From: Candidatus Blackburnbacteria bacterium RIFCSPLOWO2_01_FULL_40_20
GTDB taxonomy: Bacteria; Patescibacteriota; Microgenomatia; UBA8517; UBA10165
Direction of reading: 5' to 3'
DNA length: 64,000 nucleotides
NCBI GenBank assembly: GCA_001816475.1
Contig: MHCC01000027.1
Location: forward strand, 11,312 to 75,311
Shown: positions 1-64,000 of the stretch, one piece after another
How positions within the stretch are numbered: position 1 is the first letter of the stretch
How the letters are laid out: each line of letters begins with the position of its first letter
The notes under the pieces: generated by a model
What the model was told of the DNA's origin: nothing
The model's database searches: none
Seen by the model: only the letters and a program-made list of their open reading frames with translations
Translations under genes and position numbers: made by a program

Positions 1-115
1 AATTAAAACAAAATGAAAAATATGAAAATTACAGAAGGAGATATGAAGAAATTATTAAAAACTCTTCTTTTTGGCAAAATTATGTTGAGCAATTTCAGTT
101 GGCAAACATTAAATA

Positions 116-619
116 ATGAAGTTTATGTCAATTATAAGCGTAACCAAGACATTGAACAAATATATTCAAAACCCATGCGTAGGCTTACCAGATAAAGTAT
201 TCTATTTCATAAGCAGATTAACACCCTTAGTTAATGTTGATCTCTTAATAAGGGATGAAAAAGGACGTACACTTTTATCTTGGAGAGATGACAAATACAC
301 AGGTAAAGGGTGGCATATTCCAAGCGGTATTGTAAGATTCAAAGAAACCCTAGAGACAAGAGTTAAAAAAGTAGCCAAAACTGAAGCGGACATGGATGTT
401 AAATTTGAGAAAACTCCCATAACAATCAAACAATGTATCCATAACGATCGAGACACCAGAGGTCACTTTATATCAATTTTGTACAAATGTTACTTGCCTA
501 GTACTTTTATACCCCTTAACAAAAATTTATCAAAAAAACAACCACGCTATTTGAAATGGCACATTTCTTGTCCAAAAGATTTGATAAAAGCGCATGATAT
601 GTACAAGGAATTCATATGA
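116..619 (+). CDS. NUDIX hydrolase (GDP-mannose mannosyl hydrolase-like)
   Basis: Nudix-box-like segment GWHIPSGIVRFKETLETRVKKVAKTEAD; first gene of a sugar-modification operon, stop overlaps next start. Confidence 0.55.
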   Translation: MKFMSIISVTKTLNKYIQNPCVGLPDKVFYFISRLTPLVNVDLLIRDEKGRTLLSWRDDKYTGKGWHIPSGIVRFKETLETRVKKVAKTEADMDVKFEKTPITIKQCIHNDRDTRGHFISILYKCYLPSTFIPLNKNLSKKQPRYLKWHISCPKDLIKAHDMYKEFI

Positions 620-1653
620 GTAAAGAAAAAATCATTAGCGGACAGTCTCCAGGTGGAGAAAGAGTAAGACTTGCTGAAATCCTCCCTCTGGAAACCCCTT
701 ATGTAGTGCAAATTTTTCCAATTTATGCATGTAATTTAAAATGCAATTATTGCATTTTTCAGTTAAAAAAAACTGGAAGAGGTTTTATCTCCGACAAAGT
801 GAGCATGGGTATCGATTTATACAAGAAATGTATTGAAGACATGACAAAGTTTCCTCAGAAAATCAAAGTGCTTCGTTTCGTTGGAATTGGAGAACCACTC
901 TTGCATAAGAATATTACGGAAATGGTAGAATATGCAGCGTCAAAACGCATCGCAAACACAATTGAAATTATAACTAACGCATCTCTTTTAACTCCTAGAA
1001 TGTCAGATTCGCTTATTAAAGCAGGGCTCACGAGACTAGTCGTATCCATGCAAGGAACTTCTGCAGAAAAATATCAAGAAGTGTGTGGAACTAAAGTAGA
1101 TTTTGACGAGTTACTAAAAAACCTGCTTTATTTCTATAGCAACAAGACCTCAACACATGTATATGTCAAAATTGTAAATAGTGCGATAGAGGGAGAAGAA
1201 GACCAACAGAGATTCTACGATCTTTTTGGAAATCTCTGCGACTCAATGGCTATTGAGCATACCGTGCCTATTCACTCAGGCATAAACTACGAAAAAATAT
1301 TAAGCGGTAACGACGCACAATTTACACAATTCGGTTTACCAGTCTCAGAAGTCAAAATTTGCCCTCAACCTTTTTTTACAATGCAAATTAATCCCGACGG
1401 CAAAGTTGTTCCCTGTTATTCTTTTGAATATCCAAAAATAGTGGGTAATTGCAATATGCAAACGCCTACAGATATCTGGCAAAGCGAGCAATTCCAAAAT
1501 TTCAGAAGAACTATGTTTGAAGGGATCAAAAACGCCAGTGATGTTTGTGCAAATTGCAACATCATCAAATACAGACTTTTCCCAGAAGATGATTTAAGTA
1601 ATGACGCAGAACGACTTAAAAAGTATTATTACAAAGTGCCGCAAAATGAATAG
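616..1653 (+). CDS. radical SAM protein with SPASM-like C-terminal Cys cluster
   Basis: CNLKCNYC (CxxxCxxC) at N-term; C-terminal cysteines CPQP..PCYSF..CANCN resemble auxiliary cluster of SPASM domain; ATGA overlap with upstream gene. Confidence 0.8.
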   Translation: MSKEKIISGQSPGGERVRLAEILPLETPYVVQIFPIYACNLKCNYCIFQLKKTGRGFISDKVSMGIDLYKKCIEDMTKFPQKIKVLRFVGIGEPLLHKNITEMVEYAASKRIANTIEIITNASLLTPRMSDSLIKAGLTRLVVSMQGTSAEKYQEVCGTKVDFDELLKNLLYFYSNKTSTHVYVKIVNSAIEGEEDQQRFYDLFGNLCDSMAIEHTVPIHSGINYEKILSGNDAQFTQFGLPVSEVKICPQPFFTMQINPDGKVVPCYSFEYPKIVGNCNMQTPTDIWQSEQFQNFRRTMFEGIKNASDVCANCNIIKYRLFPEDDLSNDAERLKKYYYKVPQNE

Positions 1654-1737
1654 CTTTTGTTATTTAATTTGGATTGCAAGAAGCAAGTAACCACTCTCGG
1701 CCAAAACTTTAAAAATATTAATAGATAAAATGCAGGA

Positions 1738-2673
1738 ATGAAACGTCAAATAGCCATTTTAGGTTCTAGCTCTCATATAGCAAAAGGGTTAATAAACAAC
1801 TTTCTGCGTTATAGGGGCTACAATTTACACCTTTACACACGATCGGCAAACAAAGTTTACTACTTTTTAGGGGGAAGAGGGGAAGATTACAGAATTCACC
1901 AAAGGTACGATGTCTTGATGAATTATAAATATAACGTTTTAATAAACTGTGTCGGGGTCGGAACAGCAAGTAAATTGCAAGGTGATTACACAAAGTATTT
2001 TACAGTTAACGAAGAATATGACAACCTGGCAATTGGCTATTTATGTAAGTATCCCAATGCACTTTATATTAGTTTCAGTAGTGGGGTAGTTTATGGAAAG
2101 GACTATACAAAGCCAGCAAACAAAAATACAACAAATAAAATTCCCGTGAACCAAATTGTCAAGGAAAATTATTACTCGATAGTTAAACTTAATTCTGAAG
2201 CAAAACACAGGTCTTTTGAAAATCTGAGAATTGTGGACCTTAGAATATTCTCTTACTTTAGTAGATTTATCGATCTAACGGACAATTACTTTGTTTGCGA
2301 AATAATAAACTGTATTCTTAATAAGAAAACCTTTATAACTAATGATGCAAACATAACAAGGGACTATATTCACCCCAAGGACCTTTTTTTAATAATCAAG
2401 AAGTGCATAGAAATTGGAAATCTTAATACTGCATTTGATGTGACAAGCGCCAAGTCTGTCAAAAAAAGAGAAATACTTGACTATTTTTCAGAAAATTACG
2501 GTTTGAAGTACAAGATTGTACCTTCTGTAGAAAATGCCAGTCCGACAGGACAGAAGAATATATATTATTCAAAATATAATAAACTAGCCCAATTTGGGTA
2601 TAAACCAGCACTTACCTCAATGGAAACGATTAAACAGGAATCAAGATATATATTGAACAACAGAAAGTCTTAA
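1738..2673 (+). CDS. extended-SDR NAD(P)-dependent sugar epimerase/reductase (ColC/RfbJ-like)
   Basis: N-terminal Rossmann-like [19 protein letters not shown] and YSIVK (YxxxK) motifs; 311 aa. Confidence 0.5.
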
Positions 2674-2678
2674 TAAAA

Positions 2679-4010
2679 ATGGAAAAACCAATCACCCTTA
2701 AGCTTCAAATTCTGGATTTAGTCAAACAATATTCTGAAGTTACATGGCCTGAAAAAAAGTTTGTTGCCGGCAAAACTCCAGTCCCCGTCTCGGGACGTGT
2801 TTTTGATTTTGATGACGTCTCTAGTCTTGCTGATGCCACATTAGACTTTTGGTTAACTACTGGGCGTTTTGCCGCACAATTTGAACAGGATTTTGCAAAA
2901 TTATTGAAGGCAAAATATGCTATTCTTTGCAATTCCGGTTCCTCAGCAAATTTGCTAGCCGTATCATGTTTAACTTCCCAAAAGCTTGGCAAACAACAAC
3001 TCAAAGAAGGAGATGAGATCATTACGCTTGCTGCTGGATTTCCAACAACAGTTAATCCAATTATTCAAAACAGACTAGTCCCGGTCTTTGTTGATATCGA
3101 CATACCGTCATATAACATTAAAGTTGATCTAATCGAAAAAGCCATTGGCGCAAGAACTCGTGCAATAATGATTGCCCACACATTAGGTAACCCGTTTGAT
3201 GTTGATAAAGTCCTGGCAATTGCCAAAAAAAACAATCTTTGGTTAATTGAAGACAATTGTGATGCGTTGGGCTCAACTTACAAGGATCGCCTTACCGGAA
3301 CCTTTGGCGATCTCTCGACCGTCAGTTTTTATCCAGCACACCATATTACGATGGGTGAAGGAGGATGTGTTGTAACAAATCAGCCAAAATTAAAAATCTT
3401 AGTCGAATCTTTCCGTGACTGGGGTAGAAGTTGCTGGTGTAATCCTGGAAAAGATAATACTTGCGGAAAAAGATTTGAGTGGGAACTTGGAACTCTCCCC
3501 TGCGGGTACGATCACAAATATACATACGACCATGTTGGCTATAACCTCAAGTTAACCGATCTTCAAGCAGCAGTTGGAGTAGCTCAACTTAAAAAACTTC
3601 CAAACTTCATAAAAATTCGTAAAGAAAACTGGCAATATCTACGCAAGGGTCTTGAAAATTTACAGGAGTACTTTATTTTACCTGAGCCAACACCTAAAAG
3701 CGATCCAAGCTGGTTTGGATTTGCCATTACTGTTAGACCAGACGCTCCATTCACCAGAAACCAACTAATTCAATACCTTGACAGCAGAAAAATTGGGACA
3801 CGTCTTCTGTTTGGTGGAAATCTAACTCGCCAACCAGCTTATCAAGGACTTAAATATCGAGTCACAGGAAATCTTACAAATACCGATTTTATAGCGAACC
3901 AGACATTCTGGATTGGTGTTTATCCTGGACTCGGGCACAAGCACCTTAATTATGTTCTAGAAATAATTAATAAAATCTGTCTAAAACCCAGTTTCGCATT
4001 ACGCAAATAA
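2679..4010 (+). CDS. PLP-dependent sugar 3-dehydratase of DegT family (RfbH/DdhC E1- or ColD-type)
   Basis: DegT/DnrJ/EryC1 fold; [13 protein letters not shown] has His where aminotransferases carry the Schiff-base Lys, the hallmark of E1/ColD 3-dehydratases; 443 aa. Confidence 0.75.
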
Positions 4011-4063
4011 TAGGAACTCGTAAATATTGTCGCACAACCTTATTTGTGCTAATAAAGTTATAG

Positions 4064-5788
4064 TTGCTTTTTGCAATGCGCGTAAATACAATAAGTACCT
4101 GCACGGGGTTTGTAATAATGGAAAAAATATTATTTGTTATACCACCATATGTCAGTTTTGACAGTTTTGTAAATCCTGCCTTCAACGACGGAACAACAAC
4201 AAAAAAATCTGGAAAATACAGAAATATTGTTGCCGATTTTCCTATGGGAGTGTTATCTTTAAGCGCTTATTTAAAGAAAAACGCAAACGTAGAAGTAAAA
4301 CTTATCGACTTTAATATTGTTCTAAACAAGCTTGAAAGTTTCGAATATAAATCTTTTTCTGAACTATTCAACGACATCCTTTCGTCAAAAAAATATGTCG
4401 AGTTTGTACCAACCATAATCGGAATATCAACATTATTTACTCCGGCATACTACAACATGTTAGACATTGCAAAAGTTTGCAAAAAGTTATTCTCAAACTC
4501 TTTAATAGTAGCTGGTGGTGGCGTACCTACAAACATGTATAGGGAAATATTTAAGGTTAGCAAAAGTTTTGATGCGCTATGTTTTGGCGAAGGAGAAAAA
4601 CCCATGTTAGACCTAATACAGACAAAGAACAAGTATCTGCATATTAATAATAATCCTTCTTGGATTACTTACAAGAAGATTCGCACCAAAAAATCGTTTC
4701 GACATAATTTTATCATTGATCTTGACGAGATACCATTTTTTGACCTAGATATTATCAAAATAGACGACTATCGATTGACCTCTGTTTTATCAACATTCCC
4801 GCTGGCGAAAGAAAGGATGAAAGGTATGTCTTTTATGACTTCAAGGGGCTGTGTGCATCGTTGTTGCTTCTGTGCATCTCACTCAGTCCATGGGAGACAA
4901 ATGCGATTCCATAGTATTGTCCGAATAGAAAACGATTTAAGAAAATTGAAACGGGACTACGGAATCAAGCTCGTTGTTTTTTTTGACGATCATTTTATGG
5001 CAAACAGAGAGAGGGTTTTTAAGATTGTCAATATTATGAAAAATTTACAGTTGACCGCTTTTTTCCCTGCCTCGCTAACACTTTATGCATTAGATAGAAA
5101 AATGTTAGAAGCTTTAAAAAGCATTGGTCTAAACGAACTCGTTTTGTCAGTAGAATCAGGAAGCGATAAAGTTTTAAGAGAAGTTATGCACAAACCTCTC
5201 AACCTATCTATAGTAAAGCGTGTTATCAAAGATTGCCAAGAATTAGGTATAGATACTGACGTGGCTATTTTAATTGGTCTTCCTGGCGAGACGAAAAAAG
5301 ATATCGAAGACACACGATCGTTCTTAAAAACACTCAATGCAACATGGTTTAGAATTAACATCGCTACACCTCTTGCTGGAAGTGAAATGCTTGAAATATG
5401 CTTAAGAAAAAATTATTTAAAAGGCGATTATATCAGTTGTGATTTTAAAAGACCTGTTATTGGAACCGAAGACTTCACCCCAGAATATATACAAGAAAAA
5501 GCTTATGCGCTAAATCTAGAACTCAATTTCGTAGAAAACAGCGACTTTAAACTTGGAAATTACAAAAAAGCATTAAGGGGATTTGAAAATACAATAAGAG
5601 TAAAAAATGATCATGCATTTGCATATTACTTTGCAGCAAGATGTTGCAAATCGCTGAAGCAAAATAAAAAATATATGGAGTACAAAAACAACTATAAAAA
5701 AATTATAAAAGACTCAGAATTTTGGAGAAACTACTTCAGGCAATTTAACCTGGAACCATTGAGGTATGACCTAACATATCTTAACTAA
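4064..5788 (+). CDS. B12-binding radical SAM protein (class B, methyltransferase-like)
   Basis: N-terminal B12-binding Rossmann region then GCVHRCCFC (CxxxCxxC); likely true start ATG at 4118 (MEKILFVIPP). Confidence 0.8.
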   Translation: MLFAMRVNTISTCTGFVIMEKILFVIPPYVSFDSFVNPAFNDGTTTKKSGKYRNIVADFPMGVLSLSAYLKKNANVEVKLIDFNIVLNKLESFEYKSFSELFNDILSSKKYVEFVPTIIGISTLFTPAYYNMLDIAKVCKKLFSNSLIVAGGGVPTNMYREIFKVSKSFDALCFGEGEKPMLDLIQTKNKYLHINNNPSWITYKKIRTKKSFRHNFIIDLDEIPFFDLDIIKIDDYRLTSVLSTFPLAKERMKGMSFMTSRGCVHRCCFCASHSVHGRQMRFHSIVRIENDLRKLKRDYGIKLVVFFDDHFMANRERVFKIVNIMKNLQLTAFFPASLTLYALDRKMLEALKSIGLNELVLSVESGSDKVLREVMHKPLNLSIVKRVIKDCQELGIDTDVAILIGLPGETKKDIEDTRSFLKTLNATWFRINIATPLAGSEMLEICLRKNYLKGDYISCDFKRPVIGTEDFTPEYIQEKAYALNLELNFVENSDFKLGNYKKALRGFENTIRVKNDHAFAYYFAARCCKSLKQNKKYMEYKNNYKKIIKDSEFWRNYFRQFNLEPLRYDLTYLN

Positions 5789-5789
5789 A

Positions 5790-6719
5790 ATGAAATTAAT
5801 CAGCATAGTGACTCCTTGCTATAACGAAGAAGGCAATATTAAAGAAGTTTATTGTCAGGTAAAAGAAGTTTTTAGTAAATTGAAAGCTTATAAATATGAA
5901 CACATTTTTATCGACAATGTATCAAAAGACAAAACATTATCAATTTTAAAAAATATTGCAAATAAAGACAGAAACGTAAAAATAATTGTAAATGCAAAAA
6001 ATTTCGGTGTCTTACGTTCTGGAAATCACGCACTTCTTCAAGCACAAGGCGACGCAGTAATAACAATGGTCGCTGACTTGCAAGATCCGCCTTGGATGAT
6101 TGAGAATTTTATCAAAAAATGGGAAGATGGATACAAAATTGTCGTTGGTATTAAAAAAAAGAGTGAAGAGAATGTGCTAATGTTCCAAGCAAGAAAGCTG
6201 TATTATAGTTTTGTAAGCCGGATTGCCGAAACCGAACACATAAAAAACTTCACAGGATTCGGACTTTATGATAAATCCTTCATAAATATCTTAAGAGGAC
6301 TGAATGATCCATATCCTTACTTCAGAGGGCTTGTTTCAGAATTGGGCTATGAAAGATTTGAGATCAAATACGAACAACCCGTAAGAAAAAGAGGAAAGAC
6401 AAATAATAACATTTATGTCTTATTCGACACCGCAATGCTTGGACTAACTAATCATTCAAAAGTTCCTCTCCGGCTTGCCACGATGACCGGATTCTTCGTA
6501 GCATCACTGTGTCTTCTGACAGCTCTTGGGTATTTTATCTACAAACTCGCATTTTGGAATAGTTTTTCCGTCGGTATGGCGCCACTCGTAATTGGATTAT
6601 TTTTCTTTGCTTCAATTCAACTGTTTTTCCTGGGGATAATAGGGGAATATATCGGGTCAATTCATACGCGAATACTCAATAGACCGCTGGTTATTGAAAA
6701 AGAACGCATAAATTTCTAA
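5790..6719 (+). CDS. GT2 polyprenyl-phosphate sugar transferase (GtrB/ArnC/DPM1-like)
   Basis: LISIVTPCYNEEGNI N-terminus, D..D region, two C-terminal TM helices typical of GtrB family; 309 aa. Confidence 0.8.
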   Translation: MKLISIVTPCYNEEGNIKEVYCQVKEVFSKLKAYKYEHIFIDNVSKDKTLSILKNIANKDRNVKIIVNAKNFGVLRSGNHALLQAQGDAVITMVADLQDPPWMIENFIKKWEDGYKIVVGIKKKSEENVLMFQARKLYYSFVSRIAETEHIKNFTGFGLYDKSFINILRGLNDPYPYFRGLVSELGYERFEIKYEQPVRKRGKTNNNIYVLFDTAMLGLTNHSKVPLRLATMTGFFVASLCLLTALGYFIYKLAFWNSFSVGMAPLVIGLFFFASIQLFFLGIIGEYIGSIHTRILNRPLVIEKERINF

Positions 6720-6778
6720 AAATCTTCGTTCATCGTTCTTCATTTCCATGATTAAATCGATTAAAATAAACAAGGCTT

Positions 6779-8254
6779 ATGAAAAAGATTATTTTCCAGA
6801 TACTCTTGTTTTTTATATCAATCTCCCCTTTTATTTTATCCAATTATCTTCTGTTCCTTAAAGACCCTCCTATTTGGCCAGATGAGCCTGTTTTTCTCAA
6901 TATGGCCAATAATTTGGTAACAATTGGAAAATTGGCTATGAATATAGTTGGCGACCCCAACGCGGAACAAAGTGGAGGCGGATACCCCCCACTCTATTTT
7001 TATATACTTGGTGTTTGGACTAGCACTTTTGGAAATTCGATAGAAACAGTAAGATCAATGTCGCTTCTCTTAGCCTTTTTTTCACTTCTTGTCTTTTTTC
7101 TACTTGCCAACAAAATATTCAACAATTTTCGTTTGGCTGCAATTGGAACATTTATACTTTCTTTAGATGTCCATTTTTCCCGATCGTCAAGAACCGGCAG
7201 GATGGAAATCCTAACATTTTTTTTCTTTTTACTGTCAATTCTTTTATTACTGTGCGCTCAAAAAAGTAAGAAATTTTTCTGGTATTTGTTTTCTGGATTT
7301 GCCGCGGCACTGGCTACATTGTCACATGCTGCAGGTTTTGTAGCACCCATTGTTTTAATGGTTGGAGAACTAACTGTCCCGGAAAATAACCGCAAAAAAC
7401 TTTGCAAAATATTAATACTTATTATACCAACTGTGCTATTAAATTTAATTTGGATAGTTAGCAAAAAAGGGTCAGTCGATTTTATTGCCTCTGCGTTTTC
7501 AATACAATTCCAAGACAAAGCCTCAAAGATCCCTTATATTTTTGTGCTTTTTCAATCAGATTTTTCTTGGTGTTTGTTGTTTTTGGCTTATGCGACAATA
7601 ATTGCCACATCTTTAATTTTGCTAATAAAATTTTTCAAGCGAGAACATTTATTTATCCTTACTGGATCAATAGTATCAGCAATGTTTGTAATCTTTGGAA
7701 AAGAAGGTGGATATATTATTTATTTACAACCTTTCATTGTTCTAAATATTATCTATGTCCTCACTAAGAGGGTCGAACTAATAAATGAGACTGCAAAAAT
7801 AGGAATAGTTTGCCTTGCTTTAATTGTAATAGTCTCTTATATAAACATACAGTTTTTCAACAACGACAACATCGGTATAACAAGATCTGGTGTCAATTCA
7901 ATTTGGGACAGTAAAAACTACAACTACCACCAGTTTAGCAACGAAATTGCAGAAAAACTACCTAAAAACAAGAATTTAACACTTTTTCTTTCTGCCGCGC
8001 CTGACCCTTATTTTGATTTAGTAAAAAACAGTCAATATAGAATTTACGAAATGGTTTCCCCGTCTGCTCCTCTATCTGATAGCTTATATAAAAAGCTTTT
8101 GGATTCCACAGACTACATCATATTCACCTGGATCCCGCATCAATATTTGGCAGATTATATAAATAAAAACAAAGAAGAGTTCATTCATGTTGGACAAGAA
8201 GATACTTATCAAGCAACAATTGTAAAACTCAAACCGCTAAAAGATCGTATCTAA
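6779..8254 (+). CDS. GT-C fold membrane glycosyltransferase (GT39/GT83 ArnT/PMT-like)
   Basis: Polytopic membrane protein, N-terminal loop PDEPVF motif, ~12 predicted TM helices, follows GtrB-like GT2. Confidence 0.55.
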   Translation: MKKIIFQILLFFISISPFILSNYLLFLKDPPIWPDEPVFLNMANNLVTIGKLAMNIVGDPNAEQSGGGYPPLYFYILGVWTSTFGNSIETVRSMSLLLAFFSLLVFFLLANKIFNNFRLAAIGTFILSLDVHFSRSSRTGRMEILTFFFFLLSILLLLCAQKSKKFFWYLFSGFAAALATLSHAAGFVAPIVLMVGELTVPENNRKKLCKILILIIPTVLLNLIWIVSKKGSVDFIASAFSIQFQDKASKIPYIFVLFQSDFSWCLLFLAYATIIATSLILLIKFFKREHLFILTGSIVSAMFVIFGKEGGYIIYLQPFIVLNIIYVLTKRVELINETAKIGIVCLALIVIVSYINIQFFNNDNIGITRSGVNSIWDSKNYNYHQFSNEIAEKLPKNKNLTLFLSAAPDPYFDLVKNSQYRIYEMVSPSAPLSDSLYKKLLDSTDYIIFTWIPHQYLADYINKNKEEFIHVGQEDTYQATIVKLKPLKDRI

Positions 8255-8296
8255 GCTTCCTTCGAAAACTCAATTCTGGTAAAATTAACAAGCTAC

Positions 8297-8728
8297 ATGA
8301 ATAAAACACTTACTAACAGAATAATTTTTTTGTTGTCAATTTCAGGACTTCTTGTTAGTCTGTATTTGCTCAAGACCTACACTTCCCAATCTGCAATTGC
8401 CTGTTTTAGTGGCGAAGGTTGTGACATTGTCAGAAAAAGTACTTATGCATATCCCCTTGGAATTCCAATGCCAGCAATAGGAATTTTTGGATTTGGCATA
8501 ACGGCTATGTTAAGTTTTTTGATAACTCTAAAACACAAGTTTCACGCGCAATTTGTGCGTGTCCTTTTGTTAATTTCTTTCCTTGGATTCTCGTTCGTGG
8601 TATACTTAACTTCCTTAGAAATTTGGGTAATTAAGGCATTTTGTTCCTGGTGTTTAACTGCGGCAGGTTTACAGTTGCTAATATTCTCACTTTCAATATA
8701 CCTTTTTCTAAATGAATCAAGAAACTAA
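8297..8728 (+). CDS. vitamin K epoxide reductase (VKOR) family protein
   Basis: 4-5 TM protein with loop Cys pair CFSGEGC and CSWC redox motif in last TM; directly upstream of DsbA. Confidence 0.75.
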   Translation: MNKTLTNRIIFLLSISGLLVSLYLLKTYTSQSAIACFSGEGCDIVRKSTYAYPLGIPMPAIGIFGFGITAMLSFLITLKHKFHAQFVRVLLLISFLGFSFVVYLTSLEIWVIKAFCSWCLTAAGLQLLIFSLSIYLFLNESRN

Positions 8729-9332
8729 AGTTTTTATTGGTATCGGCGTAATCACTGTGGCTATATTAATAGGCGCAGTTTTTCTTTTTAGTAAACCACA
8801 AAGTGTACCGCAAGCAGCAGACACAAGGGTTGTACTGGGTGCCCAACAACAATCGGTGGGCCCTGAAAATTCACAGGTTACACTTATTGAGTTTTCAGAC
8901 TTCCAGTGTCCGGCTTGCAAAGCGGCTTGGCCAACAGTTGAAGCGCTTACCAAAGCCTATCCAAACCAACTCAGATTTGTATATCGCCACTTCCCTCTTC
9001 CCCAACACAAATTTGCAAAAGACGCGGCCTACGCCGCAGAAGCTGCGGGGAAACAAGGTAAGTTTTGGGAAATGTCCAACCTTCTTTTTGAAAACCAAGA
9101 AAGTATTTCCCCCGAGCTTTTCCCTAAATTGGCAGACGAACTTAGATTAGACCTAGAGCAATTCAAAAAAGACATGGAAAGTCAAGAAATTAAAGACAAA
9201 GTTGAGGCAGATTTGAATGATGCTCGTACATTAGGTGTAAACTCTACACCCACATTTTATTTGAATGGTACAAAAGTAAACTTGGCAAATTTTGACGACT
9301 TAAAAACACAAGTTGAAAAGTCACTCCGATAA
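8712..9332 (+). CDS. DsbA-family thiol:disulfide oxidoreductase
   Basis: N-terminal TM anchor, thioredoxin CPAC active site (FSDFQCPACK), DsbA-length. Confidence 0.8.
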   Translation: MNQETKVFIGIGVITVAILIGAVFLFSKPQSVPQAADTRVVLGAQQQSVGPENSQVTLIEFSDFQCPACKAAWPTVEALTKAYPNQLRFVYRHFPLPQHKFAKDAAYAAEAAGKQGKFWEMSNLLFENQESISPELFPKLADELRLDLEQFKKDMESQEIKDKVEADLNDARTLGVNSTPTFYLNGTKVNLANFDDLKTQVEKSLR

Positions 9333-10563
9333 GTTGGTATTAAATATGTCCCCAAAAATATTAGTACTAGGTGGAGGTTTTGCAGGGGTAAGAGCAGCAC
9401 TTGACCTTTCAAAACTTTTGCCCAATGGCGACATCACCTTAATTTCCAAATCAAGCTACCACTGTTTTGTGCCAGATTTATACGAAATAGCAACAGCAAT
9501 AATTAAAAATGAACATCGTGCGGATTTCAAAAACTTAAGAGGAACTGTAAATATACCCTTGGACGAAATATTTGGAAAAACAAAAGTAAAAGTTATCATA
9601 GATGAGATCAAAAATATTGACTTAGTACGACAGGTTGTAAACACAACAAAAGAAAATCTTGAGTATAACTATTTGGTAATCTGCTTGGGTAGTACAACAA
9701 ACTATAAAAACATCGAGGGTGCACAAAATTTTTCCCATCCCTTTAAAACCACAGAAGATGCTTTAAATATTCGAAACGACATTGATGAGCTGGTTTCCAA
9801 ATCTCCAAGACCAATCGAAGTTGTTATCGCAGGTGGCGGTTTTACTGGTTGTGAGCTATCTGCGGAACTTTCAGGGTTTTTGTCCAAACTCTCAACAACA
9901 CACAAAAAAGGGTTAGGAAAAATAGCAGTCCTTCAATCTAAAGATGCAATTCTATCTGGAATGTCAAAATGGGCGCAAGATGAAGCTTTAAAAAGACTTA
10001 AAAAACTAAAGGTGATAATTTTAACCAATCACAAAATACAAAAAATTACCCAAGCTGAGATTGTTTGCGAGAATCAAGAACGTCTAACTTTTGACTATTT
10101 GATTTGGACAACAGGAATTAAGAGTGCTTTTACCAATATTAATGGAATCAAGTTAAACAATCGTGGACAAATAAAAGTATCCAAAACATTGAATATAGAA
10201 AATTTTCCAGATGTCTTTGCTGTAGGTGATATTGCAGAATTCTGGGATGAAAAAGGAAATGCTCTTGTTCCACAAACAGCCTGGGTAGCAATCGGTCAGG
10301 CAAAAATAGCAGCTCGCAATATAGCTTCTTCATACAACAATCTTAAGTTGAAAAAATATTCGCCACTCAGCCCGGTGTTTATAGTGCCTGTTGGACAAAA
10401 ATTTGCCATATCAAACATGTTTGGTCTAAATACCAAGGGCTTGTTTGTTTGGTTTGCAAGAAGACTTGTCTCGTTAAAGTATCTTACATCTGTGCTCTCA
10501 CCCAACAAGGCGTTATTACTTTGGCTACAAGGTGCAAGAATTTACATTAAAAACGACACTTGA
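9313..10563 (+). CDS. FAD/NAD(P)-dependent oxidoreductase, type II NADH dehydrogenase (NDH-2)-like
   Basis: Two dinucleotide-binding motifs LVLGGGFAGV and VIAGGGFTGCE; 416 aa pyridine nucleotide-disulfide oxidoreductase fold. Confidence 0.7.
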   Translation: MKSHSDKLVLNMSPKILVLGGGFAGVRAALDLSKLLPNGDITLISKSSYHCFVPDLYEIATAIIKNEHRADFKNLRGTVNIPLDEIFGKTKVKVIIDEIKNIDLVRQVVNTTKENLEYNYLVICLGSTTNYKNIEGAQNFSHPFKTTEDALNIRNDIDELVSKSPRPIEVVIAGGGFTGCELSAELSGFLSKLSTTHKKGLGKIAVLQSKDAILSGMSKWAQDEALKRLKKLKVIILTNHKIQKITQAEIVCENQERLTFDYLIWTTGIKSAFTNINGIKLNNRGQIKVSKTLNIENFPDVFAVGDIAEFWDEKGNALVPQTAWVAIGQAKIAARNIASSYNNLKLKKYSPLSPVFIVPVGQKFAISNMFGLNTKGLFVWFARRLVSLKYLTSVLSPNKALLLWLQGARIYIKNDT

Positions 10564-10589
10564 CATGAAGCAACTATATCTAATAGACT
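10560..10589 (+). promoter_or_regulatory. candidate sigma70-like promoter (TTGACA-N18-TAGACT)
   Basis: TTGACA at 10560-10565 overlapping NDH-2 stop, TAGACT at 10584-10589; faces the ORF-poor GC-rich island. Confidence 0.3.
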
Positions 10590-10599
10590 ATAAGTGGTT

Positions 10600-11045
10600 A
10601 GTCTTTTGTTCAAGCCTTGGTTCAAAGGCGCATTAAGGTTTGTACAGAGACTCCAACGCACCCTTTGGGGACTTGAGCCCCAGGGAAGTAGGAGAATCGG
10701 GATTGTCGACAGTGTTGCTTAACAGAGCTCCCGTTGACCAGGACACAGAGTCCTTCCCACCAGTTCTCCGCAGGTTAAGCTTGGAGGAAGAAAATCTAAG
10801 ACGATGGGGCTGCATAACCCGTAAACACTTGCGAGTCGGTGTCAAGGTTAGCTCGTGCAGATTCCCAGACGAAACCATGACAATGACGATTGTCAAGATT
10901 GATTGGGATGGGTACGTCTACCTGGAAGGTCGAAGTGTGCCGTTTGATCCTATCTTCCTCGAGCTTGTAGTAGTAGAGTCTTGATCGCTGCTTGGGGCAA
11001 GGAAAAATCGTCCACTCGGACACCCTTGCCTCAAGTCAATTCTCA
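10600..11045. ncRNA. candidate structured ncRNA (identity unresolved: RNase P RNA / tmRNA / other)
   Basis: ~440 nt island between convergent genes, GC clearly above flanks, open frames of similar length on both strands (typical of non-coding GC-rich RNA), nested hairpin GGCAAGG..GUCC-acuc-GGAC..CCUUGCC at 11005-11039. Confidence 0.35.
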
Positions 11046-11064
11046 ATTCAAAACTACGTAGAAG

Positions 11065-12036
11065 CTAATCGGCAAAATCCTGTGTTACCATTTTGCCGTA
11101 AATTCCACCGTCAATTATTCCAACACCAACTCTTCTAAAGCTCGGATCCAAAATATTTCGTTTGTGTCCAGGGGAATTCATCAAACCTTGATGTGCCAGC
11201 TCTAAAGTTGGAGCAAGAGCAAGGTTCTCGCCAGCTGTCCCAAAACGCACTCCACCCTCTTTCATCCTTTGAAATGGGTCCTTACCATCCGGATTAATAT
11301 GCGCGAAATAACTTCTTTCCCACATGTCCTTTGAGTGAGTCCTGGCAACTTCTGTTAATAATTTATCAGCAACCAGTGGCGAAACACCAATTCTTACACG
11401 TTCTTGATTTACTAACTCAAGCATCTTCGCTTCCGACTCTTGGTCCACCGTCAACGTTTTTGGCTTAAAATTTAAATCTATTTTTTCATCACTTTCCGGC
11501 CTAACAGTCAAAAAAGTTAAAGTGTCGTTTATTGCTCCCCCAAACACATCTACCAACTGTCTTTCAACAAAAGTGGTTTTATCAACCAATAACCCACCAA
11601 TCTTTGAGTTGGTGATATCGGATTTTACTTCACCAGAAATTGGGGCAGAAATAATAAAAGTCAAAATAATTGCACTTACAATTGCTCCATCAATTAGGGC
11701 CGGAACCACGGAGGCAACTTTATTTACCCAATTGTTCCAGAGTTTCTCGGGCAGATGCTTAAGTATTTTAGATACCACAGTATCAATTACAAGTTGCGCA
11801 ACAATAATTACAACAACAAAACCAATGACTTTGGCAAAAGAAGAAGGGAGAGTAAAATTTGCAATTAAAAACTTGGCAACCAACCCATACGTTCTAAAAG
11901 CAATAAATAGAGAACCAATAAAAGAAACAAGGTCGCCAGCGAGTGCCCAAAATCCACGTTGAACTCCATTTGCAATGTAAAGCGCCAAAACTATGACAAT
12001 AATTAAATCGATATAGTTTCCGTTCAGCGCTGGCAT
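11065..12036 (-). CDS. membrane protein: CvpA-like N-terminal TM domain fused to CAP/SCP/PR-1 domain
   Basis: Four N-terminal TM helices (CvpA-like) then CAP-domain motifs HSKDMWERSYFAHINPDG and GHKRNILDPSFRRVGVG. Confidence 0.65.
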   Translation of the reverse strand: MPALNGNYIDLIIVIVLALYIANGVQRGFWALAGDLVSFIGSLFIAFRTYGLVAKFLIANFTLPSSFAKVIGFVVVIIVAQLVIDTVVSKILKHLPEKLWNNWVNKVASVVPALIDGAIVSAIILTFIISAPISGEVKSDITNSKIGGLLVDKTTFVERQLVDVFGGAINDTLTFLTVRPESDEKIDLNFKPKTLTVDQESEAKMLELVNQERVRIGVSPLVADKLLTEVARTHSKDMWERSYFAHINPDGKDPFQRMKEGGVRFGTAGENLALAPTLELAHQGLMNSPGHKRNILDPSFRRVGVGIIDGGIYGKMVTQDFAD

Positions 12037-12039
12037 AGA

Positions 12040-12366
12040 CTATTTAGCTTTTTGCTCTTTTTTCAACTGACCCAATTTCCACATGAATAGCCTGCCGCGA
12101 TTGTTAACATTTCCAGCATCTTTGACAAAATATCGAGCATGTTCAAGCAAATGACGAGGGGTGTTCTTGGCCAATTTCATGTACAGACTTTTGTGTTCTA
12201 AATCTCCCAACTCCTGCGCCAAATCATATGCATACTTTTGGAATTCGCGAGAAATATAGCGGTCCTCTCTGGGGTCAAACTTTTTAAGTACTTTTTTGAT
12301 ATCAGAAAAATCAGACATACAAATAAAAATTCGAAATCCAAAATCCCAAATCCGAAACAAATTCAA
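12040..12366 (-). CDS. hypothetical protein
   Basis: ORF only; probable start at internal ATG (MSDFSDIKK). Confidence 0.3.
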   Translation of the reverse strand: MNLFRIWDFGFRIFICMSDFSDIKKVLKKFDPREDRYISREFQKYAYDLAQELGDLEHKSLYMKLAKNTPRHLLEHARYFVKDAGNVNNRGRLFMWKLGQLKKEQKAK

Positions 12367-12426
12367 ATACTATAAATCAAAAATTCAAAACATTCTGAAA
12401 ATTTGATATTTGAATTTAGATATTGT

Positions 12427-12984
12427 TTAGGATTTCGTGCTTCGTGCTTCGAATTTAAACCCGTATATAATTTTCGCTATTACTTGATCGATTATTTCCT
12501 TTTCTTCGTTTTCGAAATCCTCAAGCACATATTGCTCGCCTGAGATTCTGTTTTCCGGTTTTCTATTGTCGACTCCGACTCTGATTCTCCAAAAATCGGC
12601 TGTTCCAAGTTTTTCTTCAATTGACAAAAGCCCATTGTGGACCTTTGGCCCTTTGCCTTTTTGAATTTTATATTCCCCAAGCTTAATATCAAGATCGTCA
12701 TGGATTACATACAAATCGTCGTACTTAACTTTAAACCAGTCAACAAGTTTTTTTACTGCCTCACCAGAATTATTCATGAACGTATGTGGCTGGGCAAGAA
12801 GTACGTCTACCGTCTTCAGTCCACAGACTACCGATAATAAATTACTCTTTTCTTCCCACTTGCTGTAGTCTGTAGTCGGTAGACAGTAGTCTTGTCCAAT
12901 TCGATTCACCACCATAAATCCTACACTATGCCTTGTGTTTTTATATTTTTCTCCAGGGTTCCCTAAGCCAACAATTAGCTTCAT
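12427..12984 (-). CDS. pth: peptidyl-tRNA hydrolase
   Basis: MKLIVGLGNPGEKYKNTRHSVGF signature, 185 aa. Confidence 0.9.
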   Translation of the reverse strand: MKLIVGLGNPGEKYKNTRHSVGFMVVNRIGQDYCLPTTDYSKWEEKSNLLSVVCGLKTVDVLLAQPHTFMNNSGEAVKKLVDWFKVKYDDLYVIHDDLDIKLGEYKIQKGKGPKVHNGLLSIEEKLGTADFWRIRVGVDNRKPENRISGEQYVLEDFENEEKEIIDQVIAKIIYGFKFEARSTKS

Positions 12985-13205
12985 TTAAGTTCTCCTGTCT
13001 CCTCTTCTGTTAATTCCGCTTGGGCAATTATTCTTCTTAATGTACCAACAGGAACAGGTCCTGGGTGAATTGCAACTTGTGTCCACCGACCATCAGAATG
13101 TTTAAGTCTGATATGGCTTCCACGTCCTCCAACTTCTTGGAAACCCATCTTTGTAAGAAATTTTACCAACTTTTGAGGTTTGACATTACGGGGCAATCTG
13201 CTCAT
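12981..13205 (-). CDS. hicA: HicA-family toxin (YcfA-like mRNA interferase)
   Basis: 74 aa, KPQKLVKFLTKMGFQEVGGRGSHIRL..DGRWTQVAIHPGPVPVGTLRRI matches HicA dsRBD-like fold; overlaps hicB stop. Confidence 0.75.
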   Translation of the reverse strand: MSRLPRNVKPQKLVKFLTKMGFQEVGGRGSHIRLKHSDGRWTQVAIHPGPVPVGTLRRIIAQAELTEEETGELK

Positions 13206-13474
13206 AAATAGCCTAATTTTGCACCGGCCGGAACTTTAACTTGAGCTGTGGTTACCATTTGTAATTCAGTGTTTTCTATTGGAACTTCTTTTCCCTCTTT
13301 TACCAAAGACTCCAAAGCAAGTTCTATACCATCATTTATGCTTTCTAAAACCTCGTCGATGGAATCACCATAGTCAGCAACACCTAATACCGGACAATAG
13401 GCATTGTATACAGTCTTTTTGCCCATCTTTTCAGGCTCAACAATAATTCGATAGTTTAATACTCTTGCTTGCAT
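13202..13474 (-). CDS. hicB: HicB-family antitoxin (UPF0150)
   Basis: 90 aa, YRIIVEPEKMGKKTVYNAYCPVLGVADYGDSIDEVLESINDGIEL typical HicB N-domain; 4-nt overlap with hicA. Confidence 0.7.
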   Translation of the reverse strand: MQARVLNYRIIVEPEKMGKKTVYNAYCPVLGVADYGDSIDEVLESINDGIELALESLVKEGKEVPIENTELQMVTTAQVKVPAGAKLGYL

Positions 13475-13534
13475 ACACCCATTTTACCACACGCTTTCCA
13501 GTTGATCTGGGCTTTTTTCCCAAAATATGGAAAA

Positions 13535-14188
13535 TTATTCCTTGCTGTTAATAAGTTTATTTTCAAGAAGACAACTTTTTGCTAACTCAAATATTTTTTG
13601 ATGTCCCCTTGAATTCGGATGTAAACCATCTGCCAACAAGTTTTTAAAATTAGCTTTCAAAAAGGCCTCGTAAACTTCAACAAAATTTAAATTTTGCTCA
13701 TCACAGAGCTGTTTTATTGAATTATTATATTCTTTTAGGCTTTCGTTCGTATATGCAAAACCCTGCATGTGTGGAGTGGGGTTCATTTTATCCTCATCAA
13801 CAGGAGGCAACCCAACAAAAACAATCCTTGCTTGATATTTTCTTGCGGCCAAAATTAACTCTTCAAGATTCTTCTTAAAAACATTTAAAGGAGTTGCATT
13901 TGTTCCGTCTTTTAAGGACATAAGCGAGTCGTTTGTTCCAACTTCAAATAAAACTACCGTTTCGACTCCTTCGTCACACCGCGCGTCCATCTCTTGCTCG
14001 ACTCTTTCCAAAAGTGTGGTTGAACTGTCGCCAGGTATGCCCAAGGGGTAAGTCCAATTAAAATCAAACGAGCCAAGATGTTTTATATTATTCTCGTCAA
14101 CATATTGCTTTAATCGTTGTGCCCACCCGCCTTGGGTATCCCATGCTCCCCAAGCGATACTTGCACCAAAAATTAATATCTGAGCCAT
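13535..14188 (-). CDS. SGNH/GDSL hydrolase
   Basis: Block I FGASIAWG (Ser nucleophile), GTND block III, DGLHPN block V. Confidence 0.75.
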   Translation of the reverse strand: MAQILIFGASIAWGAWDTQGGWAQRLKQYVDENNIKHLGSFDFNWTYPLGIPGDSSTTLLERVEQEMDARCDEGVETVVLFEVGTNDSLMSLKDGTNATPLNVFKKNLEELILAARKYQARIVFVGLPPVDEDKMNPTPHMQGFAYTNESLKEYNNSIKQLCDEQNLNFVEVYEAFLKANFKNLLADGLHPNSRGHQKIFELAKSCLLENKLINSKE

Positions 14189-14249
14189 GTTACAATTCTA
14201 GCAAATATAAACAAAATTGACATAGTAACTATAATTAAAGTTAAAGAAC

Positions 14250-14741
14250 ATGAAGGAATTTCAACCGAGACCCGGCGATAACTCATTAGAACTTATGCAT
14301 TCTATTAAACAGTTATTAAATACTGGTTTTACTCAAGAACAATGTGTACTTTATTTGGTCTGGCGAAACAGTTATGGAAAAGATGCGAGTGTTTTTAAAG
14401 GTCCAATTGATATTGTTTCATGGCTTAAGAAAAGTGGTAAAATCGGAGAACAAGAACCAACCGAAAACTTGGATCAAAAAGTTGCAAGTTTGACAGAAGG
14501 TAATATAATAGTAAATACTATGGACTCAGAAAAAGAACAATCGCCATCATTCGCCGATTTGCCCTACGACGATCAAGTTAAGGAGTTGATTAGGATAGGA
14601 TTTAGCGAGCAACAAATAAACAATTTGGATCGAATCAGAAAAAATAAAGCTTCGCATGAACTAACTCTAGAAACAAGGCGCTTGGAATTTGGAAGATGGC
14701 TAAAAGAACAAGGGCTGGTCACCGACTGGCCAGCAGTGTAA
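14250..14741 (+). CDS. hypothetical protein
   Basis: ORF only. Confidence 0.3.
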   Translation: MKEFQPRPGDNSLELMHSIKQLLNTGFTQEQCVLYLVWRNSYGKDASVFKGPIDIVSWLKKSGKIGEQEPTENLDQKVASLTEGNIIVNTMDSEKEQSPSFADLPYDDQVKELIRIGFSEQQINNLDRIRKNKASHELTLETRRLEFGRWLKEQGLVTDWPAV

Positions 14742-14745
14742 AACA

Positions 14746-16482
14746 CTAGCCTTTTTGGATTTTATATAGTTTTGCAATCTCTCCAACTGAAGTTGCTTGA
14801 TCAGGGTTTTTATCGTCTCGAACTCTAATCAGTCGCGGAAACCGCAGTGAATACCCCCTACTTTTGTCTCGTCCCGCAGTGTGTCTTGGAGACAAACTGA
14901 TCTCATCTGCCAATATTTCCAAAACCAACTGAGGACGCACCCAAACGTCCGGCTCTGCTTCTTTGTCAACTTCATAAGTATTAGGCTTATCCTCAACTTT
15001 TAACTTTTCTACCTCTTTGTACATTTGCCGAAATTGCTCATCAGACAACCCTGTGCCGAGCCGGGAAATTGAGTAGTACTTTTCGCCTTTACCGGGAACT
15101 CCTATTAAAAAGGCTCCCAGTCCAAATTGTGCCCTTTTTCCACGCCCGCGATATGCTCCCATCAAAACACAGTCGATTGTGTCGGTTATTTTTCCTTCAG
15201 TGGTTTTTTTGAACTTTACCCAGTGGTACCCTCTTCCGCCAGCCCGATAAGGTGCATCTAGTTTCTTAGCTACTATCCCTTCCAATCCGTCTTTAATACA
15301 ATTGTTAAAAAGCTCACGCAGCTTGTCCGCTTCTGTAACGATATGGTGTTGTGCCAAAACAATATCACCTTTTTCGCCACCCAACTCTTTTTCCATCAAT
15401 TCACGTCGTTCCCGGAAGGGAACAGTCAGCAAAGTTTTTCCATTCAAAAACAACGAATCAAAAACAAAAACTTTAAGAGGGATCGATTTTGCCATTTCTT
15501 CAATTCCATATTTTCTTTTGCGTTGCACAGTTTCTTGAAAAGGAACAAACTTTCCTGTTTTTGAGTTGTAGCCAATTGCCTCTCCGTCAAAAATTCCAGA
15601 CTTTACATGAAGTTTTGAGGCCGCGTCAACAAGGTCGGGGTACATATGCGTTACGTTCTCTAAGTTTCTTGAGAAAATCTTTACTTCCCTTTTATCACTT
15701 GACCCCCAAACATGCAGTTGCACCCGAAAACCATCCAATTTTGGCTCAACTGCAAATCTTCCATCCATCTTTTCAACTATTTTTTCAGCTGATGGCAACC
15801 TTTCGGCCAAAGATGGCCTTATCGGAACCCCAGGCTCCGCATCAACTTTTTCAACGCCTGTTAGACCTTCTTTTTTTATTCTTTGGGCGATTTTACCAAT
15901 ATCAACAAAAACATTGTATGCAGCCTCAATTTTCTTCCTTGCCGACTTGTCCCCAACTTCCATAACTGATAAGGCGTCCATCATACTTACGTCAGAGAAT
16001 CCTAGTCGTAGTTTTCCAACAGGAATTCTTGCAATATACCGAGCCGACAGGGGATCTACCTCTGAAAGCAGTTCTGCAATCAAAGTAAGCTTCCTCTCTT
16101 GGCTCTTTTCCCCACCCTCTGCAGCAACCTTACGCAGCAGATCATAAACCTCACTCACACTCGTCTTAGACTTAAACTTAGACTGTTCTGCAAACTTCTC
16201 AGCAACGTCACCCAAGTCTCCAATATTTTTAAACTTCTCTGTCACTGTCTCTATCTCTTTCTTGTAAGCATAACCAATAGCTCTGATCATCATCTTCTCA
16301 GCAAAGTTAAATTCTATGCCTGTATATTGAGGCGCTACTCGACCTAAAACCAGATAGCAAATCTTATCAATTTCGCCAGAACTGGCATCCTTAAACAACC
16401 CTGCCAAGATTTGGGTAATTTCGTTTCTTGAGGCAGTTTTTTCAAGTTTTTGAAGATATTCGGAAAGTTTACTAAACGTCAT
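14746..16482 (-). CDS. lig: ATP-dependent DNA ligase (Lig1/archaeal-eukaryal type)
   Basis: Motif I EPKLDGFRVQ (KxDGxR), 578 aa with DNA-binding, adenylation and OB domains. Confidence 0.85.
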   Translation of the reverse strand: MTFSKLSEYLQKLEKTASRNEITQILAGLFKDASSGEIDKICYLVLGRVAPQYTGIEFNFAEKMMIRAIGYAYKKEIETVTEKFKNIGDLGDVAEKFAEQSKFKSKTSVSEVYDLLRKVAAEGGEKSQERKLTLIAELLSEVDPLSARYIARIPVGKLRLGFSDVSMMDALSVMEVGDKSARKKIEAAYNVFVDIGKIAQRIKKEGLTGVEKVDAEPGVPIRPSLAERLPSAEKIVEKMDGRFAVEPKLDGFRVQLHVWGSSDKREVKIFSRNLENVTHMYPDLVDAASKLHVKSGIFDGEAIGYNSKTGKFVPFQETVQRKRKYGIEEMAKSIPLKVFVFDSLFLNGKTLLTVPFRERRELMEKELGGEKGDIVLAQHHIVTEADKLRELFNNCIKDGLEGIVAKKLDAPYRAGGRGYHWVKFKKTTEGKITDTIDCVLMGAYRGRGKRAQFGLGAFLIGVPGKGEKYYSISRLGTGLSDEQFRQMYKEVEKLKVEDKPNTYEVDKEAEPDVWVRPQLVLEILADEISLSPRHTAGRDKSRGYSLRFPRLIRVRDDKNPDQATSVGEIAKLYKIQKG

Positions 16483-16676
16483 TGAAGCAATAATATCACA
16501 ACTCCCATTGTCAACAAAAACACAATTCCACTAAACAAACTAATCCATCCACAATTTTTCTCATGTAAAATTTTAGCTATCCCGTCCGCTACCAAAGTAA
16601 CTCCAAACATAATTGGCAATGAAACTAAAATATAGATAAAACGTGGGTCAGAAAAGGACATAAAACTAATTTTCAA
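16479..16676 (-). CDS. small membrane protein
   Basis: 65 aa, two hydrophobic helices; 4-nt overlap with ligase start, 9 nt after Fic stop (operon). Confidence 0.3.
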   Translation of the reverse strand: MKISFMSFSDPRFIYILVSLPIMFGVTLVADGIAKILHEKNCGWISLFSGIVFLLTMGVVILLLQ

Positions 16677-16684
16677 TTTTCAAT

Positions 16685-17800
16685 TTATTTTACGAGCTCA
16701 TAATAGCTTCCCTTGGTTTTTCCTTTTTTACGGATTACATTACTTTTTACTAAAGCTTGAAATTCGCGCAAAACTGTATCCTCAGAAACCATTGGGAAAA
16801 GCGGCCTGATCTCTCCCATTCCTCCTCTTTCGTTTTCAGATAAATATTCAATTATTTTAATCTGCCGCTCGGAAAGAGCAACCTGCTGACCTCTTTTTGC
16901 TCTAATTTTTGTATCAATTGACAACTTTTTAACTTTCTCGCGAACACGTGTTAATTCAACTGCCAAACCTTGAGTAAAATATCCAATCCAAGCCGTCAAA
17001 TCGCGATCTCCAAGCTCTTTCGACTGACCTGAGGTTGCAATTAGCGCTCCGTAATAAGCCTCCGCATCCCGATCAAAATATTCTTCTAAAGAAAACAGTC
17101 GCTTAATATCATAATCTTCAACAAACATAACTAGAGTTGCAAAAGCCCGTGCTGTTCTCCCGTTCCCCTCAACAAACGGATGGATAGCAGCAAGCACATA
17201 GTGCGCAACTGCCGCACGTATTACGGGGTGAACTTCCCTGCCTACTTTTGAATTCATGAAAACTACCAAGTCTTCCATCAGGTAGGGAACCTCAACTGAT
17301 GGTGGTGGCCTAAAGGTTATCTCTCCCGTTCTTGAGTCGCGCAATACTACTTGGCTTTTTCTATAAACTCCTTGATTTTCCTCAGAAACCAACCTGTTTA
17401 CAACAAGTTTGTGGATTTGTTTTATCAAATTTTCAGAGAAACGAAAAATGTCGTTTTTTTGGCTTGTATTGTATTGTTTGTCTAAAAACTCCATAACGGT
17501 TCTGTAGTTGATAACCTCTTGTATATCTCTTTCTCGTGCTGTAATCCCAACTTTTTCCACAGCTTTTTCTGCGTTTGTTTCTCCAAATGACCCTCGAATT
17601 ACTTTCCCTGCTTGTTCAAAGGATAAATCGTTGCCCTCAATGTGAGTTCCGTGATGGACTGTTCGAATCATTGCTTCTTCTTGGAACTGCCTTTCATACG
17701 CCGGAATAAGAGGTGCTTCTTGAATAATTTCCTTACAAGCTTCAATCGTGCCAATATTTTTCAAAATGCTATTAGTGATGGTATACTTGGGAGAATACAT
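16685..17800 (-). CDS. Fic/DOC family protein
   Basis: HPFVEGNGRTAR = canonical Fic motif HPFx[DE]GNGR; C-terminal winged-helix-like tail. Confidence 0.85.
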   Translation of the reverse strand: MYSPKYTITNSILKNIGTIEACKEIIQEAPLIPAYERQFQEEAMIRTVHHGTHIEGNDLSFEQAGKVIRGSFGETNAEKAVEKVGITARERDIQEVINYRTVMEFLDKQYNTSQKNDIFRFSENLIKQIHKLVVNRLVSEENQGVYRKSQVVLRDSRTGEITFRPPPSVEVPYLMEDLVVFMNSKVGREVHPVIRAAVAHYVLAAIHPFVEGNGRTARAFATLVMFVEDYDIKRLFSLEEYFDRDAEAYYGALIATSGQSKELGDRDLTAWIGYFTQGLAVELTRVREKVKKLSIDTKIRAKRGQQVALSERQIKIIEYLSENERGGMGEIRPLFPMVSEDTVLREFQALVKSNVIRKKGKTKGSYYELVK

Positions 17801-17860
17801 CGTTAATTCAGTTTACGTTAATAATGCGGTATAAATCAAGGCGTAATTATTTTAAAACTT

Positions 17861-18142
17861 ATGGCTAAAATCAACCCAGATGACAGTCTTCCAGCAGCCT
17901 TTGCTAAGCAGCTTTTGCAACTTGCAACAGCCGGGTTTGGATTGGTTGCAGCACTTGCTTGGAATGACGCAATTAAGAATGCTATCGAAGAATACATAAA
18001 GCCGCGCGTTGCCAACGGAACTGGCATCATCTCTCAACTAATTTACGCTCTAATTATTACTGCCCTGGCAGTATTAATTACTTATCAACTAACAAAAATC
18101 ACAAGAAGGTTTGAGAGGAAGAAGAAAAATAATAAGAATTAA
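17861..18142 (+). CDS. small membrane protein (2 TM)
   Basis: 93 aa, two TM helices, basic C-terminus KITRRFERKKKNNKN whose coding sequence is repeated at 19836-19872. Confidence 0.4.
   Translation: MAKINPDDSLPAAFAKQLLQLATAGFGLVAALAWNDAIKNAIEEYIKPRVANGTGIISQLIYALIITALAVLITYQLTKITRRFERKKKNNKN
18095..18131 (+). repeat. direct repeat copy 1 (37 bp, 2 mismatches to copy at 19836-19872)
   Basis: aaaaatcacaagaaggtttgagaggaagaagaaaaa vs aaaaataacaagaagatttgagaggaagaagaaaaa. Confidence 0.8.
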
Positions 18143-18341
18143 TCTCATTGGCAACCTCAAATTAATACTTGCGCCATAACTATCAATTAAGATATAACAT
18201 TAATGTTGCAACTTTTGTGCAGCAACTTGTTTTGTTTCTTGGCTTATATCAACTAGCGACAGTCTCCAAGAAAATCACAACAATTGAAAAGGTAGTAGTC
18301 GAAGTAAAGTGTGCTGGCTAGCAAAGGACAAGGAGGGCATT

Positions 18342-18446
18342 GTGGGAATAGACGCAAGACCAGGGTCTAACGGCAGTCGTCAGGGACCAGGCAGCGGTGG
18401 AGGTCATCCGGGAAATCCCGGCAAACCAGCAGGCGGCGGAAAGTAG
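18342..18446 (+). CDS. candidate sORF, 34-aa Gly/Pro-rich peptide MGIDARPGSNGSRQGPGSGGGHPGNPGKPAGGGK
   Basis: GTG start 6 nt after AAGGAGG, followed by strong intrinsic terminator; lies in GC-rich island; below the 60-aa cutoff of the ORF track. Confidence 0.3.
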   Translation: MGIDARPGSNGSRQGPGSGGGHPGNPGKPAGGGK

Positions 18447-18483
18447 CAAGCTCAGCACGCAGCAACGACTACTTCTTTTATTG

Positions 18484-18535
18484 GCAGGTGATCTAACTCA
18501 AATTAGACAAGGTCACCTGCTTTTCATTTCTCTTC
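18484..18535. terminator. intrinsic terminator hairpin (bidirectional position)
   Basis: GCAGGTGATC-17nt loop-GGTCACCTGC then TTTTCATTTCTCTTC; sits between the convergent sORF and M16 peptidase gene. Confidence 0.55.
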
Positions 18536-19846
18536 AAGTGATTTTCCCAATTTTTCTGCATCAGTAGGCCCAATCGCAGCAATGTAGAAATTATTCTTTT
18601 GAAAATACTTTGAAGCAACTTCAAATACTTCTTGCGACGATATTTTCTTATACATATTTTCTTGTTCATTCGGAGAAATTGACTTGCCTCGCATTGATTC
18701 TTGAAATCCATACCACCGGGCAAAATCTGTTACCGTTTCCATGTTCGAAATCAAACTGCCTGTAATGTGTCCTTTAGCTAACTTCATGTCACTATCGCTT
18801 AACTTTTTATTTGATAACTTTTCAAATTCCTCCTTTACCAACGATGTAATTTTGTATTGGTTTTCTTTTGATGCTGACGCACTAAAAAAAAGATATCCTG
18901 TCTCGTCCAAGTTGTCCTGCCACATATTCCAATTGTATATTAGTCCACCTTCGTCTCTTAATCTTTGTGGCAAACGCGCTCCAAAATATCCACCCAAACA
19001 ATCTGTAATAAAATCCAGAACGTGCCTGTCTTGGTGGGCATACGGTATTGTTTTTACACCAAACATTATAGCCGTTTGATCTGAATCGATAAAATTGACT
19101 TTTACCCTCTCGCCTGAGTTTGATACCTCATTTTGACTATGAAGAAAAGATTTTCTGTTATAGATTGTCGAATATTCATCAAACAATTTCACTGAACTCT
19201 CAAGGTCAACATCCCCCGCTACAATAAAGACTGTTGAGTCGGCCAAAAAATGATCACTAATGAAATTCCCAACATCGCGAGTCGATATATTTTTAACATC
19301 TTTTTCAACACCAGTACAAGGATGAGACAAGCATGTTCCTTTAAAAAACAGAGGGTTCCATGCAAAATCCCATATCGCTGTTTCAGGATTTTCCCGACGC
19401 TTCAAGATTTCTTCTTTTACAACACCCTTCTCCTGTTCCAAACCTTCGTTGTTTATAATTGGATTTACGAGTGTTTCAAAAAGTATTTCAATTCCTTTTT
19501 TAAGTTGTAGTTTTGGTAAATGAATCATGTGCCTTTGGTATTCAATCCAAGTAAAGGCATCGTGCCACCCTCCATGTTGATTTATGGATTGTGAAAGTAA
19601 TGCTGAAGAAGGGTAGTTTTTTGTTCCGTTAAAAAGCATGTGCTCCGTAAAGTGAGCAAGTCCTGGCCGATTTGATGGATCATGCCGAAACCCGGCCTTT
19701 ATGTAGGCTGAAATTGTAACAGGAAATGCACCAGGAATTTTTATAACACCCAAAGTTGATCCATTGTTTAGTCTGGTCTTTTGATAAAAAGTTTGCTTGC
19801 GCATGATGTAATTATATGACAAAAGGCTTGGCAATAAAAATAACAA
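18524..19846 (-). CDS. M16 family zinc metallopeptidase (insulinase/pitrilysin-like)
   Basis: Inverted zincin motif HFTEH (GLAHFTEHMLFNG); more likely start at ATG 19804 (MRKQTFYQ), track start is TTG. Confidence 0.8.
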   Translation of the reverse strand: MLFLLPSLLSYNYIMRKQTFYQKTRLNNGSTLGVIKIPGAFPVTISAYIKAGFRHDPSNRPGLAHFTEHMLFNGTKNYPSSALLSQSINQHGGWHDAFTWIEYQRHMIHLPKLQLKKGIEILFETLVNPIINNEGLEQEKGVVKEEILKRRENPETAIWDFAWNPLFFKGTCLSHPCTGVEKDVKNISTRDVGNFISDHFLADSTVFIVAGDVDLESSVKLFDEYSTIYNRKSFLHSQNEVSNSGERVKVNFIDSDQTAIMFGVKTIPYAHQDRHVLDFITDCLGGYFGARLPQRLRDEGGLIYNWNMWQDNLDETGYLFFSASASKENQYKITSLVKEEFEKLSNKKLSDSDMKLAKGHITGSLISNMETVTDFARWYGFQESMRGKSISPNEQENMYKKISSQEVFEVASKYFQKNNFYIAAIGPTDAEKLGKSLEEK

Positions 19847-19872
19847 GAAGATTTGAGAGGAAGAAGAAAAAG
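19836..19872 (+). repeat. direct repeat copy 2 (orphan copy of 3' end of small membrane protein gene)
   Basis: See 18095-18131; would encode KITRRFERKKKK*. Confidence 0.8.
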
Positions 19873-19879
19873 TAAACTA

Positions 19880-20320
19880 TTAAATTTGCACTTTTTCCTG
19901 AACAAGTTTGTGCGTTTCTTTTTTAAAATACTCCTTTACATCGTCCCAATTTACCTCGATTAGCATATTGGGCATTTGACTTTCTTTTTCAGCATCATCA
20001 AAATAATCCAGAGAGCGCATAGTCGAATAAAGGTGATCTTCTAAAACAGAGTACTTTTTTTGATAAAACATTAACATTTCCTCAAGCGTGTATTTTTGAG
20101 AAAGAAAATAAACATCTACAAAATCTCTCTTCGTCCCACGTTGTTCAATTGCGTGAATTTTCATAGCAGCAATGTCAGCAAAGCTCGCCAATTGAATGCC
20201 CTCGAACAGGATGATCGGTTCAATTAGTGGAAACTTATAATGGAATATTGAAAACTTTGTTTGATTTATTTTTCCCCACACAGTCCACTTGGCAGTTCCT
20301 TCTTGAGTAAATTCAGGCAT
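19880..20320 (-). CDS. nucleotidyltransferase AbiEii/AbiGii-toxin-like protein, probably N-terminally truncated
   Basis: MKIHAIEQRGTKRDFVDVYFL resembles K..A...R...RD.YD.y.l motif of AbiEii family; only 146 aa. Confidence 0.4.
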   Translation of the reverse strand: MPEFTQEGTAKWTVWGKINQTKFSIFHYKFPLIEPIILFEGIQLASFADIAAMKIHAIEQRGTKRDFVDVYFLSQKYTLEEMLMFYQKKYSVLEDHLYSTMRSLDYFDDAEKESQMPNMLIEVNWDDVKEYFKKETHKLVQEKVQI

Positions 20321-20466
20321 GGAAGTAAGTTTTGCGGAAAGCTCAACTTAGTTAAACTCACGCTGAGTAAAAAAGTCAAGGTCAATAGAAATCCTGTGTC
20401 TAATCTGTATGGCTAAGGCTGTTCCTCCGGCAAGATATCCCTCTTTAATTTCAGTAATGTTTGAAA

Positions 20467-20781
20467 CTAACTGGATAGCCCGAAGTGTATCGGGGAGTAA
20501 GGTTTTTGTAAACATGGCACCTGTTTTTTATCCAAGCCAAGTATGTCGGCCCAAAAATTCCCTGTTAGCCTATCAAGATCGCGCGTACCTAAAACTACTT
20601 TTTTTATTACTTCGATCCCGTATGTTTTTATCAGCCAACGTATATCGCTAAAATTGCCCCTATCTAAAATCCGTTTTGTAATAAAAAAAATGTCCTTTTG
20701 AACCTCTAATTTTTCAAATTCTATGTCCCAAAAATATGGCCTAAAATTTTCGGGAACTCTCGTTTCTCCGCCTTGTTTCAT
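20467..20781 (-). CDS. hypothetical small protein (possible partner or N-terminal remnant of nucleotidyltransferase gene)
   Basis: 104 aa ORF immediately upstream of AbiEii-like fragment. Confidence 0.25.
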   Translation of the reverse strand: MKQGGETRVPENFRPYFWDIEFEKLEVQKDIFFITKRILDRGNFSDIRWLIKTYGIEVIKKVVLGTRDLDRLTGNFWADILGLDKKQVPCLQKPYSPIHFGLSS

Positions 20782-20813
20782 ACCTACATTATCGCATATT
20801 TTGGATCAGAAAT

Positions 20814-21224
20814 CTAGGAATAATCTGCCAAATTTTTAACAAAAGGTAGGTTAACTAAAGATACAAATTTTGCGTCAGCCGTATATAATTTACACTTCTT
20901 TTCCTTTGCCAAAACAACGTATGACGCGCCGTAAACTGAAACTTCGTACTTTTTAGAAATTTCTACTGCTTTATTTGCTCGTTTGAAGTTAATAGGCTCA
21001 AAACTAATCCCAATTTTTTGCAGGTTTTTTAAGTTTAACTTAATCTTTTCAAAAGGAAGTGCACTTTTTGTCGCCCAAGCATTCGTTAATTTGTAAAGAA
21101 GTAAGTCTGGAACACAAATCGTTTCCTTTTCGCTTAAATGCGATTCAAGAATTTTCAGCGCAGTTGAGGACTCAGCTTCGTCACTATACCATTTGAATAT
21201 CACTGAAGTATCAACAACTATCAT
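20814..21224 (-). CDS. vapC: PIN-domain ribonuclease, VapC-like toxin
   Basis: MIVVDTSVIFKWY N-terminus with conserved acidic residue, 136 aa, overlaps upstream antitoxin gene by 4 nt. Confidence 0.8.
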   Translation of the reverse strand: MIVVDTSVIFKWYSDEAESSTALKILESHLSEKETICVPDLLLYKLTNAWATKSALPFEKIKLNLKNLQKIGISFEPINFKRANKAVEISKKYEVSVYGASYVVLAKEKKCKLYTADAKFVSLVNLPFVKNLADYS

Positions 21225-21475
21225 TTTGCTTCTTTGTATCTCATCTCTCGCAACGTCCCAACCACATCGAAATCTTTTAAATACTTGGCATTTTGTTGGG
21301 CTAATTTTTTAGTCTGAGCTATTAGTTTCTTTTTTGAAGCAAGGGATTTTCCTCCTTTTCGAGCTAATTTTTCCCGAATTATAGCAGACAGGCTCTTTCG
21401 CTTTTTAGCAGCCTCTTCCTTGAGTCTTAAATAATCTTCCTCAGAAATTCGAATGTTAGTGGTTACATAATCCAT
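21221..21475 (-). CDS. vapB: RHH/CopG-like antitoxin (VapB-like)
   Basis: 84 aa, NIRISEEDYLRLKEEAAKKRKSLSAIIREKL ribbon-helix-helix signature; ATGA overlap with vapC. Confidence 0.65.
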   Translation of the reverse strand: MDYVTTNIRISEEDYLRLKEEAAKKRKSLSAIIREKLARKGGKSLASKKKLIAQTKKLAQQNAKYLKDFDVVGTLREMRYKEAK

Positions 21476-21530
21476 AAAACCTGTTTCAAAACTCGCCTTG
21501 CGAGCTCGTTTTGAGAGATTCGCTAGGTTG

Positions 21531-21580
21531 TATGAACTAGTTTTGAAACCAGTTCATAATACAATTATACAATTGTATTA
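21531..21580. promoter_or_regulatory. operator-like inverted repeats upstream of vapB
   Basis: ATGAACTAGTT-ttg-AAACCAGTTCAT and perfect AATACAATT-atac-AATTGTATT palindromes 56-105 nt upstream of vapB start. Confidence 0.4.
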
Positions 21581-21918
21581 GTAAAAGTCAAGATCAATTA
21601 GCAAACTTGATCATATAAGTCATATTGGAAATTGACCTTAGAAATGATCCCCGAAATGCAGGAAAAGTTCTACAAAAAATACTGGACGAGTACAATAAAT
21701 TGAAATAAATTTCAACTGATTTCAACTGATTCTTGACTGATTTAGACGTTTGAATTAGAATACAAACTATAGACAGGAGGTGTTTAACTTGAAATTGGTA
21801 ATTAAAAGAAAAAAATCTCGTATTGTGATATTCTGTTCCCCTGAAGATAGATAATATTTAAATGCACTAACCGTACCGCCTCTGGTTCCACGTCGTTGGA
21901 GTAAGTGTAGTATGTATT

Positions 21919-23007
21919 ATGGGTAGTAAACAAAAATTTAAATTAAATCTAAATTGGATAGTTAAAGAAGAAAAAGACCAAATTAGCCTCAATTCACCCT
22001 ATGGAGAGAAGAAAAAATATACACCTTCAAAACATCTGTTAGAATTTTTAATAATCAAAAGTTGTATCAATCAGCCAAAAAGTTTAAAACTAATAACTCA
22101 AGATATACAAAACGTGCTCAACGTGTCGCAAAAGGAAGTGGAAAACAAGATAAGTGAATTATTAAAAGCTAAAATATTCAGCTATAATACAACATCTGGG
22201 AATACTTTCTCCACAAATGAATTAGACAGGTATAAATGGCAACTGGAATTTTTTACTTCATTTGAATCGTTAAAAAACTCTAAATATGACATACAAAATA
22301 ATTTAAAAAACAGTCACATCGCCATCATCGGCATAGGAGGCCAAGGAAGTATCATCGCTCAAATACTCGTAGCTATGGGGATAGGAAAACTAACAATAGT
22401 AGATGGTGATACCATTGAAAGAAGTAATTTGACTAGACAACTGGCATATAATGATAGCGATATTGGTAAATACAAAGTAGAAGTGCTCAAATCAAGGCTG
22501 AAACTACAAAATCCATATACCAAAATAACTCCAATGAGGCAATATGTAACCTCAAAAAAAGATTTTATGGATATTATAAATGGTAAAGATTTTGTAATTT
22601 TGTGTGCAGATAAACCTCTCGTTAAGTTAGGGAGGTGGTTAAACAAAGTAGCCCTATCTGAAAGAATACCTTATTTAGGGGTTAGTGGAAATTGGATAGG
22701 CCCTATCTGTATACCCTTTAAAACACCCTGTTTTGAATGCGTATTGTCCCACCAAATAAATAAGGACAAAGATTTTGAAAAATATCTAAAGACATTGGAA
22801 AAACTCAAAGAAATTCCTAGGCCATCTTTTGGAGTTAGACCGATTTTATCAGGAACGTTAATGGCTTTACAAGTAATTAAATATCTCACAAAGGTTATGG
22901 ACGTTGAGATTTTAGAAGGTAGATTTAGAGTCAACATAGATTTAACTACAGAGTTTGAAAAGATAAAACTAGATAACAATTGTAAGGCATGCGGAAATAC
23001 AAAATGA
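21919..23007 (+). CDS. E1-like (ThiF/MoeB/HesA) enzyme with N-terminal RRE/winged-helix-like extension (TOMM C-protein-like)
   Basis: IAIIGIGGQGSIIAQILVAMGIGKLTIVDGDTIERSNLTRQ ThiF nucleotide-binding signature starting ~aa 135; ~130-aa N-terminal extension; 19-nt overlap with YcaO gene. Confidence 0.8.
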   Translation: MGSKQKFKLNLNWIVKEEKDQISLNSPYGEKKKYTPSKHLLEFLIIKSCINQPKSLKLITQDIQNVLNVSQKEVENKISELLKAKIFSYNTTSGNTFSTNELDRYKWQLEFFTSFESLKNSKYDIQNNLKNSHIAIIGIGGQGSIIAQILVAMGIGKLTIVDGDTIERSNLTRQLAYNDSDIGKYKVEVLKSRLKLQNPYTKITPMRQYVTSKKDFMDIINGKDFVILCADKPLVKLGRWLNKVALSERIPYLGVSGNWIGPICIPFKTPCFECVLSHQINKDKDFEKYLKTLEKLKEIPRPSFGVRPILSGTLMALQVIKYLTKVMDVEILEGRFRVNIDLTTEFEKIKLDNNCKACGNTK

Positions 23008-24227
23008 AATTCTCTGCTTATCCACTAGATTATCCCCTAGGAGTTCCCAAGCTCCCTGGTTATGTGGTTAAGGCTCCTCGAATATCACAATCATCATCTG
23101 ATGCAAAAAAAATAAGCAACATTGTAGGCGCGAGTGTAGGTCTTGAAAATAATAATGCACTACAAAGAGCCTATGGCGAAGCAATTGAAAGATATTGTTT
23201 GTATCAATACAATGAAACTAATTTTCAACAACATCATACAAACAAGACAGACGTTACAAAAATATTTAGTAAATTTATTCTCTATGACGATAATCAATAT
23301 TGTGATAAAAATTTTCCCTACAGGAAACCGTGCGACACCAAGAAGTTTTTTGTTGTTCTAGGAGAAAGTTTGCTTAATGGCTCACAAAAATATTTACCTG
23401 TAGATCTGGTTTATCCCCGGCATAAGAAAGATCATCAGAGGATTGATTCAATGAATCCCAGTGGGTCTGCTTCTGGCAACACCAACCAACTAGCTATTCT
23501 AAATGGTTTGTGTGAAGTTATTGAAAGAGATTCTTTGATGTGTGCTTGGTTAACTTCTTCACATTTTTATCAGCTGCCATTGCGATTTGTCAAAGATGCA
23601 AGCGTCAATAAATTATTAAATATAATTAAAAACTCTAAACTTAATTTAGTCATCTATTTAGTGGTTAATGATATGAACATGGTTACTGTTGTTGCAGTAT
23701 TGACTTCTAAAACCGCACCTTATATGTCTTTTGGATCGGCAATGACTCTTGAGATTATCCAATCAATAAAAAAAGCGATTGAGGAGTCAATTATGATTAG
23801 AAGGTCGCAACTAATCCTGTATGAACAAGACAATAACAAGCGCCAAAACAGAAAGGAAATATTAGAGTTAAGTGATCATATTATGGTTCCTACTAATAAA
23901 ACTAACGTAGCAGAAATAAAGAGAACAATGGGTAATAAATTATTAAGCTTTAATCAATATAGAAAAATTTTGTCTAAGGCGCCAGTGAGTTTATACGATC
24001 TATTAATGCGATTAGATCAAAAATATTTTGAACCTTGGTGTGTTGATATTGCCCCTAAAGAAATTAAGGAAAGTGGGTTTTCTGTTTGTAAAATTTTAAT
24101 ACCCGGACTACATCCTTTAGAAATAAATCAGAACTATTTACATAATGATCCTAGAAGATTACAATCTTTTATAAATACGAGCGTTGCCGTGACAAGAGTA
24201 AATAAGTTTCCACATCCGTTTGGATAA
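22989..24227 (+). CDS. YcaO-domain protein (ATP-dependent peptide backbone-modifying enzyme)
   Basis: GASVGLENNNALQRAYGEAIERY and NPSGSASGNTNQLAILNGLCEVIERDSLMCAW YcaO ATP-binding motifs; C-terminus KFPHPFG (Pro-rich YcaO tail). Confidence 0.85.
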   Translation: MRKYKMKFSAYPLDYPLGVPKLPGYVVKAPRISQSSSDAKKISNIVGASVGLENNNALQRAYGEAIERYCLYQYNETNFQQHHTNKTDVTKIFSKFILYDDNQYCDKNFPYRKPCDTKKFFVVLGESLLNGSQKYLPVDLVYPRHKKDHQRIDSMNPSGSASGNTNQLAILNGLCEVIERDSLMCAWLTSSHFYQLPLRFVKDASVNKLLNIIKNSKLNLVIYLVVNDMNMVTVVAVLTSKTAPYMSFGSAMTLEIIQSIKKAIEESIMIRRSQLILYEQDNNKRQNRKEILELSDHIMVPTNKTNVAEIKRTMGNKLLSFNQYRKILSKAPVSLYDLLMRLDQKYFEPWCVDIAPKEIKESGFSVCKILIPGLHPLEINQNYLHNDPRRLQSFINTSVAVTRVNKFPHPFG

Positions 24228-24229
24228 TC

Positions 24230-25567
24230 ATGAGAATTTATAATAGTCTTACAAGAAAAACTGATATTTTTAAGCCTATAAATCCTCCTAAAGTAGGAAT
24301 GTATACATGCGGCCCAACAGTACACGACTATCAGCATATTGGTAACTTTAGAACCATGATACTGTCTGATTTTTTGTACAGAACACTTGTTGCCAATAAT
24401 TATCAAGTCAAGTCTGTAAGAAACATCACTGATATTGATGACAAGATAATAAAAAAGGCAAAAGAAAAAAACTTGCCGATAGAAATATTTACCAAAGAAT
24501 ACACTCAGGCTTTTATAGAAGATTTAGGCAAGCTTAATATTTTGCCTACGAGCATTTCCCCTAAAGCTACAAAGTACATAGAGCAAATGATTAAATATAT
24601 TGAGGAACTGGTTAAGAAGGGTTTGGCCTATGTAGAAAGGGATGGCTCCGTTTATTTTGATATTTCTAAATTCCCCTGTTACGGCAAACTATCGGACCTT
24701 AATGGCCGAACGCTCAAAACAGGTACCAGAATTTTATCTGATGAATATTCAAAAGACGATGCTCAAGATTTTGCTCTCTGGAAAGCAGCGGCTCAAGATG
24801 AGGTTGGTTGGAGCAGTCCGTGGGGAAAAGGTAGACCAGGGTGGCACATTGAGTGTTCAGTAATGAGCCAACAACACCTAGGGGATACTTTTGACATACA
24901 TGTTGGAGGAATAGACCTGCTTTTCCCTCACCATGAAAATGAGATTGCCCAGTCCGAAGGAAAAACCGGCAAACCCTTTGTAAAGTACTTTATACACGGT
25001 GAACATCTGTTGGTAAATGGCACAAAGATGAGTAAATCCTTAAACAACTTCTATACCCTAAAAGATTTAGTTGGGAAAGGATTTGACCCACTTGCTTTTA
25101 GATATTTGGTGCTAACAGCACACTACAGAGATAAGCTTAATTTTACCTGGGAATCACTTACGGCGGCCCAGAATGCACTTGAGAACTTGAGAGAAAAAAT
25201 TAGAGGATGGAAACACGCAGGAAACGGATTATGTGGATACTATCACGAGTTTATCGAAGCTGTAAATAATGATTTAAATACACCACAAGCCGTAGCGGTA
25301 ATGTGGAAGATGGTTAAGGCGAAAAAACCAGTCTCTGCCAAAGCAGCAACTTTGCTCCAAATGGATCAAATTTTAGGGTTAAATATAGAAAAATATTTAG
25401 ACAGAAAATTAAACATTCCACCCGAAATTCAAGAATTAATTAGGCAAAGGGATGTGGCTAGAAAAAATAAAAATTTCAGACTGGCGGATCAGTTTAGGAT
25501 AAAAATCCAAAAGCAAGGATATCGGGTGACAGATTTAGAAGATAAGACTCGAGTAGTAAAAAGGTGA
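24230..25567 (+). CDS. cysS: cysteine--tRNA ligase
   Basis: Class I HIGH (YQHIGN) and KMSKS motifs, CGPTVHD zinc-binding region; starts 2 nt after YcaO stop. Confidence 0.9.
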
Positions 25568-25590
25568 ATATTTTGTAAATCCAATCTCTA

Positions 25591-25665
25591 GTTAAGGTTT
25601 GGCCACCAACTGATCCTTGCACTTTGATTTTTAGTGGTATAATTATTCACAAAGCATTTAGCTTC
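25591..25665. repeat. intergenic repeat element copy A (~75 bp)
   Basis: Shares gttaaggttt..agtggtataattattcacaaagcattt with copy C (31874-31943) and ccaccaactgat(c/t)cttgcact with copy B (27837-27927). Confidence 0.7.
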
Positions 25666-25715
25666 AAATAACGACAAAAGCATAAGCAGTCGTAACCGTA
25701 TCAACATTTTGCCCG

Positions 25716-27350
25716 TTAGTTCACTTTAATATTGTTGGTCTGCAGAAAATATTCCAACTCTAGTACATTCAGAAGAAAACTCATTGCGTCGCCTTCGAAA
25801 TATTCCTCAACTTTACCTTTTTTAATATCGTGCACAATTTCCTCTGCCTTTATCCAACCTTTTTCTCCCAATCTAGAATTTTTTAATATGGAAAGCACAA
25901 CCTTTGGTCTTTCTGTTAAATAGCGCCCCACATGTTCCTCTGCACCCTGTTTTTGCCTAAATTGTTCTGTAATGAATATATCTGTTCTCATGCGAAAAAT
26001 TTCTTGTTTTGACGGAGTCGAACCTAAGCTGCGTGGCATGCCCATCGCCACACCAATTAAACCAGGATCAATAAAAGGTGTTATTGGCCAAACCCCTGTT
26101 TCCCAATTAATTAAAAAAGAATCATGCCCAACACCGATAGCAGAAGGCGAAAAAAGAGAGTCTTGTATGTTTTTCTCTTGGAACCTTGTTTTATCGAGAA
26201 ATATCTCTAATCCCTTATTACTTAATATTTTACCGATACCATATTTGAGTTTCCATATGGAATAAAAATATTCTTGTTGCAAAGAATAACGAAGATTTAT
26301 ATCAACTGCATTCTTGTTTGACCATAACACTTCATCACCGCCAACTCCCTGAAAATAAACATTGTTACCGTCACTTTTTAATACTAATAAATACTCGTAC
26401 AATTCAGACTTGTTTGTTTGATTTGGATCTAACTTCAGCCATTTGTTATAACTAAGAGTTGAAAATGGGAAGATATTTTCAATAGAAACGAGTTTTGATA
26501 CCAAGTCATGTTTCTTCACAAATTGATTAACCACGACAGGGTCAGTGTCTTCCAACATTGTGCTGGCTACACGTGAGTAACAATTAAATTGTCTATTCGT
26601 ACTATTTTTGAGCAAATAACAAACAAGGCTGCTATCAAATCCTGATGTTAAATCCGCGGCAAACTTGATATCTTTTAAAACAACCAATCTTTCCCTTACC
26701 CTTTCACAAAGTGAAGCAATAAAAGCATTTGTAAAATCACTTAAAGAACTGTGTTGAACAGTTTGAATATTTCTCTCGTACCAATTAATATCAACAGTAT
26801 TATTAAGCCGATATGAATCGCCATATCTATATTCAAACAAAACTGCTGGCGGAATTTGTCCAATCTCTTTTATTACAGTCCTGTCAGTAATAAATATGTT
26901 ACGCGAGATGTAATCTAGCGCGCTATTGTTGTCCATGCTTGGAGATTCAATTTCCTTCAAAACATTATGAAAGCTGGTTGATAAAACAATAGAATCACCA
27001 GCCATTGAAAAGAAACAGGGAAATTTCCCTGTTTGGTCAGTTAAGACTAATAATCGTTGTTGATCAAAATCACAAAAAAGTATAAGGAAATCCCCAACCA
27101 GACTTCCCAATTCGTTCCACTTCTCCGATTTGCAAAGTCTCAATAATTGCCTCGCGCTGATTTTCTTGCCATAGTCAATAAAATAACCTGCGCATAAACA
27201 ACCGTCGGCTTCCTCGCGAAAATCCGGAGGAAACTTATTCGCAGGAAGTTTGAGATTTTTCCTTATGGAATTTTTAAAAGTCAGCTTGTCAGAAAAACCC
27301 GACTTGCTTAGTTTCAAGAAAAAATGTTCTCTAAGTTTCATATTCTGCAA
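25716..27350 (-). CDS. asparagine synthetase-like adenylating enzyme lacking glutaminase nucleophile (lasso-cyclase-like), paralog 1
   Basis: 544 aa, PP-loop-like LTSGFDSSLV, no N-terminal Cys2; ~50% identical paralog at 36631-38247; start overlaps PqqD-like gene by 20 nt. Confidence 0.7.
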   Translation of the reverse strand: MQNMKLREHFFLKLSKSGFSDKLTFKNSIRKNLKLPANKFPPDFREEADGCLCAGYFIDYGKKISARQLLRLCKSEKWNELGSLVGDFLILFCDFDQQRLLVLTDQTGKFPCFFSMAGDSIVLSTSFHNVLKEIESPSMDNNSALDYISRNIFITDRTVIKEIGQIPPAVLFEYRYGDSYRLNNTVDINWYERNIQTVQHSSLSDFTNAFIASLCERVRERLVVLKDIKFAADLTSGFDSSLVCYLLKNSTNRQFNCYSRVASTMLEDTDPVVVNQFVKKHDLVSKLVSIENIFPFSTLSYNKWLKLDPNQTNKSELYEYLLVLKSDGNNVYFQGVGGDEVLWSNKNAVDINLRYSLQQEYFYSIWKLKYGIGKILSNKGLEIFLDKTRFQEKNIQDSLFSPSAIGVGHDSFLINWETGVWPITPFIDPGLIGVAMGMPRSLGSTPSKQEIFRMRTDIFITEQFRQKQGAEEHVGRYLTERPKVVLSILKNSRLGEKGWIKAEEIVHDIKKGKVEEYFEGDAMSFLLNVLELEYFLQTNNIKVN

Positions 27351-27606
27351 TTATCCCTTCTTCCAACATCTGTTTTATGAAAACCTTAACTGCAGAAATT
27401 TTTTGGCCAAGTTCTTTTGCAAGTTCAATAATTTGTATCCCAGGGTGAGAATTAATTTTAAAGAGGATCCAGTAGCCGCTAGAATTAACTTTAATATATC
27501 TTTTACTTTTCCAACTAAAAACGATGGTTGAATAACCGTTCCTTTTATCAATGGCGGGGTTAAAAATGACGGATAAAGGATTAACAATAAAACCTGTTTT
27601 CTCCAT
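27331..27606 (-). CDS. PqqD-like small protein (RiPP recognition element-like), paralog 1
   Basis: 91 aa; TIVFSWKSKRYIKVNSSGYWILFKINSHPGIQIIELAKELGQ matches PqqD/RRE pattern; translationally coupled to downstream AsnB-like gene. Confidence 0.6.
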   Translation of the reverse strand: MEKTGFIVNPLSVIFNPAIDKRNGYSTIVFSWKSKRYIKVNSSGYWILFKINSHPGIQIIELAKELGQKISAVKVFIKQMLEEGIIAEYET

Positions 27607-27616
27607 TCTGAATTAA

Positions 27617-27769
27617 TTAACTAGGGGTAGCCTTAGGATATCGGGTTATATCTATCAGCACACTCTTGACGTTGCCTAATTCGATCATCCCGCCTAGTAT
27701 TTCTGCGGTAGGTTCCTCTTCTACTTCAAGTTTTAATTCAGACATCTTCTCAAACTTATTTTCTACCAA
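27617..27769 (-). CDS. candidate precursor peptide (50 aa) with double-glycine-type leader
   Basis: TTG start 5 nt after GGAGGTGA; MVENKFEKMSELKLEVEEEPTAEILGG | MIELGNVKSVLIDITRYPKATPS; first gene of operon; the longer 63-aa track ORF starts upstream of the -10 box so is not credible. Confidence 0.35.
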   Translation of the reverse strand: MVENKFEKMSELKLEVEEEPTAEILGGMIELGNVKSVLIDITRYPKATPS

Positions 27770-27796
27770 GGTCCTCACCTCCAATTCCCAAGCTTT

Positions 27797-27826
27797 ATTA
27801 TACCGCAAGTCGTCAATTTGTGACTA
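27797..27826 (-). promoter_or_regulatory. candidate promoter (TAGTCA-N18-TATAAT) for precursor/PqqD-like/AsnB-like operon
   Basis: Perfect TATAAT at 27797-27802 (minus strand), -35-like TAGTCA at 27821-27826. Confidence 0.4.
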
Positions 27827-27836
27827 AAAAAGTCGA

Positions 27837-27927
27837 CCACCAACTGATTCTTGCACTTCCATTATTGGTGATATATAACTTATTCACAAAAAGTATTTTT
27901 TGCTTCGCAAAACTTGACAAATAACTG
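27837..27927. repeat. intergenic repeat element copy B (~90 bp) with TTGACA box
   Basis: ccaccaactgattcttgcact shared with copy A; ttattcacaaa..ttttgcttcgcaaaacttgacaaataact shared with copy C. Confidence 0.7.
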
Positions 27928-27951
27928 CTCCGAAATAGTTTACTCGCCTTT

Positions 27952-28302
27952 TTGAAGGAAAATAAATTTATGAAAAATAACAAGAGAATGGGAAAAAAAT
28001 TTGCCCGAACACCTGAAAATTTTACTTGTGTAGTATGTGGACAGGAAATTAAAGGTACAGGCTATACCGATCATTGCCCAAGCTGTCTTTGGAGTCGGCA
28101 TGTGGACATAAACCCAGGAGACAGAAAATCCTCATGTCAAGGTCTAATGGAACCACTAGGCGTGACCCAAAAAAAGGGCGATTGGCGTATTTATTATAAA
28201 TGCCAGTCGTGCGGCTATAAACATTTCAATAAAACAGCTGATGACGACAACACGGAATTAATTATCCAGCTATCAAGCCGCCCAATAAAAATGAAAACTT
28301 AG
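27952..28302 (+). CDS. RNHCP-domain zinc-ribbon protein
   Basis: CVVCG..HCPSC and CQSCGYKHF Cys pairs, 116 aa. Confidence 0.55.
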   Translation: MKENKFMKNNKRMGKKFARTPENFTCVVCGQEIKGTGYTDHCPSCLWSRHVDINPGDRKSSCQGLMEPLGVTQKKGDWRIYYKCQSCGYKHFNKTADDDNTELIIQLSSRPIKMKT

Positions 28303-28420
28303 AATGAAAGCGGTATGCCGCAATAATCATTGTTTGTACAGAAAACAACTTAATTCAAGCATGTTGTGATATACTCTTAACGAACAAGAAACGGCGCATT
28401 GAAATCAACTGGAGGTAAGC

Positions 28421-28630
28421 GTGTCTGACGACTATCCTGGTCGTATTGCCGTCACACATTTGGGCAAAAATGGCCTACCAGACCACACGGTCTACTCGTA
28501 CGGCGGCCTTAGACGGAGTTTCGATTCGAACAAAGGCCAAAACATCCGCAACGAGCATTACACTGAAAATGGAGTAAAGGGGTCTGCTGTTACCCCAACC
28601 CCACCTCCTCCCACCAAAAAGGACAAGTAA
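28421..28630 (+). CDS. small hypothetical protein (69 aa)
   Basis: GTG start 6 nt after GGAGGTAAG; followed by a very strong terminator. Confidence 0.4.
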   Translation: MSDDYPGRIAVTHLGKNGLPDHTVYSYGGLRRSFDSNKGQNIRNEHYTENGVKGSAVTPTPPPPTKKDK

Positions 28631-28669
28631 CAAATCAACCGACTGTCGCACCGTTTTCTTGTTCACAGA

Positions 28670-28720
28670 GGAAAGATTGTTTGATCTACAAACAATCGAA
28701 CAATCTTTCCTTACTTTTTA
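28670..28720 (+). terminator. rho-independent terminator
   Basis: Perfect 12-bp stem GGAAAGATTGTT/AACAATCTTTCC with 17-nt loop, then TTACTTTTTA. Confidence 0.7.
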
Positions 28721-28723
28721 TAA

Positions 28724-29101
28724 ATGAAACAACAAAATATTAAAGAGGATAAAACCATTAGAATTATATTTCCTACAAAAAAGTTCAAGAAATATCTTGA
28801 AAAATCAGGCGTAAGTTCAACAAAAGAATTAAGTTTAGACTTAATTCATAACGTTTTTGTCGAAACGATAGGAGATTTTAGAAAAGGAGAGCTTTCCTTA
28901 GATGAACTTTCTGGAATATCTAACCATCTTTGGTCAGATGGAATTAGCGACAAAGACAAATTTAATAGTGATTTAGCAAAAACGCTATACTCGGCCGCAG
29001 AGCTGTCTTTTTACGTTAGAAACGTCCAAGATAAGGATGCCGCAAAAAGATTTATTGAGTTTTTGCGTGAAGTTTTAAGCTATACAAGCTCCAACATATA
29101 A
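28724..29101 (+). CDS. hypothetical protein
   Basis: ORF only. Confidence 0.3.
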   Translation: MKQQNIKEDKTIRIIFPTKKFKKYLEKSGVSSTKELSLDLIHNVFVETIGDFRKGELSLDELSGISNHLWSDGISDKDKFNSDLAKTLYSAAELSFYVRNVQDKDAAKRFIEFLREVLSYTSSNI

Positions 29102-29179
29102 AATCTTTCCAAAATTTAATCAAACAATCTCGACATGCTTTATCTCGTTTAAAACCACACTCTCTGTTGACTACCCATA

Positions 29180-29557
29180 ACACAAGTAGTACCCTGTATT
29201 AGGCTGGGTTAGGAATTAGTCGAGAGTGGGTGTTTCGTAACAATTTACGCAATGGAGGGTTCGCCATACCAAGCGGAGACATTTTTACAAGCGGACTTCG
29301 GGCCATAGTGAAATCCCTGGAAGGCAAAGTGGATTTTCCAACAGGCCATCAGACCCAGACCTACCCTGATCGTTATCACGCCAGTCGGGATAGACACGGA
29401 CCTTGGCACTGGACAGACCACGACAAGAAGAAAAACGATCAGACTACCACAATCCGCCTCCCGACTCGAGAACCTAACCAAAGCCAGCTTAGGGAGAGTG
29501 TCCAACTTTAACCTTCACGAGCTAACCACTCTTTTCTCTCCCTAAGCCCTTATTTAT
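29180..29557 (+). ncRNA. candidate structured ncRNA or cis-regulatory leader ending in strong terminator hairpin
   Basis: GC-rich island with overlapping ORFs on both strands (29230-29511 + and 29245-29505 -), ends with perfect 12-bp stem GCTTAGGGAGAG/CTCTCCCTAAGC (29487-29547) plus U-tract running into ATG 29558. Confidence 0.35.
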
Positions 29558-29929
29558 ATGCAAAACAACACAGATTATTTATTAGCCAAATTTTCTCAAG
29601 ATGATGAGTCCGTAAGACTTTTGGCTAAATATTTTGACAAAAATAACATCCAATTATCCGCGCGAAAGCTCAACGAAAAAGATCTTGAAGTTATTTTTGC
29701 TTCTTTAGTGGAGGATTATTTGGAATATAGGATAGATCCCGATACATTGGGATACCTTTGCGGAAAAATCGTTTATTGTCTGATTCAAGACGACAAATAT
29801 TTATGTAATACTCATATAGGAGGTTTGCTAAGTAGAATAGGTGATTGGGATATAGACCTAAGACATAATCCGGAAAGTGTGGGCGAAGTTTTGCAAACGA
29901 TTTTAGATGAATATAAAAGAATTAAATAA
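29558..29929 (+). CDS. hypothetical protein
   Basis: ORF only; start codon sits inside the U-tract of the upstream terminator. Confidence 0.3.
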   Translation: MQNNTDYLLAKFSQDDESVRLLAKYFDKNNIQLSARKLNEKDLEVIFASLVEDYLEYRIDPDTLGYLCGKIVYCLIQDDKYLCNTHIGGLLSRIGDWDIDLRHNPESVGEVLQTILDEYKRIK

Positions 29930-29936
29930 CTCCGTT

Positions 29937-30713
29937 TTATTTTTTAAATTCAATTGTTTCTATGTCTTCTTTACAACTTATTAGAAAATCGTCGATATTT
30001 TGATTTTTTGTTTTATACATTAGGTATTTTTTCCTAAAATAGCCTTGAATAGATATGTCCGTTTGGTTTTTGGAATATGCTTGATAATTGTATTCGGGAT
30101 AACCAAATGTCTCAGCATCGGGTATAAGTCTCAATAAAACAGGATCAGCATTCAAGATTGAAACTAATATTTCACTCAGATGCCAATAATCATGGGGGGG
30201 CTTCGAAAGTATCTTCTATACTATTTGGGAAAAGCTCCCTCCACTTCTTGAAATATATAAAATGAGTAACTTCGTGGAGTATTGTTGCCAATGATCGAAA
30301 TATGTAATCTTTGAAGTAAATCTGGAAACTTAGGGATTGCAAATCTCTTGGATATAATCGAACTATACCCATATAACAAACTATGCTCTCCAGTCCTTTC
30401 AAATCGGTATTCAACAACTCAGAAAGTCTTTGAAAAACTTTCTTTTCCAGTTTAGTCCAAACACTGTGAATGTTCCCATTGTAAGCCTCTAACTCGTCCT
30501 TGTGTTTCTGAAAATATTCATCAACATAATCCTTTATTGCCTTCTTTTGAAAATTGATATTCTTATTTTTAGAAATTATTTTTTTTAGGGTAAGATGGTC
30601 TTCCTGTAAAAATTTTTACCGTTTCCTTTTTAAACGGATTATCCTCTAAAAGAAAAAAATAGAGAGATTCGGTTACCGCTTGTGGTTCTGTCTTAAAATA
30701 TAAATTAGTCATA
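29937..30713 (-). pseudogene. fragmented HExxH (putative zinc metallopeptidase) gene with at least two frameshifts
   Basis: Three consecutive minus-strand pieces read through as one ~255-aa protein (..ILHEVTHFIY..); frame breaks coincide with the G7 run at 30195-30202 and the T8 run near 30578-30585. Confidence 0.45.
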
Positions 30714-30802
30714 GCACCTCATTAAATCAATCAAAAAAATGCAAATATTGGGTAAATTATAGCAGGTTTAGAAAACACTTTAAGGGTTGCAAATCTAATC
30801 TC

Positions 30803-31866
30803 TCGTAAGTTCTAAATCGAATCGCAACCCCCTTAGGTAGAATATCTAGTAAGGGGGTGAGAAAGCATAAAACACAAGAAGATTACTGATATTGAACGCG
30901 ATTCAATAGCCCTTTGGCATTCTCAAGGTGATTCAAACAGTGAGATTGCAAAGAGGCTGGGAAAGCATATCTCAAATATAGGACGGGAGATAAAGAGAAA
31001 CTCTTTTGAGGGTAGATATTACGTGGCAATTCATGCCCAGGCAAAAAGTAGTACCAGAAAATCACAAGCTGGTAAAAGACACCCTTTGAAAAATAAGGAA
31101 GTTTTCAGGTGGGTCATTACCAGGTTAATGCGTGGCTGGAGTCCTGAACAGATATCAGGCAGGATGAAGCTGGTTTTTCCTCGCAACCTAAGGATAAGAA
31201 TTACTCCCGAGACCATTTACTCATTCATCTATTCAGAGGAATATAAACACAGAAAGTTCTGGGAATACCTGCCTTGGGGAAGAAAGAAAAGGAGACACAA
31301 AGCCGGCAGGCATGTCCACAGAGGTAGAATCCCAGATAGAATCAGCATTCACAATAGACCGGTTCTGATAGATCAGAGAGTGGAGTTTGGTCACTTTGAG
31401 GGTGATACGGTTGAAGGGAAGGGGCATAAAGATGGGGTACATACCGAGGTTGAAAGAGTTTCCAGAAAGTTCTTTGCCAAACTTGTTGCCAGGATTAGCT
31501 CAGAAGAAGCAATTAAAGCTCAAAGTGAGATCTTCTCCCCTCTCCCTGCCCTTGCCCGTAAGTCAACAACCTTGGACAATGGGAGAGAAAACCATCTGCA
31601 CATACAGCTTAAAGAGCTGGGAATGGATACCTTCTTTTGTGACCCATATTCCTCTTGGCAAAGAGGATCAAATGAGTACCACAACGGACTATTAAGAAGG
31701 TACTTTCCCAAGGGAACTGATTTTAAAACCATATCCCAGCAGGAGATTGATGAGTGTGTGGAAGAGATAAACAATAGGCCTAGAAAATGTCTTGGATTTT
31801 ACACCCCTAATGAGGTATTCTTAAGAGAGCTACAAAAGGGAGGGGTTGCGATTCAACCTTGAATGT
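30803..31866 (+). mobile_element. IS30-family insertion sequence, copy 1 (1064 bp), start of transposase frameshifted
   Basis: Ends conserved with copy 2 (tcgtaagttctaaatcgaatcgcaacccc ... ggggttgcgattcaa..ttgaatgt), inverted core gaatcgcaacccc. Confidence 0.7.
31023..31862 (+). CDS. IS30-family transposase (N-terminal HTH region out of frame)
   Basis: ~70% identical to transposase at 60934-61938; the HTH-encoding N-terminal part (from 30861) is in frame with this body, but the upstream GTG start is shifted +1 by a single extra base, so the track ORF begins at a downstream GTG. Confidence 0.75.
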   Translation: MAIHAQAKSSTRKSQAGKRHPLKNKEVFRWVITRLMRGWSPEQISGRMKLVFPRNLRIRITPETIYSFIYSEEYKHRKFWEYLPWGRKKRRHKAGRHVHRGRIPDRISIHNRPVLIDQRVEFGHFEGDTVEGKGHKDGVHTEVERVSRKFFAKLVARISSEEAIKAQSEIFSPLPALARKSTTLDNGRENHLHIQLKELGMDTFFCDPYSSWQRGSNEYHNGLLRRYFPKGTDFKTISQQEIDECVEEINNRPRKCLGFYTPNEVFLRELQKGGVAIQP

Positions 31867-31873
31867 AAGTCTT

Positions 31874-31943
31874 GTTAAGGTTTTTACTCAAGTGGTATAA
31901 TTATTCACAAAGCATTTTGCTTCGCAAAACTTGACAAATAACT
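31874..31943. repeat. intergenic repeat element copy C with TTGACA box, upstream of 31984 gene
   Basis: gttaaggttt..agtggtataattattcacaaagcattttgcttcgcaaaacttgacaaataact. Confidence 0.7.
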
Positions 31944-31983
31944 ACAGGGCATGGTAATCTAACCTATATTATTGGTTTAAAGC

Positions 31984-33735
31984 ATGTCAAGAAAAGAGTA
32001 CCTGCCATACGGCAGAATATTCAATAGGCTTGCTCAAGGAAGCGAGGCTCGCAACGCTCAAAGGGACCATTTGAGCCTAGAGCCTCAACAAAAGGTGCCT
32101 GAACCGGCGCCCGGTGAGATGTCCCCCGAAACCGCCCCCGCCTTTACCCCCTCTGCCCCAACCACCACTCTTGAGTCACCCGCCCCTTTCACCCTTACTA
32201 CCCTTACCCAAGAAATCACAACAACCACAGCTTCCGAAAAACCGGCTCAGGCGCAAATAATAGAAAACATCGCCGCTCCAGAAACAAAAACTCCAGGAGT
32301 ATTAGGATTTTATAAGAAGCTTAAAACCCCAATTCACATTGCTGCTGTAGTAATTACTATGACAGCCGGACAACTATTAGGTCGCAGCCCAAGCGAAGGC
32401 AAAGCAAAGGAAGGAATAAAACCAGGACAAGGCATAACAGAAATCCAAGACGCCGGCATGCCCTCAAAACAAGCTATTGAAGGAACAAGAAAAGAGCTGG
32501 CAATAAACCCTGAGATTAAAACATATACGGACTACAAAGTAATTGATTTGAAAAGCAACGGCAATGAGCTGGTGACGATTTCAGAGGTTGGGGGAAAAAG
32601 GTATGTGAGCACTAACTCTAAAGATAGTATAGGTAACGATATTATAAAGAGTGTTGGAACCCCACCTTTTTATGCACTTTCAGCCGCAAGATCTGGAAAT
32701 AATATTGTTGTTGTGGGAGACAAAGAAGCCCGATCCAACCAAGGCAGAGCATGGTTCACAACTGACGCGGGCAAGAACTGGAGATTAATTGAAAGTAGTG
32801 TTGGAACAATGTGGGCAGTGCAGCTTACCCCGGACAATAAATATGCCTATATTTCAGCTTCAAGCGTGAATCTTGAAAATGGAGTGCTTGTTTCGCGTTT
32901 AGACCTTGCAAATTCAACAGTAACAAACTTTACGGTATCGGGTACTCCTTCGGGAGAATCTATACGCATTCTGACCCCATTAGTGGCGGTAGAGGGTTCA
33001 TATAAAAGTTATGCTGCCATACCTCTCAACACGGGGTATTACGAGATCACCCATTTAGCAGATAGAATAGATGCTGTCAGGTTTAATATTGATGAAGGTT
33101 ACGCCAGAGGAGAAATTACTAATTTTACAAACAGCCAAGGAGAGCAAGAAGTTTGGCTGATTAATAACGATGTTGGAGGTTATCCTCCAAATAATTCAAG
33201 CCGGAGAACTGGAACCATTTATCGCAACATCGATAACGTTTTAAGTAGCGTTATACAACCAAAAACTTCCTTCCATCCAGAAGCTGGAACAAATAGCGGC
33301 ATAGTAGTATCGACAGCTGCAGCTGAAGTTCACCTAGATCTGGGCTTTATGGCTGTTGGAGCCGAAATCGGCGATGGCGGGTTAAGTACTAAAATCGAAA
33401 CATTCCCGATATCTGATCCTGTTAACTTAGAAAAAAGAGAACTAGTCCCTCAAGACGGAGATTGGCCTCAGATTTTATCAAACAAAGAACGAGTGGAGGT
33501 CAGATCCTTGAAAGTTTTGAGCGTAGAAGGGAAAAAGGTTTTAGTTGCGAACATTCAAAAATGGGAATATGTTTACGACTCTTCCACAAACACTGAAAAG
33601 CTTGTTTTCCAAACGGGGGGGCTACTAGAAAGGGATATTACCCAGGGAGTTTCATCAGAAAAACAATGGAGGAAAGCTTCTTCAATTGAAGAAATAATAA
33701 AACATCAAGTCTATATACCAAATGTGGTTAGGTAA
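31984..33735 (+). CDS. membrane-anchored protein with Pro/Thr-rich linker and BNR/Asp-box beta-propeller-like domain
   Basis: PT-rich region aa 35-85, TM helix IHIAAVVITMTAG, Asp-box-like TTDAGKNW. Confidence 0.45.
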   Translation: MSRKEYLPYGRIFNRLAQGSEARNAQRDHLSLEPQQKVPEPAPGEMSPETAPAFTPSAPTTTLESPAPFTLTTLTQEITTTTASEKPAQAQIIENIAAPETKTPGVLGFYKKLKTPIHIAAVVITMTAGQLLGRSPSEGKAKEGIKPGQGITEIQDAGMPSKQAIEGTRKELAINPEIKTYTDYKVIDLKSNGNELVTISEVGGKRYVSTNSKDSIGNDIIKSVGTPPFYALSAARSGNNIVVVGDKEARSNQGRAWFTTDAGKNWRLIESSVGTMWAVQLTPDNKYAYISASSVNLENGVLVSRLDLANSTVTNFTVSGTPSGESIRILTPLVAVEGSYKSYAAIPLNTGYYEITHLADRIDAVRFNIDEGYARGEITNFTNSQGEQEVWLINNDVGGYPPNNSSRRTGTIYRNIDNVLSSVIQPKTSFHPEAGTNSGIVVSTAAAEVHLDLGFMAVGAEIGDGGLSTKIETFPISDPVNLEKRELVPQDGDWPQILSNKERVEVRSLKVLSVEGKKVLVANIQKWEYVYDSSTNTEKLVFQTGGLLERDITQGVSSEKQWRKASSIEEIIKHQVYIPNVVR

Positions 33736-33743
33736 TAATTTAC

Positions 33744-35498
33744 TTAAGGAGTAATTAATTTACAACCATCCGTATCTGGGTTTGAGGTTTGACAATCAGG
33801 AATAAGGACCTTTTGAACGGGAGTTGAGCCGTCTTCCAAATAAGCAGCAGTGTACATGTTTTTACTACTAAAAGCGTCACTAAACCGAATTTCCCAACTG
33901 ACCTTATTTCCTTCCACACCCCTCCCCCAAACAACATACATCTCCGTATCAGAATCATTTTTTACCGGCCTTCCATCACTCGGAATCGAACTCCAAAGTG
34001 TTTTGTTCCATACATAAAAAGTTCCGTCTGAGTCGTATCTAAGTAAAATTCCATTTTGGGGGTTTGCTACCCTACTTGAAGCATCCGTAACAAACGTGTT
34101 TGCGTCTGTCAGTTTTGCACCCAGCGTTGAGTTGCTGTTATACATTGCCACATAATATTTATTAACAGAACTACTTCCTGGAGTGACTGTCAGCGAAACT
34201 TTCATCGGATTAACCCAACTTGAGCCGTTGGGAGCAATCTTGCCGGAATGAGTCGTAACTCCACTAAAGGTAGTTTGACTAGCTGTGGCGTTTGCAATTT
34301 TGAGAGTGCTGATTTTTGGGGCCGAATTGCCAACGGTCAATGAAGCATAACTCCCATCTCCGCAAGGCCAAAAGCCGCTATAAGACCAAGACGTAACGTA
34401 GGGGTTGCCAGCACAATTAAGATTATTTTCTCCATTATGGACTGTAGTACCAAAATAATAAGTTCCTGTAGATTTTGGGGTCCATTCTGCTCTCCTAATA
34501 TTTCCACCCATGACATAAAAAGTGTCAATCGTTCCTCCTCCTATCCGGCACCAAGGAGACCCTGCGTTCGCTGGAACTCCTCCATTTTCAGAGCATTCGG
34601 AAGGAAGGCTGGCGGATCCACCATTGTCCTTTGTAACGAAAATGTATGCGTTAGACACATAGCCGGTTTGTCCAGCCATCCCTAATAAGCTACCAATATA
34701 TTCGGTATACACCAGAGTATCTACTAAATCGCCTACTAAAGCAGCGCAACTACTTGCGCTTTTACATGTCACATATCCCGTGGGGGGATAATTGGCATTA
34801 ACAACTGCTCTGTCCAACTCTGTATCTCCCGCAAAAAGAACAAAGAGTTTTCCAGGAAAGTTTATCCAATTTATATCATCTGATCCACTAGGATTACCGT
34901 TTACCGGACTTCCATTTGTTCTACTTACCGTTGTACTCGACGAGCTTAAAGTTGTGTTTGTTCCATCGCTGCCCCAATTATATAAATTACCAGAGTGTGA
35001 AGTTAAATCGAATGCATACAATCCCACGTTGCTCGCATTTGAAGTGGTGAAGCTTACATTTGGCAGGGGAATAGTAACACCAGTCGAACTACGACAGAGG
35101 TTGTTGTTATGGTTTAGAACACAAGGGTTGTTTGACGTTGTGATTGATCCTGTCGGGTCGCTGGGGGCGGGGGCAGACTCTCCTCCTCCTCCACCAGATG
35201 GGACTCCTGGAGTGTAACAATATCCGCATTCCCCTGAGCAAACAGCACCCGTCACACAACCAACACCTTGAATCCCGCTGCCCGAACAATTACCACTTTG
35301 ATTACAAACGTAAGTCGTTACTGCAGGATTACAGGTTCTGCTATCTCCGCTGCCGTCACTACACCATTGAGTTCCGTCGCACCCTTCAGTGCTACAACTA
35401 CAATCACCCCAAGACTCACAAGCATTTGCAATGCTTGTTTTTGGTAAAAATAAAAAATAGAACGTTGCAGCAACTGAAAGGAAGATTAACTTAAACAT
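33744..35498 (-). CDS. secreted Cys-rich protein with long Asn/Ser/Thr/Gly-rich domain
   Basis: Signal peptide MFKLIFLSVAATFYFLFLPKTSIANA; ~90-aa block with >20 Cys (CESWGDCSCSTEGCDG..), 584 aa. Confidence 0.5.
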   Translation of the reverse strand: MFKLIFLSVAATFYFLFLPKTSIANACESWGDCSCSTEGCDGTQWCSDGSGDSRTCNPAVTTYVCNQSGNCSGSGIQGVGCVTGAVCSGECGYCYTPGVPSGGGGGESAPAPSDPTGSITTSNNPCVLNHNNNLCRSSTGVTIPLPNVSFTTSNASNVGLYAFDLTSHSGNLYNWGSDGTNTTLSSSSTTVSRTNGSPVNGNPSGSDDINWINFPGKLFVLFAGDTELDRAVVNANYPPTGYVTCKSASSCAALVGDLVDTLVYTEYIGSLLGMAGQTGYVSNAYIFVTKDNGGSASLPSECSENGGVPANAGSPWCRIGGGTIDTFYVMGGNIRRAEWTPKSTGTYYFGTTVHNGENNLNCAGNPYVTSWSYSGFWPCGDGSYASLTVGNSAPKISTLKIANATASQTTFSGVTTHSGKIAPNGSSWVNPMKVSLTVTPGSSSVNKYYVAMYNSNSTLGAKLTDANTFVTDASSRVANPQNGILLRYDSDGTFYVWNKTLWSSIPSDGRPVKNDSDTEMYVVWGRGVEGNKVSWEIRFSDAFSSKNMYTAAYLEDGSTPVQKVLIPDCQTSNPDTDGCKLITP

Positions 35499-36059
35499 TT
35501 ATTTTTCTACGATTGCAAGCCTTGTAATTTTTCCTTCTTCCGGCTTACTCATATCAAAAGAATAGTCCATCAATATTTGATCGCCCGCTTTTATTTCTGA
35601 AGCTGTAAATTCAGACTGTTTGCCCTGCGAATCTACTTTCACAACTAGATCTTTCGAAGATTTAGGTAGAAAAAATTTCCTTCCCAAATCTTGTCCAACC
35701 GGACTATACATCTCCAATTCAAATCCTTCATTATTGTTTGTGGGCGAAATACTCTTTATATTGCCTTGAAGTTGATATGAAACCATCACTCTTTTAATTG
35801 TCGATTTCTCAATTGCAAAAAGTGGACTACTAGGGGAAAGGAAAGGAGCAATAGAAGGAGAGGGGGAAGTAACAGGCTGTTGGGATACTTTGTTGTCTTT
35901 TTTAAGAGCTATCGATTGCAACAAATCTTTTTTGTAAGCCACTCCAATTGCGGCGAGTATAAGAAGAAAGACAACTCCGACTATTATGTAAATCAATTTT
36001 GGACCGAGAGGTGTGGCAACTTTTTTTTCAGGAACTTGTTGGGGTAATTGGGATTCCAT
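35499..36059 (-). CDS. membrane-anchored hypothetical protein
   Basis: One N-terminal TM helix, 186 aa; abuts Cys-rich protein gene. Confidence 0.35.
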   Translation of the reverse strand: MESQLPQQVPEKKVATPLGPKLIYIIVGVVFLLILAAIGVAYKKDLLQSIALKKDNKVSQQPVTSPSPSIAPFLSPSSPLFAIEKSTIKRVMVSYQLQGNIKSISPTNNNEGFELEMYSPVGQDLGRKFFLPKSSKDLVVKVDSQGKQSEFTASEIKAGDQILMDYSFDMSKPEEGKITRLAIVEK

Positions 36060-36202
36060 ACTTTACATAACTTGGAAAAGCAAGTTACTATCATCTAATC
36101 ATCTTACAGCCCTCTTGTCAATGCCTGGGTTCTATTGATACAGTTCTATTGATACAAATAGATCTAATTGAATTTTGACAACTTTAGCTTTAATATAAAC
36201 TC

Positions 36203-36442
36203 ATGACAAAGAAACAAAAAGAAGAGTTTATGGGATTGTTGGTACAATTTTTCCATGAGGTAATTGCGCCTGTTTTGAAAGAAAATAAGACAGAATTAAA
36301 AGAAGAAATGAAGGATCTGAGGCATACGGTTGATAGAATAGAAAGAAGGCTGGAAACATACGACGACAGGTTTGATAGACATGATGAAAGACTTACAAAA
36401 CTTGAAAAAATCCATCCTCAAAACAAACACGTTCTCGATTAA
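36203..36442 (+). CDS. small coiled-coil protein
   Basis: 79 aa, charged heptad-like sequence. Confidence 0.3.
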   Translation: MTKKQKEEFMGLLVQFFHEVIAPVLKENKTELKEEMKDLRHTVDRIERRLETYDDRFDRHDERLTKLEKIHPQNKHVLD

Positions 36443-36630
36443 AGTTAAAGTTTAGCAATCTGTGCAGTACATTATCATGTAATCATCTTCTTTTCATCTT
36501 GTCAACACCTCGACACCACATGGAGAATGTATTCATTACTTGTCATATTTTCTGTTGTTTATTAATAAATCTGCTACTTTCTCCTAATTTTTAATCCTAC
36601 CTGCTTTGAGAAAAATAACAGTGTAACATC

Positions 36631-38247
36631 TCAGTCAGAAATCTTAATATTATTTTGCTGAATGAAATACTCCAATTGTAGGGTAGCAAGTAAAAAACTA
36701 AGAGCATCTCCTTCAAGATATTTATGGGTGTCCCCCTTTTTCATATCATCGATAATCTCGCTAGCTTTTATCCATCCTTTTTGCGCCAAAATGGATTTCT
36801 TGAGAACTGAGATTATAAAATCTTGTTTCTTATCCAAAAAAAGTTGGACATGACCTACCGGGCCTTCTTTTGGTCTAAACTGGCTAGGAGCAAAAATCTC
36901 TTCGCGTGTTTTCCAAATTTCTTGTTTTGATAAAGCCTTAGAACCTTTACGGGGAATCATACGCGCTAGTTGCACCAACCGGGGATCGATAAAGGGAGTC
37001 ATTGGCCAAATCCCAGTTTCCCAGTAAACGGGAAAAAGACCGGAATTTACCAATATGGCCGATGGTGAAATAATTGAAGGGAATATTTTTTTTCTTTGAA
37101 AACGCTCTTTGTCTAGTAACGCTTGTATACCTTTGTCTGTAAAAATCTTATCGAGACCAAATTTTAATTTTTTAACGGTCCAAAAATATTCTTCCTGGAC
37201 AGGGAAAGGGGAAAGTACATCCATCGCATGGGCTTTATATATCTCGTCTCCTCCCTCGCCGGTAAATTCGATTTTTATTCCTTCTTTAGCTGGATAGGAG
37301 TAAAAGTGGAATAGTAACCCTTCAGCAATCTGATTAGGGATTTTTGCTGCCCGCTTTAAATCGTTCTTGCTCGCAAAAGGATAGAAAGGATCTTCGTTGA
37401 TATATTTAATAATCAAGCCGTATTTTTGCGCTAATTCTTCCACTATTTTGGGGTGTGTATCACCAAGTGTATATTTAGAGATACCACAGTAGCACTTAAA
37501 ACTTTTTTTTGTCTGTTTTTTGAGTAAATATACGACAAGAGAGCTGTCGAAGCCGGATGATATGTCCCCCGCGAAAGGAAGGTGCTCTATCGAAGAAAGC
37601 CGCTCGGCTATAGTTCGCTTCAATGATAAAAGAAAGTCATTCGAAAATTTTTCAGCGGATGCGTAAGGTTGCTGTCGTTGCTCGAGAAATTTGTCCAAAT
37701 CCACTAATGGTGTCAAGGAGTACGAGAAGTCGTTCTTAATCTTCAAAAGAGTTGCTGGCGGGACCTGATTAATCTCAGCAACAACTGTTTGATCACTTAC
37801 TAGTATTTGTCGGGAAATGAGTCCAAAAGCAGCTCCAATGTTAAGAGTAAGAGAGGACAATTTATCCTTCACTGTTTCAAAATCTGTTGACAGAACGAAT
37901 TTATCGTCCTCAACTGAGAAAAAACAAGGGAATTTCCCCGTTTGATCGGTGAGAAGAAAAATTTCGTTTTTTGCGAAATCACAATATATAATTAAAAAAT
38001 CTCCAACCAAATTTCCCAAGAGATCCCAGCCGCCTTCTTTACAAAGCTCAACGATTTCTTCGAACGTTACTTTCTTGTTGTAACAAACGAAATAACCAGC
38101 ACAAAAGAAACCTTTACCTGTCAAATGGAAGCTAGGCGGAAATGTTCTTTCGGGTAATACAAATCCTTTCGCTACTATCTCCGACAACAGTCCATCTTTT
38201 AATAATTTTTTAGGAATTTCTAAATAAAGGTGGGAGAGTTTCTTCAT
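36631..38247 (-). CDS. asparagine synthetase-like adenylating enzyme (lasso-cyclase-like), paralog 2
   Basis: 538 aa, DISSGFDSSLVVYLLK PP-loop-like, no N-terminal Cys; paralog of 25716-27350; ATGA overlap with PqqD-like gene. Confidence 0.7.
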   Translation of the reverse strand: MKKLSHLYLEIPKKLLKDGLLSEIVAKGFVLPERTFPPSFHLTGKGFFCAGYFVCYNKKVTFEEIVELCKEGGWDLLGNLVGDFLIIYCDFAKNEIFLLTDQTGKFPCFFSVEDDKFVLSTDFETVKDKLSSLTLNIGAAFGLISRQILVSDQTVVAEINQVPPATLLKIKNDFSYSLTPLVDLDKFLEQRQQPYASAEKFSNDFLLSLKRTIAERLSSIEHLPFAGDISSGFDSSLVVYLLKKQTKKSFKCYCGISKYTLGDTHPKIVEELAQKYGLIIKYINEDPFYPFASKNDLKRAAKIPNQIAEGLLFHFYSYPAKEGIKIEFTGEGGDEIYKAHAMDVLSPFPVQEEYFWTVKKLKFGLDKIFTDKGIQALLDKERFQRKKIFPSIISPSAILVNSGLFPVYWETGIWPMTPFIDPRLVQLARMIPRKGSKALSKQEIWKTREEIFAPSQFRPKEGPVGHVQLFLDKKQDFIISVLKKSILAQKGWIKASEIIDDMKKGDTHKYLEGDALSFLLATLQLEYFIQQNNIKISD

Positions 38248-38507
38248 TTTTCAATAATAATATTCTCTTTACTCATGGTCCCTAAAAACTTCCCAATTTT
38301 GGACACATCTACTTTAAGAAGCTGGTAAATCTCTTCTATGCCTATTCCAGGATTTTCATCAATTGTCCTCAGAATATTATACCCAAACTTATTAACTTTG
38401 ATAATTTCTTCCGTCACAGAATTAAAAACAATTGTTTTATAATTATTTTTCTGGTCAAGTTGAGGACAAAATAGAACCGCAAGAGAATTTATAAAATACT
38501 TCATCAA
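38244..38507 (-). CDS. PqqD-like small protein (RRE-like), paralog 2
   Basis: 87 aa, TIVFNSVTEEIIKVNKFGYNILRTIDENPGIGIEEIYQLL parallels paralog 1. Confidence 0.6.
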   Translation of the reverse strand: MMKYFINSLAVLFCPQLDQKNNYKTIVFNSVTEEIIKVNKFGYNILRTIDENPGIGIEEIYQLLKVDVSKIGKFLGTMSKENIIIEK

Positions 38508-38543
38508 AAAAACAGCAGGAAACTCTATTAACTTCTAAGGTGC

Positions 38544-40205
38544 TTAATCCAATGGGACATACCTAGTCCTGTCTATGTTCATTCTTTTACCAACATTCAA
38601 TTCTCTTATCTTACCTAACATTTCTACGGTTGGTTCAACATCCGCAATCAATTCTCTCTCAATTTCCTTTGGACTCGCCTTACCTACTAACCCTAAATAC
38701 CAGTTATTAGCTGTAAAATATTTTTTTGCTACTTTCGCGACGGAGTCGATTGTAATTTCTTTATATATTTTTGCTATTTCTTGTGGAGTGTAACTTTTAC
38801 CCGAGAGAAACTCTTGTTCACCGTACCATCCATTATAATCCGCAGTTGTTTCCATATTTAAAAGAAGTTCACCTATTGTTTGACTTTGCGCTATTTCAAA
38901 TTCTTCCTTCGAAAATTTACCTTTAGCAACTCTCTTAAATGAATAACATATCTGTTTAATTGTCTCGTTTAAAAATTTTCTACCTGTGGACGTTTTGAAA
39001 TAAATATATCCTTCCTCCTGGAGTAAATCCTGATCTAATACCCAATCATAGATAAACCCCTTCTCTCTTAATTCATTAACCAATATGCCAGAAAAGGATC
39101 CTCCAAGTAATCGACTAATTAAACGTAAAGCGTGTGTGTCGTTGTGGTCTTTTTTTATAGTTTTGAAACCAAACATTAGATAAGTATTATCTGTATTATT
39201 TGGTAATATTTTCAAAGAACCGCCCTTATGTGGCGCAATTTTTTGTGCGGCATTTTTCCCTTTATTCTTTATATCACCAAAGTATTTTTCTACAATGTTT
39301 AAAGCGTAATTTGTATCGAAGTTTCCGGCTATACAAAGAACTCCTTTGTTGAAAGATATTTCATCTATAAATTTTTGTACATCAGTTATTGATATATCAT
39401 TTAGATCATTAACATTTCCTGTGTATGGTCTTGCGAGTGAACTCCCCCTCCAAAACGCTTCATTCCAAGCATAATCCCAAACTGCTATGTTTGGCTCAAA
39501 TCTGTCCTTGTTAATTTCCTCTATCACAGATTGTTTCTCTTTTTGTAATTCAACGTTTTTTAATAGCGGGTAACGTATAGTTTGTTGTAAAACGTCAATT
39601 CCATGTATGTCCAAGAGTTTATTAAACTCTTCGTCGACAAAACCACCAATCGCACAACATTTTAATCTCATTGCTTCGGAAATTAAATACAAATTTTGAG
39701 CTACATGTCCACATTCCATCAATATAAACCTATAACCTCGCTCTTCATATTTTATTCTGGTTCTATCCAGAACGGCGGATAATATTATCACACACGACGA
39801 GTCCCCAACAAAAGATTGTCCGGTATTGTCAACTAGAAAATTTTTGTTAGATCCTTTTCTTAATTGTTCAATTGAGTTGTTTTTAACATTAAAATGATAT
39901 ACTCCTTTTTTTAATGTCTTAACATTATTTACCTTTCTTGGCTTTCCCGACTCAATCAACATTAAAAACCAATGAACAGTCACCATAGTAATTTTTTTAT
40001 TCGCATCATTTTTAACTTCGTAAGTAAACTCACCAAGATATTCAACCGGTTTTGCCCTAAATCCGGTTTCTTCCAATACTTCCCTTATTGCAGTTTGCTG
40101 AAGACTTTCTCCTGGTTCTTGATGTCCTTTTGGTAAAGATGTGTCCTTAACTGCTACGCGATCAATGGCTACAACACTAGCAATGCCATTTTCAACAGTC
40201 ACCAC
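38544..40205 (-). CDS. fusion protein: NUDIX hydrolase + nitroreductase-fold (SagB-type-like) fragment + M16-peptidase C-terminal (non-catalytic) domain
   Basis: Perfect Nudix box GHQEPGESLQQTAIREVLEETGF; nitroreductase C-terminal signature YRFILMECGHVAQNLYLISEAMRLKCCAIGGFVDEEF; last ~330 aa align to the C-terminal part of the M16 protein at 18524-19846 without HxxEH. Confidence 0.65.
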   Translation of the reverse strand: MVTVENGIASVVAIDRVAVKDTSLPKGHQEPGESLQQTAIREVLEETGFRAKPVEYLGEFTYEVKNDANKKITMVTVHWFLMLIESGKPRKVNNVKTLKKGVYHFNVKNNSIEQLRKGSNKNFLVDNTGQSFVGDSSCVIILSAVLDRTRIKYEERGYRFILMECGHVAQNLYLISEAMRLKCCAIGGFVDEEFNKLLDIHGIDVLQQTIRYPLLKNVELQKEKQSVIEEINKDRFEPNIAVWDYAWNEAFWRGSSLARPYTGNVNDLNDISITDVQKFIDEISFNKGVLCIAGNFDTNYALNIVEKYFGDIKNKGKNAAQKIAPHKGGSLKILPNNTDNTYLMFGFKTIKKDHNDTHALRLISRLLGGSFSGILVNELREKGFIYDWVLDQDLLQEEGYIYFKTSTGRKFLNETIKQICYSFKRVAKGKFSKEEFEIAQSQTIGELLLNMETTADYNGWYGEQEFLSGKSYTPQEIAKIYKEITIDSVAKVAKKYFTANNWYLGLVGKASPKEIERELIADVEPTVEMLGKIRELNVGKRMNIDRTRYVPLD

Positions 40206-40282
40206 TACCCCGACACGTCTTGATAAAGTTGGTAGTCTAAATCCTTATTGTCATTACTCATAAATTTATTCTGTCAAGCTAT

Positions 40283-41356
40283 TTAATAGCTATTCATCAG
40301 TTGTATTACTTGCATATTCTCAAATCCTTCAATCGTATGCGGATCTGCAGTCGTTATAATTGTTTGCTGCTTACCCACAATTGAAATTACAACATCTCTG
40401 TGTTTGTGGTCTAATTCTGAAAATATGTCGTCCAATAAAAGCACTGGCCTAACCTTAGTCTTTTCTTCAATAAATGAAAGTTCTGCAAGCTTCAACCAAA
40501 GCACTCCCATCCGCTGTTCTCCCCGTGAACCAAAAATTGCCAAATCTCTTTTGTCACTCGTAGTTTGTCGTTTATCGTATGTCGTAAACTTCATGTCGTC
40601 GCGGTGTGGCCCAACCAATGTTTTTGCAGCTGCTACTTCTTCGTTTGCATATTTCTCAAGACGCATAGGCGAAATTATACTTTTGTCGTATTCTAAAGAA
40701 AAAGATTGGTCATTTAGGGCGGGTGTGTTATTAACAAATTCAATAAATTCTTCCCGTTTTGAAGTCAGATATTCACCATTTTTAATCAACAATTGGTCCC
40801 AAAATAAAAGTTGAGACCTTGATACTTCACTATCTCTTATTCTCTCTAATAGTTTATTTCTTTGCCGCAGTCCTTTTTCGTAAGATAACAAGGACCTTGT
40901 ATATTCGCGATCCGTTTGGACTAAAACACTGTCTAAAAATCTACGACGTAGTGATGGAGACTCTGTAACCAGCTCCATGTCCCATGGTCCAAAAAGTACG
41001 ACTTTTAAAATACCTGCAAAGTTGTAAAGCCGTTTTGCAACTCCGTTTACAAAAAACCTTTTCTTATTTCCACTGGAGTTGTTTTTCACAATCACAATTT
41101 CTAGCGCATCTTTGTCTTTATCTGTATCTGTATCTATAATGCCATTCGCCCTTCCCACTTCTTCTCCCTCTTGGACCATTTCGTCCTCACGTCGTGCTTT
41201 AAAAGACCTGCCTGTTGCTAACAAATTTATCGCCTCAAGGATGTTTGTCTTCCCAACAGCGTTAGACCCCACAATAATCGTCATAAGATTCTCAAAATCC
41301 AACTTCTTTTCTTTGAAGTTTCGAAAGTTCCCTAAATGAAGTGCTGATATTTGCAT
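40283..41356 (-). CDS. recF: DNA replication and repair protein RecF
   Basis: Walker A GSNAVGKTN, SMC-like RecF architecture, 357 aa. Confidence 0.85.
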   Translation of the reverse strand: MQISALHLGNFRNFKEKKLDFENLMTIIVGSNAVGKTNILEAINLLATGRSFKARREDEMVQEGEEVGRANGIIDTDTDKDKDALEIVIVKNNSSGNKKRFFVNGVAKRLYNFAGILKVVLFGPWDMELVTESPSLRRRFLDSVLVQTDREYTRSLLSYEKGLRQRNKLLERIRDSEVSRSQLLFWDQLLIKNGEYLTSKREEFIEFVNNTPALNDQSFSLEYDKSIISPMRLEKYANEEVAAAKTLVGPHRDDMKFTTYDKRQTTSDKRDLAIFGSRGEQRMGVLWLKLAELSFIEEKTKVRPVLLLDDIFSELDHKHRDVVISIVGKQQTIITTADPHTIEGFENMQVIQLMNSY

Positions 41357-42253
41357 TTACTTTTGGCAATTGGGGCAATAATATGTTCCGCGCCCTCCCA
41401 AACGAATTTTTAGAATTATTCCCCCACAATTATTTGGACAAGGTTTGCCTTCGCGGCCGTAAACCAGAAAATGCTCTTGATAGCCACCCCCTTGTCCCAA
41501 GACATTTACAAAGTTCATTTCTGTTGCCCCACCATATTTTAGCCCTTGTTTTAATACTTCAATGATTGATTCATATAACTTAGACTGTTCTCTTAGACTT
41601 AGACTGTTTGCTTTTCTTGTTGGGTCTATCCCCGATAAAAACAACGCGTCATTTGCATAAATATTTCCAACCCCGCCGATTTTTTTCTGATCCATTAATA
41701 AAACTTTGATTTTTTGCAGAGTTCCACTAACAATCCCCCTAAAAACATCAAGGGTCAAGAAGGCTTGCCCTGAGCGAGTGTTAGCGAGTCGAATGGGTTC
41801 AGGTCCTAACTCGTGGATAAAAGGAAAATCTACGACACTTTCGGTAGGCAAAATCCTAATCCAACTAAACTGCCTTATATCGTTGTAATATAAATTTCCT
41901 CCTTTATCTAAATTGAGGATAAGATGCGTGTGTTTGCCTGGCAATGGCCCAGTAAGTTCACTTGATAATATGGATTCTTTTGGCCTATTGGGACCCAAGT
42001 AAATGAACTGTCCTGTTAATTTTATATGAGCAACTAAAGAAAAATTATTGTCTAAATCCAAACTCAACACCTTGCCAAAACGCCTTGCCCCAATTATTTT
42101 TCCACCAGTCAATTTTTCCGTATCGCCTTCTTTAACAATCTTTGGAAGCCGTACATCAACACCAACCACTTCGTGACCTACAATGTACTTCTCCATTCCC
42201 ATTCTTATGGTTTCAACTTCAGGAAGTTCTGGCATCTTGCAATACTGAAGCAC
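41357..42253 (-). CDS. mutM: formamidopyrimidine-DNA glycosylase
   Basis: N-terminal MPELPEVE catalytic Pro2/Glu3, C-terminal zinc finger CPNCQK. Confidence 0.85.
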   Translation of the reverse strand: MLQYCKMPELPEVETIRMGMEKYIVGHEVVGVDVRLPKIVKEGDTEKLTGGKIIGARRFGKVLSLDLDNNFSLVAHIKLTGQFIYLGPNRPKESILSSELTGPLPGKHTHLILNLDKGGNLYYNDIRQFSWIRILPTESVVDFPFIHELGPEPIRLANTRSGQAFLTLDVFRGIVSGTLQKIKVLLMDQKKIGGVGNIYANDALFLSGIDPTRKANSLSLREQSKLYESIIEVLKQGLKYGGATEMNFVNVLGQGGGYQEHFLVYGREGKPCPNNCGGIILKIRLGGRGTYYCPNCQK

Positions 42254-42294
42254 GGAGAATCCACTGAAATCACAGAAAATTACCGTGCCTCAAC

Positions 42295-42663
42295 TTATAA
42301 TATCACTCGTTTTATTTCAAGCTTGCTCTTTCCAAAATTCAAAATTAAACCCAAACGTAAACCAGTGGCCTTCAAATAACCAATTACTTGTTTTTTGTGC
42401 ACATCCATTATTTCCCTCACAGATTTTAACTCTACAATTACTTTTTCTTCCACTTTAAAGTCTACTACTTCGAAACCTACATCTTTACCTTCATATAAGA
42501 CCCTAAAAGTATCTTCTCTTTTGCAATTTAATTCCTGTTTTCTAAATTCCTCCAACAAGGATCTTTGGTAGATCTTTTCAGGGTATCCTGGGCCAAGTTC
42601 TTTATGTACTTTAATTGCAGCGCCAATTATCTTAGCAGTCAACTCGCTGTGCAAATAATCCAT
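42295..42663 (-). CDS. GxxExxY family protein
   Basis: GPGYPEKIY (GxxExxY) motif, ~120 aa. Confidence 0.5.
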   Translation of the reverse strand: MDYLHSELTAKIIGAAIKVHKELGPGYPEKIYQRSLLEEFRKQELNCKREDTFRVLYEGKDVGFEVVDFKVEEKVIVELKSVREIMDVHKKQVIGYLKATGLRLGLILNFGKSKLEIKRVIL

Positions 42664-42665
42664 CT

Positions 42666-43829
42666 TCAGTGTTTCTGTGAACTTCCCTGTGATCTCTGTG
42701 AATGCACGCTTTCTACATATTCCTTAATCTCTCTCTTAAATCTTTCCCTTGAAAACTTCTCTCCTTGTTTTTTACAATCCTGCGGCTTAATTTTTGTTTT
42801 GCCTAATTTTTGAATGGCATTATACAACCCCTCGGTCGTGTAGTCATCAAAAAATATTCCAGTTTTTCCTTCTATTACTGTTTCTTTATAACCCCCACCA
42901 TTAAACGCTACAACTGGTGTTCCTGCAAGCATGGCCTCGACTGGAGTTATGCCAAAATCCTCGTCTCGCGACAGGGCTAAAAATGCTTTTGCGCCAAAAT
43001 ACAAATCCTCCAACCTGTCATCGTCAACAAATCCCAAAAACTCTACATTTTTTCCAGCTTTTTGCTTTAAGCTTTCTAAAAGTTTTGAAAACCCAGAAGG
43101 CCCACCGACCACTTTTAATGGAAAACCATATTTGTTTGCAGTTTCTACAGCCAACTCCAACCCCTTACCGCCAACAACCCTGGCCACAGTCAAATAATAT
43201 TCTCGTGATACCCGTGGTGCTTGTGATACCCGTGATACTTCCACCGGGGGATAAATCACCTTCGCATCTCTATTGTAAAATCTCTTAATGCGATTCTTTA
43301 CTTCTTCAGAATTTGCAATAAAATAATCAACTTTTTGAGCAGATTCAAAATCATACTTCCTCATAAAAGGATTAACAACTGAAGAATATATTTTTGTGAG
43401 CCAATTTGGAGTTACTGAAGTATGGTAGCCATAAAGATATCTTGGCGGTGTATGGCAATAGCAAAACTCGACTGGTTTACCAGTCGTCCCTAACGTAGCC
43501 TTGGGCGAAGTGTGACCTCTCTGTCCAAACCCCTTTGTCACATACCAACTTGCTGAAGAAATAACAACATCATAGTCGCGAAAATCAAAACTTCCCCAAA
43601 TAAGTGGAGCCAAAATTCGCAAGGGGCTGTGAAGTTTGGTTGAAAAACCAGGAATATTTTGAACCCAAGAAGGCCTTACATCTTTCCCTTTTAACATTTC
43701 TAGCGTTCGTCCATTTTTGTAAAACGCGGTATAGATTGGCGCGTCCGGCCAAATTTCAGACAAAGCCAAGAGTACTCTTTCTGCACCACCAAACTCACTA
43801 ATGTAATCATGAACCAAAGCAACGCGCAT
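42666..43829 (-). CDS. GT4 family glycosyltransferase
   Basis: GT-B fold, C-terminal EDFGITPVEAMLAGTPVVA (E-x7-E region), 387 aa. Confidence 0.8.
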   Translation of the reverse strand: MRVALVHDYISEFGGAERVLLALSEIWPDAPIYTAFYKNGRTLEMLKGKDVRPSWVQNIPGFSTKLHSPLRILAPLIWGSFDFRDYDVVISSASWYVTKGFGQRGHTSPKATLGTTGKPVEFCYCHTPPRYLYGYHTSVTPNWLTKIYSSVVNPFMRKYDFESAQKVDYFIANSEEVKNRIKRFYNRDAKVIYPPVEVSRVSQAPRVSREYYLTVARVVGGKGLELAVETANKYGFPLKVVGGPSGFSKLLESLKQKAGKNVEFLGFVDDDRLEDLYFGAKAFLALSRDEDFGITPVEAMLAGTPVVAFNGGGYKETVIEGKTGIFFDDYTTEGLYNAIQKLGKTKIKPQDCKKQGEKFSRERFKREIKEYVESVHSQRSQGSSQKH

Positions 43830-43831
43830 AA

Positions 43832-44755
43832 TTAAAACAGGCTTGTCTGCCCTCCTTCTTTATCTTTATCTGCATCTGTATCTTTATCAGTTACACCCCG
43901 CACTCTTGCCAACAAACTCTTAAATCCTAATTCTTTAAGTTTATCTATAAATTTTTCATTTGTTTTTAAATCTGCCAATTTTGCTTTTTCCAAATCTAAC
44001 TCCACTGGTACTCTTGCCGAGATTTGTGCTAATTTTTGTGACATTAATGCGCTCTCTTTGCCCTCTTTTAATTTTTTCTTTATGTTCTCCTTTACCCCTT
44101 CAACATTTCTGTACAACTTTTCCAAATTTCCAAACTCTTTTAACAGTTCCACTGCCGTCTTTGGTCCAATCCCGGGCACTCCTGGATAGTTGTCAGATGA
44201 GTCACCAGTTAGAGCTTTGTAATCGACAATCTGTTCAGGCGAAATTCCCAAATACTCCTTAACTTGTTTCTTATCAAATACTCGTCCTTCAGACATTCCT
44301 CGAGTCAACATGTAAACTTTCACCCCATCATCCACCAATTGAAAAATGTCTCGATCGCCAGTAACAATTATTACCTCGGACTTACCTTTGCACTGTCTGG
44401 CTAATGTTGCAATCACGTCATCCGCCTCAAACCCCGGAGCCGTAAAAATTGGAATTCTAGCCGACTCAACCACTTCTTTCACTAGAACTATTTGTCCTTT
44501 TAACCCGTCATCCATGTGGGGCCTGGTTGCTTGGTACGCGATATAAGTTTCGTGTCTGAATGTCGGGATTGGCAGATCAAATGCCACAACCAAATAATCT
44601 GGTTTAAGGTCTTGGTATACCTTTAGAAGCATCAAAACAAAACCGTAAACTGCATTAACTAGTTGGCCATTAGATGAGGTAAGTGGAGGAAGTGCGTGAA
44701 ACGCCCTGTACAATACAGCATGTCCATCTATCAAAACCAGTCTTTTCATCTGCAC
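43832..44755 (-). CDS. 5'-3' exonuclease (Pol I N-terminal domain/FEN-like, standalone)
   Basis: LVLIDGHAVLYRAFHALP, acidic metal-binding residues and H3TH region, 307 aa with no polymerase domain. Confidence 0.85.
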   Translation of the reverse strand: MQMKRLVLIDGHAVLYRAFHALPPLTSSNGQLVNAVYGFVLMLLKVYQDLKPDYLVVAFDLPIPTFRHETYIAYQATRPHMDDGLKGQIVLVKEVVESARIPIFTAPGFEADDVIATLARQCKGKSEVIIVTGDRDIFQLVDDGVKVYMLTRGMSEGRVFDKKQVKEYLGISPEQIVDYKALTGDSSDNYPGVPGIGPKTAVELLKEFGNLEKLYRNVEGVKENIKKKLKEGKESALMSQKLAQISARVPVELDLEKAKLADLKTNEKFIDKLKELGFKSLLARVRGVTDKDTDADKDKEGGQTSLF

Positions 44756-44848
44756 CCCCTGTCCACCTGCCCCGTAGCAAGCGAAGCGAGCTTTACGGGG
44801 TCAATTAAAACCAACTTGCTCATGTGGAAATTGTAACATGAAGACTGA

Positions 44849-46750
44849 TTATTCCGCTCTTACCTTCGCGAGAACTTTTTTTAGTCCCACTATTTTTTCA
44901 AATTCGTCCCGATCCAAAGTTTCTTCCTTAATCAACGCCTTCGCAACGTTGTTAAGTTTTGCTCTAGTCTTTTTCAATACCTCCATGGCAGAGCTATAAC
45001 AGCCTTCCATGATTTTACTTATCTCATTGTCAATCTTTTCCTGCATACCTTGACTCACAGGTGTAGACTCTCCAAGTCTTCCTCGCCAAGCCTCGTCGTC
45101 ATTAATAGCCCCCCAATTTACAGGGCCCAACTCACTCATTCCAAAATCAACAACCATGCGACGAGCAAGATGTGTCGCGTTCTCAATATCGTTTGCTGCC
45201 CCTGCGGTCATCTCGTTAAACATAAGGTTTTCTGCTGCTCGTCCACCAAGCATCATCGTTATCATTTCTAAAAGTCTTGTTTTTGTTTCATGGGTGCGAT
45301 CAAACTCCGGAGGAATATAAGTATGCCCCAAGCTCATTCCACGAGCAACAATTGAAATTCTGTGAACTGGGTCCATGTGGGGAAGTATGTGCGCGACAAG
45401 GGCGTGACCAGCCTCGTGGTAGGCTGTAATTTCTTTATCTTCTTTTGATTGAAGCCTACGTTTCGCCGGACCTAGTTTAACTTTTGTCGCTGCTTCTTCA
45501 ACGTCTTCCATGTTTATTTCATCTTTATTGTCTCGTGCTGCCAAAATAGCTGCTTCGTTAAGCATGTTTTCCAAATCCGCACCAGAAAATCCAACCGTAC
45601 GTGAGGCAACCCGATCCCAATCGATTCCCAAAGCAAACTTCTTACCCTTAGCGTGAATTTTTAGGATAGCGACTCGTCCTTCTTTGTCAGGAAGGTCGAG
45701 TGCAACTCGTCTGTCAAACCTACCGGGGCGAAGAAGTGCGGGGTCAAGTAAATCTCCTCTGTTTGTTGCTGCTAAAACAACAACGTTATCGTTTGGAGTA
45801 AATCCGTCCATCTCAACCAAGATTTGGTTAAGTGTTTGTTCACGCTCGTCGTGACCTCCGGCAAGCCCAAATCCACGCTGCCTTCCGATAGCGTCAATTT
45901 CATCAATAAAGATAATTGCAGGGGACGCCTTTTTGGCAGTTGAGAAAAGATCTCGGACGCGTGAGGCACCAACTCCAACCAACATCTCCATAAATTCAGA
46001 TCCTGCCATTGAGAAAAATGGGACTCCAGCTTCGCCCGCTACAGCTCGTGCAAGCAAAGTTTTTCCAACACCTGCCGGACCAACCAACAACACACCCTTT
46101 GGCGTGCGAGCTCCAATCGCTTTATACTTTCCAGGGTTCTTCAAGAAATCGACAACCTCCTCAAGTTCTTTTTTAGCCTCATCAACTCCAGCCACATCTT
46201 TGAAGGTTGTGTTTTGTTTACCTTTAGCAAAAAGCCGGGCTCCGGATTTCCCAAAAGAAAATAAATTATCTTGTGCTCCTCGTGCTTGGCGGAAAATAAA
46301 CAAGAAGAATATTGCCATTAATCCAACTGGAAGAATTATTCCCAAAAGGTCGATTATTGTGCGTGATAACACTCTGTCCTCAACTGAATACTGAACTGCT
46401 GATGGCTCGATATTGGCGTTTTTAAGAAGCTGGGCAAAGCTTTCTGAAGGTTCTTTCGTAGAGTATTTAACTCCACCATCCTTGTATGTCACATCAAGTT
46501 TTTCGCTTGAGACTTTTACGTTCTCAACTTTGTTTTCTTTAATATCATTCAAGACTTGCGACACGGGGACGCTTTCTTGTCCTGGTCGCACACCTAATGA
46601 AAGTAAAAATGGTCCGATAAAAAGAAGCGCCAAAACAAATAGTAGAATATTTTGAAGCTTTATTTGGAACTTAAACTGGAAACCCTTTTTAGGAAGTTTC
46701 CCGTTTGTTCCATTCCCATTTTTTATCTGTTTGTTGTTAGTGTTTGCCAT
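44849..46750 (-). CDS. ftsH: ATP-dependent zinc metalloprotease FtsH
   Basis: N-terminal TMs, AAA Walker [22 protein letters not shown] zinc motif. Confidence 0.95.
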
Positions 46751-46797
46751 AACCTGAAAAATTTTAAATTTGAAAATTGAAAATTGTAAATTGAAAA

Positions 46798-47205
46798 TTA
46801 CTTGATTGTGTCTCCTTCCATTGCACCTTCTGGTGCTTCAATCGGTTTTTGTGTATCCCCGCAGCCTGCTGCTAATATCATCCCCTGGCTTTCCAAACCC
46901 ATCATTTTCTTGGGTTCAAGATTGTAAACAAAGATATATTTATTATCTTTAAAACCTTCTGGTTTTAGATATTGAGCCAGTCCTGCAAGAACTGTCCTTT
47001 GTTCCTTCCCAAAGTCTACAGAAAGCTTAATAAGCTTTTGGCTACCTTCAACAGAGGCTGCATCAACCACCTTACCAACCCTTAATTCAAGTTTTAAAAA
47101 ATCTTCGTATGTAATCACTTTGCCGAATATGAAAAACTTCTCCATCCTACAAACGTGGGGTGAAGGAGAGCTCATTGAGGCTAAATTATAACACTTTTCG
47201 GCCAA
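46798..47205 (-). CDS. tRNA-binding domain protein (CsaA/Trbp111/EMAP-like)
   Basis: LELRVGKVVDAASVEGSQKLIKLSVDFG OB-fold tRNA-binding signature. Confidence 0.65.
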   Translation of the reverse strand: MAEKCYNLASMSSPSPHVCRMEKFFIFGKVITYEDFLKLELRVGKVVDAASVEGSQKLIKLSVDFGKEQRTVLAGLAQYLKPEGFKDNKYIFVYNLEPKKMMGLESQGMILAAGCGDTQKPIEAPEGAMEGDTIK

Positions 47206-47317
47206 TAATGGAAGAAGGGTGTATTCACAAGATAGATCAAAAAGCAGCCATTCAAAGACAAAAGGGCACGTTCCCAGGCGGAATTCATCCGTCTAAAAAC
47301 GTGCCCCTACTCTGTGG

Positions 47318-48346
47318 CTAGGCAAGGCGTGTGTGCATCTTCTGCAGCCTGTAAATACCCCAACACACCATTAGTACGCCAGCTACACGCACTAGCCAAA
47401 CCAACGTATCAGTCGGTACACTTCCAAACAGTCCCGGCCAAACCACTTCACCAGCAAGGGTAATTGGAACAGCCAAGATTGCCTGGACCGAAAACCCAAG
47501 TAAAAAAACGTACGATACCGCAACCCCCAATGTTTTCTTGGCAACCATCCTTAGGCTGATCGCCAGATAGACGAAAAGCATCGTAGCAACTACAAATGCC
47601 ATCGTCTCGACAGTTGTAACCGCCTTATGCGTAACCTCTCCAAGGAGACCTGTTTGCCCTCTTACAACGGCAATCAAAATCACCGTCACAGTTCCTACAC
47701 TGGCCAGCCAAACAAACCTCCAGATAAAGAAGTTCGCCCCATCGCTTGTACGCGCCCCCCGTTGCTCGAGAACCTCGTTAAAGGCGTTCAAGGGATTTGA
47801 GATCAGTATCATCGAGACGACAACAACCATTATCCCTGAGAACGACCCTCCGAACGCAACCAGCCCACACCCAATGACAGAAATTACTGCTGGAATCAAG
47901 AACTCGCGAAACTTCAGCTGCTTTTGCACTACATCATAGATGGCGGTCAGTACGAAGACCATTCCGCCAAAGACCACAAGGACGCTCGGATCAGCTTCTT
48001 GGTTGCCACGCAGGTTTGCAAGCGTGCTTAAGGCTGATATGCCTCCTGTCAGTGCTGCAAAAATGTGCATCCTCTTGTTTCGAAAAATAAACCCTGAGAA
48101 ATCAGGATCTATTAGTCTTCTTCCAAGAAAGAACGAGAACACCACACCGCAGAGAACTCCAACCCATCCCCCAACAATGAGGTATGCAGACGCCGCAGTT
48201 GCCTTATCTTCCGACAGTATGTAGTTGTGCACGACTATGTTGTCCAGTGCTTTATACCCTGCAGTAAAAGCACCCGACAAAACGCAGAGTGCAAAAACCG
48301 ATCGCCATGTCCCACTCTGTTTGAGCGCGATAGAAAAAGTGCTCAC
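47318..48346 (-). CDS. polytopic membrane protein, unknown function
   Basis: ~9 predicted TM helices. Confidence 0.35.
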   Translation of the reverse strand: MSTFSIALKQSGTWRSVFALCVLSGAFTAGYKALDNIVVHNYILSEDKATAASAYLIVGGWVGVLCGVVFSFFLGRRLIDPDFSGFIFRNKRMHIFAALTGGISALSTLANLRGNQEADPSVLVVFGGMVFVLTAIYDVVQKQLKFREFLIPAVISVIGCGLVAFGGSFSGIMVVVVSMILISNPLNAFNEVLEQRGARTSDGANFFIWRFVWLASVGTVTVILIAVVRGQTGLLGEVTHKAVTTVETMAFVVATMLFVYLAISLRMVAKKTLGVAVSYVFLLGFSVQAILAVPITLAGEVVWPGLFGSVPTDTLVWLVRVAGVLMVCWGIYRLQKMHTRLA

Positions 48347-48355
48347 GTCTCCTCC

Positions 48356-49417
48356 CTATCCACCGGGATATGACAGATGCATCAACTCACGTACTCTCTC
48401 AACTACCGGCTGACACGCTTTTCTTGCCGCCCACGTTCCTTCCTCAAGAATCCCTCGAACGTCAACGGATTCATATTGGAGACGTCGCTGCCTGATTGGA
48501 TCAAGAAAGTCATTCAAGGCCTTGGCAAGTTTTCTCTTGACCTCTACGTCTCCCACCCTACCTGCTCGATACAGTCTTCCAAGATCTCGGACTTGTGCCT
48601 TGTCTGCGTTGAACGCCCTGTGGTAGATGAACACCGGATTGTTGCGTGTATCGCCTGGTATATCTGCCCTTACCCTCTTCGGGTCGGTGAACATGCGCCT
48701 TACACTTTCTTCAACCGTCTTGCGATCATCAGAAAGGTTAATTGCATTGTTCAAGCTTTTTGACATCTTTGTCATGCCATCGATTCCAACCAACCTGCCC
48801 AACTTCCCGACAAGAGCCGTACACGGCACAAACACCAGTCCGTACTTCTTGTTGAATCGACGAGCAAGAGAATTGGCAAACTCAAGATGTGGAGACTGAT
48901 CGCGTCCGACTGGAACCAACAGCTCGCTTTCTGATCCTGGCTGAGGAGATACCATATAGATATCTGCCGCCTGATCTACCGGGTAAGCCATGAAACCAAC
49001 TGTGGCATCCTGTTGAGTCCGCAACTCCGTCTTGAGTGTAGGATTTCTCAAAACCTCCTTGTACCGAGCAATCATGCTCAAGAGAACAGACAACTCGTGC
49101 CGCTCTGGAACCTGGCTTTGCAACACGAAGTGGACATGTGGCAGGTTAGGGTCAAGCCCCACTGATAACCAGTCAAGAACCACTTCGCGCACGGACTTTG
49201 TCAAAAGTTCCGGGTGATCAGCATGCGTTGTCAGTGCTTGCACATCAGCAAGCAAGAAGAAACACTCATATTCTCCTGTATCTTGAATCTCCTTCCACTG
49301 TTTCAATGCTCCAACGTAGTGCCCCAAATGCAACGAACCGGTTGTCCTCATTCCTGTCAAAACGCGTTTTAGATACACTTTCTGCTCCTTTGGAGTTATT
49401 TGATGTCGACAACCCAT
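48356..49417 (-). CDS. trpS: tryptophan--tRNA ligase paralog (divergent, TrpRS II-like)
   Basis: TGSLHLGHYVGAL HIGH region, KMSKS ([11 protein letters not shown]); divergent from second TrpRS at 54957-55955; tRNA-Trp lies 1.5 kb away. Confidence 0.75.
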   Translation of the reverse strand: MGCRHQITPKEQKVYLKRVLTGMRTTGSLHLGHYVGALKQWKEIQDTGEYECFFLLADVQALTTHADHPELLTKSVREVVLDWLSVGLDPNLPHVHFVLQSQVPERHELSVLLSMIARYKEVLRNPTLKTELRTQQDATVGFMAYPVDQAADIYMVSPQPGSESELLVPVGRDQSPHLEFANSLARRFNKKYGLVFVPCTALVGKLGRLVGIDGMTKMSKSLNNAINLSDDRKTVEESVRRMFTDPKRVRADIPGDTRNNPVFIYHRAFNADKAQVRDLGRLYRAGRVGDVEVKRKLAKALNDFLDPIRQRRLQYESVDVRGILEEGTWAARKACQPVVERVRELMHLSYPGG

Positions 49418-49594
49418 TGTCCATCAATTTCTATAGAAAAAGTTTGCACGAGGAATCTGAAGGCCAAGGAGCTATCGACATCAATGTTAATGTGCGATAA
49501 ATCTAGAAGATATTGCTAAAACAGTTCAATATCCTTTAGTTGACTGATTATAACAACAGAAAAAACAAATGCAAATAGCAAATTGTAAAGGTCG

Positions 49595-50290
49595 TCAAAT
49601 TTTTCCAACAATGAATACAGAATCTCTTTCTCCAACGTGCTCATCAAAAAAACGATTAATAACTAAGTCAGTTGTGCAAGGTCTGTTCGCACTTAACGGA
49701 CATGGGAAAGAATCTCTTTCGATTAGCAACTCTTCTTCAAAAATTTTTGTAAGTCCTTTTTCTCCTCTTACAGCATTAACTATTTTAATAACCAACGGCG
49801 TCGGCGGTGCCGAAATCGGATAAACTTCTTGACAATAGTTCATGCGCGACTTTGCAACAGCAGGATTTTGTGTTTTGCCAGCAATGAAATCAATTTTTAA
49901 TCCTTTTTTGCAAGCAATGGAGAATGCGGATTCAACTAGTTTTGTCGCTACACCACCCCCTTGATAACTATTTTTTACAGCCATTCCTTCAACATATAAA
50001 ACTCCCACAGATTCAACTTCAAAAAAATTTGTGCTAATAAATGCGAATGGTCGATCTCCTTTTAACAAGAAAACAACAAAATGATTTTGCAGAACGGCCA
50101 AAACACTCTTCCGAAATTCAACAGCATCCTTTCTGCCAAAAGCATCAAGTGCAATCTCAGTTGCCCAAGTTATAAATTTTCGTCGTTCTTCGGACGGCAA
50201 TCCTCTGTGATAAAAAACATCAATAAACGTAGTAGCAGGCAAGGTGGATTCTTTGGAGCCAGTCACAACGCGACTTTCCTTAATATTCAT
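49595..50290 (-). CDS. GNAT-family acetyltransferase-like protein
   Basis: YVEGMAVKNSYQGGGVATKLVE resembles acetyl-CoA binding Q/RxxGxG/A. Confidence 0.45.
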   Translation of the reverse strand: MNIKESRVVTGSKESTLPATTFIDVFYHRGLPSEERRKFITWATEIALDAFGRKDAVEFRKSVLAVLQNHFVVFLLKGDRPFAFISTNFFEVESVGVLYVEGMAVKNSYQGGGVATKLVESAFSIACKKGLKIDFIAGKTQNPAVAKSRMNYCQEVYPISAPPTPLVIKIVNAVRGEKGLTKIFEEELLIERDSFPCPLSANRPCTTDLVINRFFDEHVGERDSVFIVGKI

Positions 50291-50359
50291 AAGCCCTGTG
50301 TTATTAACATATATTCTTTATTGCTGGGTTATTCAATATACAAAAACAAAAAGGAGAGA

Positions 50360-50791
50360 TTAAAGAAGCGACCAAAAGTATTCTTTAAAGGTATTTACCA
50401 ACGGACTGTATGAACTTTGATAAAAATTTCCATCAATTCCAAAAAACAACATCCTGTCGTCAACAATAATCATTCGTTGATATTTCTTGCAATCAACGCA
50501 TAATTTGAAATCATATCCGCCAGTGTTGAATTGATACATTTCTTGAACCTTGCCAAACTCTTCCTCACTTCCGAAACCCAATCGCAAAAGAGCAACCCCT
50601 TGTTTTATTTTTTCAGAAAGTAAACTATGATACGAAGTTGGCAATGGAGAATCAATTTCTTCAGCTAACAACATGGTCGCGATTATATATTTTTGCACAC
50701 TACCTACGTTTTCGGATACTAATCGCACAATTTCTGTTCTTTCAACTTTTTGGATAATTCCTTCAAAATTTTTACTTTCTGCTTCGACCAT
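50360..50791 (-). CDS. hypothetical protein
   Basis: ORF only. Confidence 0.3.
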   Translation of the reverse strand: MVEAESKNFEGIIQKVERTEIVRLVSENVGSVQKYIIATMLLAEEIDSPLPTSYHSLLSEKIKQGVALLRLGFGSEEEFGKVQEMYQFNTGGYDFKLCVDCKKYQRMIIVDDRMLFFGIDGNFYQSSYSPLVNTFKEYFWSLL

Positions 50792-50931
50792 ATTTTTAAT
50801 TGGTTAAACGAATAACCCACAGGTTTTATGAATTGCTTTTTAAACAATTCCCTGTGGGTGATTTAGTCTGCTAAGCTTCAACAAAGACGCTCGTGTCTCG
50901 TGAAATTTGGCAAACTGTTTAAAGAACTTGA

Positions 50932-51005
50932 GTGGCACAGGTGAAGGGAGTCGAACCCTTATCTGTGGTTTTGGAGACCACCATCCTGCCGTTGAACGAC
51001 ACCTG
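50932..51005 (-). tRNA. tRNA-Trp (anticodon CCA)
   Basis: Hand-folded: acceptor GCAGGTG/CACCTGT, anticodon stem GTGGT/ACCAC with loop CTCCAAA, T-arm AAGGG-TTCGACT-CCCTT, G73 discriminator, CCA encoded. Confidence 0.85.
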
Positions 51006-51060
51006 CAACTGACACCACCACTCAAAACTGACCAGATTGTAGTCTTGCGACTCAGAAAAG

Positions 51061-51897
51061 TCAAGTTGATTTTTTTGCACTAATTTTAAACTTATCAACA
51101 AAATTTCTGGTCTTTGCAGCATCTATTCTCTGGTCATAATTTTTAATATTCACCAGCCTTTGGTCGTTGTTACCAGTTTTTAAAGAAGTACTTACTATCA
51201 CACCATCTACATATTCAAGCAAGAGTTTAATATTCTCCTGGTCTGCACCACTTCCTACAATAATTGGAAAATCACCCACAGAGCTTCTGACTTTCTCAAG
51301 ATCATCAACGTTTGGAGCATCAGCAGTCCATTTGCCAGTTACGACTAAAGCACCAGACCCGTTCTCAATTGCTTTTTTTGCCGATTCCTCGATTGAGTCT
51401 TTACTTAATATTTTTGCATGCTTAACATGAATATCAGTAAGCAAGAGAATGTCTTTTGCATCTATCTTATTTTGAAAAGAAACAACTGGTTTTGGGCTTC
51501 CCAAAACTTGGCCATAATTAGTCTCTACCTCATCAACAAAAACAGGTATCCTAATAAACTTTCCTCCGCAAACTTTTGCAATGGATAACGCAGCTTCGTA
51601 ATCGTTCCACAACACAGAAACACCTATTGGAAGTCTTGTTCTTTTGATAATTTCTGAGGTCAATAATGTCATAGCTGCTACAGTTTCTGGGCCAACCTTT
51701 ATCTTGTGCGGCACATCATAATTGTTTTCGACAATTACTCCGTCCACTCCGTTTTGTTCAAGTACTTGAAGGTCATAAAGCGCGTTTTCTAGAATTTTAT
51801 CTATTCCGGGATAACCCTCGTATCCCAATAAAGGCATGAAATGCAGTACACCAATAATGGGATTTCTTGTCTTGAAGATTTTTTCAAACTTATCCAT
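51061..51897 (-). CDS. BtpA/SgcQ family TIM-barrel protein
   Basis: GVLHFMPLLGYEGYPG ... GVDGVIVENNYDVP resembles BtpA family. Confidence 0.55.
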   Translation of the reverse strand: MDKFEKIFKTRNPIIGVLHFMPLLGYEGYPGIDKILENALYDLQVLEQNGVDGVIVENNYDVPHKIKVGPETVAAMTLLTSEIIKRTRLPIGVSVLWNDYEAALSIAKVCGGKFIRIPVFVDEVETNYGQVLGSPKPVVSFQNKIDAKDILLLTDIHVKHAKILSKDSIEESAKKAIENGSGALVVTGKWTADAPNVDDLEKVRSSVGDFPIIVGSGADQENIKLLLEYVDGVIVSTSLKTGNNDQRLVNIKNYDQRIDAAKTRNFVDKFKISAKKST

Positions 51898-53422
51898 TTA
51901 GCCCTCTACCAGCAAAACGTTTTGTTGATTCAACATAGTCGGCTAGCTTCCTTGCCGCTTTCCCCTGTCTTATGATTTCTAACGCACGATTTGTACATTC
52001 TCTCAAATAAGACTTATTAACTCTTCTCGTTTGTAAATCAAGGGCGTCAGGTAAAACCAAAACATGGCGCACAAACAACGCAAGCCCAACCGTCATTGCA
52101 AGATAGTAAGATTTGGCAGGATCTCTCATTGTCAGCGCTTCAATATTTGAGCAATGAATGCTTTCTGTAGTGTTTGGAACAAGCAAATTGTCCAAAGAAA
52201 ATTGTGAAAGAATTTCCTCTGGGTAAAAATCCTCAGGCTTTATTTGAAATGTCCCCATGTTTACTCCATTAACTAAAAATGCAGCCAATGTCGTGTATGG
52301 AGGAGGTGCAATTTCGTCGATTAATATGTGAGTTTTTGCGTCACAGGGAAACGCATCCGCTTCTTTCAAATCAGTTCCACAAAATACTACAGAATTTGTG
52401 TATTTTTGGAATCCTTTTTTGTGCAATATTCGCAGTGTATCAATGATTGTTTCCGGGGGTATTTTTTCATTGACTCCAACAAACGCGTGAATTGGAGTTT
52501 CTTTGTCTATTGTAAAAGCCAATGGGCCAATTACATGATTTACAGTTTCTCCTCGCAGCAAATGAGAGAGTGTGTGGAGAGTTCTTGTGTCGTGACAACT
52601 TGTCATAATAAGTCCAGTTTCTTTAAGAACTTTTTCAAAAGCGGAGATGGAGTGGAAATCTGACCTTGCACCACATGCTTCTATAGCACTTTGACCTGCC
52701 ACTTTTGAGGTGTTGGGGTAAGAATGGTGTTTATGAACAGGTGTCTCAACAGCAAGTGCAATTGATGAGAGCGTAGATAAACTAAATAATTTTGATCTGT
52801 CACCATTTAAAGGATATCCTTTATCCCCACCCATTCCACCAAATCCAAATATTGGCTCATTGCTTTTAATACGCGCAATTGTATCAAGCGTAATTGTTGC
52901 TGCTACCATCCCTGCAATCTCGTCTGAAGTTAATCCTCTATAGCTTTCTTTTCCAGACATGGTAGCCAACAATGCTGTTGCTTGTAAAAGATGCGTTTCT
53001 CGAGGTGGTATATTTTTGATTCTTGAAGCAATTAATGAATTTAAGGGTTGGTTTAATGAAGCACAAACAAATGTGATTAAACTAAATGCTTCATTGAAAG
53101 TTAAATCTTCACCTTGTTTAAGTTTTCTGTCGATTCCATAATAACCCTGGCCTTCAAACAGCTCGCCTAAGCAACCCTCAACAGTCTTTACATCCTGTTT
53201 TAACCTGTCATTGTAATTACTGTCTGATGCTAAATTTTCCAAAGTCAAACTGCAATCAACATTCTCCTGTCCGTGCACACCTTCAATACACCTTTGGTAA
53301 GGCTCACCTTTTAATCTTATAAAAGCTACTTGTCTGGATTGTGGAGCTTGCTCTAGTTCTTTAACCTGCATATTTTTACAATAAAAAACTCGTCGCTGCT
53401 CACCACAAAAAGTGATGAACAA
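51890..53422 (-). CDS. glycosyl transferase family 3 protein (TrpD / nucleoside phosphorylase-like) with long N-terminal extension
   Basis: GGMGGDKG and KHHSYPNTSKVAGQSAIEACG parallel TrpD GTGGD and KHGNRA.SSKSG.AD.LEALG. Confidence 0.5.
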   Translation of the reverse strand: MFITFCGEQRRVFYCKNMQVKELEQAPQSRQVAFIRLKGEPYQRCIEGVHGQENVDCSLTLENLASDSNYNDRLKQDVKTVEGCLGELFEGQGYYGIDRKLKQGEDLTFNEAFSLITFVCASLNQPLNSLIASRIKNIPPRETHLLQATALLATMSGKESYRGLTSDEIAGMVAATITLDTIARIKSNEPIFGFGGMGGDKGYPLNGDRSKLFSLSTLSSIALAVETPVHKHHSYPNTSKVAGQSAIEACGARSDFHSISAFEKVLKETGLIMTSCHDTRTLHTLSHLLRGETVNHVIGPLAFTIDKETPIHAFVGVNEKIPPETIIDTLRILHKKGFQKYTNSVVFCGTDLKEADAFPCDAKTHILIDEIAPPPYTTLAAFLVNGVNMGTFQIKPEDFYPEEILSQFSLDNLLVPNTTESIHCSNIEALTMRDPAKSYYLAMTVGLALFVRHVLVLPDALDLQTRRVNKSYLRECTNRALEIIRQGKAARKLADYVESTKRFAGRGLNG

Positions 53423-53461
53423 GGACGAGTCAGTCTCGTGGTGCCACCTTGTTTTATTGAC

Positions 53462-53705
53462 TCATTAAAAAATCCCCATCGCTGGGGACTGTCAAATGAA
53501 TGAGTCAACCTCATTTATTGACATGCTCCACTTGCGCGACACATGTTGCAGACTTTAACGGTTTCGCCTCCGTAGCATACTTTTGCTCAGCGCGCCCTTC
53601 GACTTTGCTCAGGGCTTTAACCCTTTTGCTCTGCTCAGGACGATCGGCTCCATCCTTCCGAATCAACGCTTTTATCTGCAACTATTATTGCACACTTGTC
53701 AAGCC
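53462..53705 (-). ncRNA. candidate minus-strand ncRNA with intrinsic terminator; possible SRP RNA (ffs)
   Basis: GC-rich ORF-poor island; minus strand ends with CCCCAGCGATGGGG hairpin then AUUUUUU (53462-53487); contains UUCGGAAGGAUGGAGCC resembling SRP domain IV GUCCGGAAGGAAGCAGCC; extended hairpin UGUCAAUAAAUGAGGUUGACUCAUUCAUUUGACA. Confidence 0.35.
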
Positions 53706-53806
53706 CTCTGCAACCAGAGTGGTTAATGTAAATTTTTGAGCATAATTTTAAAGTTATGAGCCTCGCGACTAATTTCATTTTTTTCTTTGGCGGTGTATAA
53801 TCAATT

Positions 53807-54475
53807 ATGTCAAGTGAGTATTTGTTTGCAGAAATTGCCGCTTATCTTCGAGACCACCGTTCGTATGTAGCACATAAATCCTTAGAAGATGCATTAACTC
53901 CAGAATTTATTACCTCTAAAGCCATTGAATGCGCCCGCCTTGAAAACAAGTTAGTTGAATTCTTAAAAAACGCAGAAACAACAGCAAGCAATGATGTTAC
54001 AGGGTGTTTCATTTTGAAAATATCCTACGAAGGGCAAGTGGAAAAAATGTGTATTGGGCTACTTGGCAAACAAGTAATGCCCATGCCTGTGGATAGCATA
54101 CGGTTCCACACATATAACCCGACTTCAAAAGACCACCCTCTTTCCTTGTTGCTCAAAAAACTTGGAATACGCTCGTCTAACCTCTTACTACTTGGCACAC
54201 ACATGGATGAAGCCACTGATCAACAAGTAAGAGACCTGCTTGAAAAGAAACAAATACTTGCTAGCTCGCCTGAAACTTTATACCTTTTCGACAGTTCGGG
54301 AAAGTACGCTAAAGTCTCTGCTTTTCCAAGAACGGTCATTGATCCGAGAGAAGATGTGGGAATTGACGATGTTGCAATAAAGCATGTGTTGTCGAAAATG
54401 ACAACTAAAGATTTTATGTTCGTATTTCAGGCCCTAACGCAACTTCAGGAGAAAACAAAACAGTTTGGAATTTAA
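53807..54475 (+). CDS. hypothetical protein
   Basis: ORF only; TATAAT at 53787-53792 close to ATG suggests short or leaderless 5' UTR. Confidence 0.3.
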   Translation: MSSEYLFAEIAAYLRDHRSYVAHKSLEDALTPEFITSKAIECARLENKLVEFLKNAETTASNDVTGCFILKISYEGQVEKMCIGLLGKQVMPMPVDSIRFHTYNPTSKDHPLSLLLKKLGIRSSNLLLLGTHMDEATDQQVRDLLEKKQILASSPETLYLFDSSGKYAKVSAFPRTVIDPREDVGIDDVAIKHVLSKMTTKDFMFVFQALTQLQEKTKQFGI

Positions 54476-54957
54476 TCGCCTTGCAAGCAAATATCTCTAC
54501 AAATTCCTTCGCTTATCTTAACTAAGTCGCGAGGTTTTATAACAAGAGTTTGAGTCGGCTCGCCGGCGCTGCAAAAAACTGTCCTATTTTCAAGGATCGC
54601 CCTATCAAAAACCACCTTGAATTTTTCCGGATCGTGTCCAAACGGCCTTAAGCCTCCAAAAGGCAGTCCAATAACCTGCTCTACGCGTTCTCGTGGTACA
54701 AGCAAGACGTCTCCGCGCTCCGCTTCGAGTGCTCGCGCAAGCTTGCTTCTGTCAATCTTGTCATTTCCTCTTAATGCAACAAGCACATATTGTCCTGTAT
54801 CCGCCCTTTGGAATAGAAGAGTTTTCACCATAACTCTGCGCGAAACGCCTAATTTTTTTTCTACATCATTAAGAGTGACAACCGGATCGTGCCGTACAAG
54901 ATAGTGTGGAACAGTAATACGCTCAACACAACTGGAAGATGTGGGTATTTTTTCCAT
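54472..54957 (-). CDS. YbaK/ProX-like aminoacyl-tRNA deacylase
   Basis: 161 aa, VLVALRGNDKIDRSKLARALEA..GLPFGGLRPFG pattern resembles YbaK; ATGA overlap with trpS. Confidence 0.5.
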   Translation of the reverse strand: MEKIPTSSSCVERITVPHYLVRHDPVVTLNDVEKKLGVSRRVMVKTLLFQRADTGQYVLVALRGNDKIDRSKLARALEAERGDVLLVPRERVEQVIGLPFGGLRPFGHDPEKFKVVFDRAILENRTVFCSAGEPTQTLVIKPRDLVKISEGICRDICLQGD

Positions 54958-55955
54958 TAAAGTAAGCCCATTTCTTTTTTTGTCTGGCTTAACACCTTAC
55001 TCGCGACATTTGTTGCTTTAGCTTGACCCATTTTTAATACTTTTTCCACGTACTCAGGATCTGCCTGAATTTCCTGCCTCTTTTTTTGTATTGGCTGCAA
55101 CTCTTTAAAAATTGCCTCTGAAAGATAGTCTTTTAATACAACAAACTTAAGTGTTCCATTTTTATAATCCGTAGAATATTTTGATACATCCTCGGGAGCA
55201 AAAAGCTCAAGGAGCTTAAATAATGTTTTGACTCCAGGCGACATTTCTCCCCCAACATTGCTTGAAGTAGGAACTGCTCTAATCTTCTTTTTTATTTCAT
55301 CTTGTGTATCCGTTAGATTAATATAACTCCCTTCAACTGATTTACTCATCTTACCTTCGCCACTAAGCGATGGAACAGACTCTCCTTTTGTAGCAAAACG
55401 CTGGGGTTCAGGAAAATCAAGGCCATATTTTTCGTTCATCTTCCGAGCAATTTCTCGAGAAATTTCCAAGTGTGGCTCCTGGTCAATACCCACAGGAACA
55501 GCTTCAGCTTTATAGACTAAAATATCTGCAGCCATCAAAATGGGGTAGTTTAAAAGCGCCATAGTCACATTTTCCGGGTGTTGTTTAACCTTTTCTTTAA
55601 ACGTTGGCAAGTGTTGCATCCGAGCAACTGTTTCGACTGTTGAAAAAAGATAAGCTAATTCGGTATGTTCGCGAACATGTGATTGGACAAAAATTGTGCT
55701 TTTTTCTGGGTCAAGACCTGCAGATAAATAATCCAACACAACTTCTTTAATGTTTCTTCTTAACTGCTCAGGATCGAATGGGGTTGTAATTGAATGAAGA
55801 TCGGCAACCATGTAAAAGGTCTCGTATTCGGGATTTTTTTGAAGCTCGAGCATTCCCTTAACCGCACCAAGGTAATTTCCCAAATGCAAACGCCCAGTCG
55901 CTCTGATTCCTGATAAAACTCTTTTTTTATCCATATGGGACCCATTATATCTCAT
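54957..55955 (-). CDS. trpS: tryptophan--tRNA ligase (canonical)
   Basis: VLSGIRATGRLHLGNYLGA N-terminal signature, KMSKS (GKMSKSVEGS), 332 aa. Confidence 0.85.
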   Translation of the reverse strand: MRYNGSHMDKKRVLSGIRATGRLHLGNYLGAVKGMLELQKNPEYETFYMVADLHSITTPFDPEQLRRNIKEVVLDYLSAGLDPEKSTIFVQSHVREHTELAYLFSTVETVARMQHLPTFKEKVKQHPENVTMALLNYPILMAADILVYKAEAVPVGIDQEPHLEISREIARKMNEKYGLDFPEPQRFATKGESVPSLSGEGKMSKSVEGSYINLTDTQDEIKKKIRAVPTSSNVGGEMSPGVKTLFKLLELFAPEDVSKYSTDYKNGTLKFVVLKDYLSEAIFKELQPIQKKRQEIQADPEYVEKVLKMGQAKATNVASKVLSQTKKEMGLL

Positions 55956-56146
55956 TTTTCACTTCCATTTCTAAGACTCTTTAAAAGACGATCAAGCTCT
56001 TCTTGTGACATATTTGCCAAAATGTCCATACCTTGTTTTATTGCATCCAAATCTACAGGCTGTTTACTTCTATTAGCCTTGTGTATTGCATTTAAACCCA
56101 CGGCTGCCTCTATTAATTCTTCTTTACTCATTCTTTCTTTCAACAT
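55952..56146 (-). CDS. small hypothetical protein (65 aa)
   Basis: Start at ATG 56146 is preceded by GAGGAGGTGA; longer track ORF (to 56233) would read through a terminator hairpin. Confidence 0.35.
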   Translation of the reverse strand: MLKERMSKEELIEAAVGLNAIHKANRSKQPVDLDAIKQGMDILANMSQEELDRLLKSLRNGSEK

Positions 56147-56169
56147 TTTTATCACCTCCTCAGGGCAAC

Positions 56170-56210
56170 AAAAAAACTCGCCTTTGAAGCGAGTTTTGTT
56201 CTTTTTTTTG
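56170..56210. terminator. bidirectional intrinsic terminator
   Basis: AAAAAAACTCGC-CTTTGAA-GCGAGTTTTGTTCTTTTTTTT; A-tract 5' and T-tract 3' allow function on both strands; lies downstream of tRNA-Met on the minus strand. Confidence 0.55.
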
Positions 56211-56346
56211 TTCCTTTCAAAGCTAATTTTCAAAAGCCACCAAAACCCGCTCGCCTAGACGAGATAAGTAAAGGTAAACCAATATGAATTAGCTCTCAAC
56301 ATAACTTGATTTAATTATTTCACAAATAAGAACAGTATGCAATAAG

Positions 56347-56419
56347 TAGCTGGGGTGGGGGTCGAACCCACGATCGCCGGTTTATGAATCCGGTGCTCTA
56401 CCAACTGAGCTACCCAGCC
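56347..56419 (-). tRNA. tRNA-Met (anticodon CAT; could also be tRNA-Ile2)
   Basis: Hand-folded: acceptor GGCTGGG/CCCAGCT, D-arm GCTC-AGTTGGTA-GAGC, anticodon loop TTCATAA, T-arm GTGGG-TTCGACC-CCCAC; CCA not encoded. Confidence 0.85.
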
Positions 56420-56472
56420 ACAATACATACATATTTTACCAAACTTGGACAAATTAAGAAAGTTTTTAACAA

Positions 56473-57651
56473 TTACTTAAAAAACGGAGACTGTAGAAGA
56501 TAATCGACTTCATATTGCAAGAAGCCAACTGTTGGATAATCTCCATGCCACTTCATAATACTTGGTTGTGCATACAAGACAGGATCGGGATGGCCTAACC
56601 CAAAGGCATGGCCCAACTCGTGCGCCGGAGTGCCTTTTGGTACACCACCGGAACATTGCCATCCATCGCTATACTTACAAGGAATGCCCCAGTCGTTTAC
56701 TACACCTGATATAGGCTCAAGCACCCAATCTCCAACTATTGCCCATCCTGCATAATTTGGATACAAATTTGCTCCTGCATATCCTCCACCACCTGCGCTG
56801 AAGACCAAAGCCGCGGTTTGTTCATCCCAATGCTCAACCCCGTCATGAATGGCTTGGTTCATGTACATTCCCCAGTTCCCGTCCAGTCTTCGAGGATCGC
56901 TCAAACACTCCGCAGAAGGAGGAGTTGAATCAAGAGGGCCTGGATCACATCTCATTGTGTCGTAATTGTATTTGCTGCGCACGACAACCAACGGTTGCAT
57001 GAAAAATGTTGCACCAACCTTCTCTTTGTACCAATTTTGGAGCTCTACCATGTAGTTTTTAACTGCTGTCTCGTATTCTGGGTACATTGACTTGTCGGCC
57101 GGATAAACAAGATACGGCCTAACCCAAAAGAATGCACGAGGTGAAGGAGTTGGAGACGGGCTCGGAGGGCTTGGAGACGCAACGGGCGAAGGGAACGGGT
57201 CTGGGGAAGCCAGAGTGCTAGAAGCAACACAGTCAACCACTGCACTTTGTGTTTGGCCTTTGTGTCTGCGATCTGCTGTTAAAACACGCCAATACACTGT
57301 TGCACCACATTTGTATTTATCCCATTTAGATTGAGGGTCTGCAACTAATATTGGACTTGACGCACCACTCCCAAAACCCTCATTTTCATTCTTATTCATT
57401 CGAGCGGATGTGGACACATCAACAACATAAGCACTGTTAAGTTCTGAGTATACAAAGTTAAATGTTGCTGTCTGAGATGTTAGGGTAGCAGACAGACTGC
57501 CAAAAACATTTGTGTTGGGTTTGGCAAGTATCGAAGTTGGAGTAAGTTTAACTTCTTTTTTCTGTGCAACTAAAAGTAGTCCTAGAGTTGCGACACCAAC
57601 AATTAAAACAAGAGGTAAGAAATGAATTACACCCTGAGCAGAATTACGCAT
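56473..57651 (-). CDS. secreted metzincin-type zinc metalloprotease
   Basis: N-terminal TM/signal, Pro/Ser linker PSPVASPSPPSPSPTPSP, HELGHAFGLGH (HExxHxxGxxH). Confidence 0.7.
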   Translation of the reverse strand: MRNSAQGVIHFLPLVLIVGVATLGLLLVAQKKEVKLTPTSILAKPNTNVFGSLSATLTSQTATFNFVYSELNSAYVVDVSTSARMNKNENEGFGSGASSPILVADPQSKWDKYKCGATVYWRVLTADRRHKGQTQSAVVDCVASSTLASPDPFPSPVASPSPPSPSPTPSPRAFFWVRPYLVYPADKSMYPEYETAVKNYMVELQNWYKEKVGATFFMQPLVVVRSKYNYDTMRCDPGPLDSTPPSAECLSDPRRLDGNWGMYMNQAIHDGVEHWDEQTAALVFSAGGGGYAGANLYPNYAGWAIVGDWVLEPISGVVNDWGIPCKYSDGWQCSGGVPKGTPAHELGHAFGLGHPDPVLYAQPSIMKWHGDYPTVGFLQYEVDYLLQSPFFK

Positions 57652-57707
57652 CTGTGTTTACTATAGAGATATCCAAACAATGATGTCAACGGGTAAAAAT
57701 ATCTTCG

Positions 57708-58250
57708 CTATTGTTGAATTTTGGCAATATAATATGAGTCTGGAAGACTAAAGCGGGGCAACAGTGCAGAAAGGTGGGTTTTGTGTTTGTGGGCGCGCAT
57801 CACTGCTTCTTCTAAAGTTTCGCCTTTCCGGACTTTACCAAACCAAAAATCAACACCAAAATGTTTGTGATATGGCACCGATTTACGAAAATTACTCATT
57901 GCAGTATAAACCGCAGGTCTTCCACCTTGCCATTGCGAAATTTTCTTGGACTTTTCGAGTGAAAATATTACAACGCTCAACCAAAGTTTGGCGTCATCTG
58001 TGTACTTTTCAAAAACTATTCCCCGCACCTCTTCACAACTCACAACTTCGTCCAAAAAAGCTTCTACCGGCTTTTGGAGGTTTGAGAATTCGAAAGAACT
58101 TGCAACTTGACTTGCTACTTCTGGGGCTTGAGCCGGAATTGTAAAATCGCACACCCTACTATTAAGGGTTCTTTCGTATTCCCTTGCAACTCTTCGACGA
58201 TCCAAGCTCCCGGAAATTAAATCATATCTACTTTCTCTCTCAGCAACCAT
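57708..58250 (-). CDS. hypothetical protein
   Basis: ORF only. Confidence 0.3.
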   Translation of the reverse strand: MVAERESRYDLISGSLDRRRVAREYERTLNSRVCDFTIPAQAPEVASQVASSFEFSNLQKPVEAFLDEVVSCEEVRGIVFEKYTDDAKLWLSVVIFSLEKSKKISQWQGGRPAVYTAMSNFRKSVPYHKHFGVDFWFGKVRKGETLEEAVMRAHKHKTHLSALLPRFSLPDSYYIAKIQQ

Positions 58251-58309
58251 TTGCTTTGATAATAACCAAGAAGTTTCAAGAAAGCAACAAAAAAGAGGGA
58301 GTCATTTCG

Positions 58310-58621
58310 TCAGAAAATAATATTTAGGACTTTAATTTTTTTGTCCCTGCTCCAACCCTTAATTTGACTTTCTCTCTTTAAAGCCTCGGATTGGGTCAGT
58401 AATTGTTCTGAATAAACCAATTTCACGGGTTTGTGGGATCTTGTGTAGTGTCCGCCTTTCCCATCTTTGTGATCAGAAAAGCGCCTTTGAACATTGCTGG
58501 AATAACCCGTATACAAGCTTCCGTCTTCACAAAGAAGGATATAAACAAACCACACAAGTCTATTAAAGCACTTAGGCAAGCTCCGTGCACTTCGACTCGC
58601 CAACAAAAAAACTCGCTTCAT
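58310..58621 (-). CDS. GIY-YIG nuclease family protein
   Basis: WFVYILLCEDGSLYTGYSSNVQRRFSDH; true start probably downstream (GTG before WFVYIL) because the first codons overlap a long hairpin. Confidence 0.65.
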   Translation of the reverse strand: MKRVFLLASRSARSLPKCFNRLVWFVYILLCEDGSLYTGYSSNVQRRFSDHKDGKGGHYTRSHKPVKLVYSEQLLTQSEALKRESQIKGWSRDKKIKVLNIIF

Positions 58622-58801
58622 TCGCTGAGTGGTTTACACTGAGCGAGCGAAGCGAGTCGAAGTGTTGCGGGGCTTGGAAGAAATAAGAACCTACTTCCTA
58701 GCCACACCGGACGTTGTATTTATACCAGATTTAAGATGAAAAGTAAGCCCCCCATACACACCTTTGTACTAAATCTCTCTATCTGATAGAATTCGTGAGA
58801 A

Positions 58802-59691
58802 ATGAAAAATTTCACAGCTAACTTACAGGACGAACTCCAGAATATATCTGATACACACAATGTCCTACTGTTAAGTTTTATTGCTCCCGACAAAATAGTA
58901 AGAACTTCACCAGTGACTTACGACTATGCAAGTATATCGGTAAATGACTTTTACAGAGTTGAAGAGATTGTGGAAAACTTGAGAGAAGCTGGACAATTGC
59001 CCAGTAAGCTTCATTTGGTCATACAAACACCTGGCGGACAGCTGGGCGTGTCTACAAAAATAGCTAAATATCTACGCTCTTCTTTCCGTGATATTGTCGT
59101 CTTTGTTCCTTACGAAGCGGCCAGCGGCGGAACCATGATGTGCCTTGCGGCCAATTCTATCGTTATGGGTATAACTTCGAATATCACTCCGATTGACCCT
59201 CAGGTTCCTTATAAAGGACAACGAATAGCTGCCACTAGTACGACCAAGCTATCGAGGAAATGAGGAAAAAATACGCCAAACATCGACCGGATGAAATACC
59301 AAGCCCCGACCAACAATTATGTTCACAGTTCGACCCTATTATACAAACTGAAATGAGTAAAATTGTTTTTGACACATTAATCGTTGCAATTGATTTATTA
59401 ACAAAATCACAAAAACCCAAGGACGAAAGAGGGACGGGAAAAATCCTTTCCACAGCGCTTGCTTTGGGGAAAAATGCTTACCCGCACTCACATGTGATTG
59501 ACAGAGAGGAAGCCAGAAAAATAGGGTTGAACGTCACAAAAGACCCTGCTATGATTTTATTACTTAAGTCTTACAAAAAATGGGTATCATTTAGACTAGC
59601 AGAAGAGGTAAACTTCCATATAATTGAACAGTTTTCACCCAATAAGACAGATGACAAAAACGAAAAAACAGAAGACAAAATTAAAGAATAA
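58802..59691 (+). pseudogene. ClpP-class serine protease (SDH/S49-like) split by a frameshift near 59238
   Basis: ORFs 58802-59263 and 59260-59691 are contiguous in adjacent frames; combined ~296 aa; HLVIQTPGGQ..EAASGGTMMCLAANSIVMG..IDPQ resembles serine dehydrogenase proteinase family. Confidence 0.5.
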
Positions 59692-59879
59692 GATAGGTAA
59701 GGTTTATAGCTCGAGAATTAAAACCATACAAGATTTGTACTCGGGTACTCCTTTTAGAGGTGAAGAAGAAATAAAAAAGAAGCTTGATATTATCTAACTG
59801 GCCGCGTCATGTAGCTCTCAGGAAATGTTAATTAAGCCAAAAAAGGGGTTGATGTAAGACCATTGTCCAATACAAAAGA

Positions 59880-60425
59880 TCAATTATTAGTTTTCTTAAG
59901 CAGTTCCTTAAAATTTTTCTCTATTTCTTCGGCTTTAACCGATTCTTCTGACCTGACAATATAATTGTTGTAAAAACTATAACCGTCCCACTCTATGGGA
60001 CCATTCCACAGCACCCGAGAAGACTCATCGACTGCATATTTAGAATATTCACACAAATCTTCTGCAACATTAGTTAACATCTTTTTATCATGCCGAACCT
60101 TTGCTTTAATCTTAATATACAAACCGAATAAGTAATCTAATTTATTTTCTATTTCTATAATTTGTCGGCGCTGCAATTCTCTTCTTCTGTCTTTCAAATA
60201 TTTGCCATCTTTGACAACCAATTCGAAATGATCACTCACTTTTTTTCGGTTATCTGCGAATAACTTTTCTAAATTTTTTACCCTAGAACCCGGATGGAAT
60301 TTAATCAATAACAAATACGTCACAAAACCAAAAAGGGTAACATAAAATACCCACCTCAATGGTTCAATCAACCAAGATATAAAAAGTACGATCAACCACC
60401 ACGATTCTTTTAGCCACTCCTTCAT
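59880..60425 (-). CDS. membrane protein, unknown function
   Basis: Two N-terminal TM helices then charged cytoplasmic domain. Confidence 0.35.
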   Translation of the reverse strand: MKEWLKESWWLIVLFISWLIEPLRWVFYVTLFGFVTYLLLIKFHPGSRVKNLEKLFADNRKKVSDHFELVVKDGKYLKDRRRELQRRQIIEIENKLDYLFGLYIKIKAKVRHDKKMLTNVAEDLCEYSKYAVDESSRVLWNGPIEWDGYSFYNNYIVRSEESVKAEEIEKNFKELLKKTNN

Positions 60426-60500
60426 TTCTAGATTGAGTATATGGCTAGTAATTGGCTATAGTCAATACTATTTAGTTGCTTGCCTGGCTATAATCTAGTT

Positions 60501-60641
60501 TTGACCGCAGTAACGGAAAAACTTGGCAAGAGAATACAAATAATACGAAAAGGCAAAAAGATGACTCAAGAAGAATTGGCTTATCAGGCAAAGATCGACT
60601 ACTCTTTCCTAAATCAGGTTGAAGCAGGGAAAAGGGGATAA
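60501..60641 (+). CDS. truncated XRE-family HTH protein (46 aa)
   Basis: MTQEELAYQAKIDYSFLNQVEAGKRG is a classic Cro/C1 HTH; ends right after the recognition helix; IS30 copy 2 lies ~240 bp downstream. Confidence 0.4.
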   Translation: MTAVTEKLGKRIQIIRKGKKMTQEELAYQAKIDYSFLNQVEAGKRG

Positions 60642-60645
60642 ATTT

Positions 60646-60789
60646 TTATCGATCTTCGGAGTTTACTTCGGATGAGTTTACAAGAGCTTCACAAATATGA
60701 CAAAGCCCATTGTCGCTGGAAGGAGGATTGGGGCAATTTTTGCCTTCGTGATGAGGGTGGTTAGGATCTGTACAATTACAGGTTTTCAT
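60646..60789 (-). CDS. candidate leaderless sORF, 47-aa Cys/His-rich peptide MKTCNCTDPNHPHHEGKNCPNPPSSDNGLCHICEALVNSSEVNSEDR
   Basis: TTGACC-N15-TATAAT promoter (60798-60824, minus) with ATG 8 nt after -10; no SD; below ORF-track cutoff. Confidence 0.3.
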   Translation of the reverse strand: MKTCNCTDPNHPHHEGKNCPNPPSSDNGLCHICEALVNSSEVNSEDR

Positions 60790-60878
60790 TTAATTACATT
60801 ATAATACTTTTTCCACTAGGTCAACGAACACGCTTGACACTCTTGAAATTATATCACAACTAAGATGTTAACTTTTGT

Positions 60879-61942
60879 TCGTAAGTTCTAAATCGAATCG
60901 CAACCCCTAAGTTAAAATATTAGCTTTGAGGGGGTGAAGACTATTAAACACAAAAAGATAAATGGGTTTGAACGCGATTCGATATCTGTTTGGCATTCAC
61001 AGGGAGTCCCAAATGGTGAAATTGGGAGAAGGCTTGGCAAGCATGCCTCAACCATAGGAAGAGAAATAAAAAGAAACTCTTTTAAGGGTGAATATTATGT
61101 GGCTATTCATGCACAAAATATTTCTGCCGAGAGAAAGTCAAATGCAGGTAAAAGACACCCTTTAAAGAATAGGGAAGTTTTCAGGTGGACCATTGCCAGA
61201 CTAATGCGTGGCTGGAGTCCTGAGCAGATATCGGGAAGGATGAAACTGGTATTTAAGAATAATATCCAGATGAGAATCTCTTCCGAGACTATCTACTCCT
61301 TCATCTACTCACAGGAGTATAAAGAGAGAAAGTTTTGGGAGTATCTGCCCTGGAAGAGAAAGACACGAAGAAAAAAGCTTGGCAGGAAGGTACACAGAGG
61401 AAGGATTCCAGATAGAGTTTCAATCCACCTTCGGCCGGAGGTTGTTGCAGCCAGGGAGGAGTTTGGGCATTGGGAGGGTGATACTGTTGAGGGAAAAGCA
61501 CATCAGAATGGAATACATACTGAGGTTGAAAGAAAGTCAAGGTTTTTGACAGCCCGGAAGGTAGCAAAGATTGATTCACCAGAGGCAGTTAAAGCACAAA
61601 TTCAGATATTCTCACCCCTGCCTGCCCATGCCAGAAAAACAGTGACACTGGACAATGGACGAGAAAACCATTTGCACAGAAAGCTTAAAGGGCTTGGGAT
61701 AAGCACATTTTTCTGTGATCCATACTCTTCCTGGCAAAGAGGCACTAATGAGCATCATAACGGATTAATAAGACGCTACCTGCCCAAAAAGACTGACTTT
61801 TCCACTCTTACCCAGCAGGATTTGGATGAGATAGTAGAGGAGATAAACGATAGACCAAGAAAATGCCTTGGATTTTACACACCTAATGAGGTATTCTTGA
61901 GGGAGTTAAATAACCAAAGGGTTGCGATTCAATATTGAATGT
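60879..61942 (+). mobile_element. IS30-family insertion sequence, copy 2 (1064 bp, apparently intact)
   Basis: Same terminal sequences as copy 1; intact transposase starts at GTG 60934 after GAGGGGG. Confidence 0.75.
60934..61938 (+). CDS. IS30-family transposase (HTH + DDE/rve)
   Basis: N-terminal HTH ERDSISVWHSQGVPNGEIGRRLGKHASTIGREIKRN, DDE-domain residues (HWEGDTV..D..E), 334 aa. Confidence 0.85.
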   Translation: MKTIKHKKINGFERDSISVWHSQGVPNGEIGRRLGKHASTIGREIKRNSFKGEYYVAIHAQNISAERKSNAGKRHPLKNREVFRWTIARLMRGWSPEQISGRMKLVFKNNIQMRISSETIYSFIYSQEYKERKFWEYLPWKRKTRRKKLGRKVHRGRIPDRVSIHLRPEVVAAREEFGHWEGDTVEGKAHQNGIHTEVERKSRFLTARKVAKIDSPEAVKAQIQIFSPLPAHARKTVTLDNGRENHLHRKLKGLGISTFFCDPYSSWQRGTNEHHNGLIRRYLPKKTDFSTLTQQDLDEIVEEINDRPRKCLGFYTPNEVFLRELNNQRVAIQY

Positions 61943-62234
61943 CGCAACTCTTGCATCTAAAAAACAAGCCATTGTCTTTTTCGCCGTTGATCTCTACTCC
62001 CTTTAAAACCATTAGATCTCTAGAATAACACTCGATGCATTCCGCTTCATCTCTTTTTTTAAATACATTAACTAACATTCTTTTTCACCTCCTTCCACAA
62101 AAAAAGGGAACAGTAACGTTCCCCTTCTCTTTTGACTCAGTTGCGAGGATTGGAAGAAACAATAATCCGCTTCCTAACCCCACAAGATTCCATGTTAGTT
62201 ATACCAGATTTACGCTGAAATTGCCAATTTGTAG

Positions 62235-62477
62235 TTAATAACCCAGAAGATACCTGCGATTATTATATCTACTTGAATCTGGGCGAGTTTTCAAATGTGG
62301 TTGAACATATGTTCCATTACTTTTCGAATATCCACGCTGGTAGTACAGACTACCCCCTCGTGAATAATTGCGATAACCGTTGCCGTAAAGACTTCTTGCT
62401 TGAGCAGGCTTCGGCAAAAATGTCAAAACAGAAGATATCGCTAGAACGAGCGTCATCAAGAAAAACAGCTTGCTCAT
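62235..62477 (-). CDS. small secreted Tyr/Gly/Arg-rich protein
   Basis: Signal peptide MSKLFFLMTLVLAISSVLTFLPKPAQA, then low-complexity YGNGYRNYSRGGSLYYQRGY. Confidence 0.35.
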   Translation of the reverse strand: MSKLFFLMTLVLAISSVLTFLPKPAQARSLYGNGYRNYSRGGSLYYQRGYSKSNGTYVQPHLKTRPDSSRYNNRRYLLGY

Positions 62478-62640
62478 ACATACTCATTATAACTACCATG
62501 TCAATTAAATATTCTTAGCTTTGCCTAACCATATACTTACCGTAGATTCAACTTAAGATATTATTATGCATAGGATGCCTAATATTTACAATCTATACAG
62601 ACACTTGATTTTCGGAGTATCATTATAGAAAGGGGTAAAA

Positions 62641-63183
62641 ATGAGTAACTTTAAATTTACAGCAAGCGATTACATATTATACATACTCAACAAACTAAGA
62701 CCCGAGACTAGTAGCAAAATTAGGCTGAACAAAGTAGCCTTTCTGGTGGAATTCGGATACAAGTTTAAAACTGGCAAGGAGTTATCATTGGTTCAGTATG
62801 CAGGTATTAATCTCGGACCTGTAATAGACGACTACACCGAAATTCTCCAAAAGATGGAGAAGGCAAAAAAAATAAAGATGGATGGACACGTAATTCGACC
62901 TTTACAAAATGTTAATGTTGAAGTACCCAAGGAAGTTTCTGCAGTGGTAGATCCTCTTATAAACAAATATTCTTTGTTCACAAACAATGAACTTATTGCT
63001 TTAACTCACGACACTGACTCTTACAAGATTACGACTACTAACGAAAAACACATGGGCAGGATTATCGACAAAGAACTAGCTGCCCTTGAGAGTTTTTTTG
63101 TAGACGATATTGTGCCAGAGATACCTGAGTCCGATTTGCCAAAACTAGATGAGAAGGATCTAGAAAAATATGAATTGGGATAG
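62641..63183 (+). CDS. Panacea-domain (DUF4065, SocA/PanA-like) antitoxin candidate
   Basis: ILYILNKLRPETSSKIRLNKVAFLVEFGY matches the N-terminal Panacea pattern; 14-nt overlap with downstream toxin-like gene. Confidence 0.55.
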   Translation: MSNFKFTASDYILYILNKLRPETSSKIRLNKVAFLVEFGYKFKTGKELSLVQYAGINLGPVIDDYTEILQKMEKAKKIKMDGHVIRPLQNVNVEVPKEVSAVVDPLINKYSLFTNNELIALTHDTDSYKITTTNEKHMGRIIDKELAALESFFVDDIVPEIPESDLPKLDEKDLEKYELG

Positions 63184-63487
63184 TTCTTATGAAATATTCA
63201 TTGACAAGAAACTGCCCAAGATTATAAAAAGGAACTTACCACAAAATCTCAAGAAAGTTCTGGACAGAAAGTTAAAGTATCTTGCCACTAATCCCAACCA
63301 CCCAAGTCTAAATACCAAATCATACGACGTAAGTAAACAGACACTTGGAAGACTAGAAGTAGACGCTATTTTCGAATTTTATATAAATATGAGTTTCCGT
63401 TGTGTTTTTTATGTTAGACAAAAGGAAAAAAGGTTAATAATTGCTTTTGTGGGCAACCATGAAGCAGTAAAAAATAGATATAGTTAA
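63170..63487 (+). CDS. RelE/YafQ-family toxin-like protein
   Basis: 105 aa; NPNHPSLNTKSYDVS...RLIIAFVGNHEAV parallels YafQ KDHPLQGSWKGYRDAHVEPDWILIY..FERTGTHAALF. Confidence 0.5.
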   Translation: MNWDSSYEIFIDKKLPKIIKRNLPQNLKKVLDRKLKYLATNPNHPSLNTKSYDVSKQTLGRLEVDAIFEFYINMSFRCVFYVRQKEKRLIIAFVGNHEAVKNRYS

Positions 63488-63588
63488 TTATCCAACTCTA
63501 CTACATCAAAAAGGAAAAATATCTTTAACTTTTACATCTAATGCGCGGGCAATTTTGTAAAACATTCGACTAATTGATTTATCATTTG

Positions 63589-63960
63589 CTACCTTACAAC
63601 AAATTCTTGCTCCAACTTTTCTGCCTTTCTAAGTGTCATCTCATAAACTAGAATTAACGGAATAGTTGTAAGTAAAATTTGACTCAATTCCTCTTCTCTT
63701 AAACATGCAATCTTTTTATCGTAAATTAGTTCACCATGATCGACTCGCCAATATACTTGTAAAGCAAGATAATTAGGATGCGTAAATTCAGATAAAAAGT
63801 CATAACTTTCCAAAATATAGTCCTTGTTTTCAGAGCCTATTCTATCCAATTCAATATTAAGCAATTTATTAATTTCTCTCACATAATCCGCTGTATGAAT
63901 ACTTTGAGGAGCATTAGAAAAAGTTATTTTACCCGACATTGTTTTTGTGTTTTGTCCCAT
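63589..63960 (-). CDS. hypothetical protein
   Basis: ORF only. Confidence 0.3.
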   Translation of the reverse strand: MGQNTKTMSGKITFSNAPQSIHTADYVREINKLLNIELDRIGSENKDYILESYDFLSEFTHPNYLALQVYWRVDHGELIYDKKIACLREEELSQILLTTIPLILVYEMTLRKAEKLEQEFVVR

Positions 63961-64000
63961 TGTTGCTACATAAAGTAGCTCCCAAATAAACTCATAATCC

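Follow-up and report, generated by a model that had tools for sequence, protein, structure and literature searches.

The question raised by the seven genes at positions 116–8254 of the window (the whole stretch of 64,000 nucleotides analyzed) is which sugar they make and how this sugar reaches the cell surface. The seven open reading frames were confirmed at these coordinates on the + strand, each with the domain originally assigned to it (Pfam and NCBIfam profiles). Chance is ruled out as their source, because they are long, lie in DNA of 35% GC, and have strong profile scores. These genes form the 3' half of a glycan operon of 16 genes, all on one strand, in Candidatus Blackburnbacteria (Microgenomates/CPR), an uncultured groundwater bacterium. 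The probable product of this operon is an unusual deoxy sugar with a long branch, destined for the cell surface. The window edge cuts the operon, as bases 1–115 (+ strand) are the 3' end of the gene for a B12-domain radical SAM enzyme, B12a (548 aa; positions 8355–10001 of contig L007). Bases 1–700 of the window are 100% identical to positions 9886–10585 of L007, and nine further genes 5' of the window were seen on identical metagenome contigs (Candidatus Blackburnbacteria, Microgenomates). The operon starts with genes for a GT-C, a DdhA-like (CDP-glucose-type) cytidylyltransferase, a NeuB-cupin synthase, a HAD hydrolase, a YerE/JanthE-like ThDP carboligase, a GT2, and three radical SAM enzymes. 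These are followed by the Gmm-like Nudix, twitch radical SAM, SDR, E1/RfbH, AprD4-like radical SAM, GtrB-like GT2, and GT-C genes of the window. Gaps between genes range from -17 to 150 bp, and the gene preceding the first GT-C lies on the opposite strand, which marks the 5' boundary.

The gene set recurs in 35 loci from approximately 15 phyla, all in metagenome-assembled genomes and many from uncultured, mostly anaerobic lineages. About eight genes are shared, with orthologues that are 50–74% identical. No description of this cassette was found in the searchable literature, and it is apparently undescribed. The most conserved gene is the twitch radical SAM gene (35/35 loci), and the Nudix, SDR, and NeuB-cupin genes are also common (30, 26, and 25 of the 35, respectively). 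Gene order and content differ among loci, and the optional tailoring genes encode C2185-domain fusions to methyltransferase, FkbM, SDR, or radical SAM domains. Among the 22 loci whose flanks are complete, RfbH is always found beside the ThDP enzyme (16 with, none without), and the ThDP enzyme is always beside NeuB-cupin (19 with, none without). The ThDP enzyme is present in 19 of the 21 NeuB-positive full loci. In three of the 22, both the ThDP and the NeuB gene are present but no RfbH gene lies within 10 kb; the link to E1 is thus frequent and not obligatory. Just 3' of the GT-C gene in the window, genes for a VKOR (8297–8728), a DsbA-like thioredoxin (8712–9332), and a Pyr_redox_2 flavoprotein (9346–10563; all + strand, Pfam) run in the same direction with gaps of 42, -17, and 13 bp. 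These three genes are possibly co-transcribed with the operon. They are outside the conserved cassette, as the trio occurs in none of the 35 related loci.

The gene at 2679–4010 (+ strand) encodes a 443-aa protein of the DegT family (5e-96), an E1/RfbH-type PMP- and [2Fe-2S]-dependent CDP-4-keto-6-deoxyglucose 3-dehydrase. It scores 725 bits against the RfbH equivalog NF011936 (cutoff 423) and 588 bits against Yersinia E1 (PDB 3BCX) across residues 7–428. The two histidines predicted in place of the catalytic lysine are present, in a motif identical to that of wild-type 3BCX. Residues H220, H221, C193, C251, C253, and C261 are invariant in all 21 aligned sequences. The earlier assignment to the E1/ColD type can be narrowed to E1, because the four [2Fe-2S] cysteines are all kept; the same cysteines rule out a ColD-type enzyme. 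An E3/FNR-type reductase was correctly predicted to be missing; none was found in the operon, in the window, in the approximately 74 kb covered, or in 36 related loci. However, this does not have to mean that radical SAM enzymes step in, as SpnQ draws on general ferredoxin/flavodoxin–reductase pairs for its electrons (PMC8987622). The 4,6-dehydratase expected upstream did not materialize. The operon begins at the GT-C gene, and no CDP-glucose 4,6-dehydratase (DdhB homologue) was found in approximately 74 kb, such that the canonical E1 substrate lacks a visible source here. A DdhB homologue is present in 16 of the 35 related loci.

The Nudix protein (167 aa; 116–619, + strand; Pfam NUDIX, 24.1 bits) has GDP-mannose mannosyl hydrolase as its top match in both NCBIfam and PDB. 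Its Nudix box is degenerate (G-x5-E-x7-KVAKTEAD) and resembles the RLTMAELG of Gmm. In the related loci that have it, its gene lies directly 5' of the twitch radical SAM gene, and the enzyme is predicted to free the sugar from an NDP-sugar. The twitch/SPASM radical SAM enzyme (345 aa; 616–1653, + strand; Radical_SAM E 2.5e-16, SPASM E 3e-15) is BtrN/BlsE/DesII-like. It has a CX3CX2C motif at residue 39 and a single twitch/SPASM-type auxiliary cluster domain, with invariant cysteines C249, C267, C279, C311, and C314. Sequence matches in PDB are BtrN (2.4e-15), BlsE (1e-06), and DesII (about 2e-05), and Foldseek also places BtrN first (3.5e-12). Among 903 homologues, the best 120 are 63–70% identical and come from across phyla. 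The next gene (1738–2673, + strand) encodes a highly divergent nucleotide-sugar-type SDR of 311 aa (Pfam Epimerase, 4.4e-08), mostly found right after the twitch enzyme gene in the related loci. As a single sequence it has no PDB match, and its family profile gives weak matches to ArnA, UDP-GlcNAc 4-epimerase, and GDP-6-deoxymannose reductase (E about 1e-03). Tyr146 and KHR are conserved, and SSGxxYG replaces TDE/SDK; the protein was assigned to the reductase/epimerase type, and a dehydratase role was rejected.

The original prediction had two radical SAM enzymes flanking the dehydratase, which needs revision because the SDR gene separates the SPASM enzyme from it and the operon encodes five radical SAM enzymes. 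Beside the twitch enzyme, these are two AprD4-like, one MoaA-like, and one C2185-domain protein. The AprD4-like enzyme in the window (B12b; 556 aa; 4118–5788, + strand) has B12-binding and Radical_SAM domains (Pfam). Its start was moved from 4064 to the ATG at 4118, because both the upstream paralogue B12a (59% identity) and the family consensus MDKILFIVPPY start there. Family members across phyla are 58–69% identical. Its PDB sequence matches are AprD4 (4.6e-17) and TokK (3.7e-04), and Foldseek with the AlphaFold model (pLDDT 90) gives AprD4 at 1.9e-22 (TM 0.75–0.77), then CysS, TsrM, OxsB, and TokK at 1e-18 to 1e-14. NCBIfam P- and C-methyltransferase models score 80–120 bits, all far below their cutoffs. 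The earlier assignment to class B methyltransferases is thus unsafe. AprD4, a cobalamin-independent 1,2-diol dehydratase, is nearest among solved structures in both sequence and predicted fold, and B12b may be a methylase or a dehydratase. The nearest solved relatives of the radical SAM enzymes (BtrN, BlsE, DesII, AprD4, and MoaA) act on sugars or nucleotides, and the roles suggested for the five enzymes and the SDR derive from nearest relatives at 14–21% identity.

Upstream of the window, the anticipated nucleotidyltransferase is present and is of the glucose-1-phosphate cytidylyltransferase type. It matches TIGR02623 over its full length (260 bits), and a 98%-identical protein carries that name. 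The ThDP enzyme scores 368 bits over its full length against JanthE (8RPH), a characterized YerE-like carboligase (PMC12188165), compared with 258 bits for the best acetolactate synthase. NeuB-cupin scores 347 bits against the SpsE-like 3G8R, and its cupin part resembles Man-6-P and lyxose isomerases. The nucleotide-sugar nature of the operon was well predicted. However, the predicted simple deoxy/C-methyl product fits poorly, as five radical SAM enzymes, NeuB-cupin, HAD, and the YerE/JanthE-like ThDP enzyme suggest a long acyl-branched sugar instead. A single nucleotidyltransferase is encoded in the operon, and a CMP-ulosonate synthetase family was neither found in it nor recurs in the cassette; the final product is thus most simply CDP-linked.

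The predicted pairing of a polyprenyl-phosphate-sugar GT2 with a GT-C was supported. The GT2 (309 aa; 5790–6719, + strand; Glycos_transf_2, 1.8e-25) is built like GtrB/DPM1, with two TM helices at its C-terminus (225–243 and 258–276). Its top NCBIfam models, PgfS (175 bits) and ArnC (97 bits), are both below cutoff. Orthologues with 56–69% identity occur in six other cassette loci from six other phyla, and the protein is a putative polyprenyl-phosphate glycosyltransferase. The PMT_2/ArnT-like GT-C (491 aa; 6779–8254, + strand; PMT_2 43.6 bits, cutoff 26.1) has at least nine hydrophobic (TM) segments and a D35-E36 motif in the first loop, and may take the sugar off the lipid carrier and attach it to an acceptor at the surface. 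This GT-C is lineage-specific, as no homologue was found in the related cassette loci.

A published scheme joins CDP-4-keto-3,6-dideoxyglucose to an enzyme-made hydroxylated α-keto acid (C4–C8) by a YerE-like enzyme, followed by a reductase, and in known YerE-like clusters this acid comes from class II pyruvate aldolases (PMC9306805). In the operon studied here, CDP-glucose would be made and turned into a 4-keto sugar, from which E1 would strip the 3-OH with general ferredoxin/flavodoxin electrons to give CDP-4-keto-3,6-dideoxyhexose. In a second branch, a sugar tailored by the twitch radical SAM enzyme and the SDR would be released from its nucleotide by the Gmm-like Nudix. NeuB-cupin would condense the freed sugar with PEP to a polyhydroxylated 3-deoxy-2-ulosonic (α-keto) acid, and the HAD enzyme would remove the phosphate, if any. 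We infer that a NeuB-type synthase is the putative supplier to the YerE-like ThDP enzyme, which may decarboxylate the keto acid and join it to C-4 of the CDP-keto sugar. This would yield a 3,6-dideoxyhexose with a long acyl branch, similar to caryophyllose and gastriose. The SDR and the other four radical SAM enzymes (two AprD4-like, MoaA-like, and C2185-domain) may then deoxygenate, reduce, methylate, or cyclize it. Finally, the GtrB-like GT2 would transfer the CDP-sugar onto polyprenyl phosphate, and a GT-C would hand it to a surface acceptor. Gene content, families, catalytic motifs, conservation, and co-occurrence were observed, and the five-step reading drawn from homology and context has, in our estimate, an even chance of being correct.

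It seems quite improbable that the product of the genes in the window is a simple, non-canonical hexose of the deoxy and/or C-methyl type, with B12b as a class B C-methyltransferase, one of the radical SAM enzymes compensating for the missing E3, and a polyprenyl phosphate route to the surface. The B12-binding domain, the strong structural matches to CysS, TsrM, and TokK (E 1e-18 to 1e-14), the 80–120 bits of the P-/C-methyltransferase models, the GtrB-type GT2 with GT-C, and the absence of E3 agree with such a route. However, it leaves out nine co-oriented upstream genes that co-occur across phyla. Moreover, AprD4 is the best match by sequence and fold, the methyltransferase models are far below cutoffs, and general reductases already explain E3-independent E1-type enzymes (PMC8987622). 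Alternatively, E1 and the SDR may make a CDP-3,6-dideoxyhexose that Nudix frees and NeuB-cupin condenses with PEP, in a CDP-based pathway to a deoxy-nonulosonic acid comparable to the pseudaminic/legionaminic routes, with the ThDP enzyme in a side role. The order of a DegT-family enzyme, a nucleotide-sugar hydrolase, and a NeuB-family synthase is that of Pse/Leg pathways, the Nudix, twitch radical SAM, SDR, and NeuB-cupin genes are the most conserved, and NeuB occurs without RfbH in the three full loci noted above. We consider this pathway unlikely, as the ThDP enzyme is YerE/JanthE-like and tightly tied to NeuB. Moreover, no CMP-ulosonate synthetase (CTP_transf_3-type) is encoded in the operon or is a recurring part of the cassette, which leaves no means of activating a free ulosonic acid for the glycosyltransferases.

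The Ddh-type dideoxyhexose, NeuB-type acid, and radical SAM-modified sugar genes may also be merely co-located without a joint product, as in the mosaics of O-antigen clusters. The variable gene order and content, the many optional tailoring genes, and the three glycosyltransferase types plus two GT-C genes in the operon are consistent with a mosaic. Nevertheless, about eight genes recur across some 15 phyla with 50–74% identity, and RfbH is confined to loci with ThDP, and ThDP to loci with NeuB. This asymmetric co-occurrence suggests a functional unit transferred together, and we consider a mosaic quite improbable.

Among known systems, the operon is close to the acyl-branched 3,6-dideoxyhexose clusters for yersiniose (YerE/YerF), erwiniose (ErwE/F/I/J), caryophyllose (MMAR_2331-2333), and gastriose (MygE/F/I), for which a "unifying scheme" has been proposed (Steitz et al., 2022; PMC9306805). 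Shared with these are a CDP-glucose-type cytidylyltransferase with E1/RfbH, a YerE/JanthE-class ThDP enzyme that resembles ALS, an enzyme for aldol-type condensation to a hydroxylated α-keto acid, an NAD(P)H-type SDR, and dedicated glycosyltransferases. In contrast to the pyruvate aldolase there, the putative supplier of the keto acid here is a PEP-dependent NeuB-cupin fusion with HAD. The operon also lacks DdhB, and DdhD/E3 is missing here and in all related loci. Furthermore, a Gmm-like Nudix and as many as five radical SAM enzymes are present in addition, export would use a GtrB-type GT2 and a GT-C, and the hosts are uncultured anaerobes/CPR bacteria rather than Proteobacteria or mycobacteria. 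Compared with the Ddh/Asc/Rfb pathway of Yersinia and Salmonella (DdhA-D = RfbF, G, H, I), the operon has DdhA-like and DdhC (E1) orthologues, the latter with every catalytic and cluster residue of the Yersinia enzyme kept (588 bits), and 16 of the 35 related loci keep DdhB adjoining DdhA/DdhC. However, the operon itself lacks DdhB and DdhD/E3, and no paratose or abequose synthase is recognizable in it.

Like SpnQ of the spinosyn forosamine pathway, the E1 enzyme is a His-type [2Fe-2S] 3-dehydrase with no dedicated E3 encoded alongside. The substrate of SpnQ, which belongs to antibiotic biosynthesis in an actinomycete, is a dTDP-2,6-dideoxy sugar, whereas the enzyme studied here passes the threshold of the CDP-specific RfbH equivalog. 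For the apramycin C3' deoxygenation system, in which AprD4 partners the reductase AprD3, the likeness lies in the best match of B12b and an SDR encoded nearby. For BtrN of the butirosin pathway, it lies in the best match of the twitch enzyme and a similar single auxiliary-cluster cysteine pattern. However, identity to AprD4 and BtrN is only 18–21%, and instead of aminoglycoside pseudodisaccharides the enzymes here presumably act on nucleotide-linked sugars or ulosonic acids. Finally, the pairing of a multi-TM GT-C bearing a DE motif with a GT2 that ends in two TM helices is shared with GtrA/B/V, ArnC/ArnT, and Streptococcus PgfS/PgfM. No GtrA-like flippase was recognized in the operon. Unlike in these three-component lipid-carrier systems, two GT-C genes bracket the operon, and a far more elaborate, CDP-linked donor sugar is predicted.

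The seven co-directional open reading frames between 116 and 8254 (+), and each domain assignment made for them in the original prediction, were upheld by Pfam and NCBIfam scans. These genes encode a Nudix protein whose best named match is GDP-mannose mannosyl hydrolase (Gmm; 116–619), a radical SAM enzyme with Radical_SAM and SPASM matches (the twitch radical SAM enzyme; 616–1653), a 311-residue SDR with a weak match to the Epimerase family (SDR311; 1738–2673), a PLP enzyme of the DegT family (E1/RfbH; 2679–4010), a radical SAM enzyme with B12-binding and Radical_SAM domains (B12b; 4118–5788), a GT2 with best matches to PgfS and ArnC (5790–6719), and a GT-C matching PMT_2 (6779–8254). For B12b, a start at 4118 rather than 4064 is most likely, because MxxILFxxPPY opens both its paralogue and the family consensus at that point.

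The operon extends beyond the window. Bases 1–700 are 100% identical to the metagenome locus L007, and bases 1–115 close another B12-domain radical SAM gene. In identical or near-identical metagenome contigs, the same strand carries nine additional genes upstream. These encode a GT-C of 566 aa, a glucose-1-phosphate cytidylyltransferase-like protein (DdhA-like), a NeuB-family synthase fused to a lyxose/mannose-isomerase-like cupin (NeuB-cupin), a HAD hydrolase, an acetolactate-synthase-like ThDP enzyme, a soluble GT2, a radical SAM enzyme with a C2185-like/NeuD-like N-terminal domain (L007 6042–7244), a second SPASM-type radical SAM enzyme of 369 aa (SPASM-369), and B12a, which is 59% identical to B12b. 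Given these nine same-strand genes, the opposite orientation of the gene preceding the first GT-C, and intergenic gaps of −17 to 150 bp, the unit is predicted to be a 16-gene operon. Promoter and terminator scans gave counts close to those expected from shuffled sequence, and what few terminator-like sites there were fell within genes, so these scans are uninformative on the operon boundaries. The divergent gene next to the first GT-C (L134 1–1644 (−)) encodes a polytopic membrane protein of more than 540 aa that runs off the contig end, and may be another glycosyltransferase or polymerase. A protein identical to the RfbH was found in 35 blocks of the metagenome contig collection, and the contigs carrying it, among the matches listed, are from groundwater metagenomes, including the ANAN16 set.

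A core of these genes recurs in distantly related bacteria. The twitch radical SAM enzyme has 903 homologues, and the best 120 of these, at 63–70% identity, include proteins from Patescibacteria, Omnitrophota, Kiritimatiellota, Smithella, Ignavibacteria, Desantisbacteria, and a contig labelled Bathyarchaeia. Three neighbourhoods, together with a GTDB species-genome scan, yielded 35 non-redundant loci, all from metagenome-assembled genomes. Operon proteins were compared with the open reading frames of these loci at ≥40% identity and ≥70% coverage; many of the loci are incomplete. SPASM-369 was found in 32/35 loci, the Nudix protein in 30, SDR311 in 26, NeuB-cupin in 25, the ThDP enzyme in 22, RfbH in 19, the cytidylyltransferase in 16, B12a/b-type enzymes in 12, the pair of GT2 and C2185-domain radical SAM enzyme in nine, and the GtrB-like GT2 in five (six by direct search, at 56–69% identity). 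Neither GT-C was found in any of the 35. The Nudix, twitch radical SAM, and SDR genes usually form a contiguous trio. Of the 22 loci whose 10-kb flanks are complete, 16 have RfbH together with the ThDP enzyme and none has RfbH without it, and NeuB-cupin is present in all 19 that have the ThDP enzyme. Conservation of about eight cassette genes at 50–74% identity over about 15 phyla implies that a specific sugar is under selection and has been spread horizontally.

Other loci of this set contain extra tailoring genes whose products combine a C2185-like N-terminal domain with varied catalytic modules. This C2185-like/NeuD-like Rossmann domain is joined to five modules (SAM-dependent methyltransferase, FkbM methyltransferase, classical SDR, radical SAM, and B12-domain radical SAM), with each fusion found in 9–11 loci; examples are L031 11019–12185, L042 18137–19951, L040 13492–14622, L043 14627–16078, and L026 7056–8216. 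A weak similarity links the domain to the N-terminal portion of the family model for NeuD/PglB/VioB sugar acetyltransferases. In that family this portion probably binds the nucleotide sugar, which would suggest a shared nucleotide-sugar handle. The C2185-like domain looks like a portable module for substrate recognition of one shared nucleotide-linked intermediate.

The identity of the PLP enzyme is supported by several lines of evidence. It scores 725.2 bits against the RfbH equivalog model NF011936 (cutoff 423; residues 6–434) and 588 bits against the Yersinia E1 structure PDB 3BCX (residues 7–428). Over a 13-residue motif it reads as wild-type E1 does, where the H220K mutant (3BB8) reads AKH. 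His220, which replaces the catalytic Lys of aminotransferases, is invariant in 21/21 sequences, and His221 is likewise kept, both here and in each of the 19 orthologues of the related loci. The four cysteines of the [2Fe-2S] site (C193, C251, C253, and C261) are also present in the window protein and in 19/19 cassette orthologues. This four-Cys site defines E1, whereas ColD has no cluster (PMC8987622). The E1-type chemistry that had been proposed from the HH in place of the catalytic Lys is therefore supported at sequence level by the RfbH equivalog score, the two histidines, and the four cysteines, and the enzyme is assigned by sequence as E1-type (CDP-6-deoxy-L-threo-D-glycero-4-hexulose 3-dehydrase) rather than ColD-type. 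Its predicted activity is PMP-dependent 3-deoxygenation of CDP-4-keto-6-deoxyglucose.

The enzymes expected on either side of E1 are less complete. A nucleotidyltransferase had been predicted upstream, and a putative cytidylyltransferase of the glucose-1-phosphate type was found there. It matches TIGR02623 over its full length with 260 bits (cutoff 300), a 98%-identical protein is named glucose-1-phosphate cytidylyltransferase by NCBI, and a scan of metagenome contigs recovered relatives at up to 74% identity. The companion prediction of an upstream 4,6-dehydratase failed, as none was found by tblastn within about 74 kb of known sequence around the operon. When eight extended-SDR open reading frames of related loci (six of them DdhB-type) were used as tblastn queries against the window and the upstream loci, no DdhB was found, and the best hit (E = 0.012) fell on SDR311. 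A true CDP-glucose 4,6-dehydratase with the motif [ST][ST]DK[AC]Y occurs in 16/35 related loci, usually between the cytidylyltransferase and RfbH. An "extended SDR" cluster spanning 19 loci had been considered for this role; it is a heterogeneous single-linkage cluster, and the SDK motif leaves the 16 loci with a DdhB-type enzyme. The genome of this organism is roughly 1 Mb, and ddhB may be located in another part of it; alternatively, the 4-keto sugar may come from a non-homologous enzyme.

The absence of a visible E3, pointed out in the original prediction, was confirmed. A crude motif scan covering the window, the upstream genes of the operon, and 36 related loci did not detect an FNR motif, and no FNR-type [2Fe-2S] flavoprotein reductase family recurs among the cassette neighbours. 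SpnQ provides a precedent in which general ferredoxin/flavodoxin reductases serve as the electron source (PMC8987622). Directly after the operon and on the same strand lie genes for VKOR, a DsbA-like thioredoxin, and an NDH-2/SelD-N-terminal-like Pyr_redox_2 flavoprotein (8297–10563 (+); gaps of 42, −17, and 13 bp). The flavoprotein or VKOR/DsbA could be thought of as E3 surrogates, but none of the three accompanies the cassette in any of the 35 loci (0/35), so this role is unlikely. Together, the three could form a complete extracytoplasmic disulfide-bond system. CPR bacteria are expected to lack quinones, and the same is expected of this organism.

SDR311 is very divergent. As a single sequence it has no PDB match, and its family profile reaches only E of about 1e-03. 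It carries SSGxxYG where 4,6-dehydratases carry TDE or SDK, and is therefore predicted to be of the reductase/epimerase type. Gmm cleaves at C-1 of the sugar to give the free sugar. The Nudix protein scores 33.5 bits against the Gmm model NF011963, below the cutoff of 146, and thus appears to be Gmm-like in motif only and not a member of that family. In an alignment with PDB 2GT4, G-x5-E-x7-KVAKTEAD lies opposite G-x5-E-x7-RLTMAELG; this degenerate Nudix box, without the same glutamates as Gmm, is kept in 31 family members.

For the glycosyltransferases, the proposed lipid-carrier pair of GT2 and GT-C held up at the level of domains and motifs. The GtrB-like GT2 has an N-terminal GT-A domain (PF00535, 90 bits) and hydrophobic segments at residues 225–243 and 258–276, consistent with a GtrB/DPM1-type architecture of a GT2 domain followed by two C-terminal transmembrane helices; its best models, PgfS (175 of 500 bits) and ArnC (97 of 529 bits), are both under cutoff. 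The GT-C passes the PMT_2 cutoff (PF13231, 43.6 bits vs. 26.1) and has at least nine transmembrane segments. Direct reading of its sequence placed an acidic DE motif (D35-E36) in the first extracytoplasmic loop, after the first transmembrane segment.

Several other loci in the window are worth recording. At 21919–24227 (+), the genes for a ThiF/E1-like protein and a YcaO cyclodehydratase overlap, and genes for an M16-type peptidase and a Nudix-nitroreductase-M16_C fusion lie nearby (18524–19846 (−) and 38544–40205 (−)); together they resemble a RiPP cluster of the azoline/YcaO type, here in a CPR genome. The region is flanked by two divergent asparagine-synthase-like paralogues of about 540 aa (25716–27350 (−) and 36631–38247 (−); Asn_synthase E of 1e-04 to 7e-07), which might be lasso-cyclase-like or amidotransferase-like enzymes. 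Two IS30-like transposase open reading frames are present (31023–35498 and 60934–61938), the first without its N-terminal part. Adjoining the first are two large proteins without a Pfam match, one of them Cys-rich, and the GC content there is 0.42–0.43 vs. about 0.35; this stretch may be recently acquired DNA. By-eye reading also found two putative tryptophanyl-tRNA synthetase paralogues less than 7 kb apart in this small genome (48356–49417 (−) and 54957–55955 (−)). A HicA-toxin-family gene with a small partner open reading frame was identified in the region of 12984–13474 (−) by Pfam annotation of identical contigs, and a Fic-domain protein is encoded at 16685–17800 (−).

Primary nucleotide-sugar pathways, to our knowledge, rarely involve radical SAM enzymes, and here there are up to five per operon. 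The twitch enzyme has a CX3CX2C core (C39/C43/C46) and an invariant set of auxiliary cysteines (C249-x12-G-x4-C267, C279, and C311-x2-C314), with the CX5CX3C continuation absent. It therefore has one C-terminal auxiliary [4Fe-4S] domain and not a full 7-Cys SPASM, and the NCBIfam twitch model matches at 247–315. Its best PDB matches by sequence are BtrN (2.4e-15), BlsE (1e-06), and DesII (about 2e-05), and by fold BtrN (3.5e-12) followed by SuiB, BlsE, and DesII, with a model pLDDT of only 72. The enzyme thus appears to be BtrN-like, with sugar and cyclitol enzymes as its nearest solved relatives. SPASM-369 is closest to MoaA (5e-22). A role of the SPASM-type enzymes as RiPP maturases was rejected, as precursor-peptide context is absent, the relatives are BtrN, BlsE, DesII, and MoaA, and sugar genes surround these enzymes in every locus.

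B12b combines an N-terminal B12-binding Rossmann domain (PF02310, 46 bits) with a radical SAM core (PF04055, 82 bits; CVHRCCFC at residue 245). The expectation that it would be a methyltransferase was not sustained. By sequence, the radical 1,2-diol dehydratase AprD4 ranks first (4.6e-17) and methylases second; by fold, AprD4 again leads (1.9e-22, TM 0.75–0.77, model pLDDT 90), followed by the cobalamin-dependent methylases CysS, TsrM, OxsB, MgmA, and TokK (1e-18 to 1e-14). All NCBIfam methylase models are far under their cutoffs. The AprD4-like paralogue directly after RfbH is extra in this operon. The C-terminal part of B12b, about 100 aa (window 5300–5788), is predicted to be all-helical, and several homologues have Pfam TPR matches there; AprD4 (454 aa) is about 100 residues shorter and may be without this extension. 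The BtrN-like and AprD4-like families have 903 and 1,617 homologues, respectively, and no studied member of either was found in the literature searched. The cassette carries both of these large, highly conserved and apparently uncharacterised radical SAM families.

The upstream genes point to a product other than the simple deoxy or C-methyl sugar of the original prediction, as the operon instead holds elements that match an acyl-branched scheme. Acyl-branched 3,6-dideoxyhexoses include yersiniose, erwiniose, caryophyllose, and gastriose; in their biosynthesis, a YerE-like ThDP enzyme joins an enzymatically made hydroxylated α-keto acid (C4–C8) to CDP-4-keto-3,6-dideoxyglucose, the E1 product, and a reductase acts next (PMC9306805, PMC12247030). 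The best PDB match of the operon's ThDP enzyme is JanthE (8RPH; 368 bits, full length), a characterised YerE-like carboligase (PMC12188165), and the best true acetolactate synthase scores 258 bits. The enzyme is therefore a putative YerE/JanthE-like carboligase, and its gene shares the operon with those for a DdhA-like enzyme and E1. No pyruvate aldolase was found in the operon, and its place is occupied by the PEP-dependent NeuB-family synthase with its cupin. NeuB-cupin scores 347 bits against 3G8R, an SpsE-like structural-genomics protein, far above sialic and pseudaminic acid synthases, and its cupin resembles mannose-6-phosphate and lyxose isomerases.

Taken together, these assignments suggest the following pathway. 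The DdhA-like enzyme and E1 would form the acceptor branch, while the NeuB-type PEP-dependent synthase and its HAD partner would yield a 3-deoxy-2-ulosonic acid, a polyhydroxylated α-keto acid, and the YerE/JanthE-like enzyme would couple the two. In the pathways to pseudaminic and legionaminic acid, nucleotide-sugar hydrolases act before the NeuB homologues; here, the Gmm-like Nudix protein, the twitch radical SAM enzyme, and the SDR could plausibly prepare and release a free aldose for the NeuB condensation. With a single nucleotidyltransferase in the operon and no CMP-ulosonate synthetase recurring in the cassette, the final sugar is most simply CDP-linked. This form would suit the soluble GT2 and the GtrB-type GT2, the latter loading polyprenyl phosphate for a GT-C. 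The other radical SAM enzymes of the operon may carry out deoxygenation, methylation, oxidation/epimerisation, or C–C bond formation.

A broader reading, tentative and on balance doubtful, is that the cassette encodes a new way of making higher-carbon branched sugars anaerobically with radical SAM enzymes, and that this way is common among uncultured bacteria, CPR included. A PEP-dependent NeuB-type synthase would then supply a YerE-like carboligase, radical SAM enzymes would replace DdhB/E3-type or aldolase chemistry, and the product would be a surface monosaccharide of an unseen kind. The candidates would be a BtrN-like dehydrogenase/epimerase, AprD4-like dehydratases, and a MoaA-like C–C bond former, which might generate the 4-keto sugar, or deoxygenate or cyclise the side chain. 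If the NeuB-type synthase does feed the carboligase, the "unifying scheme" for acyl-branched sugars would be extended, and the cassette would be a source of new C–C bond-forming biocatalysts. We know of no established surface glycans for CPR bacteria or for most of the other uncultured anaerobes with the cassette, and its sugar likely shapes cell–cell, host, or phage interactions.

In the literature searched, which did not extend to a 2024 survey of YerE clusters, nothing linked E1/RfbH, CDP-glucose, or nonulosonic acids with radical SAM enzymes, and nothing relevant was found for radical SAM enzymes with a 3-dehydrase or with Patescibacteria. That survey, by Krug et al., reportedly covers in silico more than 200 YerE-like clusters, and this cassette may be among them. 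Compared with the Ddh (DdhA-B-C-D) pathway, the operon has neither a DdhB-type SDR, as marked by SDK and YxxxK motifs, nor a DdhD/E3 in the sequence examined. The scheme of Steitz et al. (2022) includes an NAD(P)H-dependent side-chain reductase, YerF. The operon has one SDR, with reductase/epimerase-type motifs and genetically tied to the twitch radical SAM enzyme rather than to the ThDP gene. Relative to known acyl-branched clusters, this cluster would be of the acyl-branched or deoxy sugar type with a new mix of components, in which the keto-acid supplier is NeuB-type and a Nudix protein and up to five radical SAM enzymes are added.

Follow-up and report, generated by a model that had tools for sequence, protein, structure and literature searches.

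The window analysed here spans 64,000 nt of the genome of a Candidatus Blackburnbacteria bacterium (CPR/Microgenomates). Located in it were the following features, the precursor peptides being putative.

18524-19846 (-): intact M16 peptidase with HFTEH; Pfam M16 and M16_C, both above cutoff
21919-23007 (+): ThiF/E1-like adenylyltransferase with an N-terminal extension of ~120 aa; Pfam ThiF, 3.1e-43, 148 bits
22989-24227 (+): orphan YcaO, putatively of the azoline type (TOMM D-like); Pfam YcaO, 1.6e-36, 126.8 bits
24230-25567 (+): cysteinyl-tRNA synthetase (CysRS); TIGR00435, 492 bits, cutoff 340
25603-25672 (+): repeat copy 1; repeat search families D3, D5 and D7
25716-27341 (-): AsnB-family ligase/cyclase homologue 1, 541 aa from ATG 27341; Pfam Asn_synthase
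27331-27606 (-): RRE-1, discrete PqqD-like RiPP recognition element, 91 aa; Pfam HTH_24, 1.5e-6
27617-27769 (-): putative precursor peptide 1, 50 aa from TTG 27769, MVENKFEKMSELKLEVEEEPTAEILGGMIELGNVKSVLIDITRYPKATPS
27837-27926: repeat copy 2
31023-31862 (+): truncated IS30-family transposase remnant, 73-86% nucleotide identity to 60934-61938
31891-31943: repeat copy 3, the same repeat of ~70-90 nt
36631-38247 (-): AsnB-family ligase/cyclase homologue 2, 538 aa; AF2, Foldseek and motifs
38244-38507 (-): RRE-2, discrete PqqD-like RiPP recognition element, 86-87 aa; AF2/Foldseek
38544-38669 (-): putative precursor peptide 2, the last 41 codons of a chimeric ORF, KEIERELIADVEPTVEMLGKIRELNVGKRMNIDRTRYVPLD
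38670-40205 (-): body of the chimeric ORF, with Nudix (aa 1 to ~91), SagB (aa 92-204) and M16 (aa ~201-512) fragments

A first-pass annotation had combined these genes into one RiPP-type toolkit of four modules: (i) an E1-like/YcaO pair, (ii) two PqqD-like/AsnB-like pairs, (iii) a Nudix-SagB-M16C fusion and (iv) a standalone M16 peptidase. Its domain calls were correct, and profile searches matched YcaO, ThiF, Asn_synthase, SagB/nitroreductase and M16/M16_C domains. The single system did not survive comparison with relatives, where modules i, iii and iv are scattered and only the genes of module ii, together with a small ORF, travel as a unit.

That unit occurs twice in the window, as sORF, RRE and AsnB-like genes in constant order, tightly packed or overlapping. 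The precursor 1 gene ends 10 nt ahead of the RRE-1 start, and the start of AsnB homologue 1 (the 541-aa form is the choice of the gene callers) overlaps the RRE-1 stop by 11 nt; in the second copy, the AsnB-like and RRE genes overlap by 4 nt. Precursor 1 itself is left uncalled by gene callers in eight strain assemblies. The sequence GGAGGTGA is located 5 nt ahead of its TTG start, and a promoter-like TATAAT lies at 27802-27797. It is a member of an sORF family of the form EPxxExLG...K-x4-5-[DE], found upstream of nearly every homologous RRE/AsnB-like pair. The 50-aa peptide that the first-pass annotation had proposed for co-expression is probably this one, and the actual precursors had played no part in its reasoning.

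The small protein of the unit could be read as a winged-helix transcription factor that regulates an AsnB-like metabolic enzyme, with no peptide modification and with the sORF as a leader/attenuator peptide or a spurious ORF. Its best single-sequence Pfam matches (HTH_24, MarR) and its sequence-profile matches in the PDB (MarR/Lrp regulators) are those that such a factor would give, and we nevertheless regard this reading as highly improbable. PqqD PF05402 is weakly matched at E<=1 by 20 of 26 family members (best 1.9e-4; family alignment A2). The AF2 model of RRE-2 (pLDDT 94.5) is of the RRE type, with RiPP RRE domains as all of its top 12 Foldseek matches, and the closest discrete structural relatives are lasso B1 proteins. 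The PqqD-like assignment thus stood.

In relatives, the conserved unit consists of an sORF (~42-60 aa), an RRE (83-100 aa) and an AsnB-family enzyme (~540 aa). This three-gene cassette was found at ~45 related loci, with the same order and packing; all named hosts are Microgenomates (Blackburn-, Woese- and Amesbacteria), and the other loci are on metagenome contigs. A neighbourhood census, in which 149 ORFs within 5 kb on either side of 16 non-redundant loci were scanned against Pfam, contained no family present in more than four loci, and no transglutaminase-like protease, ABC transporter, YcaO, ThiF or M16 recurred in it. Across the ~45 loci, ThiF and YcaO never lie within 10 kb of the cassette; SagB, lasso B2 protease and exporter genes are never recurrent beside it; and M16 peptidase genes are near only two. 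No transglutaminase-like leader peptidase (B2) was found among the annotated genes of the region, at the 16 related loci or in the other contexts examined, the protease search covering flanks of up to 10 kb. The annotated genes of the region also contain no exporter, as had been reported.

The ThiF and YcaO genes overlap by 19 nt and are oriented convergently with the first cassette. The ThiF protein has a GxGxxG and two CxxC motifs visible in its sequence, and scores 29.9 bits against the SagC-family model TIGR03603 (cutoff 187.65). The ThiF and YcaO domains of the proposed C/D pair were real, but the RRE-like domain assigned to the N-terminus of the E1-like protein was not recovered: the 124-aa extension matched nothing in Pfam, nor did hhalign match it to the RRE profile. 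The YcaO protein scores 174.8 bits against TIGR03604 (SagD-type), below the cutoff of 219.25, and well above cutoff for Pfam YcaO. Its nearest relatives share only 24-29% identity; its C-terminal FPHPFG is common to relatives, including those of YcaO-SagB clusters. In the two contexts examined (three contigs), SagB directly follows YcaO, in one case with a C-like ORF and an ABC transporter and in the other with a Cys-rich sORF. Compared with TOMM/LAP clusters (C/D/B), the pair shares a YcaO with a sub-cutoff match to the SagD-type profile, the C-terminal FPHPF motif and translational coupling to an E1-like protein. It differs in its E1-like partner, which has the look of an active adenylyltransferase of the MoeB/ThiF type and not of a docking protein of the SagC type, and in three features of gene content. 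No candidate for a Cys/Ser/Thr-rich precursor turned up either ahead of ThiF or elsewhere in the 64-kb window, while an obvious one is present in the YcaO cluster of a relative (L066). No intact SagB-type FMN dehydrogenase was found, only a C-terminal half in the chimeric ORF 15 kb away. Finally, a CysRS gene begins 3 nt past the YcaO stop, an arrangement identical in all eight strain loci shown; we take CysRS to be a housekeeping gene. The ThiF-YcaO genes are a separate orphan pair, putatively of the azoline type, without a precursor or an intact dehydrogenase.

The single ORF at 38544-40205 (-) matches NUDIX, SagB/nitroreductase and M16_C profiles, as had been recognised, yet it does not have the makings of a designed multidomain enzyme. 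Its segments abut exactly, and each covers only part of a normal protein. The Nudix piece corresponds to residues 32-117 of a 158-aa protein and is truncated at both ends; the SagB piece (approximately residues 130-245 of ~255-aa proteins) and the M16 piece (approximately residues 100-420 of ~425-aa proteins) are truncated N-terminally. The M16 piece lacks the HxxEH that is kept in its closest full-length relative, P0068, and is 35% identical to the intact M16 peptidase of the window; the SagB piece shares 52.8% identity with a SagB whose gene neighbours that of a YcaO relative. Among 1.84 billion representatives, none has the Nudix-SagB-M16 architecture or spans more than one kind of segment. 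Judged by sequence, the ORF is a species-specific mosaic of truncated genes with a precursor as its tail. Strain L002 encodes precursor 2 as a free-standing 42-aa peptide, with an ATG, an AGGGGG RBS and a promoter-like site that belong to it alone. In the window and in 7 of 10 strain loci, 137 nt between AAGGAAATTGA repeats have been deleted, which fuses it in frame to the upstream ORF; the deletion is recent and polymorphic among strains. Through it, the second cassette has lost the start, RBS and promoter of its precursor in this strain, the peptide can now be produced only as the C-terminal tail of the chimeric ORF, and the cassette may be non-functional. The deletion catches the fusion of a precursor gene to an upstream ORF in the act, and warns against taking multi-domain "fusions" in reduced genomes for designed enzymes.

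Could all of these genes nonetheless form one novel hybrid RiPP pathway? They lie within 22 kb in an arrangement fixed in every strain assembly of the species, ThiF-YcaO converges with the first cassette, and the SagB fragment is related to the SagBs of YcaO clusters. Against this, none of the proposed partners accompanies the cassette in other species, the fusion, unique in its architecture, has neither the HxxEH segment of M16 nor the first half of SagB, there is no Cys/Ser/Thr-rich precursor, and unrelated genes intervene. We consider such a pathway very improbable. Our preferred reading, to which we give about an even chance as a whole, the macrolactam chemistry proposed below included, is that the region carries a self-contained RiPP-type cassette of three genes in two paralogous versions. 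We read the rest (the ThiF-YcaO-CysRS operon, the M16 peptidase, the toxin-antitoxin genes, the IS30 remnant, the Nudix/SagB/M16 pieces) as neighbours or relics that do not belong to the cassette. Toxin-antitoxin genes, the IS remnant and surface-protein genes sit between the modules.

The enzyme of the cassette is a divergent member of the AsnB family. AsnB homologue 1 keeps the PP-loop SGFDSS and lacks Cys2; its NCBIfam matches, asn_synth_AEB (2.7e-13) and lasso cyclase (1.3e-12), are both far below cutoff. The AF2 model of AsnB homologue 2 (pLDDT 92.9) has the complete two-domain AsnB fold, with TsnB9 as the first of its top Foldseek matches, alongside AsnB, carbapenam synthetase and beta-lactam synthetase, and a search of 5.8 billion clusters gave no more than 41 homologs of the protein. 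The family invariantly has SSGFDSS and GGDE, and none of the 24 members aligned has the N-terminal glutaminase Cys; an internal Cys at a homologous position occurs in only 16 of the 24, with ~48 residues ahead of it. The family scores 34-47 bits against the lasso cyclase model NF033535 (cutoff 525), no better than against asparagine synthase models. Since the scores against AsnB and lasso-cyclase models are equally poor, homology does not point specifically to cyclase chemistry. A glutamine-dependent asparagine synthetase (AsnB) was rejected on the absence of Cys2 and on the TIGR01536 scores of 50-55 bits (cutoff 267). The pairs are real and RiPP-type, without a glutaminase nucleophile or a B2 protease, as first described.

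Precursor 2, which is 59% identical to a free-standing sORF of locus L036, has the same layout as its relatives. A variable N-terminus is followed by a conserved (E)P-x-[AVI]-E-x-[LI]-G-x3-E block, then by an invariant Lys and by Asp/Glu five or six residues on; the last 5-10 residues form a tail in which Arg, Pro and aromatic residues are frequent. Among 27 aligned precursors, this Lys is the sole invariant column and is never Arg, while Arg is the commonest residue of the tail (39 R versus 3 K). An acid occupies K+5 or K+6 in 25 of the 27, against a mean of 5.0 and a maximum of 14 in 20,000 shuffles, and the remaining two terminate at K+4. In 26 of the 27, there is also an acid at K-4 to K-6; being almost equally conserved, it leaves the partner carboxylate ambiguous. 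Three further precursors fit the Lys/acid pattern, one of them from a paralog pair just 24% identical. The position preceding the Lys is unconserved, with no Thr at -2, and the C-terminal residue varies (S, D, G, A, I, T, Q, L, F, H, K or Y).

From these observations we infer a leader-retaining product in which Lys is joined to Asp/Glu as a macrolactam. The RRE would bind the P-x-[AVI] leader block and hand the peptide to the AsnB-like enzyme, which would adenylate the Asp/Glu side chain; attack of the Lys epsilon-amine on the adenylate would then yield a side-chain-to-side-chain isopeptide macrolactam. The predicted ring of ~23-27 atoms falls in the size range of 7-8-residue lasso rings. Because the nucleophile would be internal, the leader could stay on the precursor with no need of removal, and this would explain the absence of a B2 protease beside the cassette. 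We propose, tentatively and as something short of a probable reading, that the cassette represents a new CPR-native RiPP class, in which a B1-type RRE and an AsnB-family cyclase form a lasso-sized ring from the Lys epsilon-amine to Asp/Glu, with the leader kept and no protease needed. In such a class, the two shortest precursors would close the ring onto the C-terminus instead of Asp/Glu, and a lasso-like threading of the product is conceivable. As no exporter is present, a role as a secreted natural product is unproven.

Lasso peptides have rings of 7-9 residues, with residue 1 linked to an Asp/Glu at position 7-9, and their precursors have Thr at -2. The cassette could be a lasso-like pathway in which a leader protease acting in trans, perhaps a housekeeping enzyme or an M16 peptidase like that of the window, cuts at or beside the invariant Lys, and the enzyme joins the new alpha-amine to Asp/Glu. 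The lasso B1 proteins closest to the RRE, the superfamily shared by the enzyme and lasso cyclases, and the M16 peptidases in the window and near two related loci are all compatible with it, and in another RRE/AS-like pathway the leader has been proposed to be cleaved off by housekeeping peptidases (bioRxiv 10.64898/2026.09.23.753898). However, no protease family recurs in the 16 neighbourhoods; a cut after Lys would leave rings of just 5-6 residues, and one before it 6-7; the residue before Lys is unconserved, without the Thr at -2; and a charge-recognising protease would accept Arg, which never replaces the Lys. We regard this explanation as unlikely.

It is, in our view, slightly less likely still that the enzyme is non-cyclising and amidates or otherwise derivatises a carboxylate (the Asp/Glu side chain or the C-terminus) with free ammonia or another amine. 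The top structural match is the hydroxyamidotransferase TsnB9, the characterised non-lasso AS-like RiPP enzymes all act on C-terminal carboxylates, and one of them, FzmA, makes use of an RRE and of a leader with YxxP (bioRxiv 10.64898/2026.03.11.711119, 10.64898/2026.09.23.753898). FzmA (fosfazinomycin), whose leader general peptidases are believed to remove, PesC, TsrC and ScdTA share with the cassette an AsnB-family enzyme that acts, in our case by inference, on a ribosomal peptide. Their glutaminase domains are functional, whereas the Cys nucleophile is absent here, precursor C-termini are unconserved, and the conserved elements are the Lys and a spaced acid; amidation would leave the Lys without a role. 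Assignment to this class of C-terminal modifiers was rejected on the missing nucleophile and the variable C-termini of the 27 precursors.

The proposed macrolactam cassette has much in common with lasso systems (A, B1, B2, C; e.g. TbiB1/TfuB1). Both have a discrete PqqD-type RRE whose gene directly precedes and overlaps that of an AsnB-superfamily enzyme devoid of the glutaminase nucleophile; a small precursor gene directly upstream whose leader has a P-x-hydrophobic element; a conserved residue bearing an amine, with a carboxylate from either Asp or Glu at a short, fixed spacing; and a short tail rich in bulky residues. The cassette differs in having no B2 protease at any locus and no transporter, in the poor score of its enzyme against the curated cyclase model, in a conserved amine that is an internal Lys rather than a new N-terminus, and in its limitation to CPR Microgenomates among named hosts. 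The RRE-binding leader motif of lasso precursors is [Y/W]xxPx[LVIFA] (PMC13381572); the P-x-[AVI] of the cassette is similar, but has no aromatic residue at P-3. Beta-lactam and carbapenam synthetases, among the top structural matches, have the AsnB fold, adenylate a carboxylate at the PP-loop for intramolecular amine attack and use no glutamine, but their substrates are small molecules, with no RRE or peptide precursor. The bond proposed here, an isopeptide between Lys and Asp/Glu side chains of a leader-guided ribosomal peptide, is of the type found in graspetides/microviridins; these form it by ATP-grasp, acyl-phosphate chemistry, whereas the cassette would use an AsnB-type acyl-adenylate. 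In agreement with the first-pass annotation, the RRE/AsnB-like pairs belong to no described class found in the literature searched.

To our knowledge, almost nothing is known of the peptide natural products of CPR/Patescibacteria, whose tiny genomes hold few recognisable biosynthetic clusters. A three-gene, protease-free, lasso-related cassette would, if confirmed, be a minimal and easily tested macrocyclisation system. It would extend AsnB-family chemistry in RiPPs to side-chain-to-side-chain lactams, and would mean that lasso-type RRE/cyclase pairs are able to work without leader removal. Standard lasso-mining rules require a B2 protease, so the cassette would escape detection by them.

The remaining features are peripheral. 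The standalone M16 peptidase was confirmed, and is no conserved neighbour of the cassette at related loci; the Gly-rich sORF noted beside it is not called as a gene in eight strain assemblies. The reported interleaving with IS30 and repeats was also seen. The intact IS30 copy at 60934-61938 has HTH_38 and rve, while the remnant lacks the HTH and its rve matches are faint. The three repeat copies have a mean column identity of 74% (alignment A5), and the first cassette is bracketed by copies 1 and 2.

Pfam and NCBIfam scans of the window gave the gene map below, from which the domain observations of the first-pass annotation are essentially correct.

14746-16482 (-), ATP-dependent DNA ligase
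16685-17800 (-), Fic
17861-18142 (+), DUF5654
18524-19846 (-), M16 peptidase with HFTEH
19880-21475 (-), toxin-antitoxin genes: AbiEii fragment, DUF6922, a PIN gene and a small gene upstream of PIN
21919-23007 (+), ThiF-like
22989-24227 (+), YcaO
24230-25567 (+), CysRS
25716-27341 (-), AsnB-like 1
27331-27606 (-), small winged-helix protein 1
27952-28302 (+), RNHCP protein (Pfam 3.4e-30)
28724-29101 and 29558-29929 (+), two paralogous small proteins, function unassigned
31023-31862 (+), IS30 remnant
31984-36059, three secreted or membrane proteins, Pfam-negative
36631-38247 (-), AsnB-like 2
38244-38507 (-), small winged-helix protein 2
38544-40205 (-), ORF with NUDIX, SagB and M16_C matches
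40283-41356 (-), RecF

All eight strain contigs shown for cassette 1 have an identical layout of the stretch running from Fic to the IS30 remnant. The protein encoded at 36631-38247 (AsnB-like 2) is present, as an exact match, on Candidatus Blackburnbacteria MAG contigs recovered at the Rifle aquifer and from related groundwater metagenomes, which assigns the window to a CPR/Microgenomates bacterium. A search of 5.8 billion protein clusters gave only 41 AsnB-like homologs, at 31-61% identity, and all those with a name belong to Microgenomates. Seven loci were returned from a set with one genome per species and 43 from JGI metagenomes.

The ThiF/YcaO genes, RRE/AsnB pairs, Nudix-SagB-M16C ORF and M16 peptidase had initially been interpreted as one RiPP toolkit, which is not borne out by the relatives of the cassette. 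When the proteins of the window were compared with all fetched loci by tblastn, the winged-helix gene lay directly upstream of the AsnB-like gene almost everywhere, while neither ThiF nor YcaO was found within the 10-kb flanks; M16 occurred near two loci (2 and 8 kb away) and CysRS near only one. When 149 ORFs lying up to 5 kb from 16 non-redundant loci, on either side, were assigned to Pfam families, no family was present in more than four loci, and no transglutaminase-like protease, ABC transporter, YcaO, ThiF or M16 was recurrent. Nudix, seen in four of the 16 loci by Pfam, was rejected as a recurrent neighbour, as phmmer and motif scans gave no consistent adjacent Nudix. In nearly every locus, an sORF of ~42-60 aa directly precedes the winged-helix gene, its end lying 13-60 nt from that gene. 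The unit that is conserved thus consists of sORF, small protein and AsnB-like enzyme, in that order. We think that the real finding is narrower than a toolkit: a minimal precursor-RRE-AsnB-like cassette, akin to the lasso machinery without its protease and confined to a few CPR lineages. Our literature searches on B2-less RRE plus AS-like systems and on RiPPs in Microgenomates gave no description of this cassette family.

As in the window, some genomes carry the cassette twice on one contig (locus L011). Toxin-antitoxin genes are frequent neighbours of the cassette in other species, which suggests that it is located in variable genome regions. Another fetched locus, L033, has a second and very divergent RRE/AsnB-like pair (2994-5161; 24% identity) immediately downstream of its first cassette.

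Single sequences of the small protein match HTH_24 and MarR in Pfam, and a PDB sequence-profile search with its alignment returned only MarR/Lrp regulators. Pfam PqqD is matched weakly by 20 of the 26 family members (best 1.9e-4), one of which is named "PqqD family protein" by NCBI. The AF2 model, built from 22 homologs (pLDDT 94.5), identifies the small winged-helix protein as a predicted RRE: its top twelve Foldseek matches are all RRE domains of RiPP enzymes, and the best full-length matches are the lasso B1 proteins TbiB1 and TfuB1 (TM 0.67-0.69). Kinship with RREs is visible only by structure comparison and not by the PDB sequence profile.

The AsnB-like enzyme is modelled by AF2 with a two-domain AsnB fold (pLDDT 92.9), the best structural matches being TsnB9, E. 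coli and human asparagine synthetase, carbapenam synthetase and beta-lactam synthetase. The PP-loop SSGFDSS and the GGDE motif are fully conserved in all 24 aligned members, and none of these has Cys at position 2; a Cys that corresponds in position to the AsnB nucleophile occurs in only 16 of them, at an internal site with ~48 residues before it. NCBIfam models of asparagine synthase and lasso cyclase score equally low (34-55 bits versus cutoffs of 267 and 525). Within the superfamily, the family forms a new and divergent branch, and canonical glutamine use is predicted not to be possible for it, as is also the case for lactam-forming members of the AsnB superfamily.

Precursor 1 (27617-27769, -) has 50 aa counted from a TTG that lies 5 nt beyond GGAGGTGA; a promoter-like TATAAT occupies 27802-27797. 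It is probably the 50-aa peptide of the first-pass annotation. An alignment of 27 non-identical sORF products displays a common block, (E)P-x-[AVI]-E-x-[LI]-G-x3-E, followed by Lys and a subfamily-specific tail, for example KYGPLSEPSFRRPG, KRMNIDRxxYxPxD, KRWFxxxPRxPDxG or KRVSYExRRYARx. The Lys is the sole invariant column and is never replaced by Arg, though Arg is the commonest tail residue (39 R versus 3 K). Asp or Glu occupies K+5 or K+6 in 25 of the 27 precursors, where shuffling gives a mean of 5.0 and a maximum of 14 in 20,000 shuffles; the two exceptions both terminate at K+4. Conservation is almost as high for an acid at K-4 to K-6 (26/27). Three further precursors fit the pattern, including one from the second pair of L033 (only 24% identical), which ends in ...LGVKRGGRESGVHKWGR and also carries K-x4-E. 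In the lasso leader motif that discrete RREs recognise, Px[L/V/I/F/A] is combined with Tyr/Trp (PMC13381572); the P-x-[AVI] of the precursors resembles the former part, whereas the Tyr/Trp is missing.

Five features of the cassette would be most simply explained by leader-guided formation of an isopeptide between Lys N-epsilon and Asp/Glu in the precursor: the RRE is of the lasso B1 type; the AsnB-family enzyme is of an adenylating kind and lacks a site to generate ammonia; the Lys is invariant and never replaced by Arg; Asp and Glu are interchangeable and lie at a fixed short distance from it; and no protease accompanies the cassette. By our own count, K1-D6 to K1-E7 rings would have 23-27 atoms. 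Since this matches the 22-26 atoms of the 7-8-residue rings of lasso peptides, threading of the bulky tail through the predicted ring is conceivable. The signature of the precursors suggests that the nucleophile is an internal Lys. The non-lasso AS-like RiPP enzymes TsrC, ScdTA, PesC and FzmA modify C-terminal carboxylates via a glutaminase domain (bioRxiv 10.64898/2026.03.11.711119; 10.64898/2026.09.23.753898), and neither that target nor that domain fits the cassette.

We read the ThiF-YcaO pair as a separate azoline-type system, possibly decaying. The YcaO is an orphan, the best relatives being only 24-29% identical. It retains their C-terminal FPHPF motif. In both relative contexts examined (three contigs), YcaO is directly followed by a SagB nitroreductase; one context includes a C-like ORF and an ABC transporter, the other a classic Cys-rich precursor. 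A textbook TOMM cluster with a YcaO relative is found at locus L066 (6590-9078), comprising a 69-aa precursor ending in ...CTTCGCGGNCECAGCSGGGGCGSCNYQ, then YcaO, SagB and GNAT. In the window, no intact dehydrogenase was found for ThiF-YcaO, no credible TOMM-type precursor lies upstream of ThiF, and no Cys/Ser/Thr-rich sORF was detected. The SagB fragment of the ORF at 38544-40205 is 52.8% identical to the SagB adjoining one YcaO relative. Because its GxGxxG and two CxxC motifs are intact and it scores in NCBIfam as MoeB/ThiF rather than SagC, the ThiF-like protein resembles active adenylyltransferases more closely than LAP docking proteins (for background, PMC11256085). Its N-terminal extension matched neither Pfam nor, by hhalign, the cassette RRE profile. 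ThiF, YcaO and CysRS are packed as one apparent operon, with a 19-nt overlap and then a 2-nt gap, and the three genes are arranged alike in all strain assemblies.

Upstream of ThiF, a 27-codon ORF (21625-21708, +; MEIDLRNDPRNAGKVLQKILDEYNKLK) is similar to the C-terminal end of the 123-aa protein of 29558-29929 (+) (...DIDLRHNPESVGEVLQTILDEYKRIK) and looks like a gene fragment left behind by rearrangement. The Pfam-negative 584-aa protein at 33744-35498 (-) has a signal peptide followed by a very Cys/Ser/Gly-rich stretch (CESWGDCSCSTEGCDGTQWCSDGSGD...); superficially similar to a TOMM core, it is probably a secreted, disulfide-rich surface protein.

The 553-aa ORF at 38544-40205 (-) had been taken for a Nudix-SagB-M16C fusion. 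Among 1.84 billion representatives searched with HMMER, none covers more than one kind of segment; a real multidomain enzyme was rejected on this absence and on the truncation of each enzyme piece. Matches to the ORF in two stretches were tandem nitroreductases and not shared architecture. The three pieces abut exactly: aa 9-94 correspond to residues 32-117 of a 158-aa Nudix (60% identity), aa 92-204 to roughly residues 130-245 of ~255-aa SagB proteins (up to 55%), and aa 201-520 to roughly residues 100-420 of ~425-aa M16 proteins, the best of which (P0068, 44% identity) keeps the HFTEH that the chimeric ORF lacks. The final 41 residues (KEIERELIADVEPTVEMLGKIRELNVGKRMNIDRTRYVPLD) are precursor 2 (38544-38669), 59% identical to a free sORF at another locus (L036).

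The unfused state is preserved in strain locus L002, a genuine long allele. There, the M16-like ORF retains its stop codon (...KEIEETVNLSL-stop) and is followed by an intergenic stretch, with a promoter-like TTGTTA-18-TAAAAT with TG that is no more than expected by chance, and by the separate ATG of a 42-aa precursor preceded by an AGGGGG RBS. In the window and in seven of ten strain loci, a 137-nt deletion between AAGGAAATTGA repeats (window 38655-38669; L002 9441-9579) removes the stop, promoter, RBS and ATG, fusing the M16-like ORF and the precursor in frame. The chimeric ORF is therefore a mosaic of truncated genes, and the deletion that made its last junction is recent and still polymorphic. 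Strain loci L009 and L003 were rejected as variants with a shorter or missing fusion: in L009 the site is a stretch of N, and the gap in L003 was taken as the same. One scaffolded assembly has a gap exactly at the indel site.

The repeat family reported in the first-pass annotation is real, with three copies of ~70-90 nt (25603-25672, 27837-27926 and 31891-31943). Two copies, in direct orientation, bracket cassette 1 and the third lies just past the IS30 remnant; the repeat may represent a scar left by recombination or mobility, or else a shared regulatory element. The RNHCP zinc-ribbon gene (27952-28302, +) is divergent from cassette 1, and their common intergenic region holds the second copy. 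The convergent DUF5654 and M16 genes are separated by 380 nt (18143-18523), within which lies the previously noted Gly-rich sORF (18309-18446, GTG start), a site at which no gene is called in eight strain assemblies. The AbiEii toxin gene (19880-20320, -) is already a 146-aa fragment in the window and is split further into ORFs of 92 and 46 aa in strain loci L072, L074 and L076 (~12.4-12.9 kb); the toxin-antitoxin locus is thus still decaying.

What the first reader, a model, noticed from the sequence alone, without database searches (positions are those of the whole stretch)
18095..19872. M16 peptidase plus Gly-rich sORF bracketed by 37-bp direct repeats
The last 37 nt of the small membrane protein gene (18095-18131) recur with 2 mismatches at 19836-19872, right upstream of the M16 peptidase start. 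The enclosed 1.7 kb holds a GC-rich island with a 34-aa Gly/Pro-rich sORF (strong SD, strong terminator) and the HFTEH peptidase. This suggests insertion or duplication of a peptidase/peptide module into the 3' end of a resident gene.
Basis: seen in the sequence. Interest (0 to 1): 0.6.

Follow-up and report, generated by a model that had tools for sequence, protein, structure and literature searches.

The report
Displaced gene end marks DNA insertion
The 39-base repeat is real: it is the old end of a small membrane-protein gene, pushed 1.7 kb downstream when a piece of DNA carrying a leftover peptide-antibiotic peptidase gene was inserted, and it is an ordinary kind of recombination scar, though similar scars recur in related uncultured bacteria.

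Summary
The repeat is confirmed: 18091-18129 matches 19833-19871 at 36 of 39 bases, and at 38 of 39 in a second population haplotype. It is far beyond chance and is reproduced in at least 12 independent assemblies of one groundwater Blackburnbacteria (Microgenomates, CPR) population.

Copy 2 reads in frame as the DUF5654 C-terminus (KITRRFERKKKK, then a stop), so it is a displaced gene end. About a dozen fetched Microgenomates loci show ligase, Fic and DUF5654 followed by a convergent Carb_kinase, and several continue to RecF and Fpg. None has an M16 gene there. The window lacks Carb_kinase and instead has 22 kb at this point, with the 1.74-kb bracketed segment at its left edge.

The M16 gene belongs to the peptidase of the known CPR linear-azole peptide (LAP) cassette (precursor, YcaO, nitroreductase, M16). 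Here it is an orphan without those partners.

The Gly-rich sORF has no homolog among 1.84 billion proteins and no profile match to the cassette's precursors. Its "strong SD" occurs at chance frequency. It lies in a GC-rich island closed by an inverted repeat, and what that island is remains unresolved.

Similar gene-end duplications bracket inserts at SpoU, purN and ligase genes in relatives. The likeliest mechanism is gene-end displacement by homology-anchored recombination.

The parts
17861..18142 (+). Resident DUF5654 small membrane-protein gene (93 aa). Its present C-terminal tail is ...KITRRFERKKK-NNKN, then a stop.
   Evidence: Pfam PF18898, E = 6.6e-20. The ligase-Fic-DUF5654 synteny is conserved in relatives.
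18091..18129 (+). Repeat copy 1: codons 78-90 of DUF5654 (L-TKITRRFERKKK), part of the functional gene.
   Evidence: family D2. Reading frame checked.
18130..18293 (+). Left end of the inserted segment. It supplies the new last codons and stop of DUF5654 (to 18142), followed by an AT-rich spacer with a small terminator-like hairpin at 18204-18224. A 1-nt indel polymorphism lies at 18187.
   Evidence: Sequence, terminator scan, population indel.
18294..18473 (.). GC-rich island (up to 62% GC) closed by an imperfect inverted repeat (arms about 18294-18322 and 18447-18473). Its nature is unresolved: an orphan sORF, a structured RNA, or a decayed relic.
   Evidence: Composition. RNA folding z = -4.1 (+ strand) and -5.5 (- strand). 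No Rfam family at gathering score, and only chance-level matches (E above 1) in the permissive scan. No other copy in the window or in 170 loci.
18342..18446 (+). 34-aa Gly/Pro-rich sORF (GTG start; a 45-aa version starts at 18309). It is an orphan and coding is not established.
   Evidence: ORF. phmmer against 1.84e9 representative proteins finds only itself. Precursor profile score -2.2 bits. No DNA-profile hit. The SD motif occurs at chance frequency.
18483..18530 (+). 12-bp hairpin followed by CTTTTCATTT. It looks like an intrinsic terminator for + strand transcripts and abuts the M16 stop codon (18524-18526).
   Evidence: Fold; sequence.
18524..19804 (-). M16 (pitrilysin-type) peptidase gene, 426 aa, with the HFTEH zinc motif and the conserved glutamates intact. 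It is an orphan member of the peptidase family of the CPR LAP cassette.
   Evidence: Pfam PF00675 and PF05193. 40-51% identity to peptidases that lie next to YcaO, nitroreductase and a Cys-rich precursor. Invariant H51, E54, H55, E125 and E132 in alignment A1.
19805..19832 (-). Right end of the inserted segment, directly upstream of M16. On the minus strand it carries TATAAT (19816-19811), 6 nt before the ATG, which may indicate a leaderless transcript.
   Evidence: Read. This is an inference; the promoter scan did not list a full sigma-70 site here.
19833..19875 (+). Repeat copy 2 (19833-19871) plus AAG TAA. This is the displaced original 3' end of DUF5654 and reads in frame as IKITRRFERKKKK, then a stop. 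Sites 19842 and 19851 are polymorphic in the population, and the alternative alleles equal the copy 1 bases.
   Evidence: tblastn KITRRFERKKK 11/11. SNPs.
19880..20781 (-). First genes to the right of the scar: a split (pseudogenised) AbiEii toxin gene (19880-20320 and 20348-20515) and a DUF6922 antitoxin-like gene (20467-20781).
   Evidence: Pfam. Gene calls differ between population contigs.

Best explanation
The 39-nt direct repeat is a recombination scar. A 1.74-kb segment (18130-19832) was joined to the 3' end of the resident DUF5654 gene. The segment holds an AT-rich spacer, a GC-rich island closed by an inverted repeat (containing the Gly-rich sORF), a hairpin terminator, and an M16 peptidase gene on the opposite strand.

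The gene now ends in a new tail (NNKN, stop). Its former end (KITRRFERKKKK, stop) was pushed downstream and survives as a non-functional in-frame relic just upstream of M16.

The most likely mechanism is gene-end displacement. Incoming DNA, or a circular intermediate, pairs with the resident gene through a short homologous anchor. The other junction is illegitimate, so the anchor ends up on both sides of the insert. No recombinase needs to be encoded in the insert.

The M16 gene is debris from a CPR linear-azole-peptide (LAP) cassette (precursor, YcaO, nitroreductase, M16) that has lost its YcaO, dehydrogenase and recognisable precursor.

Shown: the repeat, its coding origin, the insert-free state in relatives, the cassette affinity of M16, and the orphan status of the sORF.
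Inferred: the recombination mechanism, that copy 2 is the older end, and that the two copies still exchange sequence.

My confidence that this is an insertion or displacement scar is about 0.85. My confidence that the mechanism is homology-anchored rather than site-specific or transpositional is about 0.45.
For: (1) The repeat is real and non-random.

(2) Copy 2 translates in the DUF5654 frame as KITRRFERKKKK with its own stop. The closest ortholog (L021; Fic 87.5% and DUF5654 78% identical) ends ...EKKKKK, then a stop.

(3) L021, L022 and about ten of the Fic-anchored loci have DUF5654 followed directly by a convergent Carb_kinase, in several cases then by RecF and Fpg. None has M16 there. 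In the window RecF and Fpg are at 40283-42253 and Carb_kinase is absent.

(4) The window M16 is 40-51% identical to peptidases found with YcaO, nitroreductase and DAKEF-leader/Cys-rich precursors, in two gene orders. This cluster type is described for CPR in PMC7298704.

(5) No transposase, integrase or terminal inverted repeats of an element lie inside 18130-19832.

(6) Parallel cases in relatives.
- SpoU: the cassette M16-precursor-YcaO-nitroreductase is bracketed by 77-95-nt repeats of the SpoU 3' end in L013, L016 and L019. L013 has two inserts in tandem separated by SpoU copies.
- purN: an orphan M16 segment in L183 is bracketed by a 36-nt repeat of the purN 5' end.
- Ligase: a 1-kb insert without M16 in L129 is bracketed by the duplicated ligase 5' end.

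(7) The SpoU copies differ almost only at synonymous sites (17:1, 12:1, 9:3 codons). That is expected if both copies once served as functional gene ends in a donor and a recipient.

(8) Two of the eight single-base variants in 2 kb of the population alignment (which also has one 1-nt indel) fall in copy 2. They are linked, and their alternative alleles are the copy 1 bases. This suggests gene conversion between the copies.

(9) The mechanism has precedent: rhs C-terminal displacement, which leaves direct repeats of core fragments (PMC2935791), and homology-facilitated illegitimate recombination, proposed for T6SS effector displacement (PMC5361080).
Against: - No exact empty site was found. That would be DUF5654 ending KKKK-stop and followed by the AbiEii fragment. 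The predicted excision-product proteins are absent from the 15-billion-protein collection.
- The nearest insert-free relatives have a different downstream gene (Carb_kinase). More than one event therefore separates them from the window, and the order of events is inferred.
- A 39-nt anchor is short for RecA-dependent pairing.
- The SpoU relics begin at the same codon (within 2) in three lineages. That fits a fixed attachment site better than random illegitimate joints.
- With only three differences between the copies, the donor-versus-recipient signature cannot be tested in the window itself.
Confidence: 0.7

Rival explanations
1. Site-specific integration of a non-autonomous cassette. The 39-mer would be attL/attR. 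The element would carry a surrogate 3' end for its target gene, and an integrase encoded elsewhere would catalyse insertion. This resembles phages and islands that integrate into the 3' ends of protein genes.
For: - Direct repeats made of the target gene's terminal coding sequence, with the gene kept intact.
- Tandem accretion at SpoU in L013.
- The SpoU relics begin at the same codon in three lineages and differ mainly at synonymous sites.
- Toxin-antitoxin genes lie next to the scar.
Against: - No integrase gene was found in the insert, among the Pfam-scanned ORFs of the 22-kb block (not every ORF was scanned), or next to the SpoU, purN or ligase inserts.
- Four different target genes are involved, at both 5' and 3' ends, with repeat lengths from 36 to more than 200 nt. 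That is not what one site-specific enzyme would produce.
Confidence: 0.2
2. Target-site duplication from insertion into a long staggered break (transposition-like or repair-mediated). Both copies would then derive in situ from the same gene.
For: The copies are nearly identical in the window (36-38 of 39). The purN relic in L183 differs from the functional copy only by non-synonymous or stop changes, as expected for in-situ decay.
Against: - The insert has no transposase and no terminal inverted repeats.
- Duplications of 36 to over 200 nt are far longer than the target duplications I know of for bacterial transposons (own knowledge). The IS30-like genes in the window are 11 kb away or more.
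- The synonymous-only divergence of the SpoU copies does not fit in-situ duplication followed by neutral decay.
Confidence: 0.1
3. The repeat is a functional sequence rather than a scar. It could be a shared regulatory site. Alternatively, if M16 transcription starts upstream of copy 2, the M16 leader would be a 39-nt antisense match to the DUF5654 mRNA 3' end.
For: Copy 2 lies immediately upstream of M16. Both polymorphic sites in copy 2 toggle between bases that are synonymous in the relic frame and identical to copy 1.
Against: The sequence is simply the coding end of DUF5654, including an in-frame stop. The motif is absent from the corresponding position in relatives and from the rest of the window. 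The TATAAT box lies downstream of copy 2, so copy 2 need not be transcribed with M16.
Confidence: 0.04
4. A diversity-generating retroelement pair, with a variable repeat at the gene's 3' end and a template repeat downstream.
For: The geometry fits: one repeat at the 3' end of a gene and a second copy downstream. Two of the three mismatches have A in copy 2.
Against: - No reverse transcriptase was found in or next to the bracketed segment, nor among the Pfam-scanned ORFs of the surrounding block.
- The third mismatch is T/C.
- The population varies in copy 2, not in the gene copy, which is the opposite of a DGR.
- The SpoU repeats show no A-specific pattern.
Confidence: 0.01

Closest known systems
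C-terminal displacement of rhs (and cdiA/T6SS effector) genes, explained by recombination through a conserved anchor or by homology-facilitated illegitimate recombination (PMC2935791, PMC5361080)
   Same: - A new 3' end plus cargo is joined to a resident gene through a homologous stretch.
- The old 3' end is shifted downstream and survives as a silent fragment that shares a direct repeat with the gene.
- Serial events build arrays, as in L013.
- No recombinase is encoded in the insert.
   Different: - The targets here are a small membrane-protein gene and housekeeping genes (SpoU, purN, ligase), not polymorphic toxins.
- The cargo is not a toxin tip with an immunity gene but RiPP-cassette genes or debris.
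- The repeat in the window is only 39 nt.
- 5' ends are displaced as well as 3' ends (L183, L129).
Integration of phage 21 or the e14 element into the 3' end of E. coli icd, with an element-borne surrogate gene end (own knowledge, not checked here)
   Same: The target gene stays intact because the insert supplies a replacement end. The displaced original end remains as a pseudo-fragment. The two copies differ mostly at synonymous sites, as the SpoU copies do.
   Different: Those elements encode their own integrase and use one fixed att site. No integrase was found here, and several target genes are used.
CPR linear azole/azoline peptide (LAP) cluster: precursor, YcaO, nitroreductase-type dehydrogenase, peptidase (Sharrar et al. 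2020, PMC7298704)
   Same: The window M16 is 40-51% identical to the peptidase of this cluster in Microgenomates. The cluster architecture was recovered here in eight or more loci.
   Different: The window copy has no adjacent YcaO or nitroreductase of that type. The ThiF-YcaO pair at 21919-24227 is only 26% identical to the cassette YcaO. No recognisable precursor is present. The window M16 is an orphan, like those in L025 and L183.

Membership tests
Peptidase M16 (pitrilysin/insulinase) | Active-site domain with HxxEH zinc motif and downstream glutamates, followed by the inactive M16_C domain | tested here: met
   PF00675 (E = 3.7e-23) and PF05193 (E = 5.9e-24). H51, E54, H55, E125 and E132 are invariant in a 23-sequence alignment that includes the window protein.
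CPR LAP (YcaO/nitroreductase/peptidase) cassette | Peptidase orthologous to the cassette's peptidase | tested here: met
   40-51% identity over 95% or more of the length to peptidases next to YcaO and nitroreductase.
CPR LAP (YcaO/nitroreductase/peptidase) cassette | Adjacent cassette-type YcaO cyclodehydratase and nitroreductase-family dehydrogenase | tested here: not met
   tblastn of the cassette YcaO and nitroreductase finds nothing within 18-20 kb. The only YcaO (22989-24227) is 26% identical and is paired with ThiF. The only nitroreductase-like sequence is the fused fragment at 39603-39926.
CPR LAP (YcaO/nitroreductase/peptidase) cassette | Precursor peptide with DAKEF(S/V) leader motif and Cys/Gly/Pro-rich core, co-directional with the enzymes | tested here: not met
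   A profile of 25 precursors gives -2.2 bits on the sORF and no hit in any frame of 18143-18523. The DNA profile finds nothing. The sORF has no Cys and is convergent with M16. Only compositional resemblance exists (PGSGGGHPG versus PGSCGGGPG, E = 0.45).
Gene-end (C-terminal) displacement scar | The direct repeat consists of the terminal coding sequence of the adjoining gene, and the displaced copy keeps the frame and its own stop | tested here: met
   Copy 2 reads IKITRRFERKKKK, then a stop, in the DUF5654 frame.
Gene-end (C-terminal) displacement scar | Relatives show the uninterrupted gene without the insert | tested here: met
   L021, L022 and about ten Fic-anchored loci have DUF5654 followed directly by convergent Carb_kinase. 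The exact empty site (DUF5654 next to AbiEii) was not found.
Gene-end (C-terminal) displacement scar | The attached and displaced ends differ as two functional alleles would (synonymous bias), indicating a donor and a recipient | tested here: inconclusive
   The window has only 3 differences (2 synonymous, 1 not). The bias is clear in the SpoU parallels (17:1, 12:1, 9:3).
Site-specific integrative element | Tyrosine or serine recombinase in or next to the element | tested here: not met
   No such domain appears in Pfam scans of 40 ORFs between about 11 and 42 kb. Not every ORF of the 22-kb block was scanned. An enzyme encoded elsewhere cannot be excluded.
Transposon/IS insertion | Terminal inverted repeats, a transposase, and a short fixed-length target duplication | tested here: not met
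   No inverted repeats at 18130/19832 and no transposase inside. The duplication is 39 nt. IS30-like genes lie at 31023-31862 and 60934-61938 only.
Diversity-generating retroelement | Reverse transcriptase, with TR/VR differing at template adenines and variation in the gene copy | tested here: not met
   No reverse transcriptase among the scanned ORFs. One mismatch is T/C. The population varies in the non-genic copy.
Known structured RNA families (Rfam 15) for the GC island | Covariance-model match | tested here: not met
   No family at gathering score, and only chance-level matches (E above 1) in the permissive scan of 18130-18560.

The most novel reading that the evidence does not exclude
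Microgenomates (CPR) genomes may routinely gain DNA by gene-end displacement. Inserts would be joined to the first or last 30-200 nt of a conserved gene. That stretch ends up duplicated, the gene stays intact, and the old end is left as a relic.

LAP/M16 cassettes and their debris would be frequent passengers. Examples seen here are DUF5654 in the window, SpoU in three lineages including a tandem array, purN, and ligase.

The synonymous-only divergence and shared start point of the SpoU relics would mean that these sites are used repeatedly, or that the relics keep exchanging with functional alleles. Either would amount to a cassette-exchange system without a dedicated recombinase in organisms thought to depend on DNA uptake.
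Probability: 0.3. Interest if true: 0.6.

Novelty: new member of a known kind. Interest (0 to 1): 0.4.

Why it matters
For this window, the result turns an odd repeat into a dated event. It marks the newest insertion at the edge of a 22-kb island of RiPP-like and toxin-antitoxin genes in a streamlined CPR genome. It also shows that the M16 gene is an orphan of the CPR LAP cassette, not part of a working peptide/peptidase pair.

More broadly, the same signature was found at four different genes in related genomes. This hints at how CPR bacteria, in which I am aware of few classical mobile elements (own knowledge), shuffle accessory cassettes while keeping essential genes intact. Such scars could be used to locate and date insertions in metagenome-assembled genomes.

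The result itself is ordinary biology: a recombination scar of a known type.

Tried and rejected
- Structured RNA for the GC island: Rfam gave no family at gathering score and only chance-level matches in the permissive scan, and ARAGORN found nothing there. The island does fold unusually well on both strands, but that reflects one inverted repeat and cannot be tested for covariation because no homolog exists.
- sORF as a decayed LAP precursor: an early tblastn gave two weak collinear hits, and MAFFT aligned IDARPGS with SDAKEFS. Protein-profile and DNA-profile searches gave nothing, and the family search did not return the ORF. I treat this as unsupported, not disproved.
- sORF as substrate of the neighbouring ThiF-YcaO pair: there is no homolog anywhere, so this cannot be tested by co-occurrence.
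- A third, older copy of the DUF5654 tail deeper in the island: none found.
- Excised or empty-site alleles in the population: exact look-up of the two predicted 90-aa products found nothing.
- Closer relatives with an intermediate arrangement: the metagenome scan with the Fic protein returned only relatives at 53% identity or less. The protein database has no M16 between 51% and 99% identity.
- Direct repeats around the cassettes in L023, L024, L026, L184 and L185: none convincing, so the signature is not universal.
- A relic of the nitroreductase C-terminus upstream of the window M16: the candidate (AKPFVI, stop) is too short to judge.
- DGR and assembly-artefact readings: rejected (see rival explanations).
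Full report
**Observation.**
The claimed repeat exists. The repeat finder reports 18091-18129 against 19833-19871: 39 nt, 36/39 identical, spacing 1742. The repeat also stops 13 nt before the end of the gene, so it is not the gene's very last 37 nt.

In the whole window only four same-strand pairs reach 36/39. The other three lie in two paralogous transposase-like genes. None appeared in 20 Markov-simulated windows. blastn-short of the gene tail finds copy 2 at E = 8e-11 and no third copy.

The other features are as described:
- a DUF5654 gene at 17861-18142;
- a GC island reaching 62% GC in a 38% GC window;
- a 34-aa Gly/Pro-rich ORF at 18342-18446;
- a 12-bp hairpin with a T-run at 18483-18530;
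- an M16 peptidase gene at 18524-19804 on the minus strand, with HFTEH.

**Source and assembly.**
The window comes from a groundwater Candidatus Blackburnbacteria (Microgenomates, CPR) population (GCA_001816375.1 and many Rifle metagenomes). Twelve contigs from different samples and assemblers carry the same arrangement at 99.7% identity or more. The assembly-artefact explanation is therefore excluded.

Across 2,040 aligned bases the population shows nine variable sites: eight single-base variants and one 1-nt indel. Two of the single-base variants, 19842 A/C and 19851 A/G, lie in copy 2. They are linked, and their alternative alleles are the copy 1 bases. In that haplotype the copies are 38/39 identical. 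This clustering is best explained by gene conversion between the copies, which is an inference.

**What copy 2 is.**
In the DUF5654 frame copy 2 reads IKITRRFERKKKK followed by TAA. tblastn recovers KITRRFERKKK at 11/11. The functional gene ends KITRRFERKKK-NNKN. The closest ortholog (L021) ends ...EKKKKK, then a stop. Copy 2 therefore looks like the older gene end, and the NNKN tail looks like sequence supplied by the insert.

**Relatives.**
L021 (Fic 87.5% and DUF5654 78% identical) and L022 (ligase 64%, Fic 68%) have Fic, then DUF5654, then a convergent Carb_kinase gene abutting it within 0-9 nt. A metagenome scan with the Fic protein shows the DUF5654-then-Carb_kinase arrangement in about ten of the fetched loci. 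Several of these extend the order to ligase, Fic, DUF5654, Carb_kinase, RecF-like and Fpg. M16 never occurs there.

In the window, Carb_kinase is missing. RecF-like and Fpg sit at 40283-42253. The 22 kb in between is lineage-specific and contains:
- the bracketed segment;
- two toxin-antitoxin pairs;
- a ThiF-YcaO pair followed by cysteinyl-tRNA synthetase;
- two AsnB-like genes;
- an IS30-like transposase;
- large Pfam-less proteins.

The DUF5654 3' end is thus a synteny breakpoint, and the bracketed 1.74 kb is the piece nearest to it.

**What the M16 gene is.**
Its nearest non-identical homologs (49-51% identity) lie in the operon SpoU, M16, a small ORF, YcaO, nitroreductase. More distant homologs (40-43%) lie in the order precursor, YcaO, nitroreductase, M16.

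The small ORFs form one family. They share a DAKEF(S/V) leader motif and a Cys/Gly/Pro-rich core such as CAPGACGGGPGGACQGACRGCREY. This is the linear azole/azoline peptide cluster reported for CPR, including 31 Microgenomates genomes (PMC7298704).

The window protein keeps every invariant catalytic residue. No cassette-type YcaO or nitroreductase is nearby, however. The ThiF-linked YcaO at 22989-24227 is only 26% identical to the cassette YcaO. The window M16 is therefore an orphan, like those in L025 and L183. Its six population SNPs are four non-synonymous and two synonymous, which is too few to judge constraint.

**The sORF and the GC island.**
The sORF lies where the closest cassettes have their precursor gene, but on the opposite strand. 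The tests came out as follows:
- A profile of 25 true precursors gives -2.2 bits on the sORF and nothing in any frame of the intergenic region.
- A DNA profile finds nothing.
- phmmer of the 45-aa version against 1.84 billion representative proteins returns only itself.
- The AAGGAGG motif occurs 10 times in the window against 7.8 +/- 2.7 expected, mostly inside genes.

The island is closed by an imperfect inverted repeat (arms about 18294-18322 and 18447-18473). It folds far better than shuffled controls on both strands (z = -4.1 and -5.5). It matches no Rfam family at gathering score, and the permissive scan gave only chance-level matches. No other copy exists in the sequence held.

I cannot decide between an orphan small gene, a structured RNA and a decayed relic. 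The "peptide partner" reading is unsupported.

**Parallel cases.**
- SpoU. In L013, L016 and L019 the 3.75-kb cassette M16-precursor-YcaO-nitroreductase is bracketed by 77-95-nt direct repeats of the SpoU 3' end (74-92% identity). The displaced fragment encodes ELPMFG(I/V)NKSLNVMVSLGIVLY(E/Q)VIE with its own stop. L013 has a second insert (PfkB, HAD and others) separated from the first by a further SpoU copy.
- purN. In L183 an orphan M16 and a split methyltransferase gene (2,268 nt) are bracketed by a 36-nt repeat of the first 12 purN codons. A relic of the nitroreductase C-terminus precedes that M16.
- Ligase. In L129 a 1-kb insert without M16, lying between Fic and ligase, is bracketed by the duplicated ligase 5' end.
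- No repeat. Cassettes in L023, L024, L026, L184 and L185 (the last between recA and recX) show no such repeat.

The signature is recurrent, not universal, and not specific to M16. A crude scan of 1.75 Mb of fetched loci found roughly one direct repeat of comparable quality per 58 kb. Exact bracketing of several independent inserts is therefore unlikely to be coincidence, although I did not compute a formal probability.

**Mechanism.**
The SpoU copies differ from each other almost only at synonymous sites (17:1, 12:1, 9:3 codons). This argues against in-situ duplication followed by neutral decay. It suggests instead that both ends were once functional alleles, as expected when donor DNA carrying its own version of the gene end recombines with the recipient.

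That is the logic of rhs C-terminal displacement, where core fragments end up as direct repeats (PMC2935791). It is also the logic of homology-facilitated illegitimate recombination, proposed for T6SS effector replacement (PMC5361080). Integration of phage 21 or e14 into icd gives the same picture but uses an integrase (own knowledge).

No recombinase, transposase or element-type terminal inverted repeat lies within 18130-19832 or next to the other inserts. I therefore favour homology-anchored gene-end displacement.

Site-specific integration by an enzyme encoded elsewhere remains a live rival. It is helped by the fact that the SpoU relics start at the same codon in three lineages. A DGR reading fails: there is no reverse transcriptase among the scanned ORFs, one mismatch is T/C, and the variation is in the non-genic copy.

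**Consequences (inferred).**
- DUF5654 acquired a slightly longer tail.
- The relic and a TATAAT box 6 nt upstream of the ATG form the M16 upstream region, which may give a leaderless transcript.
- The two copies could mediate precise loss of the segment, but no such allele was found.

**Verdict.**
The feature is a new example of a known kind of recombination scar, in a lineage where it had not been pointed out. A modest possibility remains that it reflects a general way in which CPR genomes take up cassettes.

Noticed in passing
window 38544-40205 (-): A 553-aa open reading frame is a chimera. It has a NUDIX domain, then the C-terminal half of a cassette-type nitroreductase (39603-39926, 44-48% identical to L013/L023), fused directly to an M16 peptidase lacking its first ~103 residues, including HxxEH (38649-39602, 35% identical to the window M16). 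This is a second, decayed LAP-cassette relic at the right edge of the 22-kb block.
   Followed up: partly
window 21780-24227 (+): A ThiF-like E1 gene (21919-23007) overlaps a YcaO gene (22989-24227) that is only 26% identical to the LAP-cassette YcaO, and cysteinyl-tRNA synthetase follows directly. A tiny ORF (21780-21854...RIVIFCSPEDR) with AGGAGGTG upstream precedes ThiF and could be a precursor.
   Followed up: no
window 31023-31862 and 60934-61938 (+): Two paralogous genes share long near-identical stretches. The translation carries IS30-type transposase motifs by my reading (DNGxE..., SWQRGSNEYHNGLLRRYFPKGTDF), although Pfam gave no hit at E <= 0.001.
   Followed up: partly
window 25633-25665 and 31891-31923 (+): A 33-nt direct repeat (97% identical) contains TGGTATAAT, preceded in both places by GTTAAGGTTT. 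It looks like a duplicated extended -10 promoter in two intergenic regions 6.3 kb apart.
   Followed up: partly
window 19880-20515 (-): The AbiEii toxin gene next to the scar is split into two ORFs (146 and 55 aa). In some population contigs it is split further, so it is a decaying pseudogene beside an intact DUF6922 gene.
   Followed up: no
L013 9677-9763; L016 4619-4695; L019 4172-4266: The displaced SpoU 3' fragments after the nitroreductase gene keep the SpoU motif-3 peptide and their own stop. They differ from the functional ends and from each other almost only at synonymous sites. They start at the same codon (within 2) and lie in the nitroreductase reading frame, after one or two stops. 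This is not explained by neutral decay of a single old scar.
   Followed up: partly
L183 3622-3657 / 5890-5925; L129 4822-4905 / 5871-5950: Two more inserts are bracketed by duplicated gene 5' ends. In L183, purN is duplicated around an orphan M16 plus a split methyltransferase. In L129, ligase is duplicated around a 310-aa ORF on the opposite strand. In L129 the upstream relic keeps the ancestral-like MTFSKLS.YLQKLE start, while the functional gene starts MFFKVLASYLAKLE.
   Followed up: partly
L025 6631-6978; L183 ~4480-4519: Orphan M16 genes in relatives are preceded by relics of the nitroreductase C-terminus (...LYLIAVGKI, fused in L025 to a truncated His_Phos gene; EFALYLLAVGTI in L183). 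Orphans therefore arise repeatedly by breaks inside the nitroreductase 3' end.
   Followed up: no
L185 5723-9269: A complete cassette (103-aa ORF, YcaO, nitroreductase, M16) sits between recA and recX, which are normally an adjacent gene pair (own knowledge). No flanking repeat was detected.
   Followed up: partly
window 31994-32260 and 35106-35298: Two further GC spikes (61-65% GC) lie in the N-terminal regions of two convergent 583-584-aa ORFs without Pfam domains. One N-terminus is Pro/Thr/Ala-rich and the other Cys/Gly/Ser-rich with a signal-like start.
   Followed up: no
window 25716-27350 (-) and 36631-38247 (-): Two AsnB-like (Asn_synthase) genes of about 540 aa lie in the same block, one next to a MarR-like gene. 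They could be RiPP or lasso-type amidotransferases.
   Followed up: no
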